DNA of 42,174 nt from Methylobacter sp. (lineage in GTDB: Bacteria > Pseudomonadota > Gammaproteobacteria > Methylococcales > Methylomonadaceae): positions 1 through 42,174 of the forward strand of contig JBCKWP010000001.1 of assembly GCA_038922455.1 (NCBI GenBank). Reading direction: 5' to 3'. Shown here one piece after another: positions 1 to 42,174 of this stretch. Numbering within the stretch: the stretch's first letter is position 1; each line of letters opens with the position of its first letter. The notes beneath the pieces were generated by a model. That model was not told the DNA's origin. It saw nothing but the letters and a program-made list of their open reading frames with translations, and ran no database searches. The translations under genes were made by a program, and so were the position numbers.

Positions 1-57
1 CTTGTTCCTAACGCGGCAATAACGGAAGATTCAGACTTATTATTTCATGCCAATAGA

Positions 58-73
58 TGGCATTAATAATGCA
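58..73 (+). promoter_or_regulatory. sigma54 (-24/-12) promoter upstream of fliE
   Basis: TGGCATTAATAATGCA: GG(59-60)-N10-GC(71-72), 38 nt before the fliE ATG; fliE operons are sigma54-dependent in polar-flagellated gammaproteobacteria. Confidence 0.7.
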
Positions 74-110
74 TATAGTTATGTATTATTAAAATAAGTA
101 AGGAAAACCC

Positions 111-422
111 ATGAGTGATATGAATGTAAACCTGGTTTTAGCCCAGATGCGGGCAATGTCATTTCAAGCCGGCGGCTCTGTTCAGAAAACAGACGGGAAT
201 ACTGATTTTTCAGCCTTATTACAACAGTCCCTAGCTGCCGTTAATAACACTCAGAAAAGTGCCGGAAAAATGACGGAAGCTTTTGAAACAGGCGCGTCTA
301 ATGTCAGCTTAGCGGATGTCATGGTGGCTACACAGAAAGCGAGTGTGTCCTTTCAGGCCACGCTACAGGTTAGAAATAAATTGGTTGAAGCTTATCAAGA
401 TGTCATGAATATGCCCATGTAA
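111..422 (+). CDS. fliE: flagellar hook-basal body protein FliE
   Basis: 103 aa, C-terminal QVRNKLVEAYQDVMNMPM motif; first gene of fliEFG. Confidence 0.95.
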   Translation: MSDMNVNLVLAQMRAMSFQAGGSVQKTDGNTDFSALLQQSLAAVNNTQKSAGKMTEAFETGASNVSLADVMVATQKASVSFQATLQVRNKLVEAYQDVMNMPM

Positions 423-485
423 GCCTGGACAAGCTCTCTTGAGCATAGCCGAAGGGCTGGAATTAAAACACGCTGTGATTAAAAA

Positions 486-2270
486 ATGAGTGAACAAAAC
501 GGTAATAACCTGGCGGAGACTACAGGTAGTAACCTGGTGGCGACAACAGGTATTCAGCAGGCTTTAATGGCAAAGAGTGCTGCTCATCCCGCCATGAAAG
601 GTTTGTCTGATCTGACGATGGCACGCCAGCTCGGCCTAATGCTAGGCTTGGCGCTTAGTGTCACTATTGGGGTTGCTATTGTTCTTTGGTCACAGAGTTC
701 CTCTTATGGGCGCTTGTTTTCCGAAATTGGTGAACAGGATGTGGCCGAAATTATTGAGGTTCTGAATACGCAGGGTATTAAGTACAAAGTCGAAGCCGGT
801 TCCGGGGCGATCATGGTGCCGATTGATGATGTCAACGAGGTAAAGCTTAAGTTAGCAGCTTTAGGCCTGCCAAAAAGTAATAGTCTGGGTTATGAATTAC
901 TGGATAAAGATCAGGGCTTCGGTTCCAGTAAAAGCGTTGAGATGGTCCGTTTCCAACGGGCTCTGGAAGGCGAAATAGCCCAAACCATTATGGCTATTCA
1001 GAGTGTAAAAGCCGCCAGGGTGCTGTTAGCCATCCCTGTACAGTCGGTATTTGTGCGGGATCGTAAAAAGCCAAGTGCTTCTGTTATCGTCAATTTATAT
1101 CAGGGTCGATCATTGGATAAAGGCCAAATTGAATCGATTATTCATTTGGTAGCCTCCAGTGTGCCTCAGCTCGAAGCAGAACAGGTGACGGTTGTTGATC
1201 AAAAAGGCCGGTTATTAAATAGCCATGACTCATCATCGCTGAGTTATTTGACGTCTAAACAATTCGAATATAAGAAAGATATTGAAGAACACTTGATGAA
1301 TCGCATTGCAAATATTTTGTCGCCCTTAGTGGGTGACGGCATGCGCGTGCAAGTTTCAGCCGATGTGGACTTTACCGAGACTGACAAAACCCAGGAGCTG
1401 TTCAACCCACAATCATCGGCCCTAAGAAGTGAACAAACATCGGAAGAAAAAAACGCCTTGCCCGCTACTCAGGGTATTCCAGGCGCGTTATCAAATCAGC
1501 CAACGCCGGCTGGAGTAGCGCCGGAAACGATCCCCGCACCCGGCTCAGCACCGGCTTCAACAACCGCCGACGCAGCCGGTTCAAGCGCAAAAAATGCGAC
1601 CAGGAATTTTGAGCTGGATAAAACGATTACTCACACCCGCTTGGCTACCGGATTATTGCGCAGACTGTCCGTTGCCGTGGTTGTTGATGACCGGCATCTA
1701 GCGCAGGCTGACGGAAAGATAAAAGCTGAGACTTATTCCCCGGAGGACATTAATCGCTTCAGTGATCTGGTGAAACAGGCGGTAGGCTTTGACAACGCCC
1801 GAGGCGATCAGGTTACTGTCTCTAATGTCGCCTTCAAAGCACCCGAAGAGCTTGAGGCTTTGCCTGAAATACCGGTTTGGGAACAAGGCTGGTTTCTTGA
1901 TCTGATGAAACAGGTCGCCGCCGTATTAGTGGTATTATTTCTACTTTTTGGCGTGCTTCGACCCACCATGCGCCGTCTTTCTGAAAACGATAAGGAAGCG
2001 AAAAAAGCCGCAGCAGACGCTTTAGCGGAGGAACAAGCAAAGACCAAGGCGATCGGTGGTATTGTCGACTACAATCACGGTCAAGAGGGTATTCCTGCTG
2101 CCAGCCCGGCCTTACACCCAACAACAGCGGCTGAATTACCGGATCATATGGAAGATTTATTGCTTATTGATGTGCCCCATGGTTATGGAAGACGTTTGGA
2201 ATATTTACAAAAACTCGTTGATGGTGATGCGAAAGTCGTTGCTGAAGTCATTAAGAAGTGGCTTAGATGA
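486..2270 (+). CDS. fliF: flagellar MS-ring protein FliF
   Basis: Two TM segments, GYELLD..FG.S, RALEGEIAQTI and AVGFDNARGDQV motifs. Confidence 0.97.
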   Translation: MSEQNGNNLAETTGSNLVATTGIQQALMAKSAAHPAMKGLSDLTMARQLGLMLGLALSVTIGVAIVLWSQSSSYGRLFSEIGEQDVAEIIEVLNTQGIKYKVEAGSGAIMVPIDDVNEVKLKLAALGLPKSNSLGYELLDKDQGFGSSKSVEMVRFQRALEGEIAQTIMAIQSVKAARVLLAIPVQSVFVRDRKKPSASVIVNLYQGRSLDKGQIESIIHLVASSVPQLEAEQVTVVDQKGRLLNSHDSSSLSYLTSKQFEYKKDIEEHLMNRIANILSPLVGDGMRVQVSADVDFTETDKTQELFNPQSSALRSEQTSEEKNALPATQGIPGALSNQPTPAGVAPETIPAPGSAPASTTADAAGSSAKNATRNFELDKTITHTRLATGLLRRLSVAVVVDDRHLAQADGKIKAETYSPEDINRFSDLVKQAVGFDNARGDQVTVSNVAFKAPEELEALPEIPVWEQGWFLDLMKQVAAVLVVLFLLFGVLRPTMRRLSENDKEAKKAAADALAEEQAKTKAIGGIVDYNHGQEGIPAASPALHPTTAAELPDHMEDLLLIDVPHGYGRRLEYLQKLVDGDAKVVAEVIKKWLR

Positions 2271-3274
2271 AGGAGGCCAAGGATTTATCTCAAGCTGAGC
2301 GCGCGGCTTTATTGTTGTTTGTACTAGGAGAGGACAGGGCTGCGGCGGTTCTAAAGCACATAGAACCCGAAGAAGTACAAGCCATAGGCTTCGCTATGGC
2401 AAGATTGACCGATATTTCACCGTCAATGGTTGATGATGTACTGGGGGAGATTATTGTCGCGGTAAGAAATTCGACTGCGCTGGGTATGGAGTCAGATGGT
2501 TATATCCGTAACATGTTGATTCAGGCTCTGGGCATAGAACAAGCCACTGGTATCATTGAGCGAATTTTTGTGAGCCGTGGGGGGAGAGGCATTGAACAAT
2601 TGAAATGGATGGATGCCGTGTCGATTGCAGACATGGTGCAATTTGAACATCCGCAAGTCGGCGCCATTATTTTGTCTTTACTGGGCAGTGAGAGGGCCGC
2701 TGAGGTCATGCAGCGCTTACCTGAAAACAAGCGTTTCGAGCTGCTACTTAGAATTGCAACGATGCAAGGTGTACAGCCATCTGCTTTGCGTGAACTGGAT
2801 GAAATCATGGAAAAACAGCTCAGTGGCAGTGAAACTGGCAAGGCTACCGTTATCGGTGGAGTTCAAGCCGCTGCAAATATTTTAAATTTCATGGACGGTG
2901 CTGACAGCAATTTAATGCTGACGAAGGTTTCCGAAAACGATGCTGAGCTGGCTTTAAACATTCAGGATAAAATGTTTGTTTTTGAAGATCTTGCTTCCAT
3001 GAGTGCAAGCGCTATGCAAACAGTGTTGCGGGAGATTCCAACCGGTCAGCTGTTATTAGCGTTACGTGGAGCCACTGAAGGTCTTAAAGAAAAAATATTT
3101 AGCAATATGTCCAAGCGGGCAGCAGACATACTGCGTGATGATTTGGAGTCTGCACCACCGGCCAAATTAAGTGAAGTAGAGTTTGCCCAGAAAGAGATAT
3201 TGGGCATGATCAAGAAAATGGTGGACTCCGGTATAATCGAGTTAGGCGGTGATGGCAACGATGAGCTCATCTGA
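2267..3274 (+). CDS. fliG: flagellar motor switch protein FliG
   Basis: EHPQ, GGVQAAA and MFVFEDL motifs; overlaps fliF stop. Confidence 0.97.
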   Translation: MKEAKDLSQAERAALLLFVLGEDRAAAVLKHIEPEEVQAIGFAMARLTDISPSMVDDVLGEIIVAVRNSTALGMESDGYIRNMLIQALGIEQATGIIERIFVSRGGRGIEQLKWMDAVSIADMVQFEHPQVGAIILSLLGSERAAEVMQRLPENKRFELLLRIATMQGVQPSALRELDEIMEKQLSGSETGKATVIGGVQAAANILNFMDGADSNLMLTKVSENDAELALNIQDKMFVFEDLASMSASAMQTVLREIPTGQLLLALRGATEGLKEKIFSNMSKRAADILRDDLESAPPAKLSEVEFAQKEILGMIKKMVDSGIIELGGDGNDELI

Positions 3275-4133
3275 ACTATCAGAATTCTCGGCAGCCGAGC
3301 TGGCATCGTTAAGTGTATGGCGACTGCCTGATGTTTCCGTAAAATCAGCAACAGTGGATTTGGAAATCATTCAAGATTTTAATCCTCTAACAATTCCTGT
3401 TTTAACGGTAGATGAAATCGAAGCCATGCAAAAGCAGGCGTATGACGAAGCGCTTGCACAAGGTAACAAGGATGGTTATAGCCAAGGTTTTAAGGAAGGC
3501 TCAAGGCAAGGCTACGCCGAAAATGTGCAGGCATTGCAAAAACAGGCGGCGGCGTTTGTCAGTCTTATGGATGCATTAAGCCAGCCGTTTAAAGATCTCG
3601 ATGCCGAAGTGGAAAAAGAGTTGGTTAAGCTGGCTATGGCTATTGCAAGGCAAATAATACACAGGGAAATAAAACTGGATCCAGGGCAAGTTATTGCCAC
3701 AGTCAGGGAAGCGATAAAAGCATTGCCGTTATCGGCACAGAAAATCAGCTTGTATTTACACCCTGAAGATGCCGAACTGGTGCGTTCTGCATTGTCATTG
3801 GATGAAATGTCTCCGGCCTGGCGGATTGTTGAGGATCCATTCATTACCCATGGCGGCTGCAAGGTCGATAGCGAAGTTTCTCATATTGATGCGACTGTAG
3901 AAAATCGATTGGCTGCCGTTATCGCAACGCTATTTGGCGGCGAACGGGAACACGACGTCAAGGATGCAGGAGGTACGACCCCAAGGACGGGGGAGGTAGA
4001 ATCGCGTCTGGAACAGCGATCGACAGCACCCACAGTAGGTGCTTTAGGCGATGCAGGAGCAATTGCCGACGACTGCACGGATGCAGGAGGTAGAGCAATG
4101 CCGAGAGCGATTACCGAGGATGAAAATTCATGA
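3261..4133 (+). CDS. fliH: flagellar assembly protein FliH with repeat-derived C-terminal extension
   Basis: W.LP N-terminus, GxxxG repeats, LHPED and GGC.V motifs; start uncertain (3249 or 3261). Confidence 0.93.
   Translation: MSSSELSEFSAAELASLSVWRLPDVSVKSATVDLEIIQDFNPLTIPVLTVDEIEAMQKQAYDEALAQGNKDGYSQGFKEGSRQGYAENVQALQKQAAAFVSLMDALSQPFKDLDAEVEKELVKLAMAIARQIIHREIKLDPGQVIATVREAIKALPLSAQKISLYLHPEDAELVRSALSLDEMSPAWRIVEDPFITHGGCKVDSEVSHIDATVENRLAAVIATLFGGEREHDVKDAGGTTPRTGEVESRLEQRSTAPTVGALGDAGAIADDCTDAGGRAMPRAITEDENS
3954..4118 (+). repeat. clustered short repeats (GATGCAGGAG x3) in frame at the fliH 3' end
   Basis: GGATGCAGGAGGTA at 3962-3975 and 4079-4092; GATGCAGGAG at 4050-4059; small hairpin GCACC..GGTGC at 4026-4042. 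Confidence 0.65.
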
Positions 4134-5491
4134 TTCCCACTGCAGATAGAGCACAGATTTGGCTGAGTCAATTAAAACCCTACTGCAATAGATTGGCTGA
4201 AACGCCTGAGCTCATTGTTGAGGGTACGCTTTTCCGTATGGTCGGGCTGACACTGGAAGCGGTGGGATGCAGAGCCGCTATTGGTTCGCGGTGCCGGATT
4301 GAGACTAAAAGCGGCAGAACCATCGAAGCGGAAGTGGTTGGTTTTGCCGGTGAGCGGCTTTTTTTGATGCCGACAGGCGAGTTGCATGGGCTTGAGCCGG
4401 GTTGTCGTGTGATTCCTTTGGGTAAAAGTAGTCTGGCTCGCGTCGGCCATGGTTTATTAGGCAGAGTTCTGGACGGCGCAGGAAATCCGTTAGATGATAA
4501 AGGCCCGCTGAAAATCGAGGCGCAGATTTCACTTAATGGCGTGCCCATCAATCCTTTGTCGAGAAAACCGATACGAGAATCACTGGATGTCGGGGTCAGG
4601 GCGATTAATTCAATCCTGTGCGTGGGTCGTGGACAGCGTATGGGCCTGTTTGCCGGCACCGGCGTGGGCAAGAGTATTTTGTTAGGGATGATGACAAAAT
4701 TTACCACCGCCGATATTGTTGTGGTCGGCTTGATTGGTGAGCGGGGACGTGAGGTCAATGAGTTTGTGCAGAAAATTCTGGGCGAAGAAGGCCTTAAAAA
4801 AGCCGTGGTGGTTGCAACCCCTGCCGATTGCCCGCCCTTGATGCGAGTACATGGGGCATTATTGGCAACCAGTATTGCCGAATATTTTCGTGATCAGGGT
4901 CTTGATGTTTTGTTATTAATGGATTCATTAACGCGATTTGCCCAAGCGCATCGTGAAATTGCTTTAGCTATTGATGAGCCGCCTGCGACCAAAGGCTATC
5001 CGCCTTCGGTGTTTTCCAGGCTACCGCACCTGGTAGAACGAGCCGGTAATGCCAATGTAGGCGGCGGCTCAATAACGGCATTCTATACGGTGTTAACTGA
5101 AGGCGATGACCATAATGATCCTATTGCCGATGCCGCCAGAGGGGTTTTGGATGGGCACATTGTTTTATCCAGAAGCCTTGCTGAAGCCGGACATTTTCCG
5201 GCGATAGACATAGAGGCATCCGTGAGCCGCGTCATGCCGGATATTGTTGATGCCAGACATTTGCAGATGGCGAGGGAGGTCCGGCGCTTGTATTCTCTTT
5301 ATCAGCAAAACCGGGATCTCATCAGTGTAGGCGCTTATCAACCTGGGGCTGATCCTCGGATTGACCTGGCCATTGCAAAAAATGCTGCCATTGTTGATTT
5401 TCTGCAACAGGATATGAATGAAGCGGTTGATATGGCCCGTAGTCTGCATGATTTGGAAGCTTTGTTAGGCCTAAGTAAGGTGGCTAGCTGA
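4130..5491 (+). CDS. fliI: flagellum-specific export ATPase FliI
   Basis: Walker A AGTGVGKS, LIGERGREV, DSLTRFA and GYPPSVF motifs. Confidence 0.98.
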   Translation: MIPTADRAQIWLSQLKPYCNRLAETPELIVEGTLFRMVGLTLEAVGCRAAIGSRCRIETKSGRTIEAEVVGFAGERLFLMPTGELHGLEPGCRVIPLGKSSLARVGHGLLGRVLDGAGNPLDDKGPLKIEAQISLNGVPINPLSRKPIRESLDVGVRAINSILCVGRGQRMGLFAGTGVGKSILLGMMTKFTTADIVVVGLIGERGREVNEFVQKILGEEGLKKAVVVATPADCPPLMRVHGALLATSIAEYFRDQGLDVLLLMDSLTRFAQAHREIALAIDEPPATKGYPPSVFSRLPHLVERAGNANVGGGSITAFYTVLTEGDDHNDPIADAARGVLDGHIVLSRSLAEAGHFPAIDIEASVSRVMPDIVDARHLQMAREVRRLYSLYQQNRDLISVGAYQPGADPRIDLAIAKNAAIVDFLQQDMNEAVDMARSLHDLEALLGLSKVAS

Positions 5492-5952
5492 TGGTGAAAA
5501 AATCACAGCGTATTAAAGCCATAGTCGACATTAAAGCGACACAGGAAAAAAGCGCTTTGGAAGCATTAGGAGCATCCCAGCGAAAATTGTTGGCAGCGCA
5601 AGCGCAAGTGGACAGTTTAAGAACATACCGGCAGGAATATCAGGATAGATCTAATCAACTAGGGTGCGAGGGTATCAGTGTTGTCCGGTTACTGGAATTC
5701 AGATCATTTATGGAAAAGCTGGATCAGGCAATAGCGGGCCAGGAACATTCTATGAGCGAGTGTGAAACAGACTTAATGACTAAAAGAAAAGTCTGGGAAG
5801 GACTGCATCACCGGACGCAAAGCCTGCAAAAAGTGTGTAATGCGGCATTGGTCGCAGAGCTAAAACAGGAAGCCAAGCTCGAACAGTTGGAGCAGGATGA
5901 GCGTGCCTCCAGATCAGGGCGGAATAGTTCAGGTGGCATGAGAAATGCCTGA
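5491..5952 (+). CDS. fliJ: flagellar export protein FliJ
   Basis: 153-aa coiled coil ending EQLEQDERA; follows fliI. Confidence 0.9.
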   Translation: MVKKSQRIKAIVDIKATQEKSALEALGASQRKLLAAQAQVDSLRTYRQEYQDRSNQLGCEGISVVRLLEFRSFMEKLDQAIAGQEHSMSECETDLMTKRKVWEGLHHRTQSLQKVCNAALVAELKQEAKLEQLEQDERASRSGRNSSGGMRNA

Positions 5953-6069
5953 GTTTATGTGTTATGCAGGAGTCGGAAGCCATGCCCCGTTCAGTTTCTT
6001 TGCCGATATTCTCTTTGAATCTGCTGCATGTAGCGCTGGACGGTGTTTTCAAATGCGGGTGTTATTTGG

Positions 6070-7261
6070 TTGACATCCTCTCCGCCCTAAAGGACGTGGA
6101 TTCCTACTGCTAGACGCTTATGCCCAAGCGCGAGAATGTTCCTAGCCGCATTAATATCTCTATCATGCGTAGCGCCACACTCGGCGCAAGTCCATTCTCT
6201 TATTCGCAAACCTGCTCTACCTTTCGGACTACTTTGGCTAATCAAGCCACAGCACGAACAAGTTTGGGTAGTGTAGTTTTCGTTGACTTCTAAAAACACG
6301 CCTTGCGTCGCTATCGACTTATATTCAAGTTGTGTTTTCAGCATGAATCAGCCAGCGTCTAAAACGGATTTAGCCATTTTAGTTTTAGCGAGTTTCTTAC
6401 TGCTGATGTTGCCAACGACTATTAAACTGTTTTCTTTTACAATTTTGTGGGTGAATTTGTGTATTGCGTCCTTGCGGGTGTTCTTTATCTTAGCGTGGAT
6501 GGCTCTAACGCGCTTTTTGTCTTTAGCACGTTGTGCTTTTCCAAGTTTAAATTCTAAATTTCTGTAGCAATCCTGGCGCTCCAAGGTGTCGCCATTTGAG
6601 CAGGTCGCGGTTGTTTTTAAGCCTAAATCAATCCCGACTTGTCCGCCTTGAGCCGCTTGTGCCACCGCTTCAACATGAATAACGATATTGAAATACCAGC
6701 GACCGCGTGAATCTTGACTCAAGCAGCCTGAGCGAAAATCAAACTGACTCAAGCCGTAACTATCCCAGCACTTGAAATAATGCCCTGCATACCTTATTTG
6801 ACCGTTAACCCATTTAGCCGCGCCCGATTTGAATGGAACCCAGCCTAAGGCTTTTTTGCTACCCCCAGAACACCGCCAATTCAGCTTGTTCTTTTTGAAC
6901 TGTTTACGCGCTTTAGCATGAATGGCAATGGTTTCTTGAAACGCCGTCGAGTCGATAATCATGCCGCGTTCTTTGCGGATGACCTTTAACTCTTTCATCA
7001 GGTCAAAAGCCGAGGTACCAAAGTTCATGTAACCGACTTCTGGAACAGCTACCCACGATAATTCAGCGGAATCCGCATTAGCTGCGTTCCATACTTGATT
7101 AACATCAAAGGCCATACGATTTAACACGCTGGCGTGTTTATCGCGGACTCTGACTGAAAGGGTTTTTGTTATCGGTTTCATGACTGGAATATTAACATTA
7201 AGAAAAATCAACAGCACCCTTACATCCCCCACCTGAAGGAAGGGGCTTTACGGGCTTATTG
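6070..7261 (-). mobile_element. IS200/IS605-family tnpB-only element, copy 1 (1192 bp)
   Basis: Minus strand: TTAAC|CAATAAGCCCGTAAAG-hairpin ... GAAT-hairpin-GGATGTCAA; same length and ends as copy at 14580-15771; no TIR or TSD. Confidence 0.9.
6087..7181 (-). pseudogene. tnpB: TnpB RNA-guided endonuclease with nonsense mutation
   Basis: TGG>TGA at 6348-6350 (DAG*F versus DAGWF in copy 2) splits it into the 294-aa and 85-aa ORFs; GIDLG, CxxC..CxxC and DRDINAA present. Confidence 0.9.
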
Positions 7262-7281
7262 GTTAACGGGTAACGAACAAG

Positions 7282-8835
7282 CTATGCATATAGACTCAAT
7301 AAACCTTTACCAACAACAGCCCCATCATGTTCAATTTTTTCTAGGGTGTTGGTAACGCCGTCAATACCTTGCTCACTATTTTCTGGTGTTTTAGAAAAAG
7401 CTTGAGATTGTGATCGCCCTTGATCTGACGTAGAGTTCTGGGAAATATTTACATTGACCAGATTGAGCTGCTGAGTAGCCAGCATTTCCCGTAACTTGGG
7501 AATGGAGGCTTCAAGCATTTCTTTGACTTCCACATGCTGCGCTGTAAACATAATAGTTGCTTGATCTTTATTAACATCAATACGAATTGATATGGGTCCA
7601 AGATGCTCTGGATTCAGCTTGATTTCTGCTGCCGATATGGCTTTGTTATTCATCCATATAATCTGTTCACCCAGATCTTTGCTCCAGCCGGGATGCGTTA
7701 AAGGTCTTGTTATTGCCGGACTATCTGTTCTGCTGTCAATCAGCCTATGGGGTGTAAGCATATCTGCGGTAACTCCAGGTGCCATTTTTTCTATACCGGA
7801 AATGGAGGTCTGCTTTTCAAGCAACGCCGTTTTTTCAGCGGGATCTGTATTTTCCATGGCTTGTAAATTAAAACCCTGTCCATTCTGAATTGACTGGCGA
7901 AGAACAGTTTCTTTTTGCAGAAAATCGCCTGAGATAACATCCTCCTCACCCAGCATATTCAATTGAGCCTCATCAGGCAAAGGCGTTGCCAACGACGGTC
8001 CATTTAAAGCCATTGCCGCACTCATGTTTTGTGCTGTTGCCAATTCATCAGGCGTAAGGGATTTTAGCGCGTCAGTTAACGTAAGCAAAGTGGCTTCCTG
8101 GGCAACATCCTCACCCAGCATGTTCAATTTAGCCTCTTCAGGCAAAGGCCTTGCCAACGACGGTCCATTTACAGCCATTGCCGCACCCATGTTTTGTGCT
8201 GTTGCCAATTCATCAGACGTAAGGGATTTTAGCGCGTCAGTTACCGTAAGCAAAGTGGCTTCCTGGGCAACATCCTTGTTAAGGTCACTAGCAGCATTTT
8301 CTTGGTATGACAGGGGCAAATGCTCGTCGAGCCAAGCGGCAAGCTCTTCTTCGCCACCCTTCTGTTTCAGTAAGTCGCCTATGTCATGCAGGGTGTTTAT
8401 GGTTGGCGACTTAGTCATAATTTGCAACTGTTCGGATAATTCGATCTGGCCGTTTTCTTCTCTTAGCAAGCCTATCTGTCCCCTTAAGGCATTCGAAAAA
8501 TCTTTAGGAATGGCGCTATTTTTCGGCGAAGACTGAATCTTTACTTCAGTCGTACTCGTGCCGTGTGACACGGGTAATGAATTTACCAGAGAAGCCCGTA
8601 AAGCCCCTTCCTTTAGGTGGGGGATGTAAGGGTGCTTTTGATTTGTCTCTATAGTCATGTATAATTTTCCTGTTGGTTAGGCTGTAGCTGTCTAACTCCT
8701 GCTGTCTAGTAGTGATACGGGGACAGTGTGAAATAAGAGGAATAGCATCTTCCTCCCGTTCGGGCATGGACGGCTGTACTAAGGAATCCCCGTCATTCAT
8801 GAGGGGGTGGATGTCAAACCTTGTGTATTTATCAT
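7282..8835 (-). CDS. fliK: flagellar hook-length control protein FliK, interrupted after codon 6 by a 231-bp element; in-frame alternative ATG at 8658
   Basis: C-terminal AEIKLNPEHLGPI...LEASIPKLREML...GLLSLYA domain; removing 8587-8817 gives MINTQG|VNSLPVS with GGAG RBS upstream of 8835. Confidence 0.88.
7945..8274 (-). repeat. 2 x 165-bp (55-aa) tandem duplication in fliK
   Basis: DVAQEATLLT...NMLGE twice; CTCACCCAGCAT at 7945 and 8110, GGCAACATCC ending at 8110 and 8275. Confidence 0.95.
8587..8817 (+). mobile_element. non-autonomous IS605-type mini-element (PATE-like), family A copy 1, 231 bp
   Basis: TTTAC|CAGAGAAGCCCGTAAAGCCCC... left end and ...GGAATCCCCGTC...GGATGTCAA right end shared with the tnpB elements; near-identical copy at 36098-36330. 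Confidence 0.9.
8638..8665 (+). promoter_or_regulatory. sigma70-like promoter inside mini-element
   Basis: TTGATT-N16-TATAAT; conserved in the second copy (36250-36277, minus strand). Confidence 0.65.
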
Positions 8836-8837
8836 GC
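8672..8837 (+). ncRNA. predicted stand-alone TnpB omegaRNA (scaffold ~8672-8817 plus flanking guide)
   Basis: Sequence blocks and stems homologous to the tnpB 3' end/right end, compensatory changes, GGCAU/AUGUC pseudoknot; 5' end inferred from promoter. Confidence 0.65.
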
Positions 8838-8859
8838 CCTGCTCCGAGATCGCTACTGA

Positions 8860-9249
8860 TTAAGTCAGCATGCTATTAATTCTTTTCACCAAATCGGCAG
8901 GTTTATACGGTTTTATCATATAAGCCGTTATGCCCGCCTCAATTGCTTCTTTAACCTTACTGCCTTCAGATGAAGACGTTAGCATGATGAAAGGCGTTTT
9001 TGCTAGCTTGGGTTCTTCTTGTACCGCTTTAAAAAATTCCAGTCCACTCATCACCGGCATGTTCCAGTCGCAGACCACGATATTAACCTTGACTTTCCGC
9101 ATCAGTTTTAGCGCCTCCTGTCCATCCGGCGCATCAAAAACATGTGTGAAACCGGCTTCTCGCAAAATAGCCTTGGTCAGGCTGCGCATGGACAAGACAT
9201 CGTCGACAATCAGGATTTTACTTTGTAGCAGTTCTTTGGTTATATCCAT
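8860..9249 (-). CDS. CheY-like single-domain response regulator
   Basis: ILIVDD, CDWNMPVMSG, MLTS and KPY receiver motifs. Confidence 0.9.
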   Translation of the reverse strand: MDITKELLQSKILIVDDVLSMRSLTKAILREAGFTHVFDAPDGQEALKLMRKVKVNIVVCDWNMPVMSGLEFFKAVQEEPKLAKTPFIMLTSSSEGSKVKEAIEAGITAYMIKPYKPADLVKRINSMLT

Positions 9250-9606
9250 TATTATTCCATATTACTCAGCTGATGTTACGCACCCATCATGAAAAATCAA
9301 TGAGTTATAAAAATTCCAATTCGCTACAGCTATTGATTCTTCTACAGGCCTGCGTAACATCAGTTACTCAGGATGCCAATAAATTAAATTGGATCGCATA
9401 TTCTTCAACTATACATCAAAATCAGGGGACTATTCAAAGCTAGCCATGATAACCGATTTAGGCACTTTGATCGTAATGCGACGAAGCCCTAAATTTCAAC
9501 TAGAAAATCGGCACGAAAAAAAATCTTCCTCTATAATGTCAAAAACCCTAAATAATACAACATTTTGGCCTTTCTTGGTTTAAGAATACAACACATGGAG
9601 AAAACA

Positions 9607-9969
9607 ATGGCAAGTATTCTTGCGGTTGACGATTCAACATCAATGAGAAAAATGGTTGCTTTTACCTTAAAGGGCGCCGGATACGAAGTCGAAGAAGCAA
9701 TAGATGGGGTTGATGCCTTGGCAAAAGCTCAAACAATGCAATTTGATTGCATTGTTACCGATGTCAATATGCCCAATAAAGACGGGATAACCCTGATCAG
9801 AGAACTGCGATTACTAGCGGATTACAAATATATACCGATGCTGATGCTAACGACTGAATCAAGTATTGAAAAAAAACAAGAGGGCAAAGCCGCTGGCGCA
9901 ACCGGCTGGATTGTCAAGCCTTTTGACCCGGATCAGTTGTTAAAGACCTTAAAGAAAGTTCTTGGGTAA
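9607..9969 (+). CDS. cheY: chemotaxis response regulator CheY
   Basis: ILAVDDS, TDVNMP, LTTES and GATGWIVKPF motifs; precedes cheA; GGAG RBS supports start at 9607. Confidence 0.9.
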   Translation: MASILAVDDSTSMRKMVAFTLKGAGYEVEEAIDGVDALAKAQTMQFDCIVTDVNMPNKDGITLIRELRLLADYKYIPMLMLTTESSIEKKQEGKAAGATGWIVKPFDPDQLLKTLKKVLG

Positions 9970-10010
9970 TCGCATGACTTCAGTAAATTCAGGGATATTA
10001 AGGTAAGTTT

Positions 10011-12107
10011 ATGGCTATCGATATGTCGCAGTTTCATCAGGTCTTTTTCGAAGAATGTTTCGAAGGGTTAGAGGCAATGGAATTAGGATTGTTAAATCTT
10101 GATACGGGAGATATTGATTCGGAAGTCATAAATACCATTTTTAGAGGAGCGCATTCCATAAAAGGGGGGAGCTGCACGTTTGGCTTTAACGAGGTTGCTG
10201 ATTTTACCCATATCATGGAAACTCTGCTCGACGAAATGCGGGATGGGCGCAGAAAAGTGACTCAGCTCGTGATTGATGTGCTGCTAGGCTCTGTTGACTG
10301 CCTACGAACCATGCTTACTTCGAACCAGGCTGGGCAGGATGTAGATGGTGCTACCGTAGAAAAATATAGAGCCGCGCTGGAAATTGAGCTGAATGGTTCC
10401 GTAAAAGAACCGGCGGCAACCGCTTCCGTGAAAATCCAGATAGTCAATGAAAGCTCAGCAATGGCCACTGTTGCCGATGAAGGTGCATTGATCGAGAAAG
10501 GCTGGAAAATCGCTTTTTGCCCCTATCTGGACTTACTCAAAACCGGTAATGATCCTGTCCGAATGTTTCGGGAGCTAGCGGAATTAGGTCAATACAGCGT
10601 TTCTGTCGGTACTCAGGATATACCTGCGTTTGATGAATTGGATCCTGATGAATGCAATTTATCCTGGACGTTAGAAGTTGTTGGCGATATTGCTGTCGAG
10701 GAAGTTAAGGAGATTTTTAGCTGGGTTGAAGGAGACTGTGAACTCGATATTCAGCCATTCACTAAAACAACCGCTCAACCAGCGCCAGTAGAAAAAATAA
10801 CGGCAGCAGAATTACCCGCCCAAGACCTTCAACAACTTAAAGCTGAACAAGTAGAGACCACTATCTACCTCAATACTGAGCCCCCTAGGCCAGAGGTGCG
10901 GCAATCGGATAATGATCAACTTAAAACATCGGTCAAAGCTTCAAGCTCTATTCGTGTGGATACCAATAAAATTGATACCTTGATCAACATGGTGGGTGAG
11001 GTTGTTATCACTCAATCAATGCTGAGTTTAATCGGTGAAAATTTTGCCATAGATCAACTCCCCCAGCTCAAAAGAGGACTTGCGCAGCTTGAACGCCATA
11101 TTCGTGACATGCAACAAAGTGTTATGAATATTCGAATGGTTCCTATCAGTTTTGTATTTAGCCGCTTCCCACGTCTAGTGCATGACATCAGCTCCAAATT
11201 AGGCAAAAAAATTGAGTTGAAACTGGTCGGAGAAAATACGGAAGTTGATAAGGCCGTCGTTGAGTTGATTAGTGATCCTTTGGTGCATTTGATTAGAAAC
11301 AGCCTGGATCATGGCATAGAAATTCCGGCTGACAGGATTGCGGCAGGTAAGTCAGAAACAGGTACCATTGAATTAAATGCCTATCATCGGGGCGGGCATA
11401 TTGTTATTGAAATAAGTGACGACGGTCGAGGTCTTGATAGAAATAAGCTGATCTTAAAAGCCATTCAAAATGGGCTTATCGATGAAAGCAGCATTCTGAC
11501 CGATAAACAAGCATTTGAATTAATTTTTATGCCAGGTTTTTCTACGGCAGAAAGCGTTACCGATATTTCGGGTCGCGGTGTCGGTATGGATGTCGTCAGA
11601 AGAAATATTCAAGCTTTAGGTGGAAACGTCGAAATTATTTCCAATCTTGGGAAAGGGACAACTATTTCTATACATCTGCCACTGACACTGGCAATTATTG
11701 ATGGTCAATCTGTCGCTGTAGGAGATGAAATCTACATAGTGCCTTTAGTTTCGATTAAAGAGTCCGTTAACATCACTGAAAATATGCTCAATAAAATAGC
11801 CGATAAAGGTGAGACTTTCCGGTTGCGAGATCAGTACATACCCATCATAAGAATGCATGATATTTTTAATGTGCAGCCAAATAACAAATCAAATACAGGC
11901 GAAGGTGTCATTGTTGTTGTAGAAAGACAAGGAATATTGTGCGGCCTGTTTGTTGATGAGTTATTAGGACCGCAACAGGTGGTGGTTAAATCATTGGAAA
12001 CCAATTATCGCAGAGTACAAGGTGTTTCAGGAGCGACCATTCTTGGCGATGGTTCTGTTGCTCTGATCCTTGATATCCCGGGTCTGGTACGGTTCTCAAA
12101 TCGTTAG
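10011..12107 (+). CDS. cheA: chemotaxis histidine kinase CheA
   Basis: Hpt AHSIKGG, HLIRNSLDHGIE, GFST..SGRGVGMDVV, C-terminal CheW-like domain. Confidence 0.98.
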   Translation: MAIDMSQFHQVFFEECFEGLEAMELGLLNLDTGDIDSEVINTIFRGAHSIKGGSCTFGFNEVADFTHIMETLLDEMRDGRRKVTQLVIDVLLGSVDCLRTMLTSNQAGQDVDGATVEKYRAALEIELNGSVKEPAATASVKIQIVNESSAMATVADEGALIEKGWKIAFCPYLDLLKTGNDPVRMFRELAELGQYSVSVGTQDIPAFDELDPDECNLSWTLEVVGDIAVEEVKEIFSWVEGDCELDIQPFTKTTAQPAPVEKITAAELPAQDLQQLKAEQVETTIYLNTEPPRPEVRQSDNDQLKTSVKASSSIRVDTNKIDTLINMVGEVVITQSMLSLIGENFAIDQLPQLKRGLAQLERHIRDMQQSVMNIRMVPISFVFSRFPRLVHDISSKLGKKIELKLVGENTEVDKAVVELISDPLVHLIRNSLDHGIEIPADRIAAGKSETGTIELNAYHRGGHIVIEISDDGRGLDRNKLILKAIQNGLIDESSILTDKQAFELIFMPGFSTAESVTDISGRGVGMDVVRRNIQALGGNVEIISNLGKGTTISIHLPLTLAIIDGQSVAVGDEIYIVPLVSIKESVNITENMLNKIADKGETFRLRDQYIPIIRMHDIFNVQPNNKSNTGEGVIVVVERQGILCGLFVDELLGPQQVVVKSLETNYRRVQGVSGATILGDGSVALILDIPGLVRFSNR

Positions 12108-12141
12108 GCGTCGGCATCCTTGAGAATTCAGGAAAGAAAAT

Positions 12142-12654
12142 ATGGCACAAGAATTAAAAACCAAAAGCGCGGATCATAATTCTAATAACAACGAACGAGA
12201 AAACACAGCTCAGTACCTGAGTTTTACCTTGGACAGTGAAGAATACGGGGTTGATATTCTTCGTGTTCAGGAAATTCGTAGTTGGGAACCTGTGTCCAGA
12301 ATACCGAATGTGCCGCACTATGAGAAGGGCGTGGTTAATTTACGGGGATCTATCGTGCCGATTATCGACTTGCGTGAAAAACTCTGCATAAAATTTAAAG
12401 AATATACTCCTTTGACAGTCGTCGTTGTTTTACAAACCAGTGATGACAATAAAACCAGAACCATGGGCGTCGTTGTTGATTCAGTCTCTGATGTCATTAC
12501 CTTTGACAAAACCAAAATTCAGGGTACACCCGATTTTGGTACTAAAGTCAGTAATGAATTTATTAATGGCTTGGTAATGGTCAATGAACGTATGCTTATA
12601 CTGCTTGATGTGGATAAGCTGCTTGAATTGGAAGACCTGGAGATGGAGTATTGA
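12142..12654 (+). CDS. cheW: chemotaxis protein CheW
   Basis: YGVDILRVQEIR and GVVNLRGSIVPIIDLR motifs. Confidence 0.96.
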   Translation: MAQELKTKSADHNSNNNERENTAQYLSFTLDSEEYGVDILRVQEIRSWEPVSRIPNVPHYEKGVVNLRGSIVPIIDLREKLCIKFKEYTPLTVVVVLQTSDDNKTRTMGVVVDSVSDVITFDKTKIQGTPDFGTKVSNEFINGLVMVNERMLILLDVDKLLELEDLEMEY

Positions 12655-13226
12655 AAATGACAGCGAATGATAAAAACAATTTGATTGACTACGATCATTT
12701 AGCCGGGATTGACGAGGAAACCGAAAGCACGGGAATGGAAGGCGTAGTTATGGCGGTTGACGTTGAGCAAGAGCAACTTATTATCAGTGATACTAATAGT
12801 GAAGACTCTGAAAATTTGTTTGAAAGCGCAAGCAATAATGAGTTTTTAGAAGCCGACAGCAGCGAGATCGGTATGGAAAATACACTTGCAGATTTTCCGG
12901 AAGTCCCAATTTTCGATGAGGTAGCGATAGAATGTGTTACTGAGTCGATTATAACTCTGGATGCAACTTTAACTATCCAGAATGTTGTTAAGCTGTATGA
13001 GAAACTCAAGAAGTCATACTCAGCCTATAACGCAATTGAAATTAATGCCTCTCGTGTGTCTTCCATAGACACCGCAACCCTGCAATTACTGGTCTCGTTA
13101 AAAATGGATGCCGTTAAACAACAAAAAGAAGTTGTTTTTGCTGCGCCTTCTCTTCGGTTTATTGAGGCTGCAGAATTGCTGGGTCTGTTGGAGATACTAC
13201 TCCCATCTGACCAAGAAAACGGATGA
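12651..13226 (+). CDS. STAS-domain protein with acidic N-terminal half
   Basis: C-terminal LDATLTI...VSSIDTATLQLL...AAELLGL fits STAS_2; start uncertain. Confidence 0.75.
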   Translation: MKMTANDKNNLIDYDHLAGIDEETESTGMEGVVMAVDVEQEQLIISDTNSEDSENLFESASNNEFLEADSSEIGMENTLADFPEVPIFDEVAIECVTESIITLDATLTIQNVVKLYEKLKKSYSAYNAIEINASRVSSIDTATLQLLVSLKMDAVKQQKEVVFAAPSLRFIEAAELLGLLEILLPSDQENG

Positions 13227-13244
13227 ATTATAAAGTAATTCAAA

Positions 13245-13883
13245 ATGGATACTAAGCTCAACATCGCAAGGCCTTCGGTGGCTGGATTTGAACATATTAA
13301 TCGATATTGGGATCGGGAACGTGAAATCATAGCGGCTAAAATTTTACCTGGAGAATATTATGTTACGCAAGAAAATGAATTGATTACGACAGTATTAGGT
13401 TCTTGTGTATCTGCTTGTATTAGGGACAAGGAGTCTGGAATTGGCGGGATGAACCATTTCATGCTACCTCAGACCACTTTCGGCCATTTGAAAAAAGGGA
13501 GTGAAGAAATTATTGGTCTAGCTAGCCGTTACGGAAACTTTGCCATGGAGCATTTGATTAATACCATTTTGAGCAATGGCGGCAAAAGAAAAAATCTGGA
13601 AGTGAAGGTATTTGGCGGCGGCAAAATCATACCGACATTAACAGATGTCGGTATGAAAAATATCGACTTTGTTTTGGGCTATATCAATGAGGAAGGATTA
13701 AAGTTGTTATCTCAGGATTTGGGTGATATTTATCCGAGGAAAATAATTTTTTTTCCTAAAACCGGGAGGGTTAGCATGAAAAAAATACAAGATTTACATA
13801 ATGATAAGATTAGCCAGCGAGAGCGGCAATATTTTAACAATCTTAAGAATACCCCTGTAAAAGGCGATGTTGAGCTTTTCTAA
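13245..13883 (+). CDS. cheD: chemoreceptor glutamine deamidase CheD
   Basis: TVLGSCVSAC, GGMNHFMLP and KVFGGG motifs. Confidence 0.95.
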   Translation: MDTKLNIARPSVAGFEHINRYWDREREIIAAKILPGEYYVTQENELITTVLGSCVSACIRDKESGIGGMNHFMLPQTTFGHLKKGSEEIIGLASRYGNFAMEHLINTILSNGGKRKNLEVKVFGGGKIIPTLTDVGMKNIDFVLGYINEEGLKLLSQDLGDIYPRKIIFFPKTGRVSMKKIQDLHNDKISQRERQYFNNLKNTPVKGDVELF

Positions 13884-13911
13884 CAGTTAACGCAGTCCCG
13901 CTAGTTCCTAG

Positions 13912-14013
13912 GTAAGCGTTACCTCCCCCTTTGAAAAATGGGGATTGAGGGGGGGTTATTTGAACAAATCTCCCCTAACCCCTCTTTTTCAAAGAGGGGT
14001 ACTGAACGCTTAC
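13912..14013. mobile_element. IS66-type MITE (102 bp) containing a palindromic repeat
   Basis: TIR GTAAGCGTT...AACGCTTAC; exact 8-bp TSD GTTCCTAG at 13904-13911 and 14014-14021; IS66 elements start GTAA and duplicate 8 bp. Confidence 0.75.
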
Positions 14014-14017
14014 GTTC

Positions 14018-14554
14018 CTAGAATAATTCTATATCATCGGATTGGCTATGTTGATAAGCATTTTTCGCCGCAATGGCATCATCGATAGATTTCCCTTCTA
14101 AAATGGCATAAAACATCATTTTTTCATCTTCCATTGTATATCTTGAGCGTATCTGATTTTGAAATTCACGCCATTCATTCGGACTATAAAGACGCTCAGG
14201 GTTTTCAAGGAGTTTTGATAAGCCTATTAAGTTAGATGTGACGTGCTGTAAGCATTGCTGCATCCGATCGTAGAACTGAAAGGCAATAATAGCCGTCTGA
14301 ATTTTAGCTTTAGCTTCCGAGCAACAATCCAGCACCTGCTTATTGGTGTCAGAAACATCAAGAGATAAAATATGGTTATTAATTGTTTGCATACTTTCGA
14401 CAATATCGGTAAACGATTCTGTCAGTGTATTCACTGATAACTCGCTGTCTTGGAGAATAACACTTACCTGAGCAGCTGATAAATTTAATAGTTTAATGGT
14501 TTCACGAATCTGACTCCAATCAAGATCGAGTTTTTCTGAATTTGAATAAGACAT
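14018..14554 (-). CDS. chemotaxis-associated hypothetical protein (helical, FQFYDRMQQ motif)
   Basis: 178 aa with AGGA RBS, downstream of cheB, ends DDIELF. Confidence 0.75.
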   Translation of the reverse strand: MSYSNSEKLDLDWSQIRETIKLLNLSAAQVSVILQDSELSVNTLTESFTDIVESMQTINNHILSLDVSDTNKQVLDCCSEAKAKIQTAIIAFQFYDRMQQCLQHVTSNLIGLSKLLENPERLYSPNEWREFQNQIRSRYTMEDEKMMFYAILEGKSIDDAIAAKNAYQHSQSDDIELF

Positions 14555-14579
14555 GTTTTACTGTTTCCTGGCGCAAATC

Positions 14580-15771
14580 TTGACATCCTCCCCGCCCTAA
14601 AGGACGGGGATTCCTACTGCTAGACGCTTATGCCCAAGCGCGAGAATATTCCTAGCCGCATTAATATCTCTATCATGCGTAGCGCCACACTCGGCGCAAG
14701 TCCATTCTCTTATTCGCAAACCTGCTCTACCTTTCGGACTACTTTGGCTAATCAAGCCACAGCACGAACAAGTTTGGGTAGTGTAGTTTTCGTTGACTTC
14801 TAAAAACACGCCTTGCGTCGCTATCGACTTATATTCGAGTTGTGTTTTCAGCATGAACCAGCCAGCGTCTAAAACGGATTTAGCCATTTTAGTTTTAGCG
14901 AGCTTCTTACTGCTGACGTTGCCAACGATTATTAAACTGTTTTCTTTTACAATTTTGTTGGTGAATTTGTGTATTGCGTCCTTGCGGGTGTTCTTTATCT
15001 TGGCGTGAATCGCTTTAACGCGCTGTTTGTCTTTAGCACGTTGGGCTTTGCCCAGTTTAAATTCTAGGTTTCTGTAGCAATCCTGGCGTTCCAAGGTGTC
15101 GCCATTTGAGCAGGTTGCTGTTGTTTTCAAGCCTAAATCAATCCCAACTTGTCCACCTTTAGCCGCTTGTGCCGCCGCTTCAACATGAATAACGATATTG
15201 AAATACCAGCGACCGCGTGAATCTTGACTAAAACAGCCGGAGCGAAAATCAAACTGACTCAAGCCGTAACTATCCCAGCATTTGAAATAGTGACCTGCAT
15301 AACGGATCTGACCATTAACCCATTTAGCCGCTCCTGATTTAAAAGGAACCCAGCCTAATGCGCGTCTTGCTCCACCGGAACACCGCCAATTCAGCTTGTT
15401 CTTTTTGAATTGTTTACGCGCTTTAGCATGAACAGCAATCGTTTCTTGAACTGCCGTTGAGTCGATAATCATGCCGCGTTGTTTGCGGATGACCTTTAAC
15501 TCTTTCATCAGGTCAAAAGCCGAGGTACCAAAGTTCATGTAACCGACTTCTGGAACAGCTACCCACGATAATTCAGCGGAATCCGCATTAGCTGCGTTCC
15601 ATACTTGATTAACATCAAAGGCCATACGATTTAACACGCTGGCGTGTTTATCGCGGACTCTGACTGAAAGGGTTTTTGTTATCGGTTTCATGACGGGAAT
15701 ATTAACATTAAGAAAAATCAAAAGCACCCTTACATCCCCCACCTGAAGGAATGGGCTTTACGGGCTTATTG
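14580..15771 (-). mobile_element. IS200/IS605-family tnpB-only element, copy 2 (1192 bp)
   Basis: TTTAC|CAATAAGCCCGTAAAG left end; GAATCCCCGTCCTTTAGGGCGGGGAGGATGTCAA right end. Confidence 0.92.
14597..15691 (-). CDS. tnpB: TnpB RNA-guided endonuclease (364 aa, intact ORF)
   Basis: GIDLG, VGN at the RuvC-II position, VNENYTTQTCSCC, CAECG..HDRDINAARNI; ATG 7 nt after TGnTAATAT suggests a leaderless transcript. Confidence 0.92.
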   Translation of the reverse strand: MKPITKTLSVRVRDKHASVLNRMAFDVNQVWNAANADSAELSWVAVPEVGYMNFGTSAFDLMKELKVIRKQRGMIIDSTAVQETIAVHAKARKQFKKNKLNWRCSGGARRALGWVPFKSGAAKWVNGQIRYAGHYFKCWDSYGLSQFDFRSGCFSQDSRGRWYFNIVIHVEAAAQAAKGGQVGIDLGLKTTATCSNGDTLERQDCYRNLEFKLGKAQRAKDKQRVKAIHAKIKNTRKDAIHKFTNKIVKENSLIIVGNVSSKKLAKTKMAKSVLDAGWFMLKTQLEYKSIATQGVFLEVNENYTTQTCSCCGLISQSSPKGRAGLRIREWTCAECGATHDRDINAARNILALGHKRLAVGIPVL

Positions 15772-15786
15772 GTAAAGTTGTACAGG

Positions 15787-16874
<1,088 letters not shown>

Positions 16875-16969
16875 TTATTGACATTATCCCTTACTACCTG
16901 CTAGTTTCTGCATCGTGCTTGTTCCTTAGCAAACTATACCCGACTATCCGCCGCTTGTTTATCTTTTAT

Positions 16970-17198
16970 CGGGAAACGCATAAGTCCACTTCCTTTACCT
17001 GCCTGTCGGCAGACAGCGGTGGGGGGATATAAGCATGCTCTTGATTTTTCTCGGCAGTCTAGTATAACGTACCACTGCGGCAGGGATAGCCGGTACTGCC
17101 AGTGGAGGGAATCTAAGTCGCTCGTTGAGCACAAGTCCCTCGTTCCGCAGTGTCCCTGTGAAACTGGAAGCTCCGTCCTTTAGGTTTGGGTACTTCAC
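16970..17198 (+). mobile_element. non-autonomous IS605-type mini-element, family B, with predicted omegaRNA
   Basis: Left-end hairpin, TTGATT-N16-TATAAC (17041-17068), right end GAAGCTCCGTCCTTTAGG...TTCAC; GTGAA(17158-17162)/TTCAC(17194-17198) complementarity; left boundary uncertain by a few nt. Confidence 0.75.
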
Positions 17199-17243
17199 AT
17201 CAACAAAAGATACGCTAGACAGATCTAAAAATTAGAGGTATTT

Positions 17244-17720
17244 ATGCAAAACAATGAAGAACCTGGATTAAGCGGAGAGTATTTGGCTTTCACGCTGGGC
17301 GATGAGGTCTATGGCATCGACATTCTTAAAGTGCAGGAAATCCGCGCCTACGAAACGGTTACCAAGATTGCTAACACCCCCGACTTCATCAAAGGAGTCA
17401 TTAATTTACGAGGAGTCATCGTCCCGGTGGTTGATATGCGTATCAAGTTCCGGCTGGACAATGTGGATTATAACCAGTTTACGGTGGTGATCGTCTTGAA
17501 CGTCTGCGGACGGGTGATCGGCATGGTAGTGGACGGCGTATCCGACGTTATCGCACTGACGCCGGAGCAAATTCACGCTAAGCCTGAATTTGGTCCCAGT
17601 ATGGATACGCAATACCTGATCGGAATGGGTGAGATAGACGAAGGCATGATTATACTGATCGATATCGAACGGTTGATGTCTTCTAATGACATGGCGCTAA
17701 TCACGAAAGCCGCCGCCTGA
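17244..17720 (+). CDS. cheW: chemotaxis protein CheW (second copy)
   Basis: [12 protein letters not shown] and [16 protein letters not shown] motifs. Confidence 0.96.
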
Positions 17721-17729
17721 TTCATTCAT

Positions 17730-17936
17730 CGGAAAAGCGCCGAGATACCCAGCCATTTAGGAAGAAAGGAGTGCTTTTGATTTTCGTTGTACATCATCGT
17801 GTGTAATATGCACGAAATAAGTTGAACAACTGTAGGAGATTCTGGTTAAATATCAGCGTCCAATTGTCAGTGAATCAGGCATTTCTCAATAGCGATGTTG
17901 GGAATCCCTTGTCCTTTAGGCAGGGGATACTGTCAA
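17730..17936 (+). mobile_element. degenerate IS605-type mini-element
   Basis: GTGCTTTTGATTTT block (17771-17784) shared with the left-end region; ends GGAATCCCTTGTCCTTTAGGCAGGGGATACTGTCAA. Confidence 0.6.
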
Positions 17937-17987
17937 TCAGAAACCCATCAATTATAGTATTCTAGTATTGAATAGAGAGACACAGTC

Positions 17988-20294
17988 ATGGTATTTTTTG
18001 GAAAAAAAGCAGTGCAGTCCCGTATCGACGAGGCGGTAAAAATCGTCGATAAAATGACGGCTGGCGACTTTACTACCCCTATCGACACATCAGGCACCGA
18101 TCTTGTCGCTCCCCTTATGCGTGCTTTGAAAGACAGCCTGGTCACGCAAGAAAAGCGCGTCTCTGAGGGTCGTCGCGATGCCGGTACTAATGCAGAGCTG
18201 CGGGGGATCCTCGATATGACAACTAAATACTTGGAGTGCATCGCCAAGGGCGACATTCCACCGAAGATCGCCGAGGACTATAACGGCGAACACAGCGCAC
18301 TCAAGAACAGTATGAACGCCACTGCCGACCTATTGAGAGAAGCCAGGCGCGTTAGCGATGAAAACCTGAGAGTAAAAACCGCGCTGGATAATCTCACGAT
18401 TAACGTAATGATTGCCGACAACGAACGCAACATTGTTTATATGAACAAAGCAGTCAGCGAGATGTTGGCACGCGCCGAAAGCGACGTGCGCAAGGTATTG
18501 CCCACTTTCAATGTGTCTCGACTGCTGGGATCGAACATCGATCAGTTCCATAAGAATCCAGCTCATCAGATGAGCCTGCTGTCCAGCTTCACTAATACCC
18601 ATAACGCGCAGATCCAAATCGGGGTGCGTACTTTTTTATTGCTCGCCAACCCGATCATCAACGGGCAGGGCGAACGTTTAGGGTCGGTCGTCGAATGGCA
18701 CGACCGCTCGGCAGAGGAGGAGGCAGAAAAAGAAATCAAAGGACTGCTCGAGGCTGCCAATTCTGGCGAGCTGTCGAAACGCCTCTTGCTGGAAGGCATG
18801 ACCGGCTTTACTCTCTCCGTCGGCGAGAATATCAACAGTCTGCTCGACACCATCACAACACCCTTGAGCGTCGCTACGGACGCTTTTAAACGCATCGCCA
18901 AGGGCGACATTCCGGCGAAGATCACCGGCGATTATAAAGGCGTTTTCAACGACCTCGTGAAAAGCATAAACGCCACCACAGGTATCCTGAAAGGCTTCTC
19001 CGACAGCGTACACTACGTATCTGGGGAACAGGACAAGGGCGACATCGACGTGCAGATCGACACCGACAGATTCGAGGGTGATTACAAAATCATGGCGCAG
19101 CGCGTCAATGAAATGATCAACAATCGCCACGCCGTGAGTAAGGAAGCTATGGCGTGCGTGGAGGCGTTCGGCGAAGGAGATTTTGACGCACCCTTGAGGA
19201 CTTTCCCAGGCAAGAACGTTTTCATTAACAATACCATCGAACAGGTTCGTGCCAATCTAAAGGCTCTTATGGCCGATGCCTCAATACTGTCGCAGGCGGC
19301 GCTCGACGGCCACATCCAGACCCGCGCTGATGTCAGTCAACACCAGGGTGATTTCAGCAAAATTGTGGAAGGTATGAACGCCACGCTGGAGGCCATCGTT
19401 GAGCCCATCACCGCCATCAAGATGGCGGCCAACTCCATCAGCACGGCGGCCAAAGAAATTGCCGCCGGCAATGCCGACCTGTCACATCGTACCGAACAGC
19501 AGGCTGCCAGTCTGGAGGAAACCGCTGCCAGTATGGAAGAGCTCGCCTCCACCGTGAAACAGAATTCCGACAATGCCAAGCAGGCCAATCAAATGGCCTT
19601 AGCGGCTTCAGATGTTGCCCTCAAAGGCGGGAGCGTGGTGCAGCAAGTCGTGCATACCATGTCATCCATTAATGAGAGCGCCCGCAAGATTGTCGACATA
19701 ATTAGTGTAATTGATGGCATAGCCTTACAAACCAACATCCTGGCGCTCAATGCAGCAGTGGAAGCGGCGCGGGCAGGTGAGCAGGGCCGCGGCTTTGCCG
19801 TGGTGGCGAGTGAAGTGCGCAACCTGGCGCACCGTTCTGCAGCAGCGGCGAAAGAAATCAAGGGGCTAATCGATGATTCAGTGGAGAAGGTGGAAGACGG
19901 CAGAAGGCTGGTTAGCGAAGCCGGTAAAACCATGGATGAGATCGTCGTTTCGGTGAAGCGCGTCACCGACATTATGGCGGATATTGCGGGGGCATCGGTG
20001 GAACAAAGTGCCGGCATCAATCAGGTCAACCAGGCAATTAACCAGATGGACGAGGTGACGCAGCAGAATGCTGCGTTGGTGGAGCAGGCTGCGGCCGCCG
20101 CCGAGTCGCTTGAGGAGCAAGCGGAGTCCTTGATGCTAACAGCAGCCCATTTCCGTCTCGATTCCGATGGGCGATCCCCGGCGCCGCGCCGATCTGCCAG
20201 CCTGCCGGGTGCACCACGAAAACCTGCGGCTCGCCTGGCATCCAACCCGGTAAAGCAGCATAAACGGGAAGACGACGAATGGATTGAATTTTAG
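17988..20294 (+). CDS. soluble methyl-accepting chemotaxis protein, PAS + poly-HAMP (Aer2/McpB-like)
   Basis: No TM segment; PAS with FHKNPAH and VVEW; [27 protein letters not shown]; C-terminal pentapeptide EWIEF. Confidence 0.93.
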
Positions 20295-20398
20295 GCCTTC
20301 GGCCATTAACCCATCAGACAGGTCTGATAGTGGTAATCGGGTTATAGGGGCGGCTTTTACCCTTCAATGTAATAGACATCTTTCCTAAATACAGTTCT

Positions 20399-20518
20399 GT
20401 AGGCCGGAATAAGCCGGTTCGAGCGAAAGCGAGAATCGGTGTTTCCGGCAGACGCCACCCGAATTCGCCGGAAACGCCACCTCGCGCTACGCGCTTGGAT
20501 GGTCTTATTCCGGCCTAC
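20399..20518. repeat. GTAG-type REP inverted pair (REPIN-like)
   Basis: GTAGGCCGGAATAAG ... CTTATTCCGGCCTAC. Confidence 0.85.
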
Positions 20519-20557
20519 CCACCTACCATTAAGTTAAGCTAAAAATAATTATGGTTA

Positions 20558-20627
20558 ATGTTGTGGGCGCGAATTTATTCGCGCCGTATAAACTTAGAAA
20601 GCGCGAATAAATTCGCGCCCACAACAT
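20558..20627. repeat. REP-like inverted pair
   Basis: ATGTTGTGGGCGCGAATTTATTCGCGC ... GCGCGAATAAATTCGCGCCCACAACAT. Confidence 0.85.
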
Positions 20628-20643
20628 ATAAATCCTTAACTTA

Positions 20644-21525
20644 ATGGCAGTGTACTTAGAACCTGAGAACAACATCAACATGGACAAAGATCCCGAACAA
20701 AAAGAATTTTTATTTACGCCGTCTGACTTTGAGCGTATCCGCACCCTGCTGTACCAGCACAGTGGCATCAAACTCAACGATAGCAAAATGGATATGGTGT
20801 ATGGTCGCCTGGCCAGGCGCTTGCGTGCCACTGGACTGACATCGTTTAAAGACTATCTGGCAAGGCTGGAACAAGATCAGGGCGATGAATGGGAGGTTTT
20901 CATCAACTCTCTCACCACCAACCTGACGGCATTTTTCCGTGAACCCCATCATTTCCCACTGCTCAAGGAATATGTCCTGAGTTTGCACAAGCGCCCCCTG
21001 CGCTTGTGGTGTTCGGCCTCGTCCACGGGCGAGGAAGCCTATACCATGGCTATGAGTATGGTGGACGCTTTCGGCAGCTATAAACCGCCTGTGGAAATCA
21101 TCGCCACCGATATCGACACTCATGTGCTAAACAAAGCTAAAGTCGGTATTTATCCGCTGGATAGGGTGGGAAAGCTGCCGCCGGAAACTCTCAAACGCTT
21201 CTTTCTCAGGGGCACGGGAAACAACGCCAACCATGTTAAGGTACGCAAGGAGTTATGCGATTTGATCAGCTTCCGCCAGCTCAACTTGCTAGATACCGAC
21301 TGGCCTATTAACGGGAAATTCGATGTCATTTTCTGCCGTAACGTCATGATCTATTTTGATAAGGATACCCAATATAAAATTCTCAAGCGTTTTGCGCCGA
21401 TGCTGGAGCCACACGGATTGTTGTTCGCCGGTCACTCGGAAAGCCTGCATCATGCGGCTGACTTATTCAAATTGCGTGGACAGACCGTCTACGAGCTCAC
21501 CCCGCAAACCCGACATTCACGGTAA
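20644..21525 (+). CDS. cheR: chemotaxis methyltransferase CheR
   Basis: LTTNLTAFFRE.HHF, SSTGEEAY, FCRNVMIYFD and GHSE motifs; start may be 20680. Confidence 0.96.
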   Translation: MAVYLEPENNINMDKDPEQKEFLFTPSDFERIRTLLYQHSGIKLNDSKMDMVYGRLARRLRATGLTSFKDYLARLEQDQGDEWEVFINSLTTNLTAFFREPHHFPLLKEYVLSLHKRPLRLWCSASSTGEEAYTMAMSMVDAFGSYKPPVEIIATDIDTHVLNKAKVGIYPLDRVGKLPPETLKRFFLRGTGNNANHVKVRKELCDLISFRQLNLLDTDWPINGKFDVIFCRNVMIYFDKDTQYKILKRFAPMLEPHGLLFAGHSESLHHAADLFKLRGQTVYELTPQTRHSR

Positions 21526-21539
21526 GAAAGCGGCAGCTA

Positions 21540-22184
21540 GTGACCGCCAAAGCCAGAGTTGATCCGCTCATGCCTTCATCCGATGGGTCCGACCAGGATC
21601 CAGAACCTAATTTATATTATGACGAATATTTCAATATCGATGCGGTCAAGATTTTACCCGGTGAATATTATGCCACCGCACGCCCCATGCTCATCGTTAC
21701 CGTGCTGGGTTCCTGTGTTGCCGCCTGCATCCGGGATAAAGTCAGCGGTATTAGCGGTATGAATCACTTCATGTTGCCGGCGGCCAGTGCTTTCGAAGAA
21801 CCCGTCAACGATTCTGCCTGCTATGGGACTTATGCGATGGTAGCTCTCATCAATCAGTTACTTGAAATGGGCGCGCAGCGGAGAAGCCTGGAAGCCAAGA
21901 TATTCGGCGGCGGCAATCTGCTAAAAGACTGCAAGACTGCCCGCGTCGGTGAACGTAATGCCTCATTCGTACGCAATTATCTGAAGCTAGAACAAATACC
22001 TATCGTGGCGGAAGATTTACTTGGCATTTATCCACGTAAAGTCTACTTTTTCACGGATCATGGCAAGGTCATGGTTAAAAAGTTAATAAGGTTGCACAAC
22101 AACACCATTACTCAGCGTGAGCAGGAACACTGCGAACGGATGCTCAACGAGAAAGTTTTCAGCGACACAGTGGATTTGTTTTGA
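21540..22184 (+). CDS. cheD: chemoreceptor glutamine deamidase CheD (second copy)
   Basis: KILPGEYY, TVLGSCVAAC and MNHFMLP motifs. Confidence 0.94.
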   Translation: MTAKARVDPLMPSSDGSDQDPEPNLYYDEYFNIDAVKILPGEYYATARPMLIVTVLGSCVAACIRDKVSGISGMNHFMLPAASAFEEPVNDSACYGTYAMVALINQLLEMGAQRRSLEAKIFGGGNLLKDCKTARVGERNASFVRNYLKLEQIPIVAEDLLGIYPRKVYFFTDHGKVMVKKLIRLHNNTITQREQEHCERMLNEKVFSDTVDLF

Positions 22185-22244
22185 TGCTACGAAATTGAGC
22201 TTGAACGGTTCACGGCATATCGCAACTGATTTTTTAGAATGTCA

Positions 22245-22344
22245 AGGCGTGTAATGTCCGATAAAATAGCGACCCTTATCAAAAAAAAATAACGGGTAAA
22301 AAACAAGCTAAAAAATTATTCTTTCTCTATTTGTAACGCAATAA
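22245..22344 (+). pseudogene. probable 3' remnant of fliL
   Basis: With two frameshifts reads RRVMSDKIATLI/KITGKKQAKKLFFL/FVTQ*, ending 4 nt before fliM; FliL typically ends LF.T.FV.Q. Confidence 0.6.
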
Positions 22345-22348
22345 ATAT

Positions 22349-23332
22349 ATGGCTGATTTACTTTCACAAGAAGAAATTAATGCGCTGCTCCAGGGTATGG
22401 ATGATGGTGATATTGATACTGAGACTGAAACCGATGAGCTTCACCAGGTAAGTGAGGCCAAAAAATACGATTTTGGCAGCTATGAAAGGATTATTCTCAG
22501 GCGTATTCCAGCCCTTGAAATGATTAATGAACGGTTCTACAAATCTTTACGTGCAGCACTGTTCAAATTTCTACGCCGTTCGCCGGAAGTTTTCATGTCA
22601 GGTATTCAGATTAAGCCGTTTTCCGAATATATAGACGATTTGCATGTACCCACCAATTTGAATGTTATTCGATTTGCTCCGTTGCGTGGGCGGGCATTGA
22701 TAGTCATCGAACCGAGTTTAATTTTTACTGTGGTAGATAATTTTTTTGGTGGTGGCGGACAGTTTAATGATGACTCAACGCAGGATCGAGAATTTTCAAT
22801 GACTGAAATGCGGATCGTTCGCCTGCTCCTTGATATGATTTTGAAAACGCTAAAGGAAGCCTGGTCTCCGGTTATGGAACTCAACTTTGAATATCTGAGT
22901 TCAGAAATCAATCCAAGTTTTGCCAGCATTGTGGGTGCCAAAGACATTGTGGTTATCTCTACCATTAATGTCGCATTAGAGAGCGGCAGCGGAGATATTA
23001 ATATTGTCATGCCATCATCGATGATTGAATCGATCAGAGCTTTATTGGATACTTTTGGCGATAACTCGGGCGAATCTGATGTGCAATGGAAGCTTGCAGT
23101 ACGCAATGAACTTCTGGCAACAGAGCTGAGTGTGGATGGTCTCCTGGTGCAAAAAAGCCTATCCATAAGAGAGGTCTTACAGTTGAAAAAAGGGGATGTA
23201 ATATCTGTTGACATGCCGAAAACGGTGCTGCTTAAGTCCGAAGGTGTCCCTCTGTTTACCGGTGATGCCTGTACTTCGGAGGGTTATTATGCTGTGCAGA
23301 TTATTGATAAGGTAAAGCATGAATCAATCTGA
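22349..23332 (+). CDS. fliM: flagellar motor switch protein FliM
   Basis: LLSQEEINALL CheY-binding N-terminus, FFGG, SpoA C-terminal domain. Confidence 0.96.
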   Translation: MADLLSQEEINALLQGMDDGDIDTETETDELHQVSEAKKYDFGSYERIILRRIPALEMINERFYKSLRAALFKFLRRSPEVFMSGIQIKPFSEYIDDLHVPTNLNVIRFAPLRGRALIVIEPSLIFTVVDNFFGGGGQFNDDSTQDREFSMTEMRIVRLLLDMILKTLKEAWSPVMELNFEYLSSEINPSFASIVGAKDIVVISTINVALESGSGDINIVMPSSMIESIRALLDTFGDNSGESDVQWKLAVRNELLATELSVDGLLVQKSLSIREVLQLKKGDVISVDMPKTVLLKSEGVPLFTGDACTSEGYYAVQIIDKVKHESI

Positions 23333-23409
23333 AGCAGTTCAGATGTAAGCGTTCAGGTTTTGACAATAACGATAAGTAGGTACCCATAACTGTTTTAACA
23401 AAACCCTGA

Positions 23410-23458
23410 TGTAGGAGCGGCTTTAGCCGCGAGTGTCGCGGCTAAAGCCGCTCCTACA
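23410..23458. repeat. GTAG-type REP perfect inverted pair
   Basis: TGTAGGAGCGGCTTTAGCCGCGA-GTG-TCGCGGCTAAAGCCGCTCCTACA. Confidence 0.9.
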
Positions 23459-23504
23459 GATTGTTAAACAACTTTTTGATTCATTACTTAGGAATGTGAA
23501 AAAA

Positions 23505-23870
23505 ATGAGTGAAGAACCCATTGAAACTATTGATGAAGTTAAGGCATCTGTATTTCAGGAAGTTAATAGACCGGTTGAAAGTGAAACATCATCAGCAACC
23601 TCGACAGAGGAGATTAATCTTGATGTTGTCCTGGATGTTCCGGTTACCCTTTCCATGGAAATTGGCCGAACACGGATTAATATCAGAAATATTTTGCAGT
23701 TAAATAAAGGCTCGGTTGTTGAGCTGGATCGTTATGCGGGAGAACCGCTTGACGTTTTGGTGAACGGCACACTGATAGCTCATGGCGAAGTCGTGGTGAT
23801 CAATGATAAATTCGGTATTCGTTTAACAGATGTCATCAGCCTATCAGAACGGGTCAAAAGACTAGCCTGA
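23505..23870 (+). CDS. fliN: flagellar motor switch protein FliN
   Basis: LDVPVTLSMEIG and AHGEVVVINDKFGIRLTD motifs. Confidence 0.95.
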   Translation: MSEEPIETIDEVKASVFQEVNRPVESETSSATSTEEINLDVVLDVPVTLSMEIGRTRINIRNILQLNKGSVVELDRYAGEPLDVLVNGTLIAHGEVVVINDKFGIRLTDVISLSERVKRLA

Positions 23871-24310
23871 TGCCGGTAAGAATAATCGTGTGCGGGCTTT
23901 TATTTTTGTGGTTTCCTGTCGCCGCCATGCCGGGTACGGATATTCAAAAACAGACCGTCAGAACCGTGGCTTCCGGAGATATTGCTGCGTGGAGCATGGG
24001 CTTACTGATAGTCTTAAGTATTTTTTTCCTCTGTGTTTGGGGGGTACGTAAGCTAAATGGATTAACCGTTAGCGGCGCAGAAAAAATGCGCGTGATCGGA
24101 GGGGTATCGTTAGGCGTGCGGGAAAAAGTCATTTTGCTACAGGTTGGCAAAAAACAGCTCGTTCTAGGCGTGACGCCGGGGCGCATTGAAACCCTGCACG
24201 TTTTGGAGGGTGATGATTGCTTGATTAAGGAAGAAACCGTGTCCACGACTGCGGAAACAGGCTTTGCGCAAAAATTGCTGCAAGCGATAAAGGCTCGCTC
24301 TGATGCGTAG
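23870..24310 (+). CDS. fliO: flagellar biosynthesis protein FliO
   Basis: TM segment then [14 protein letters not shown]...LGVT; lies between fliN and fliP. Confidence 0.9.
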
Positions 24311-25061
24311 GCGTATGTTGTTGCCGTTATTTATTATTGGCCTTGTCTTGCTGTTGATTGAAACGCCTGGGTACGCCGCAGCAGGCATTGAAGCGGTCAC
24401 TGTGACTACCAATAAACAAGGCGGCCAGACTTATAGCGTAACCCTCCAGATTCTGGCGTTAATGACCCTGTTAACGGTGTTGCCGGCGTTGCTGCTGACC
24501 ATGACCTCATTCACTCGAATCATGATCGTTTTAAGTTTGCTGCGTACAGCTTTAGGTACTGGACAGGCGCCCAGTAACCAGGTGTTATTAGGCTTGTCTC
24601 TGTTTTTGACAATTTTCATTATGATGCCGGTTTTTGATAAGGTGAATACTGAAGCCGTCCAGCCTTATTTGGAAGAGAAAATTGACGTGACTGTCGCCAT
24701 TGAAAAGGCGTCCGAGCCGTTCAGGCAATTTATGCTCAAACAGACCCGAGAGGCTGATTTGGAATTGTTTATTAGGATTTCCGGCAAGGCGGAGCTGGAG
24801 TCGGCGGCTAATGTGCCGTTTTCGTTATTGCTGCCAGCGTTTGTCACCAGTGAATTGAAAACGGCATTCCAAATTGGTTTTTTGATTTTCTTGCCTTTCT
24901 TGATCATCGATTTGGTGGTCGCCAGTGTACTGATGTCGATGGGTATGATGATGATGTCGCCGATGATTATTTCCCTGCCCTTTAAAATAATGTTGTTTGT
25001 TCTCGCTGACGGCTGGTCGTTGATTATGGAAATGTTGGCGGCAAGTTTTTATGTTGCGTAG
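24303..25061 (+). CDS. fliP: export gate protein FliP
   Basis: [22 protein letters not shown] and MGMMM..P motifs. Confidence 0.97.
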
Positions 25062-25133
25062 GGGGCGAAGCTTCCACTCCATGCAATATCTGTCCATGCA
25101 GCCGTGCTCACGCCCCTCACCTACAGGCGGTAA

Positions 25134-25406
25134 ATGATGGTTCCTGAAACTGTTTTTATGGTTGGCCAAGAGGCGATGATGGTTGCTATCAAGCTGACTG
25201 CGCCGGTGTTGCTGCCCTCTTTGGCAGTGGGTCTGATTGTCGCGATGTTTCAGGCGGCCACCCAGATTAATGAGGCGACCTTGACATTTGTGCCCAAGGC
25301 AATCGTTATAGGTCTGGTTCTGATGATTATGGGGCCGGGAATGCTGCAAATGTTCCTTGATTATTTTCAAGGATTGATCAGGGATATTCCGCATTTAATT
25401 GGCTAA
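25134..25406 (+). CDS. fliQ: export gate protein FliQ
   Basis: FQAATQINEATLTFVPK motif. Confidence 0.96.
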   Translation: MMVPETVFMVGQEAMMVAIKLTAPVLLPSLAVGLIVAMFQAATQINEATLTFVPKAIVIGLVLMIMGPGMLQMFLDYFQGLIRDIPHLIG

Positions 25407-25409
25407 GCG

Positions 25410-26195
25410 TTGAACTTTACCGAAGAGCAAATTCTCGGCCAAGTGGCCTTATTTATATGGCCGTTGATGCGCATTAGTGCGCTGTTTGTATCCATGCCGT
25501 TGTTTAGTATTCACGCCGTGCCGGCCCGTGTCAGGCTGATTCTTTCGGTGGTAATAACGCTAGTCGTCATGCCTTTGCTTCCCGCATTGCCGGCTGTCGA
25601 AATGTTCAGTTACACCGGATTTATGATGGCTATTGCACAGGTCGTGATCGGTTTGACCAGTGGTTTTATTCTACAGTTAGTTTTTGCAGCGGTTGTTTTT
25701 GCCGGGCAAGGCATCGCTTTAAGTATGGGCCTGGGGTTTTCGATGATGGTCGATCCGCAAAATGGCCAGCAGGTGCCGGTGGTTGCACAGATTTATACCG
25801 TGACCACGACGTTAATTTTTATCAGTTTGGATGGACACTTGTTGTTGATACAAATGCTGCTGGATAGCTTTAAAAGCTTACCCATTAGTGTTGACGGTAT
25901 CGATAAGGCGGGTATCTGGTCAATTATCGTTTGGAGTGGGCAGATGTTTTCAGGAGGCTTATTGTTGGCTATGCCGGTCATTGCCAGCCTGTTGTTGGTT
26001 AATGTTATTTTTGGGGTGGCTGCCAGATCGGCACCGCAATTACAGATTTTTTCGGTAGGCTTTCCGGTAACCTTGATGCTGGGCATGCTGTTGATTTGGA
26101 AAACATTACCCGATGTGCTGGACCAATTTTCCGGGCTATTAACCGATGCCTACGATTTGATCGGGGCAGTTGTTGCGGTTGTAGATTATGGCTGA
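25410..26195 (+). CDS. fliR: export gate protein FliR
   Basis: MGLGFS..VDP, DGHL and APQLQIFSVGFP motifs. Confidence 0.95.
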   Translation: MNFTEEQILGQVALFIWPLMRISALFVSMPLFSIHAVPARVRLILSVVITLVVMPLLPALPAVEMFSYTGFMMAIAQVVIGLTSGFILQLVFAAVVFAGQGIALSMGLGFSMMVDPQNGQQVPVVAQIYTVTTTLIFISLDGHLLLIQMLLDSFKSLPISVDGIDKAGIWSIIVWSGQMFSGGLLLAMPVIASLLLVNVIFGVAARSAPQLQIFSVGFPVTLMLGMLLIWKTLPDVLDQFSGLLTDAYDLIGAVVAVVDYG

Positions 26196-27318
26196 AGATT
26201 CAGATCAAGAAAAAACCGAAGAACCCACCGGCAAGCGTTTAGAAGACGCCCGGAAAAAAGGCCAGATTGCCCGTTCCAGAGAACTTAATACCTTTGCCAT
26301 GATGATAGCCAGTGCAACGATGTTGCTTATGCAGGGCGAGAAAATAGGCAAAGGTTTGATAGAAATGATGCGGGCTGAGTTTCAAGTAAGCCGCGCAATC
26401 ATTTTTGATCCGGCCAGTACTGCGCTGCATTTTAAGCAGGCGATGATTGACGGCGCTCTGCTGCTGGCACCATTTTTAGCGCTGACGGTTATTGTTGCCA
26501 TTATTGCCCCCATATCAATGGGCGGTTGGATATTTAGCTGGGACGCTATTTCGCCCAAGCTGGAAAAAATGGATCCTATTAAGGGCATACCCCGACTGTT
26601 CGGCATGCATGGATTCATAGAGATGCTTAAAGCTCTGTTGAAAATTTGTTTGGTCTTTGGCGTCTCGGTTATTTTGTACAAAGCTTATATCGGTGAATTG
26701 CTGGGTTTGGATGCTGAGCCACAAGAGCAGGCAATCACTCATGCACTCAATATCATCGGTATGTGCCTGTTGCTGCTCAGTGCCTCATTGGTATCGATTG
26801 CCATGATTGACGTGCCTTATCAGTTGTGGGATCACAGTAAAAAGTTGAAAATGACCTTGCAGGAAATCAAGGATGAACATAAGGAATCCGAAGGCAGTCC
26901 CGAAATGAAGGGGCGGCAGCGCCAGATGCAAAGGGAGTTGGCGCAAAACCGGATGATGTCAGAAGTGCCAAAAGCTGATGTTATTGTCACCAATCCCAGT
27001 CATTATGCGGTCGCTTTAAGATATGATCAGGGTGGCAATGGTGCGCCAAAACTGGTCGCCAAGGGTGTCGATTTGATCGCCGCCCACATCCGTAATGTGG
27101 CGATAGGTGCTGATGTGCCGCTGGTCGCATCGCCGCCTTTGGCCAGAGCCTTGTATTATTCGACGGAAATAGATAAAGAAATACCCAAGGAACTTTATTT
27201 AGCCGTGGCTCAGGTGCTGGCCTATATTTATCAATTAAATATCGCCAGGGAAAATTACTGGGATGAGCCGCTTCCACCGGGAAATATTAACGTGCCTGAA
27301 GAATTTAGACGGGATTAA
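26188..27318 (+). CDS. flhB: export switch protein FlhB
   Basis: EKTEEPT N-terminus; TNPSHYAVAL autocleavage site. Confidence 0.96.
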   Translation: MAEDSDQEKTEEPTGKRLEDARKKGQIARSRELNTFAMMIASATMLLMQGEKIGKGLIEMMRAEFQVSRAIIFDPASTALHFKQAMIDGALLLAPFLALTVIVAIIAPISMGGWIFSWDAISPKLEKMDPIKGIPRLFGMHGFIEMLKALLKICLVFGVSVILYKAYIGELLGLDAEPQEQAITHALNIIGMCLLLLSASLVSIAMIDVPYQLWDHSKKLKMTLQEIKDEHKESEGSPEMKGRQRQMQRELAQNRMMSEVPKADVIVTNPSHYAVALRYDQGGNGAPKLVAKGVDLIAAHIRNVAIGADVPLVASPPLARALYYSTEIDKEIPKELYLAVAQVLAYIYQLNIARENYWDEPLPPGNINVPEEFRRD

Positions 27319-27324
27319 TAAGGT

Positions 27325-29418
27325 ATGGATTTTACTAAATTAAAAGCCATGTTGGCGGCGCTGGGTAAAGCCGAGTTGGGTGCGCCTTTAGTGATCGTCA
27401 TGGTTTTGTCGATGCTGATCATTCCGTTGCCGGCATTCGTACTGGATCTGTTTTTTACCTTTAATATCGCCTTTTCGTTAATCATCCTACTGGTCGTCGT
27501 TTATACGCTTAAACCGCTGGAATTTGCCTCATTTCCGACCGTTATTCTGCTCGCGACTATCTTACGCCTGGCGCTGAACGTGGCTTCTACGCGTGTGGTA
27601 TTGATTGATGGGCATAAGGGTGGCGATGCGGCCGGTAAGGTGATTGAAGCCTTTGGCGCTTTTGTTATCGGCGGTAACCTTGCCGTGGGCATAGTCGTTT
27701 TTGCGATACTCGTGATTATCAATTTCATGGTCGTTACCAAAGGTGCCGGGCGTATTGCCGAAGTCGGGGCACGATTTACGCTGGATGCGATGCCCGGCAA
27801 GCAGATGGCGATTGACGCGGATTTGAATGCCGGATTGCTGACGCAGGATGAAGCCCGAGAGCGGCGCGCTGAAGTGGCTACTGAAGCGGATTTTTACGGC
27901 TCTATGGACGGTGCCAGTAAATTTGTTCGGGGCGATGCGATTGCCGGCATTATTATTTTATTTGTCAATATGATTGGCGGCTTGATTATTGGTGTTCTTC
28001 AGCACGACTTGAGTTTTGCCGAAGCAGGAAAGATTTATGTCTTACTGTCGATCGGCGATGGACTGGTCGCTCAAATTCCTTCCTTGTTATTGTCGGTTGC
28101 GTCTGCGCTGGTGGTCACCAAGGTGGGCAGCACCAATCAAAATATCGGTCAACAGGTTACCGCGCAGCTATTTGCCAACCCCAAGGCTTTGACAGTTACT
28201 GCAGTCGTGGTAGGTGCGCTGGGTATTATTCCCGGCATGCCTAATCTGGTCTTTATCTTGCTGGCTTCTACTTTAGCCGGCGCCGCCTATTTGATGGATA
28301 AGAAACATAAAGAAGCTGAGCTTGTAGACATCCATTACCCACAGGAACACACCCATGCCACTCCCGAGATTAAAGAGCTGGGTTGGGATGATGTGATGCC
28401 CGTTGATATTGTTGGCCTAGAAGTAGGTTATCGGCTTATTCCATTAGTCGACAAGAATCAGGGCGGGCAATTGATGACCCGTATTAAAGGTGTGCGAAAA
28501 AAACTATCTCAAGAGTTGGGCTTTTTAATTCCATCGGTGCATATTCGGGATAACCTTGATTTAAGTCCAACAGCCTACCGGATTTCGCTGATGGGCGTGA
28601 CGGTAGGAGAATCTGAAATTATGCCAGAAATGGAGATGGCAATTAATCCGGGACGGGTGTTCGGTACCTTGCAGGGCAAAGCGTGTCAAGACCCCGCCTT
28701 TGGTCTGGATGCCGTATGGATAGAGCCGAGCCAGAAAGATCATGCGCAAACCCTGGGTTATACCGTAGTTGATCCTGGTACCGTAGTGGCCACCCATCTT
28801 AGCCATCTTTTGCAAGCACATGCGCATGAATTATTCGGGTATGAAGATACGCAGAAATTACTCGAAAATCTGGCTAAATCAGCGCCTAAACTGGTTGAGG
28901 ATTTGGTGCCGAAAATCATGCCATTGGGTTTGATAGTCAAGGTGTTGCAAAACTTGTTAGAAGAACGCGTACCTATCCGTGATATGCGCAGTATTGCCGA
29001 AACTTTGGCGGAATATGGCGTTAAGAGTCAAGATCCCGACATCTTGACCTCTGCAGTTCGCTCCTCATTAGGCCGATTAATTATTCATGAAATCAGTGGC
29101 ATACAAAATGAGTTGCCGGTTATAACCCTGGATTACGAGCTGGAACAGTTATTGCATAAGTCTCTACAGACGGCGGGCGAAAATGGTGCCGGCATTGAAC
29201 CAGGGTTAACAGAGCAAATGCACAAATCATTACAGGAAAGTACGCAAAAAATGGAAATGGAAGGACAAGCAGCCGTGTTGTTGGTGTCTTCTTATGTCCG
29301 CCCTTGGTTATCCAGATTCGTTCGTCATTCAATCTCCGGATTACATGTCCTAGCATACAACGAAATACCTGCTGATCGTCAGATCAAAGTGGTTTCAACT
29401 GTCGGGCGACGTACCTAA
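27325..29418 (+). CDS. flhA: flagellar biosynthesis protein FlhA
   Basis: RFTLDAMPGKQMAIDADL and FYGSMDGASKFVRGDA motifs. Confidence 0.98.
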   Translation: MDFTKLKAMLAALGKAELGAPLVIVMVLSMLIIPLPAFVLDLFFTFNIAFSLIILLVVVYTLKPLEFASFPTVILLATILRLALNVASTRVVLIDGHKGGDAAGKVIEAFGAFVIGGNLAVGIVVFAILVIINFMVVTKGAGRIAEVGARFTLDAMPGKQMAIDADLNAGLLTQDEARERRAEVATEADFYGSMDGASKFVRGDAIAGIIILFVNMIGGLIIGVLQHDLSFAEAGKIYVLLSIGDGLVAQIPSLLLSVASALVVTKVGSTNQNIGQQVTAQLFANPKALTVTAVVVGALGIIPGMPNLVFILLASTLAGAAYLMDKKHKEAELVDIHYPQEHTHATPEIKELGWDDVMPVDIVGLEVGYRLIPLVDKNQGGQLMTRIKGVRKKLSQELGFLIPSVHIRDNLDLSPTAYRISLMGVTVGESEIMPEMEMAINPGRVFGTLQGKACQDPAFGLDAVWIEPSQKDHAQTLGYTVVDPGTVVATHLSHLLQAHAHELFGYEDTQKLLENLAKSAPKLVEDLVPKIMPLGLIVKVLQNLLEERVPIRDMRSIAETLAEYGVKSQDPDILTSAVRSSLGRLIIHEISGIQNELPVITLDYELEQLLHKSLQTAGENGAGIEPGLTEQMHKSLQESTQKMEMEGQAAVLLVSSYVRPWLSRFVRHSISGLHVLAYNEIPADRQIKVVSTVGRRT

Positions 29419-29434
29419 TAAATGAGGCAGTACG

Positions 29435-30901
29435 ATGAAAATTAAACGTTTTTTTGCGGCAGATATACGCCAAGCCATGCGCATGGTTAAAGAAGAGTTT
29501 GGCGTAGATGCCGTCATCATGTCGAATCGGTCTGTTGACGGTGGTATTGAAATTGTTGCCGCTCAAGATTTTGATGAGCAGTCGATTCATAACAACTTAC
29601 AAGAACAGACTACTGGGCAACAACAGCCCTCGGAACATAACACTAAAAAAATTGTATTGCCTAATTTTGATGCGGCAAAAAAACGTCTACAACTATTGGA
29701 AAACCAGAATAAACAGTATGCGACTACTGCCGCGACTGAACAGCCAGTGCGGTCGAATCGGTTCCCTACCGATAACGACACTTCCGCCCTCCCCTTCGGC
29801 GGCGCTCAGGACAAGCATGGCAGTCGTCGAAATATTGACCAGTATGTGGGTTATGCGGAGAAAATGCAGTTACGCGGAAAACCGGAAATAACCCCGTCAA
29901 AAGTCAATGCGCATGCGTTCAATGAGGATCCGCTTAAGCACCTTAAAACCCAGGAAAAACAGGCCAGTTTATCCGATAAGCTGTTAATGGAAATGAGCCA
30001 TGAGCTGAAATACTTAAGAACGGTCATGGACACTAAGCTAGCAAGTATCAGTTGGGCACAAAATTCACAAACTACTCCAATTAGGACTGATTTGCTGGAA
30101 CGTTTAGCGAGTATGAGTATTTCAAAAAAACTGAGTGCTATGATTGCCGATCACTTTACTAACCACAGTGATCCTGAATTGGTTTTTACAAAAGCTCAGG
30201 AAATGTTGGTTAAAGTACTGCCCATAGCAGAAGATAATTTACTGGAAACGGGCGGTATTGTCGCTTTAGTCGGACCAACCGGCGTAGGCAAAACCACAAC
30301 CATTGCCAAGCTGGCCGCTAAATTTATTTTAAAACATGGTTCAAGCCAGGTTGCCTTGATTACGACAGATAATTATCGTATCGGGGCTCATGAACAGCTT
30401 AATACCTATGGCCGCATCCTCGATGTGCCGGTTCGGGTAGCCTCCAGCGCAGAAGAGTTACGCAATCTTATTGGTAGTTTTGCAGATAAGCGCCTTATTC
30501 TGATTGATACCGCTGGCATGAGCCATCGCGATATGAAACTGGTTGAACAAATTAATACCCTGCAACAAAATAAGTTATCCATCCGGTCTTATCTGGTGAT
30601 GTCTGCGGCGACGGAATACAAGGCAATGAATGCGATTATCAAGGCATTTTCGGTATTTGACCCGCAGGCGAGTATTTTAACTAAGCTTGATGAAGCGGTA
30701 ACGATGGGTTCGGCGATTTCTTCGATAATAGAACATAACCTGCCGTTGTCTTTTATTACCGATGGTCAACAGGTGCCGGAAGATCTCCATAGCCCTCATG
30801 CTCGCTCTTTAATCCAGCACTGTGTCGCTGAGTTGAATGCAGAAAGCAACTTTAATAATAATGTTGATTATGAACCGTGGATGATGCAAGGCTATGCCTA
30901 A
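29435..30901 (+). CDS. flhF: SRP-type GTPase FlhF
   Basis: GPTGVGKTTT, DTAG and TKLDE motifs. Confidence 0.96.
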   Translation: MKIKRFFAADIRQAMRMVKEEFGVDAVIMSNRSVDGGIEIVAAQDFDEQSIHNNLQEQTTGQQQPSEHNTKKIVLPNFDAAKKRLQLLENQNKQYATTAATEQPVRSNRFPTDNDTSALPFGGAQDKHGSRRNIDQYVGYAEKMQLRGKPEITPSKVNAHAFNEDPLKHLKTQEKQASLSDKLLMEMSHELKYLRTVMDTKLASISWAQNSQTTPIRTDLLERLASMSISKKLSAMIADHFTNHSDPELVFTKAQEMLVKVLPIAEDNLLETGGIVALVGPTGVGKTTTIAKLAAKFILKHGSSQVALITTDNYRIGAHEQLNTYGRILDVPVRVASSAEELRNLIGSFADKRLILIDTAGMSHRDMKLVEQINTLQQNKLSIRSYLVMSAATEYKAMNAIIKAFSVFDPQASILTKLDEAVTMGSAISSIIEHNLPLSFITDGQQVPEDLHSPHARSLIQHCVAELNAESNFNNNVDYEPWMMQGYA

Positions 30902-31766
30902 TCAAGCTGATCAAGCAGGCGAAATAAGAGCAATGGATAAAATAAATCCTGTCCGGGTCATCGCAATAACCAGCGGCAAAGGTGGCGTAGGCAAAACAAA
31001 TCTGTCGGTTAATATCGGTATAGCGCTGGCTCAAATGGGGCGGCGGGTGGCTGTACTGGATGCCGATATAGGACTGGCTAATGTTGATATTTTGTTAGGT
31101 ATTTACCCAAAATTTAATCTTTCTCATGTGTTGTCAGGCGAGAAGACATTAGCTGAAATCATGCTGAATGGACCTTCAGGCTTAAGGGTGATTCCGGGCG
31201 CATCGGGTATTCAGAAAATGTCTGAACTTTCAACGCTTGAACAGGCCGCAGTCATTCGCGCGTTCAGTGAAATTGATCAGGACCTGGATGTACTGATTGT
31301 AGACACGGCGGCCGGAATATCGGCAAACGTGGTGAATTTTGCCAGAGCTTGCCAGGAAATTATCGTTATTGTCTGTGATGAACCGACATCGCTAACCGAT
31401 GCCTATGCTTTTATTAAGTTGCTTAACCGAGACTATAATCTGTGCAATTTCCATGTGATCACCAATATGGTTAAAACAGTTCAACAAGGCGAGGCATTAT
31501 TCCAGAAATTAACCCGCGTGACTGATCATTATCTGGATGTCAATTTGCAATTTTTAGGCGCAGTACCCTACGATGACTATTTGCGCAAAGCGGTTCGAAA
31601 GCAAACGCCGGTAGTCGTGGCATTTCCAGGAAGCAAGGCATCTATTGCAGCAAAAGAGATAGCCGTAAAGATTGATAACTGGCCGCTGAAAGCTCAGGCA
31701 GGTAGGTATATCGATTTTTTCATTGAAAGACTGATTCAGTACGACTCGCAAATGGACACCCCGTGA
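30894..31766 (+). CDS. flhG: MinD-like flagellar number regulator FlhG/FleN
   Basis: SGKGGVGKT, DADIGLAN and EPTSLTDAY motifs; follows flhF. Confidence 0.93.
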   Translation: MPNQADQAGEIRAMDKINPVRVIAITSGKGGVGKTNLSVNIGIALAQMGRRVAVLDADIGLANVDILLGIYPKFNLSHVLSGEKTLAEIMLNGPSGLRVIPGASGIQKMSELSTLEQAAVIRAFSEIDQDLDVLIVDTAAGISANVVNFARACQEIIVIVCDEPTSLTDAYAFIKLLNRDYNLCNFHVITNMVKTVQQGEALFQKLTRVTDHYLDVNLQFLGAVPYDDYLRKAVRKQTPVVVAFPGSKASIAAKEIAVKIDNWPLKAQAGRYIDFFIERLIQYDSQMDTP

Positions 31767-32491
31767 ACGCCGTTGCAATGTATACATCGGTACGGGCGGC
31801 CGGTGCCGATGAGCGTATCCTGCAGCACGCGCCCTTAGTCAAACGCATTGCCTATCACTTATTAAACAGATTGCCTGATTCAGTCCAGGTTGACGATTTG
31901 ATCCAGGCGGGGATGCTCGGCTTACTGGAAGCTATCAAGCATTATGATGCGGTGCAGGGAGCTAGTTTTGAGACTTATGCCGGTATTCGTATCAGGGGTT
32001 CCATGCTGGATGAAGTTCGCCGTTCTGACTGGACACCGCGCTCAGTGCATAAAAAATCTAGGATGGTTAGCGACGCCATACGAGCCATTGAAAATAAAAC
32101 CGGCAGCGCGGCCAGAGATGCCGATATAGCCGAGTATTTAGGCATAGCTATTGATGAATATCATCATATTCTTCAGGATTCAAGCAGTTGTCGTGTGTTC
32201 AGTGTTGAAGAATTGGCGCAAGACGGCGACCATTATCTTGATGAGGTTTTGGATCAGGAAGAAGGGCTCGCAGACAACTTGAGTCGTGACGGTTTTCAGC
32301 GAGCATTGGCAAACGCCATTATGGGTTTGCCGGAACGTGAGCGGCTGGTTATATCGCTTTATTATGACGATGAACTCAATTTGCGTGAAATTGGCGAAGT
32401 TTTGAATATCAGCGAATCCAGAGTCAGTCAAATTAGTACGCAGGCGGTGTTGCGATTACGTGCGAGATTGTCTGAATGGACATGCGACTGA
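31763..32491 (+). CDS. fliA: RNA polymerase sigma-28 FliA
   Basis: DDLIQAG, RIRGSMLDEVR..DW.PRS and SESRVSQI motifs. Confidence 0.97.
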   Translation: MNAVAMYTSVRAAGADERILQHAPLVKRIAYHLLNRLPDSVQVDDLIQAGMLGLLEAIKHYDAVQGASFETYAGIRIRGSMLDEVRRSDWTPRSVHKKSRMVSDAIRAIENKTGSAARDADIAEYLGIAIDEYHHILQDSSSCRVFSVEELAQDGDHYLDEVLDQEEGLADNLSRDGFQRALANAIMGLPERERLVISLYYDDELNLREIGEVLNISESRVSQISTQAVLRLRARLSEWTCD

Positions 32492-33279
32492 ACGTTTTTA
32501 ACCGCCTGTCCAACATTAAAAAAACGGATATTTCAAGTATCGCAGGTGTTTTGGTTGGTTTCGGCGCGCTCCTGTTGGCAATCATATTGGATGACGGCAA
32601 CCTCAACGCATTTATAAATATACCTGCATTGATTATCGTGTTGGGGGGGACATGTGGAGCAACGCTATTGCAATTTTCGTCGACCATTATTATCAGGAGC
32701 ATGAAAATGTTTTTGTGGGTGTTAATGCCGAAAAAAATGGATCTTTCGGAGCAGATTGACAAGGTGGTTTCTTGGAGCTATTTGGCACGCAAGGAAGGTT
32801 TATTAGGTCTTGAAAATGCGATATCTAATGAACAAGATCCGTTTATAAAAAAGGGCTTGCAGTTGCTGGTTGACGGAAGCAAAGTTGACGCCATCCGCGA
32901 TATATTGGAAATGGATATAGATTCCAAGGAAAGCATGGGCTTGCAGGCAGCAGGATTGTACGAAACTATGGGTGCTTATGCACCGGCATTCGGTATTATC
33001 GGCTCGGTAACTGGCTTAATTCAGGTGATGCAAAATATGACTGACCCAGAGCTTTTAGGGCGGGGAATAGCGACGGCTTTTGTCACGACTATCTATGGCT
33101 TGATTTTCGCCAACCTTTTTTTTCTGCCGGTTGCCAACAAATTAAAAAACCAGGTTCTGGCATTGACTCAAGCCAAGGAAATGCTGGTAGAAGGTATTGT
33201 CTCTATTGCCGGCGGCGAAAACCCACTCAATATCAAGCTGAAACTGGACGGTTATCTGTATGACGATTATAAAGGTTAG
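32476..33279 (+). CDS. motC: flagellar stator A subunit (MotA/MotC family)
   Basis: ARKEGLLGLE, APAFGIIG and GIATAFVTT.YG motifs; start uncertain. Confidence 0.85.
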   Translation: MDMRLNVFNRLSNIKKTDISSIAGVLVGFGALLLAIILDDGNLNAFINIPALIIVLGGTCGATLLQFSSTIIIRSMKMFLWVLMPKKMDLSEQIDKVVSWSYLARKEGLLGLENAISNEQDPFIKKGLQLLVDGSKVDAIRDILEMDIDSKESMGLQAAGLYETMGAYAPAFGIIGSVTGLIQVMQNMTDPELLGRGIATAFVTTIYGLIFANLFFLPVANKLKNQVLALTQAKEMLVEGIVSIAGGENPLNIKLKLDGYLYDDYKG

Positions 33280-33282
33280 ACT

Positions 33283-34176
33283 ATGGCAAGGCGTCGGAAA
33301 AGACCACTAGCGGAGACTACCCAGCATGACCGATGGCTGATTTCATATGCTGATTTCATCACCTTGTTATTTGCATTTTTTGTGGTCATGTATGCAATCT
33401 CTTCGGTTAATGAAGGCAAGTATAAGACACTGTCCGATTCATTGGGCGAAGCTTTTTCACGCGAAGAGCGACAGAGCTATAAGATTGACCCTATTCAGGT
33501 TGGCACTTTACCGACGCCTATCCAGCCTATCCCATTAGAAAATACCACGACAGTGGAAGTGGAAGTTGAAGTTGAAGTTGAAGTTGAAGTTGAAAAAAGA
33601 CGGGAATTGAGCGAAGAAATACTAAAAGAAAGAGAGCAATTGAACCATGTGGCTGATCAATTGGAAGAAGCTCTGGGATCGTTTATTGATGCCAATCTGG
33701 TTTCAGTCAAACGAAATGACTACTGGATAACACTGGAAATGAATAGCGAATTGTTATTCTTAAGCGGTGAAGCCACCTTATCCCCAAAAGTTCAGCCCGT
33801 GCTAGAAAAGATTGCCGAAGTTGTTAATCCGCTGCCCAATGCGATTAATGTTGAAGGACATACTGATAATATACCTATTGGCACGCTAAAATTTCCGTCG
33901 AACTGGGATTTGTCATCTGCCCGGGCAACCCGTGTAGTACAAGCGTTTATTAAGGAGGGCATTAACCCAACCCGTTTGTCTGCAATCGGCTATGGGGAAT
34001 TTCAGCCTATTGGCGACAATAAGATAGAAGAAGGCCGCTTTAAGAACAGGCGGGTCATTCTGGTGTTAATGTCGCAGGCTTTTTCACGTTATGGCGCTAA
34101 TGATGAAGAACGTGCCAAATTGTTAAATCTGGTGCCGACAGCCGTTTCTGACGGCATGCCGATTAGTAAACCCTAG
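33283..34176 (+). CDS. motD: flagellar stator B subunit (MotB/MotD family)
   Basis: WLISYADFITLLFAFF TM with conserved Asp; OmpA-like GHTD, NWDLSSARA and NRRV motifs. Confidence 0.88.
   Translation: MARRRKRPLAETTQHDRWLISYADFITLLFAFFVVMYAISSVNEGKYKTLSDSLGEAFSREERQSYKIDPIQVGTLPTPIQPIPLENTTTVEVEVEVEVEVEVEKRRELSEEILKEREQLNHVADQLEEALGSFIDANLVSVKRNDYWITLEMNSELLFLSGEATLSPKVQPVLEKIAEVVNPLPNAINVEGHTDNIPIGTLKFPSNWDLSSARATRVVQAFIKEGINPTRLSAIGYGEFQPIGDNKIEEGRFKNRRVILVLMSQAFSRYGANDEERAKLLNLVPTAVSDGMPISKP
33553..33594 (+). repeat. hexanucleotide microsatellite (GTKGAA)x7 in motD
   Basis: GTGGAA x2 plus GTTGAA x5, encoding (VE)7. Confidence 0.95.
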
Positions 34177-34196
34177 GTGACTCATAGGCGGCTAAT

Positions 34197-34355
34197 ATGT
34201 TAGAAATACCACCGCTATCCCCGGTTTATCCCGCCATAAAACCCGGAAAAATTAAAAAAGATGATCCCTTTCCAAGACAGCCGCAACGTAAGAAAAAGCA
34301 GGTATTGGAAGAGCAAGAGACTCAGCCCGTACAACATATCGATGAGATTGTGTAA
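34197..34355 (+). CDS. small hypothetical protein (52 aa), not in ORF track
   Basis: MLEIPPLSPVYP...QPVQHIDEIV*; fills the gap after motD; TAATG overlap with next gene. Confidence 0.6.
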   Translation: MLEIPPLSPVYPAIKPGKIKKDDPFPRQPQRKKKQVLEEQETQPVQHIDEIV

Positions 34356-34747
34356 TGATTGACCCTTTTCTGATGACCATTATCATGGCGGTTGTCACAA
34401 GTGTGGTTATTGTTATTGTGCTTGTTTGGCTGGTACGCACTCATCTGAAACTCAAGCACGATTACCAGGTTCTTGCGGATGTCGTACAGGGCCATAACAA
34501 TGATATTGCCGGTTTGTGTGCTGCCGCACTGGCAGCAGACGGGCGCAGGGACGCTACAGATGAACAGCTTAGTGTTTTATGCGCAAAAATTTCTGATTAT
34601 CAGTATAACGAACCCTCTAGCCATCCTTACAGCCTGGTTATACAAAAAGTACGTAGCGGCGCGAGCGTGAATGAATTAATGCAAAACTCGGGTTTAAGCC
34701 AGGATGAAGCGGCTTTATTGATTCGTTTGCATGGGTCTGGGGTTTGA
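34355..34747 (+). CDS. DUF2802-like membrane-anchored protein
   Basis: N-terminal TM; C-terminal GASVNELMQNSGLSQDEAALLIRLH. Confidence 0.8.
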   Translation: MIDPFLMTIIMAVVTSVVIVIVLVWLVRTHLKLKHDYQVLADVVQGHNNDIAGLCAAALAADGRRDATDEQLSVLCAKISDYQYNEPSSHPYSLVIQKVRSGASVNELMQNSGLSQDEAALLIRLHGSGV

Positions 34748-34758
34748 AGTCCAACGGT
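34739..34758 (+). mobile_element. partial Tn3-family terminal inverted repeat
   Basis: GGGGTTTGAAGTCCAACGGT, 19/20 identical to 39714-39733. Confidence 0.7.
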
Positions 34759-34897
34759 GGCTATTTTTGCCCATCCCCTAGGCTGTCGAAATAGTTCACG
34801 CTACCCAAGCTAGGTTCCCCCTGATTTTTAGCTATCAATAGCATCAAAAAATACCTGTCGTTTCTTGCGAACCGTGTAGGGGGCCTACCAGGAGCCT

Positions 34898-35030
34898 AAG
34901 TGCCATCTGCTGGTGGACACCTTGGGACTGATGTTGGTCATTGTGGTGACCGCCGCTTCGGTTTAGGATCGGGATCGGGATCGGGGCAAAACGGGGGGTT
35001 ATCGCGGAAGATTACTGGACTGGGTCACCG
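34898..35030 (+). pseudogene. IS5-family transposase remnant
   Basis: Translates HLLVDTLGLMLVIVVTAASV*DRD, then GGYRGRLLDWV after a frameshift/deletion. Confidence 0.7.
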
Positions 35031-35116
35031 AATGTAAGCGGTTCGTTTTGATATACATTAATAACGTACTGTCAATGTGTGTACATTTGTGCTATTTTAA
35101 AGGTAAAGGAGATATA

Positions 35117-35389
35117 ATGATGATAAGCAAACGTACAGACAGAATAGATCTTAGAGTTCATCCAAATGCCAAAGAAGCGCTTCAGGCAGCCGCCACATTG
35201 AGGCATAAATCCGTCAGTGAGTTTATTTTGGATAGCGCATTGGGCGCTGCTGATGAGATTTTGGCAGATCGGCGATATTTTGGCTTGAATGCCGAACATT
35301 GGGCTGCTTTTCAAGCAGCCCTCGATGCGCCACTGCGTCCTTTACCAAGACTTAAAAAGCTGATGCAGGAACCGGGGATTTTTGATTGA
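35117..35389 (+). CDS. DUF1778 (TacA/AtaR-like) antitoxin
   Basis: RIDLRV...AA.LRHKSVSEFI RHH-like region; AAGGAG RBS; overlaps GNAT gene. Confidence 0.88.
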   Translation: MMISKRTDRIDLRVHPNAKEALQAAATLRHKSVSEFILDSALGAADEILADRRYFGLNAEHWAAFQAALDAPLRPLPRLKKLMQEPGIFD

Positions 35390-35901
35390 CTACAAAACAG
35401 GAAAACCGACCGCGTATAGAAAAACTTCAACGCTTGCATGACGTTGATGTCTTCGATTGTGGCCAGGGTAACCTGAACCAGTATTTGACGCGTTATGCCC
35501 TGATGAGCCAACGCGCAGACGGGGCGCAAAGCTATGTTGGGGTAAACGGAAAGGAAATCATGGGATACTACACACTTGCTGTGGGTCATGTTGCTTATGA
35601 AGATGCACCTGAACGATTGACTAAAGGGTTATCTCGTAATTCCGTTCCTGTCATGTTATTGGCACGACTTGCAGTTGACCTTAGTTGGCAGCGCAAAGGC
35701 GTTGGAGCCGGTCTATTGCGGGATGCCATGCAGCGTACCGTACAGGTTGCCGACATTGCAGGCCTTCGTGCCTTTCTAGTTCATGCCAAGGACGATAGAG
35801 CCAAAGCCTTTTATGAGCATTTAGATTTTATACCTTCACTAACTGATCCTTACCACTTGTTCATTCTGCTCAAGGACATTCGAAAAATAATGAATGAGTG
35901 A
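35386..35901 (+). CDS. GNAT acetyltransferase toxin (TacT/AtaT-like)
   Basis: FDCG..LN.YL, LLARLAVD..WQRKGVG and VHAKDD.A..FY motifs. Confidence 0.9.
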   Translation: MTTKQENRPRIEKLQRLHDVDVFDCGQGNLNQYLTRYALMSQRADGAQSYVGVNGKEIMGYYTLAVGHVAYEDAPERLTKGLSRNSVPVMLLARLAVDLSWQRKGVGAGLLRDAMQRTVQVADIAGLRAFLVHAKDDRAKAFYEHLDFIPSLTDPYHLFILLKDIRKIMNE

Positions 35902-36037
35902 GTGATCGTTATTTGTCCAAAAAACCTGATTTAATGGTCATAGCATCTCCTCTGAGAACCGCAAAAACATAAAAGCGTATTGGGGTTAATTAACCCAAAG
36001 AAGGGTTTGTCCAGACACTCCATTGGAACCCTTGGTA

Positions 36038-36590
36038 TCAATGGCTTGTAGCCGAAATATCAATTTCAAAATCGCCAATTAGTTTTTTTATAACTTGTTG
36101 ACATCCACCCCCTCCTAAAGGACGGGGATTCCTTAGTACAGCCGTCCATGCCCGAACGGGAGAAAGATGCTATTCCTCTTATTTCACACTGTCCCCGTAT
36201 CACTACTAGACAGCAGGAGTTAGGCAGCTACAGCCCAACCAACAGGAAAATTATACATGACTACGGAGATAAATCAAAAGCACCCTTACATCCCCCACCT
36301 GAAGGAGAAGGGGCTTTACGGGCTTCTCTGGTAAAATTCATACTTGCCAATGAAGTTAATAGGCTACCCTGCAACAGGCGAAAAACGCAGTATTTCTTCG
36401 ACCTTGTCTGTGTCTACGGTTCGATAATGATGATGAAGCGCCGACAAAATGGTCGCATTATAGGAAATCACCGGATTGGCAATGAGTCGGATGGATTCGG
36501 CATTAATATCGAGTTCAATTTTAGGCTTTCCATTGAGCATTCTGCCGCCGCTGACTTTGGCAATGGTGGCGCTTAACGGGTGATACGATT
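36038..36590 (-). pseudogene. Tn3-family transposase C-terminal remnant, interrupted by mini-element
   Basis: Reads ...ESIRLIANPVISYNATILS...EEILRFSPVAG*PINFIGKYEFY|element|QVIKKLIGDFEIDISATSH*. Confidence 0.65.
36098..36330 (-). mobile_element. non-autonomous IS605-type mini-element, family A copy 2, 233 bp, with predicted omegaRNA
   Basis: Reverse complement near-identical to 8587-8817; preceded by TTTAC, ends GGATGTCAA. Confidence 0.9.
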
Positions 36591-36610
36591 CGGAAAATCC
36601 ATCTTAAGCC

Positions 36611-36886
36611 TTATTCCCCAGGTCGTTTTCCGCTCAACATATAGGCAAATGCAATCACTTCGGCGATAGCCAGGTACAATTCTCGGGGTATTTCATCCCC
36701 TAAAGAAATTTTCGACAACACATTGACCAACACGACATCGGTATGTAGCGGAATGTTATGCTCTTTGGCCAGATCAATGATTTGTTCCGCAGTCTGTCCC
36801 CTACCTTTGGCTGTTACACGCGGTGCGTTATTGCCATCGTAACTTAATGCAACGGCAATATCGGGTGGATTGATAACTTTCTTCAT
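36611..36886 (-). CDS. FlhB C-terminal-like (EscU/YscU family) small protein
   Basis: AVALSYD...APRVTAKG.G...EIP.ELY.AIAEV motif. Confidence 0.9.
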   Translation of the reverse strand: MKKVINPPDIAVALSYDGNNAPRVTAKGRGQTAEQIIDLAKEHNIPLHTDVVLVNVLSKISLGDEIPRELYLAIAEVIAFAYMLSGKRPGE

Positions 36887-38046
36887 GCACGCGCATCCAG
36901 CAGCGTGGGCAGCAATAAAGAGCCTGATGATTCAGCATTGACCGGTGTACCTTCTAGCGCATTAAGTTGACCAACGACCAACCCTGCCTGCGTATAACCG
37001 GTGGAAAGCTGATCAAGATGATCCCTCGCCAGGGTTATAGTGGTCTGCTGGTCGCTCCATAAATAGGTATCTATTACATCGTTAACCAGATTAATTCGTG
37101 CATGTAATGTGCCCAATCCGGGCGGATTAAGTTCTAGCACGACAGACCAATTAGCCTGATCACTGGTTTTATTGGCCCTGCTTTCACGGTTAATTTTCAA
37201 TTTGACGGAATCGGTATGATGATCATCGATAAATGGGATTTCAATCCGCCAAACGTTTTGCTTGCCATCATTTTGAGGCAGTGATGCCAATTGATCGAGT
37301 ACAATCCGAGCAATCGCACCTTCCGTTTTGTTCAATAGTACTTCATTCATAACTCCGGAAAGACCGTCGAGTAATATTTTGGCGGGTGATAAATCAGCCG
37401 CCTGACCTGCCGCTGGATGTATTGTTTCAGCACTAGACAAGGTGCTCTGATTACCCTGAATTTTTTGCAAAACATCCGCCAAGGTCAGTAGATGCCCTTT
37501 CAAATCACCTTGCAAGGTTAACGGCAGATTGGCCAGCTTTGCTTCCAAAAAAACACCTGAATTGCTGATGCCTCGTTTAAGTCCTTCGACAGACATTAAT
37601 TCATCTTTAGACGATAACGCACCCAGTGCACTTTGAATCATGGTGCTTACGGCGTCTGATTTACCAGCCGTCGAGGTCGCGAGTTGCCGTAACAACACGG
37701 AAAAATCAGTCAGACTTTGCTGTTTAGGCAAAAAGTGTCGTAAAGCCTGGATAACCGCGGCCTGTTCTGGTTGCACGACCCGCTCCGGTACAATGATTTT
37801 AAATTCAGGTACACTGCCCGCCTTAACAACTTCCAGCTTTAGTATTTGTCCCAGCTCAAGCACATTCTGGGTTTGTGCGCGTACTGACAGGCCGCCTGAT
37901 AATTTCAGGATAAAGCTGTTTTCAGCCAGTTTTTCTTCCACCACCGCATTAAGAAAATATCCCTGCTTTAACTGCGACAAAAACCCGGATAGACGCTTAA
38001 GGTCGAAAGAGTTAACAAGCAGCCCTGAAGTTTTTTGTATTTCCAT
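36883..38046 (-). CDS. FliK-like C-terminal domain protein
   Basis: SGVFLEAKL and WSVVLELNPPGLG motifs; typical partner of the FlhB-like gene. Confidence 0.8.
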   Translation of the reverse strand: MEIQKTSGLLVNSFDLKRLSGFLSQLKQGYFLNAVVEEKLAENSFILKLSGGLSVRAQTQNVLELGQILKLEVVKAGSVPEFKIIVPERVVQPEQAAVIQALRHFLPKQQSLTDFSVLLRQLATSTAGKSDAVSTMIQSALGALSSKDELMSVEGLKRGISNSGVFLEAKLANLPLTLQGDLKGHLLTLADVLQKIQGNQSTLSSAETIHPAAGQAADLSPAKILLDGLSGVMNEVLLNKTEGAIARIVLDQLASLPQNDGKQNVWRIEIPFIDDHHTDSVKLKINRESRANKTSDQANWSVVLELNPPGLGTLHARINLVNDVIDTYLWSDQQTTITLARDHLDQLSTGYTQAGLVVGQLNALEGTPVNAESSGSLLLPTLLDARA

Positions 38047-38239
38047 TAAAATCGACTCAGAGCAGGTTAGTAAGGAACGTGCAGGAAATAACTTGAGCAT
38101 TTACATTATCGTAGGAGCGACGTTGTTACGGCATTTATAATCTGGGGCGCTTGTTTCAGCTAGATGTTGAGGGACGCCGCCTGTGGATCAGCGCACACTA
38201 GATATTGTGGTGACCAAGGGAAATCAGGAAGAACCAAAA

Positions 38240-38740
38240 TTATACCAAAATCAGGGTGTTGGTAAACGGATCACTTTGAGTGGTGCCATCCGGTCCGTAG
38301 GTACTCAAACTGTGCGGTTTGCCTTTTAAAATATGCAGAGAACGCTTGGTATGGTAGGCCAAAAGTTCGATGCTGGCGCCATTTTGTTCATTTAGGGTTC
38401 TGCACTCGGAACAGATAAACTGAATTTGCGCCCAATTGTTTATTGATTCAGCAGTTGGTAATCCTGCAGCTTCCGCTCGTTGAAAATAGTCCTTAATCCC
38501 TTCCTGATTATTAGGCAGCTTTTCGGTTGCCAAAATCTGACCACATTGCATGTTGAATTGTTCCAGTTGCATAACCAGCTGCTTTTTATTGGCGGCGATA
38601 TGATTAATCAATTCAGTATGCTGCGGTTTCTTTAGGGTATCGGCTTCCTGGGTAAGTTGCTGATAAAGCTGCCCCGTTAAATCCAGAGCATTAAGGATTA
38701 GTTTTTCTATGATTGGCCAGGTTTTTTCTATCATTGTCAT
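38240..38740 (-). CDS. flgN: flagellar export chaperone FlgN
   Basis: C..LNEQNG..I and TYG.DG motifs; downstream of flgM. Confidence 0.85.
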   Translation of the reverse strand: MTMIEKTWPIIEKLILNALDLTGQLYQQLTQEADTLKKPQHTELINHIAANKKQLVMQLEQFNMQCGQILATEKLPNNQEGIKDYFQRAEAAGLPTAESINNWAQIQFICSECRTLNEQNGASIELLAYHTKRSLHILKGKPHSLSTYGPDGTTQSDPFTNTLILV

Positions 38741-38911
38741 CAAAACACCTTACTGGTCTGAAACCTCCCCTTTCAGAGGATTGTCAATATTTGACAATCT
38801 TGCACTCGCGGGGCTATCCTTTTTGGCAACCCCTTCGTTCATGGAGGGACTAATCCGCCTGTCGCTATCCGTAGGTGATATTTCACCCATCGGATGCAGT
38901 TGGGTGCGGAT

Positions 38912-39214
38912 TTAAACTTGAGGCATTAACTTTTCATACTGAATCATTTTTTCGGCAATTCTTTCGGCATTAACCTGGTAACTCCCGTCAGCAAGAGCTT
39001 TCTTGACTGCGGCAACTCGACCAGCATCAACGCTAGTAACAGAGGAGGATTCAAAGGCCTTTTTTATTCCTTGCGCCATGGCAGTAATTGCAATGCTGTC
39101 ATTTCTTTCGGCGCTTTTAACAGACGCCTTTTTTTCGCCATCAATTTCAGCTTTTGGGGTTGTTTTAATGGTGAGCTGATTGTGCTTTCTGCCTGTTATT
39201 GATTCGATAGTCAT
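38912..39214 (-). CDS. flgM: anti-sigma-28 factor FlgM
   Basis: VD..RVAAVKKALADGSYQVNAERIAEKM motif. Confidence 0.93.
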   Translation of the reverse strand: MTIESITGRKHNQLTIKTTPKAEIDGEKKASVKSAERNDSIAITAMAQGIKKAFESSSVTSVDAGRVAAVKKALADGSYQVNAERIAEKMIQYEKLMPQV

Positions 39215-39249
39215 GCCAAATTCCTTAGTATTCTTTATATCTGTAACTG

Positions 39250-39276
39250 TTATCGACAGTGCAGCGAAAAACTTTA
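39250..39276 (-). promoter_or_regulatory. sigma28 promoter for flgM
   Basis: TAAA-N15-GTCGATAA on the minus strand. Confidence 0.8.
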
Positions 39277-39397
39277 ACAGAATACACACGATACACAGAA
39301 ATATTGTAACCGTTCACCTACCCTTTTCATAAAAATCATGGAATGATTCCAAATTGAACAAACCGCATTAGCGCAAACCATCTTTGGTATATTTCCG

Positions 39398-39713
39398 TTC
39401 CTGATTAGAAACCTTCTTCAGCTGGATGCTCCGCAGCCTTCAATTTACGGATTTCCACTTAAACTGGGACAGATAACATCCCTTTGAGGGATGTTATCTG
39501 TCAGTTCCCCCGTTTAAGTATGAATTCCTGCCGAAATGACAGCCATTTTGGCGCTGGCTGAAACATCTTGCTAATCAGGTTTCCGTTTATCATTACTGAG
39601 CAAGACCAGGATATGTCACACCTGTTCATGGATCTTCCTGATTAGAAACCTTCTTCAGCTGGATGCTCCGCAGCCTTAAATTTACGGATTTCCACTTAAT
39701 CCGGGACAGATAA
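39398..39713. repeat. 79-bp direct repeat (39398-39476, 39635-39713) with a 15-bp perfect inverted repeat (39468-39502); probable tandem MITE ends
   Basis: TTCCTGATTAGAAACC...GGGACAGATAA twice; GACAGATAACATCCC-TTTGA-GGGATGTTATCTGTC. Confidence 0.8.
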
Positions 39714-39751
39714 GGGGTGTGAAGTCCAACGGTACGAAAAGTTGCGCTAGC
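39714..39751 (+). mobile_element. Tn3-family 38-bp terminal inverted repeat
   Basis: GGGGTGTGAAGTCCAACGGTACGAAAAGTTGCGCTAGC, 12 nt from the tnpA stop. Confidence 0.85.
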
Positions 39752-39763
39752 GTCTATCATAAT

Positions 39764-41539
39764 TCATTTTTGATAATTTAAAGGCCTTAGCTTACCTTTG
39801 GAAATGAGTTCAGTTAATATAAAAGAGTAGTGCCCTAACACGTTGATGTGTGAGTGCTGTAGAGGTGATAGTCTGGCTATATCTTCTTCCTTCATAGGAA
39901 TACCCTTCTCTCGCATATGATTTAATGCCGCTTCCATGTATAGGGTATTCCAAAGCACAACGGCATTGGTAACAAGCCCCAGAGCGCCGAGTTGATCTTC
40001 CTGTCCTTCACGGTATCGTTTACGAATTTCACCGCGCTGACCATGACAAATAATACGCGCAACGGCATGTCGTCCTTCACCACGATTGAGTTGTGTCAAA
40101 ATTCGGCGGCGGTATTCCTTATTATCTATATAATTCAGCAGATAGATGGTTTTATTGATACGCCCTACTTCGATGATAGCCTTGGCTAAGCTTGAAGGCC
40201 GTTCGCTTTTGAGCAGTGAGCGAATCAGTTCTGACGCTTGTATGGTTCCCAGTTTAAGTGAGCCTGCAATCCGTAACATGTCATCCCAATGTTGCGTAAT
40301 TCGATTCATTTTCACACAACTACGCGCTAGTTCATCAAGAGCGCCATAATTGGCATCCATGTCAATACGCCAAAAAACGGATTCGCCGGCATCTGCTAAA
40401 CGAGGTGAAAACTGGTAGCCAAGTAGCCAGAATAAACCAAAGATCATATCGCTAGACCCGGCAGTATCGGTCATTATTTCAGTAGGATTTAAACTGGTTT
40501 GTTGTTCCAATAAGCCTTCCAAAACAAATATTGAATCTCTCAGTGTCCCTGGGACAACAATGCCATGAAAGCCTGAAAACTGGTCGGATATGAAATTGTA
40601 CCAAGTGATGCCCTTATCCGCGTTAAAGTACTTTTTATTGGGCCCGGAATTTATAGTTCGAACAGGGGTTACAAAACGCAATCCGTCTGCCGACGCTACT
40701 TCTCCGCCGCCCCAAGCCTGTGCTAAAGGGATCTTTGTCTGATAATTAACCAATCGACTATTCGCACAAGTTTGCGTTTCTGAACGCATATAATTTTGTT
40801 TTACCCAGTTCAGTCGGTGACGCGTCAAGGCTGGAATGTTGTGTTTAATAAGCGGTTCAAAGCCAATATTGCAGGCTTCAGCTAAAAGTACCGCACAGAT
40901 ACTGGTGTCTAAATCGTCAGCACGCGCATTAGACTCACTAACATGGGTGAATTCATCGGCAAAACCAGTATGTGCGTGGATTTCCAAAAGCAGTTCAGTC
41001 AGATCAATAGGTGGAAGAAAATTGCTAACCTGATGGCGCAACTGAATGAGGCTGTCCGGTTCATTCAATTTATCAAGATTAGAAATAGTCAGCGTTGGGA
41101 CGTTATCAATGGTCTCAATCCGTACCGCATCATTTTGAGCAAAATTAGCTTCAGCTTGTTTATAGGCACTATCGAGACATGTTGTCAGATTTTTTGTAGC
41201 CTCATCGACTGCGAGGGAATGACCAAGAGCTCGGCAAATTTGATGTTTATTGGCTTCCCAACTTTCGCCTTTCAGAAGCTTTGCTCTGGGGTCACCCCAT
41301 CGATCACTGGCTTCAACATAAATATCACGACGTCGCAGACTATCCTGTAATCTATCTAATACGCAAAGCGTATAAGCGCGTTTATTCACCTGACCATCCT
41401 GATCAAGGACCAAGCGATGCCATGATTGGGTAACCATATCAAGAGGCACATCTTCAAGTTTTTGTTTCCGTTTTCCCTCCAAGTCACGTAAATAATCGAG
41501 TGCTTCAAGCATGGCTGTTCCGGCAGAAGCTGCTTTGAA
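39764..41539 (-). pseudogene. tnpA: Tn3-family transposase (C-terminal part), interrupted by IS256
   Basis: ASADG.RF, MTDTAG, LNRGEGRH and SPL.H.HIN.LG.Y motifs; homology ends at the IS256 left end. Confidence 0.9.
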
Positions 41540-42174
41540 GGGGGTGTAAATAAATCCGTGTAACCGCTTATTTTCATAGTTGTACAATACGACAATAAAA
41601 GGATAGAAAATGAGCAGCATGATTAATAACCCCCAATTAATTTTGGCCATGCAGGAACTAGGGCGAGGAATGAAGTCCCCTGGTGACTTGGCACAACTAA
41701 GCCGAGAGCTATTAAAAATAACGATTGAAGCCTCGCTGAACGCGGAAATGGATGCCCATTTAGGCTACGACAAGTATGCGCCAGAAGGTTACAACAGCGG
41801 CAATAGCAGAAATGGCTACAATCGCAAAACCCTAAAGGGCGATCACGGCACGATTGAAATTGAAACGCCGCGTGATCGTAATGGCAACTTTGAACCTTTG
41901 TTTGTTGCGAAAAATCAAACACGCCTGACAAAATTTGACGATCAAATCCTGACGCTTTACTCCAAAGGCATGACAACGCGAGATATTGTCGATACGTTTG
42001 CCGAGCTGTACGGTGCCGACATTTCGCCTGCCCTAATCTCTCAAGTGACTAATTCGGTGCTGGAGAAGGTCATTGAATGGCAGACGCGACCGCTGGACTC
42101 GGTGTACCCCATTCTCTATCTGGACTGTATTGTCGTCAAAATACGCCAGGACAAGCGTGTCATCAACAAGGCGG
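41540..42174 (+). mobile_element. IS256-family element (left part; runs off the window)
   Basis: Left end GGGGGTGTAAATAAATCCGTGTAAC followed by a transposase ORF. Confidence 0.85.
41610..42174 (+). CDS. IS256-family transposase (partial, not in ORF track)
   Basis: AEMDAHLGY...NSRNGY..KT...PRDRNG.FEP...LY.KGMTTRDI...WQTRPL..VYPILYLD; open to the window end. Confidence 0.93.
   Translation, partial: MSSMINNPQLILAMQELGRGMKSPGDLAQLSRELLKITIEASLNAEMDAHLGYDKYAPEGYNSGNSRNGYNRKTLKGDHGTIEIETPRDRNGNFEPLFVAKNQTRLTKFDDQILTLYSKGMTTRDIVDTFAELYGADISPALISQVTNSVLEKVIEWQTRPLDSVYPILYLDCIVVKIRQDKRVINKA

Follow-up and report, generated by a model that had tools for sequence, protein, structure and literature searches.

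IS605-group elements with predicted compact guide RNA genes crowd a probably acquired motility cluster in a Methylobacter sp.

Why are six IS605-group elements scattered among the flagellar and chemotaxis genes of one Methylobacter sp. contig, and do they form a single RNA-guided system? The window (the whole stretch of 42,174 nt that was analysed) had been read as holding two tnpB elements and four non-coding mini-elements, with one TnpB serving six guides that either guard insertions or regulate motility genes. All six predicted elements were confirmed in the sequence:

6070..7261 (-), E1, IS605-group element of family A with tnpB only, 1192 nt
8587..8817 (+), E2, gene-less mini-A element, 231 bp, TAM TTTAC at 8582-8586
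14580..15771 (-), E3, IS605-group element of family A, TAM TTTAC at 15772-15776
14597..15691 (-), intact tnpB in E3, 364 aa, rearranged RuvC-II type
16999..17198 (+), E4, mini-B element, right end TTCAC, TTTAC at 16994-16998
about 17730..17936 (+), E5, decayed remnant with a family-A right hairpin and a degenerate left end
36098..36330 (-), E6, mini-A element, 233 bp, TAM TTTAC at 36331-36335, 95% identical to E2

Family-A ends are present in five of the six: an intact tnpB element, one whose tnpB has a stop codon, two gene-less minis of 231-233 bp and a decayed remnant. E1 is 94.6% identical to E3 over 1192 nt, and its tnpB has a TGA at codon 278 (6348-6350). The sixth element, E4, carries an RNA scaffold that belongs to a second TnpB family, being related by sequence to fragments of canonical tnpB on contigs C5 and C35; the left hairpin of E4 is partly replaced, with the 5' arm lost. 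E5 contains a 36-nt host-repeat remnant (17803-17838), scores 15.9 bits against the mini-A model and does not retain the conserved scaffold. Both ends without a transposase or nuclease gene are found in E2 (231 bp), E6 (233 bp) and E4. The six elements are real but are not one system, belonging to at least two families, and the idea of one TnpB serving six guides is unsupported because E4 matches another TnpB family and E5 is decayed.

Subterminal hairpins with guide tetranucleotides are present at both ends of E1, E2, E3 and E6; E4 and E5 have damaged left ends. The same four intact elements have AAAG at the foot of the left hairpin and GAAT/TCAA at the right end, confirming the IS608-like ends of the original prediction; IS608 itself also has GAAT/TCAA at its right end. 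The predicted TTAC target is present but is better written as TTTAC, which is found at 15 of 18 full-length mini-A loci (CTTAC, TTAAC and TCTAC occur once each); at E1 the TAM is the variant TTAAC (7262-7266), and the fliE-fliJ block at this site is inverted relative to G241, a genome discussed below. Insertion 3' of TTAC, AAAG at the left hairpin foot and target-keeping excision are common to family A and IS608 (PMC5027513), whereas here there is no tnpA in cis, the consensus has five bases and both strands of the locus are used. The window has three elements on each strand, which fits poorly with insertion into one transferred or lagging strand. No Rfam family reached its gathering score in the window; a search of five loci with E relaxed to 1 gave only weak matches (including HgcC, 25 bits, over the E3 right end), which were not relied on.

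No tnpA lies in the window, as predicted, and a Y1 tnpA was looked for elsewhere. The 62%-complete assembly gave three Y1 matches, none of them an IS605 TnpA; on inspection of their sequences they appear to be RAYT-like or fused to another protein. Four TnpA frames from related elements matched the assembly solely where they overlap a tnpB stretch. Two related loci (L059 and L062) have a divergent tnpA beside a TnpB of 86-88% identity.

The gene-less family-A minis are built like guide genes. In E6 the parts are as follows:

36250..36277 (-), sigma-70-like site TTGATT-16-TATAAT, directly upstream of the scaffold
36098..36249 (-), mini-A RNA scaffold, 39 predicted pairs in 7 helices

E2 likewise consists of a left end, a promoter-like site, a scaffold of about 150 nt and a right end in which the top of the hairpin is damaged. 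One sigma-70-like site was found against 0.5 expected, and its TTGA is invariant in all 16 aligned mini-A copies. The public runs listed for this sequence include no RNA run. In the scaffold alignment 98.6% of cells are paired and 14 of the 39 pairs have changed on both sides; none of 500 shuffles scored as high and slid controls gave 41-49%. Two-sided changes with pairing kept occur in six of the seven helices. The covariation comes from few events because the changes mostly separate two subfamilies, one of 3 rows and the other of 12. When tnpB 3' ends are scored with the mini-A model they reach 25-58 bits with the core helices aligned, and the tnpB 3' RNA has a 56-nt coding insert in place of a 7-nt loop of the mini scaffold. 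This suggests that the mini-A scaffold is a compacted copy, about 150 nt long, of the tnpB RNA, and that the family-A minis are PATEs or standalone omegaRNAs, a kind of element already described in the literature.

Of 42 other genomes in the genus, 11 have matches to mini-A, and four of these have at least 18-19 each (18 scored of 51-71 candidates). The 18 full-length loci carry 17 different flanks. Searching plasmid records with mini-A gave one 36-nt match, to the right hairpin.

Alignment of the E3 TnpB to ISDra2 TnpB identifies D185, G257 (replacing the RuvC-II Glu), E301 and D342. Among homologue segments these are conserved as D in 60/60, G in 64/64, E in 64/65 (one gap) and D in 58/58. 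The invariance of the predicted catalytic residues D185, E301 and D342 indicates that RuvC is not inactivated as it is in TldR. Replacement of the RuvC-II Glu by Gly with a conserved alternative Glu is shared with TnpB clade RIIr-5, whose members are predicted to be active and mobile (PMC10691335); the likeness of the E3 protein is by residues alone, and its activity is a prediction.

If the E3 TnpB uses RNAs from these elements, the predicted guides are:

6054..6069 (-), E1 guide, host flank after fliJ, with no second target above chance
8818..8833 (+), E2 guide, antisense to the first codons of fliK
14564..14579 (-), E3 guide, just upstream of a 178-aa gene
17199..17214 (+), E4 guide, with a similar sequence upstream of cheW2 in G241, where there is no element
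17937..17952 (+), sequence 3' of E5, the fifth guide of the original prediction
36082..36097 (-), E6 guide, 696 nt from the nearest start codon

Each occurs once, directly 3' of a right end (TCAA in five, TTCAC in one), and the predicted guides are the host flanks of the elements. Three guides had been placed beside the start regions of fliK, the 178-aa gene and cheW2. Four of the six are indeed no more than 50 nt from a start codon, but this is chance level, since 11 of the 28 non-coding TT[TA]AC sites in the window would give a guide that close (P for at least 4 of 6 about 0.17, calculated by hand), and E2 lies inside fliK, not beside it. A search of the six guides against 24,150 T[TA]AC sites in the assembled 62% of the genome gave no TAM-flanked second target above chance; the best matches had seeds of 7-9 nt and 12-13 of 16 positions, and random controls mostly gave 6-9 and 11-13. 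A likeness of the E6 guide to 9297-9324 was rejected as a target, having no TAM and lying in a host repeat.

Related populations, termed X1 and X2, contain some of these sites without the element. For E3, a 1518-nt contig of X1 joins 14579 to 15772, skipping 1192 nt with a short side of 255 letters. For E2, 8586 is joined to 8818, skipping 231 nt, in two X1 contigs (side 24) and one X2 contig (side 51), the stretch between the two sides of the joint being unread. TTTAC is retained at both empty sites, and the missing stretches measure exactly 231 and 1192 nt, as expected for insertion 3' of the target without duplication. The reverse arrangement was seen at one further site:

9983..9987 (-), TTTAC between cheY and cheA, empty here and joined to a mini-A right end in X1

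This occupied joint (9982) comes from a single X1 contig of depth 2.6. X1 and X2 sequences were placed at a likeness threshold of 85, at which short joints can stem from other organisms. No empty E1 site was seen, and one X1 contig spans the E1 left junction, occupied. Neither population gave an empty joint for E4 or E5; in X2, loose ends at 16911 and 17213 lead into different sequence on either side of E4, and E5 is present in its left part as far as 17794. An X2 joint of 17794 to 14580 (18 letters between, depth 3.9) may be a further family-A insertion and was too weak to count. At least two of the six elements are thus missing from the same spots in close relatives, suggesting that the guides likely defend their own insertion site and do not regulate motility.

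The elements are denser here than chance would give in this assembly, as 6 of 13 right ends fall within 2.4% of its sequence (P about 3e-7 in a post hoc binomial test, using profiles mostly from window copies and an assembly 62% complete in 185 contigs). The crowding in this assembly is real. Across 52 stretches from the genus, ends beside motility genes were found solely in G042 (a tnpB after fliI) and G053 (by the 178-aa gene), both element-rich genomes, and the flagellar and chemotaxis blocks of G012 have none.

The motility cluster itself was probably acquired from another genus. In a FliI tree this genome (G000) groups with genus g23 (branch support 83/87 and 89/89), and grouping with its own genus is rejected (p-AU 0.027). 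For 27 of the 36 proteins compared, G241 has a closer counterpart than three own-genus genomes do, some of the 27 having no true ortholog in the own-genus stretches used; for the other nine (cheD2, fliP-R, flhB, flhA, fliA, motC and motD) the own genus is at least equally close. The unusual gene content is shared with G241, where it forms a single syntenic cluster that lacks element ends, and the chromosomal sites that hold these motility genes in relatives hold other DNA in G000. The elements are likely to have piled up because the cluster was acquired in this way. A second contig, C22, joins flg and motAB to a replication initiator (Rep_3), iterons and partition genes (ParA), and carries a sixth family-A right end, the only one outside the window. 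The window contig (C1) lacks a rep gene and does not overlap C22. This probably acquired cluster with its replicon-bearing second contig is more unusual than the guide elements, and the cluster and the plasmid replicon may lie on the same DNA. TacT in the window was considered as a plasmid marker and rejected because it is just 33% identical to the GNAT toxin beside a related plasmid RepB. A literature search at the level of result listings returned no case of motility moving between methanotroph genera on a plasmid. The flagellar chromids of Marinovum resemble C22 in having a flagellar gene set on strain-specific plasmid-type DNA (PMC12843797), but Marinovum is an alphaproteobacterium, whereas here a gammaproteobacterial methanotroph has one contig link to a Rep_3 replicon.

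Some motility genes are damaged:

7282..8835 (-), fliK, interrupted by E2 after codon 6

Within E2 there is an in-frame ATG (8658) with AGGA 9 nt upstream, which could restart fliK with 24 element-derived codons. cheB is frameshifted near 16602, where X1 and X2 have one more base, and the 62%-complete assembly yielded no FliL. The window also has a Tn3 remnant and two further remnants that we take to be IS5 and IS256. Reading frames are open in the window's remaining flagellar genes and in the flagellar genes on C22.

Several other explanations need to be weighed, and two of them concern what the minis do. Domestication of TnpB and dispersed guides to regulate motility genes would have a precedent in the TldR that represses fliC in Enterobacter (PMC10705468), and both the guides near start codons and the Gly in place of the RuvC-II Glu could be read in this way. 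It is very improbable: as well as the chance-level spacing, the lack of second targets above chance and the invariant D185, E301 and D342, TCAA or TCAC and not a TAM precedes the guide at occupied sites, the element ends are intact, the sites are polymorphic and the G241 cluster is element-free. TldRs share TnpB descent and a flagellar setting with this locus, but they have lost RuvC residues and transposon ends and have a conserved TAM-flanked second site (PMC10705468), none of which three features holds here. The minis might instead be mobile MITE-like elements whose RNA is unused by the E3 TnpB, the scaffold being left over from, or serving, another absent TnpB. Consistent with this, the 5' half of the mini scaffold gives no sequence alignment with the tnpB 3' end, a likeness of 75-79% being limited to about 70 nt, tnpB ends score far below minis (44 against 158 bits), and no tnpB with a mini-type 3' RNA was among seven metagenome matches (five minis and two cut by contig ends). 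The pairs kept through two-sided changes, the match of the core junction to tnpB RNA and the family-A tnpB ends beside minis in G012 make this doubtful.

The crowding likewise has other possible causes. Copies could have been lost in assembly or the motility contigs binned from another organism, given the incomplete, fragmented assembly, motility contigs without marker genes and proteins that look foreign. Only 5 of 370 contig ends share at least two 13-mers with the elements, however; one is the known tnpB remnant on C35 and most of the others read as host repeats on inspection. Fourteen repeat stretches are common to the window and at least three other contigs (12 at 89-97% identity) and all 14 are missing from the 120 kb of G241 and the 45 kb of G273 compared, while the tetranucleotide distance of the window is mid-range (rank 22 of 36), so an artefact seems improbable. 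Relaxed selection on motility in this strain, with insertions merely tolerated, would account for the damage to fliK and cheB, the missing FliL and the IS5, Tn3 and IS256 remnants. It is unlikely, and the simple insertion bias originally offered fits poorly on its own because five of six insertions are intergenic and the repeat density of the window is mid-range (3.3 per 10 kb, rank 18 of 48); intergenic sites are open genome-wide (TTTAC at 2.25 against 2.31 per kb) and the remaining flagellar genes are open. In an unlikely, bolder reading of the locus, the whole motility set rides on a plasmid taken from another genus and the guide cassettes act as an allele-specific drive, TnpB cutting element-free alleles (from sister strains or from excision, including a repaired fliK) and locking the flagellum into the element-encoded FliK start.

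Taken together, we consider it probable that these are insertions of at least two IS605-group families, in which mini-A guide RNAs acting with TnpB in trans restore excised sites, and that the crowding comes from the history of the acquired DNA. The observations behind this are the ends, the targets, the empty alleles, the scaffold covariation, the homology to tnpB 3' RNA and the lack of second-site targets. The minis would make a compact guide RNA, likely from their own promoter, and this RNA would load the single intact TnpB; such use in trans is likely because the minis have a promoter-like site, a covarying scaffold and a core shared with tnpB 3' RNA. The loaded, rearranged TnpB would cut the empty TTTAC site left by excision, and repair from an occupied copy would then likely restore the element. 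TnpA may come from the missing part of the genome or from a past visitor. The acquired cluster would have brought its own family-A population, linked through the second contig to a plasmid replicon. Of the two roles originally offered, guarding of insertions by homing in trans is therefore likely.

In other elements, excision by TnpA leaves the TAM plus flank, TnpB cuts this and repair restores the element, and many PATEs carry omegaRNA genes whose products are used in trans by the TnpB of other elements (PMC10055086). The PATEs of Geobacillus stearothermophilus ISGst elements are, like the minis, gene-less with the ends of tnpB-bearing relatives (PMC10055086); the minis, by contrast, have IS608-like ends (TTTAC/TCAA) and a compacted, non-coding scaffold with a promoter-like site, RuvC-II is rearranged in the TnpB, and empty alleles are present in natural populations. 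Standalone omegaRNAs of OMEGA systems are also mobile guide genes without an effector or transposase in genomes with effector loci; function in trans is reported for them, with the biological role given as unknown (PMC10691335). The minis differ in that the predicted guide is the element's own flank and function in trans is proposed from their structure.

The locus offers a natural test set of one TnpB, two minis, and alleles that related populations show in both occupied and empty form. The mini scaffold of about 150 nt, with the coding insert already trimmed, may serve as it stands as a minimal guide for a rearranged type of TnpB that has been little studied. Should the link to the plasmid be true, motility would move between methanotroph genera on a plasmid.

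The window is contig C1 of an assembly (G000) of 1.78 Mb that is 62% complete, and it carries genes of the fli, che and flh groups together with a TacAT pair and remnants of transposases. All six elements of the original prediction (E1 to E6) are present, with their ends and boundaries in the sequence. E1 and E3 carry tnpB only (1192 nt each, 94.6% identity to each other) and the tnpB of E1 is interrupted by a TGA at codon 278. E2 (231 bp) and E6 (233 bp) are without genes, are 95% identical to each other and represent the mini-A type of family A (TTTAC target, TCAA right end). E5 retains a family-A right hairpin, but its left end is decayed and it contains the remnant of a host repeat. A single TnpB had been proposed to serve up to six guides, the flanks directly 3' of the right ends; this is not supported for E4. 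The right end of E4 is TTCAC, and its 3' 125 nt can be aligned to the 3' end of a canonical tnpB fragment on C5 and to mini-elements on C28, C36 and C58. On this alignment, E4 appears to be no partner of the window's TnpB. A Y1 tnpA was sought elsewhere in the genome and no IS605 TnpA was found in the 62%-complete assembly; a divergent TnpA is present in related elements of other records.

Related structures lie outside the window. In a Methylobacter record (L120, 2856-2965) a pair of family-A left ends stands back to back, one on each strand. On C35 of the assembly (82-414) there is a tnpB remnant with the right end TTAAC replacing TTCAC, which puts a TAM-like word directly before the remnant's flank. 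The low-GC, plasmid-like contig C28 (L189) has a MobA relaxase-RepB primase frame (954-3797) that contains a mini-B element (2718-2938) and remains open across it. On C161 (1-2767), a Y1/RAYT-like domain lies in frame within a 922-aa frame resembling a type I restriction subunit.

Close relatives of the window TnpB are in records of Methylobacter, Crenothrix and other Methylococcales, and on this basis we regard the host as a gammaproteobacterial methanotroph. Alignment to ISDra2 TnpB shows that the RuvC-II Glu is replaced by Gly, with a Glu 44 residues further on. In tblastn segments from 79 loci, D185 (60/60), G257 (64/64), E301 (64/65) and D342 (58/58) are conserved. The pattern is that of clade RIIr-5 as described in PMC10691335, where TnpBs of this clade are predicted to be active. 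We considered the window TnpB as a dead regulator and rejected this, given the conservation of D185, E301 and D342 and the RIIr-5 pattern; judged by its residues, the protein is not a dead regulator.

Of 42 other genomes in the genus, 11 contain mini-A, some of them in many copies. The 18 full-length loci have common ends and interior and 17 different flanks, and there is a TTGA-to-TATAAT-like site upstream of the interior. The interior has seven predicted helices (39 pairs; 98.6% of alignment cells paired). Both-side changes occur in 14 of these pairs, a level matched by none of 500 shuffles, and most changes split two subfamilies, which implies few events. The mini-A RNA model scores family-A tnpB 3' ends at 25-58 bits. 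The helices that align are the long-range one and the final three, together with the junction, and the tnpB 3' ends carry a 56-nt coding insert at the position of 7 nt in mini-A. Because the model finds and aligns these ends, the mini-A RNA is predicted to be a compacted family-A omegaRNA.

Contigs from the runs of two studies (X1 and X2), mostly 90-99% alike to the window, contain empty sites. E2 is absent precisely, with TTTAC retained, in contigs of both runs, and E3 likewise in an X1 contig. In one X1 contig a mini-A right end lies directly 3' of the TTTAC at 9983-9987, a site that is empty in the window; the joints at E2 and 9982 are shorter or shallower than that at E3. Of the five sites covered (E1 to E5), those of E1, E4 and E5 showed no empty allele in these contigs. 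The E4 flank is ordinary sequence upstream of cheW2 in G241, a genome of another genus (g23). The guides, searched for a second target, had no T[TA]AC-flanked match exceeding random 20-mers in the 62%-complete assembly. Their sole full targets appear to be the empty alleles. The proximity of guides to translation starts stood as a count, four lying within 50 nt of a start codon, but not as a distinction, as 11 of 28 non-coding target sites would equally do so.

E2 is inserted after fliK codon 6, and codons 1-6 are in frame with the body after element removal; fliK could restart from an ATG within E2. Hook length is set by FliK length, and fliK also has a 165-nt tandem duplication (7938-8267, 94% identity). 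A frameshift near 16602, where X1 and X2 have one extra base, splits cheB (15787-16865). fliM is without a preceding fliL (22184-22349); G004 and G057, two relatives, have a FliL-like gene there, and no FliL family member was found in the 62%-complete assembly. A TacA/TacT (DUF1778/GNAT) toxin-antitoxin pair lies between an IS remnant and E6 (35117-35901). The contig end (39398-42174) has a 79-nt repeat in two copies, a Tn3 transposase that is truncated, and a fragment that we take to be IS256-like.

Of the 13 right ends counted in the assembly, six lie in the window, which makes up 2.4% of it; of the six that belong to family A, five do. For TTTAC targets and for repeats in general, the density of the window is unremarkable within the assembly, and there is little indication at the ends of contigs that element copies were lost. 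Among 52 stretches of relatives, ends lie beside motility genes in only two genomes, both element-rich. Palindromic host repeat families occur at 9260-9390, 13909-14028, 20370-20652, 23365-23495 and 38061-38119, and one X1 contig skips the repeat at 13904-14013.

In the relatives of the same genus that were compared, the motility blocks are scattered, with rpsF, secG, fimV and others as neighbours, and these sites are occupied by other DNA in G000. Housekeeping proteins of G000 are as distant from the genus as its members are from each other, whereas FliI (84 vs 93%) and FliJ (69 vs 80%) are less identical to the genus than is usual within it. G241 has the window's motility gene set in one cluster without element ends. 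The window cluster (111-39289) keeps much of this order, but two blocks are inverted, one of fliE-fliJ and one of cheB and the 178-aa gene; E1 and E4 are at or near inversion breakpoints. In the FliI tree G000 is placed with g23, and a topology uniting G000 and its own genus in one clade is rejected (p-AU 0.027). Because 27 of 36 motility proteins favour G241 and nine do not, the cluster appears to be a mosaic. A motility contig misbinned from another organism is argued against by host repeats that recur on other G000 contigs (identity up to 97%) and are missing from the g23 stretches.

On C22 (L186, 3212-19227), an assembled contig without overlap with C1, flgL-flgB, flgA, motB and motA directly adjoin a Rep_3 initiator with five or six 22-bp iterons and ParA with its partner. 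This initiator shares 75% identity with a RepB of Methylotuvimicrobium alcaliphilum 20Z that is encoded on a 128-kb plasmid. The sixth family-A right end sits within the array of iterons, one copy of which forms its flank; a TAM precedes none of the other iterons.

The anatomy, the polymorphism, the scaffold and the lack of second targets in the 62%-complete assembly are direct observations. For other elements it is established that TnpA excises the element, that TnpB cuts the site left empty and that repair restores the element (PMC10055086). We consider it likely that E2 and E6 are transcribed, that their RNA would load the TnpB of E3 and protect their own sites, and that crowding would stem from an acquired, plasmid-linked history of the motility DNA. 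IS608 favours lagging-strand templates and stalled forks (PMC5027513), whereas the window elements are split three per strand. Gene-less elements of the mini-A kind are already described in PMC10055086 and PMC10691335, and the locus adds a clear further case of a known element type, one whose setting is unusual.

What the first reader, a model, noticed from the sequence alone, without database searches (positions are those of the whole stretch)
8587..8817. 231-bp mobile element looks like a naturally miniaturised stand-alone TnpB omegaRNA gene
Seen: left end, then TTGATT-N16-TATAAT, then ~146 nt keeping the ordered blocks of the tnpB 3' end (TGCTGT, AGTAGT, AATAAGAG, GGGCAT, AGGAATCCCCGTC, GGATGTCAA). 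The stems are kept but shortened. GAGAAT/ATTCTC, enclosing the Zn-finger-coding loop in tnpB, becomes GAGGAA/TTCCTC with a short loop. CGCTT-GGGCAT-AAGCG becomes CCGTTC-GGGCAT-GGACGG (compensatory). Loop GGCAU can pair with terminal AUGUC (pseudoknot). Differences between the two copies also preserve pairing (GTCA/TGA versus GTCC/GGA; GTTAGGC/GTCTAAC versus GTTGGGC/GCCTAAC). Established: omegaRNAs overlap the tnpB 3' end and contain such a pseudoknot, and PATE-like derivatives are known. Inference: selection has acted on RNA structure rather than simple deletion, giving a compact guide scaffold for the 364-aa TnpB.
Basis: partly seen in the sequence, partly recalled or inferred. Interest (0 to 1): 0.85.

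Follow-up and report, generated by a model that had tools for sequence, protein, structure and literature searches.

The report
Gene-less transposon with rebuilt TnpB guide
A 231-base jumping element with no gene carries a promoter-like motif and a shortened, structurally conserved version of the guide-RNA scaffold of the DNA-cutting enzyme TnpB, and likely borrows TnpB made elsewhere in the genome to guard its own insertion site; elements of this kind are already described.

Summary
The element is real. It spans 8587-8817 with a second copy at 36098-36330, has TTAC/TCAA ends, and two public DNA runs hold the exact empty site. It sits after codon 6 of fliK. It belongs to a family of at least 32 distinct gene-less copies, mostly in Methylococcaceae. 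Four internal stems keep pairing while their sequences turn over: 14 of 41 pairs change on both sides, and G-U pairs outnumber A-C 39 to 2 on the sense strand. All 7 carriers among 43 genus genomes also encode this TnpB clade, which has an intact rearranged (TnpB2-type) active site. The omegaRNA reading is therefore well supported, but expression, loading and cleavage are untested. Corrections: it is an old separate lineage, not a trimmed copy of the neighbouring tnpB; the TGCTGT and AGTAGT blocks are not conserved; the pseudoknot has only one-sided support. Gene-less elements with omegaRNAs used in trans are already stated in print (Meers 2023; Altae-Tran 2023). This scan noted the kind before on other DNA (18 notes, one a look-alike 231-bp Methylobacter element). 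What is added is the documented remodelling of the scaffold. New variant of a known kind; interest 0.4.

The parts
8583..8586 (+). Target tetranucleotide TTAC (TTTAC), outside the element; predicted TAM
   Evidence: Sequence; empty-site joint 8586/8818
8587..8817 (+). Gene-less IS605-group mini element, copy 1 (231 bp)
8600..8622 (+). Left end: AAAG guide tetranucleotide and subterminal hairpin (IS608-like layout; IS608 rules recalled)
   Evidence: positions 6-62 are 94.7% identical to the left ends of both tnpB elements
8638..8665 (+). Sigma70-type promoter-like site TTGATT-N16-TATAAT; RNA start predicted at about 8671-8672
   Evidence: 17 of 32 family copies score 10 or more of 12 against about 0.2% of shuffles
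8677..8695 (+). Stem S1, 5' hairpin with a conserved 7-nt loop; origin unresolved
   Evidence: 95 of 96 pairs kept over 16 stem types; origin tests
8701..8727 (+). Stem S2, bulged hairpin; takes the place of the branched stem of the tnpB 3' end
8737..8755 (+). Stem S3; a 7-nt loop stands where tnpB has a 54-nt loop coding for the second zinc knuckle and the RuvC-III aspartate
   Evidence: 66 of 66 pairs over 11 stem types; tnpB counterpart
8756..8773 (+). Stem S4 with GGGCAU loop, predicted to pair with AUGUC at 8811-8815 (pseudoknot)
   Evidence: 59 of 60 pairs over 10 stem types; pseudoknot tally
8784..8817 (+). Right end: GAAT guide tetranucleotide, hairpin 8788-8807, TCAA end
8818..8833 (+). 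Predicted guide (host flank, fliK 5' end read antisense); matches the empty site behind TTAC
   Evidence: Inference from TnpB biology; no TAM-flanked target with up to 4 mismatches in 16 nt found elsewhere in G000
36098..36330 (-). Copy 2 of the mini element (233 bp), behind TTTAC
14580..15771 (-). tnpB-only element with intact 364-aa TnpB (ORF 14597-15691; D185, G257, E301, D342); candidate partner nuclease
6070..7261 (-). Second tnpB-only element, with a stop at codon 278
7282..8835 (-). fliK, interrupted after codon 6 by copy 1
   Evidence: (weak FliK match, E 1e-15, below the family cut-off)

Best explanation
This is a gene-less IS605-group mini-transposon whose interior is a rebuilt, structure-conserved version of the RNA scaffold found at the 3' end of one tnpB clade, and it likely expresses a guide RNA that would be loaded in trans by that TnpB to cut element-free copies of its own site. 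Shown: scarless insertion behind TTAC, spread to many sites, conserved stems, conserved promoter-like motif, co-occurrence with the TnpB clade. Inferred steps: (1) a TnpA encoded elsewhere moves it through the two end hairpins; (2) RNA starts near 8671, folds into S1-S2-S3-S4, the right-end hairpin and the pseudoknot, and runs into the flank, which is the guide; (3) the 364-aa TnpB binds it and cleaves TTAC-flanked empty alleles, so that repair from the filled sister copy restores the element, as described for TnpB elements. Freed from coding, the scaffold core shrank from about 200 nt to 121 nt (147 nt with S1).
For: Exact empty site in 2 of 4 DNA runs laid. On a plain MAFFT alignment of 20 copies 98.2% of cells pair and 14 of 41 pairs change on both sides; 0 of 500 shuffles reach this and slid registers pair 45-50%. 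RNAalifold finds the same stems unaided. Tree-aware count on 29 of 33 copies: 69 of 74 change events in S1, S3, S4 keep pairing; 5 break it, against a minimum of 20 in 5000 re-pairings. 39 G-U against 2 A-C pairs on the sense strand in 36 stem types. The same S3-S4-right-end architecture is seen in 30 tnpB 3' ends, and the mini model hits the window's tnpB end at 52.7 bits. 6 of 75 ends not picked by pattern turn the pseudoknot's G-U pair into A-U. Carriers: 7 of 43 genus genomes, all among the 8 with this TnpB clade; 5 of 151 family genomes, all among 15 with the clade. Catalytic D185, E301, D342 are present in 121, 120 and 119 of 121 homologues, matching the active rearranged TnpB2 type. In genome G360 the mini linker (GAGATCAG) resembles its resident tnpB (GGGTCAG), whereas Methylococcaceae minis and tnpBs have AARTAAG/AATAAG (one contrast only).
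Against: No transcript, RNP or cleavage shown. The single sequence folds no better than shuffles and its MFE differs from the consensus. The pseudoknot has no two-sided change, and its 3' strand is also fixed by transposase recognition; 5 of 75 ends break it, 2 of those probably spurious matches. Co-occurrence with tnpB would also follow from a shared TnpA, and carriers are kin. 15 of 32 copies score below 10 of 12 for the promoter. No IS200-type TnpA over the cut-off was found in G000, which is 62% complete. No Rfam family reaches its threshold; HgcC scores 19 bits against 50. The proposed closing helix (8697-8700 with 8782-8785) loses a pair in five copies of one subfamily.
Confidence: 0.75

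Rival explanations
1. The RNA is made and binds TnpB but works as a decoy or modulator that lowers cutting, not as a productive guide.
For: The scaffold is remodelled at its 5' half and carries S1 with a conserved unpaired loop (TG[TA][TA]GC in 25 of 29) of no assigned role. RNA regions that inhibit TnpB cleavage are known (PMC10278001, passages).
Against: The parts next to the guide (S3, S4, pseudoknot, right-end hairpin, TCAA boundary) are the best kept. Every copy has a different flank behind TTAC, as a self-protecting guide needs.
Confidence: 0.1
2. The internal hairpins are kept for the single-stranded DNA transposition intermediate, with no RNA role.
For: IS200/IS605 elements move as top-strand ssDNA, which is the same strand as the predicted RNA, so strand asymmetry alone does not separate the two. 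No transcript was shown.
Against: The kept stems are those of the tnpB 3' RNA. 39 G-U/G-T pairs are tolerated. A promoter-like site is held at a fixed 6-8 nt before the scaffold. From recalled IS608 work, TnpA needs only the two end hairpins.
Confidence: 0.1
3. It is a passive internal deletion of the neighbouring tnpB element, and the stems are leftovers.
For: Left and right ends closely match the tnpB elements of the window (94.7% over 57 nt; 83% over 36 nt).
Against: The interior is about 73-77% identical to minis of other species but barely alignable to the neighbouring tnpB (52 of 1000 shuffles as good for the core). Stems were rewritten with pairing kept.
Confidence: 0.03

Closest known systems
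PATE-like gene-less IS200/IS605 elements of Geobacillus stearothermophilus (Meers et al., bioRxiv 10.1101/2023.03.14.532601; passages and part 1 of the supplementary-figure legends read)
   Same: Transposon ends without any gene; the paper states that PATEs often encode omegaRNAs that would need TnpB from other elements in trans.
   Different: The passages read give end similarity only, no covariation or remodelling of the scaffold. Here the scaffold is rewritten and shortened and belongs to a rearranged-RuvC TnpB clade.
Standalone omegaRNAs of OMEGA systems (as summarised in PMC10691335, passages read; the primary 2021 paper was not read)
   Same: [quoted passage not shown]
   Different: That the tested cases were IscB-type is recalled, not checked. 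No test exists for this family.
ISDra2 TnpB omegaRNA (PMC10097598, passages read)
   Same: Pseudoknot at the 3' end with -3C paired to a loop G and -2A opposite a G; removal of a flexible stem (Trim2) improved editing, which parallels the loss of the 54-nt loop here.
   Different: In ISDra2 the pseudoknot partner lies about 105 nt upstream; here it is the hairpin just before the right end. The ISDra2 scaffold (116 nt) is already shorter than this one (147 nt). Its TnpB has the canonical RuvC-II glutamate.
PATE-derived ncRNA VNG_R0052 and HgcC/RF00062 (PMC4615843, passages read)
   Same: A transcribed gene-less IS200/IS605 derivative with the right-end hairpin; the window element hits HgcC weakly (19 bits, E 0.03).
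   Different: Archaeal; described as fused left and right ends; below the Rfam threshold here.
TnpB2 with rearranged RuvC-II, e.g. TvTnpB (PMC10530073, passages read)
   Same: Glycine at RuvC-II (G257) and a conserved glutamate 44 residues on (E301).
   Different: Activity and TAM of this clade were not tested; clade membership was judged by motif, not by a tree.

Membership tests
PATE / gene-less IS200-IS605 element | Subterminal hairpins at both ends with guide tetranucleotides | tested here: met
   AAAG + hairpin 8600-8622; GAAT + hairpin 8784-8807; shared with the tnpB elements
PATE / gene-less IS200-IS605 element | Insertion 3' of a fixed tetra/pentanucleotide, no target duplication, scarless empty site | tested here: met
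   Joint 8586/8818, 0 shared letters, in runs X1 and X2; TTAC before both window copies
PATE / gene-less IS200-IS605 element | No tnpA or tnpB gene inside | tested here: met
   tblastn of the TnpB finds nothing in the element; only an antisense 84-codon frame without support
PATE / gene-less IS200-IS605 element | Mobilised in trans by a cognate TnpA | tested here: inconclusive
   None over cut-off in G000; present in 5 of 5 other carriers tested; G114 has a divergent tnpA-tnpB element with the same right end but a TTAT left end
TnpB omegaRNA (stand-alone) | Scaffold ends at the right end, guide is the variable flank | tested here: met
   Conservation stops at TCAA; flanks differ between sites
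TnpB omegaRNA (stand-alone) | Structure homologous to the RNA overlapping the tnpB 3' end, with covariation | tested here: met
   S3, S4, linker and right end; mapping of the 5' half unresolved
TnpB omegaRNA (stand-alone) | 3' pseudoknot | tested here: inconclusive
   Nearly invariant; 61 of 75 GGGCAT/ATGTC, 6 with a one-sided G-U to A-U change, 5 broken, 3 other; no two-sided change
TnpB omegaRNA (stand-alone) | Transcribed as a discrete RNA | tested here: inconclusive
   Only contigs of related copies in metatranscriptomes; one ends at 8671, one at 8691, one includes the left end
TnpB omegaRNA (stand-alone) | Forms an RNP and directs TAM-dependent cleavage | not testable with these tools
   Needs reconstitution
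TnpB2 (rearranged RuvC-II), for the partner protein | Gly/Pro at RuvC-II and an alternative conserved Glu about 45 residues on | tested here: met
   G257 in 121 of 121, E301 in 120 of 121; alignment to ISDra2 TnpB
HgcC (RF00062) or any Rfam family | Score at or above the gathering threshold | tested here: not met
   0 matches in the window; HgcC 19 bits of 50

The most novel reading that the evidence does not exclude
These minis are an old, independent lineage of naturally streamlined guide genes: released from coding for the zinc finger and RuvC-III, they rebuilt the scaffold, tune its linker to whichever TnpB2 is resident, and out-compete the tnpB-embedded guide for the nuclease. They would be hyperparasites of tnpB elements and a ready-made natural design for compact guides of rearranged-RuvC TnpBs, with at least one independent solution in Endozoicomonadaceae.
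Probability: 0.25. Interest if true: 0.65.

Novelty: new variant of a known kind. Interest (0 to 1): 0.4.

Why it matters
The idea that gene-less IS200/IS605 elements borrow TnpB in trans is stated in print, but the passages I read give no structural test for TnpB-type cases. This family supplies one: a deep alignment that shows which parts of a TnpB2 guide scaffold are kept when coding constraint is lifted (linker, S3 stem, S4 with pseudoknot loop, right-end hairpin) and which go (the 54-nt loop, the side branch). It gives a direct experiment, with an intact partner nuclease, a predicted TTAC TAM and a known empty site in fliK, and a natural template for trimming guides of this nuclease class.

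Tried and rejected
Homology of the TGCTGT and AGTAGT blocks: rejected. Single-sequence folding: not significant. Rfam: nothing at threshold for the window; weak HgcC hits for the window element and for 3 of 8 related loci. Expression: 4 of the 6 RNA runs listed were laid; all are contigs of related copies. One X11 contig ends at 8671, the predicted start, and runs 114 nt into a flank, but it is a single contig at depth 3.4; X20's starts at 8691; X21's includes the left end; X13's covers the right end only. Not counted as evidence. Origin of S1: an S1-like hairpin occurs 3 times in 34 tnpB genes with their leaders against 3.0 expected; the best case overlaps a -10 box. The 5' 28 nt of 19 mini types align best at the first zinc-knuckle codons in 80 of 456 comparisons (17.5% against 7.9% for shuffles), which is suggestive but only 3 of 19 queries exceed their own 15 shuffles. 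A kissing-loop between S1 and S2 was considered by eye and dropped because those bases pair inside S2. Plasmid collection: only left-end matches, 0 of 156 records cover 80% of the element. Class-wide search: no close mini in 150 other genomes with model R2 (only 19 candidates scored per genome). Viral contigs and the phage collection were not searched. Rows dropped before the count: 4 of 33 (L224, L226, L227, L228; truncated, chimeric or degenerate). The 99 ends were picked by a pattern that fixes GGGCAT, so loci L064-L191 were left out of the pseudoknot tally. No structure prediction was run. Literature searches found no description of this family or of scaffold remodelling in gene-less TnpB elements; subscription papers, the 2021 OMEGA paper and bioRxiv supplements were not seen and may bear on this.

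Full report
Observation. The element lies at 8587-8817 on the plus strand, with a second copy at 36098-36330 on the minus strand, 94.9% identical. Both follow TTTAC and end in TCAA. The left end has AAAG before a hairpin and the right end has GAAT before a hairpin; this is the IS608 layout as I recall it. Contigs of two of four public DNA runs join 8586 directly to 8818, skipping exactly 231 bases with no duplicated target. The joined sequence restores an open fliK start, so copy 1 interrupts fliK after codon 6. The window also holds two tnpB-only elements with nearly the same ends: 14580-15771, with an intact 364-aa ORF, and 6070-7261, with a stop at codon 278.

Family. A DNA search of 61 genomes found whole-length relatives at 73-77% identity in G026, G012, G009 and G020. 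Pattern scans added metagenome and genome copies. Covariance models found more: minis in 7 of 43 genus genomes, up to 15 matches per genome, and above 100 bits in 5 of 151 family genomes. After removing identical sequences, 32 distinct copies fitted one motif-based parse. A distant subfamily in genome G360 (L100, L141) has wholly different stem sequences but the same layout and similar 7-nt loops. Named records that hold family members are labelled Methylobacter or Methylococcales, as are close TnpB homologues, so the host is likely a related methanotroph. No close mini was found in 150 other genomes of the class.

Structure. On a sequence-only alignment of 20 copies RNAalifold predicted four internal stems, a short closing helix and the right-end hairpin. 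With the pseudoknot added, 98.2% of cells pair and 14 of 41 pairs change on both sides; none of 500 shuffles reaches this and slid registers pair 45-50%. Because relatives inflate such counts I also counted events on a tree of 29 of 33 copies: in S1, S3 and S4, 69 of 74 changes keep pairing and 5 break it, while 5000 random re-pairings of the same columns gave at least 20 breaks; 15 of 5000 reached the 5 two-sided events. This alignment was fitted to the model, but the three stems were read at fixed offsets from anchors. G-U pairs outnumber A-C pairs 39 to 2 on the sense strand. Against this, the window sequence alone folds no better than shuffles.

Relation to tnpB. Thirty tnpB 3' ends of the same clade fold into a long stem, an AATAAG linker, the GAGAAU/AUUCUC stem around a 54-nt loop, the GGGCAU hairpin and the right-end hairpin. 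The mini keeps the linker, both stems and the right end, replaces the 54-nt loop by 7 nt, and has two simple hairpins where tnpB has a branched stem. The core measures 121 nt against about 200 nt; with S1 the predicted scaffold is 147 nt. S1 has no hairpin counterpart in 34 tnpB genes (3 hits, 3.0 expected), though its sequence leans towards the first zinc-knuckle codons (80 of 456 best hits, about twice the control). Its origin stays open. The pseudoknot is nearly invariant; among 75 ends not picked by pattern, 6 change its G-U pair to A-U, 5 break it, and none changes both sides. Its register matches the ISDra2 structure at -3C and -2A (PMC10097598, passages).

Promoter and expression. TTGATT-N16-TATAAT scores 10 of 12. 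Seventeen of 32 copies score 10 or more, against about 0.2% of shuffles; one subfamily has a weaker TAATAT box like that in front of the window's tnpB, so the promoter was probably inherited from the tnpB element. Expression was not shown; the metatranscriptome contigs are inconclusive.

Partner. The TnpB matches NCBIfam guided_TnpB above its cut-off. It has glycine at RuvC-II and a glutamate 44 residues on; D185, G257, E301 and D342 are kept in 121, 121, 120 and 119 of 121 homologues. This is the rearranged TnpB2 pattern, shown active for TvTnpB (PMC10530073, passages). All 7 genus carriers are among the 8 genomes with this clade, and none of the other 35 has a mini; all 5 family carriers are among 15 of 151. 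This does not separate a shared nuclease from a shared transposase, and the carriers are kin. One contrast points to the nuclease: in G360 both the mini and the resident tnpB have a TCAG linker in place of TAAG. No IS200-type TnpA passed the cut-off in G000, which is 62% complete; five of five other carriers tested have one.

Mechanism. Most likely (0.75) the element is moved by a TnpA in trans, makes an RNA from about 8671 through the right end into the flank, and loads it on the TnpB made by full elements. The RNP would cut TTAC-flanked empty alleles and repair from the filled copy would restore the element, as described for TnpB elements (bioRxiv 10.1101/2023.03.14.532601, passages). Steps after the sequence analysis are inferred. 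Rivals are a decoy RNA (0.1), structure for the ssDNA intermediate only (0.1) and a passive deletion (0.03).

Known or new. Meers et al. state that PATEs often encode omegaRNAs needing TnpB in trans; PMC10691335 says standalone omegaRNAs function in trans (passages); a PATE-derived RNA is transcribed in Halobacterium (PMC4615843, passages). Processed TnpB omegaRNAs range from 79 to 466 nt (PMC10278001, passages), so 147 nt is small only relative to its own clade. Eight literature searches found no description of this family or of such remodelling. The scan's own notes hold 18 findings of this kind and one look-alike 231-bp element in a Methylobacter genome; these are not independent evidence. 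Verdict: a well-documented new variant of a known kind, interest 0.4.

Noticed in passing
window about 16970-17198 (+); G000:C28 2720-2938, C36 7520-7726, C58 7890-8034, C7 14115-14180; L019: A second family of gene-less minis with a similar left end and promoter-like box but a TCAC right end and an interior resembling the 3' end of the canonical (AVEDL) TnpB on G000:C5. Two TnpB clades each seem to have their own stand-alone guide cassettes in this genome.
   Followed up: partly
L173, L182, L086 (records labelled Endozoicomonadaceae): Gene-less elements that keep CCGAAAGG, AATAAG and the GGGCAT hairpin of the same TnpB clade but shorten the zinc-finger loop in a different way; probably an independent miniaturisation. 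The genome holds a 60%-identical TnpB.
   Followed up: partly
window 8658-8587 (-): Read antisense, the element offers an in-frame ATG at 8658 with AGGA 9 nt upstream and 24 open codons that run into fliK, which could give a FliK with a replaced N-terminus.
   Followed up: no
window 15691-15710 and 7181-7200 (-): A TGT-TAATAT extended -10-like box lies 7 nt before the tnpB ATG, suggesting a leaderless tnpB mRNA; similar spacing appears in several homologues.
   Followed up: partly
L100 and L173, 5' part of the elements: Both carry an extra 5' hairpin containing GCGATTACGC, although their guide scaffolds differ; not matched to any Rfam family at threshold for the loci scanned.
   Followed up: no
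G231 (L276, L280, L282, L285, L288): A 1.5-Mb genome with 14 weak model matches, several of them gene-less TTAT/TCAA elements of about 265 bp with another scaffold type.
   Followed up: no
window 7938-8267: A 165-nt tandem duplication (94% identical, 55 codons) inside fliK.
   Followed up: no
window 35048-35901 (+): A two-gene pair that looks like a DUF1778-type antitoxin with a GNAT acetyltransferase (resemblance recalled; the second protein had no NCBIfam match).
   Followed up: no
window 17846-17936 (+): An isolated right-end-like hairpin ending TGTCAA, repeated on several other contigs of G000.
   Followed up: no
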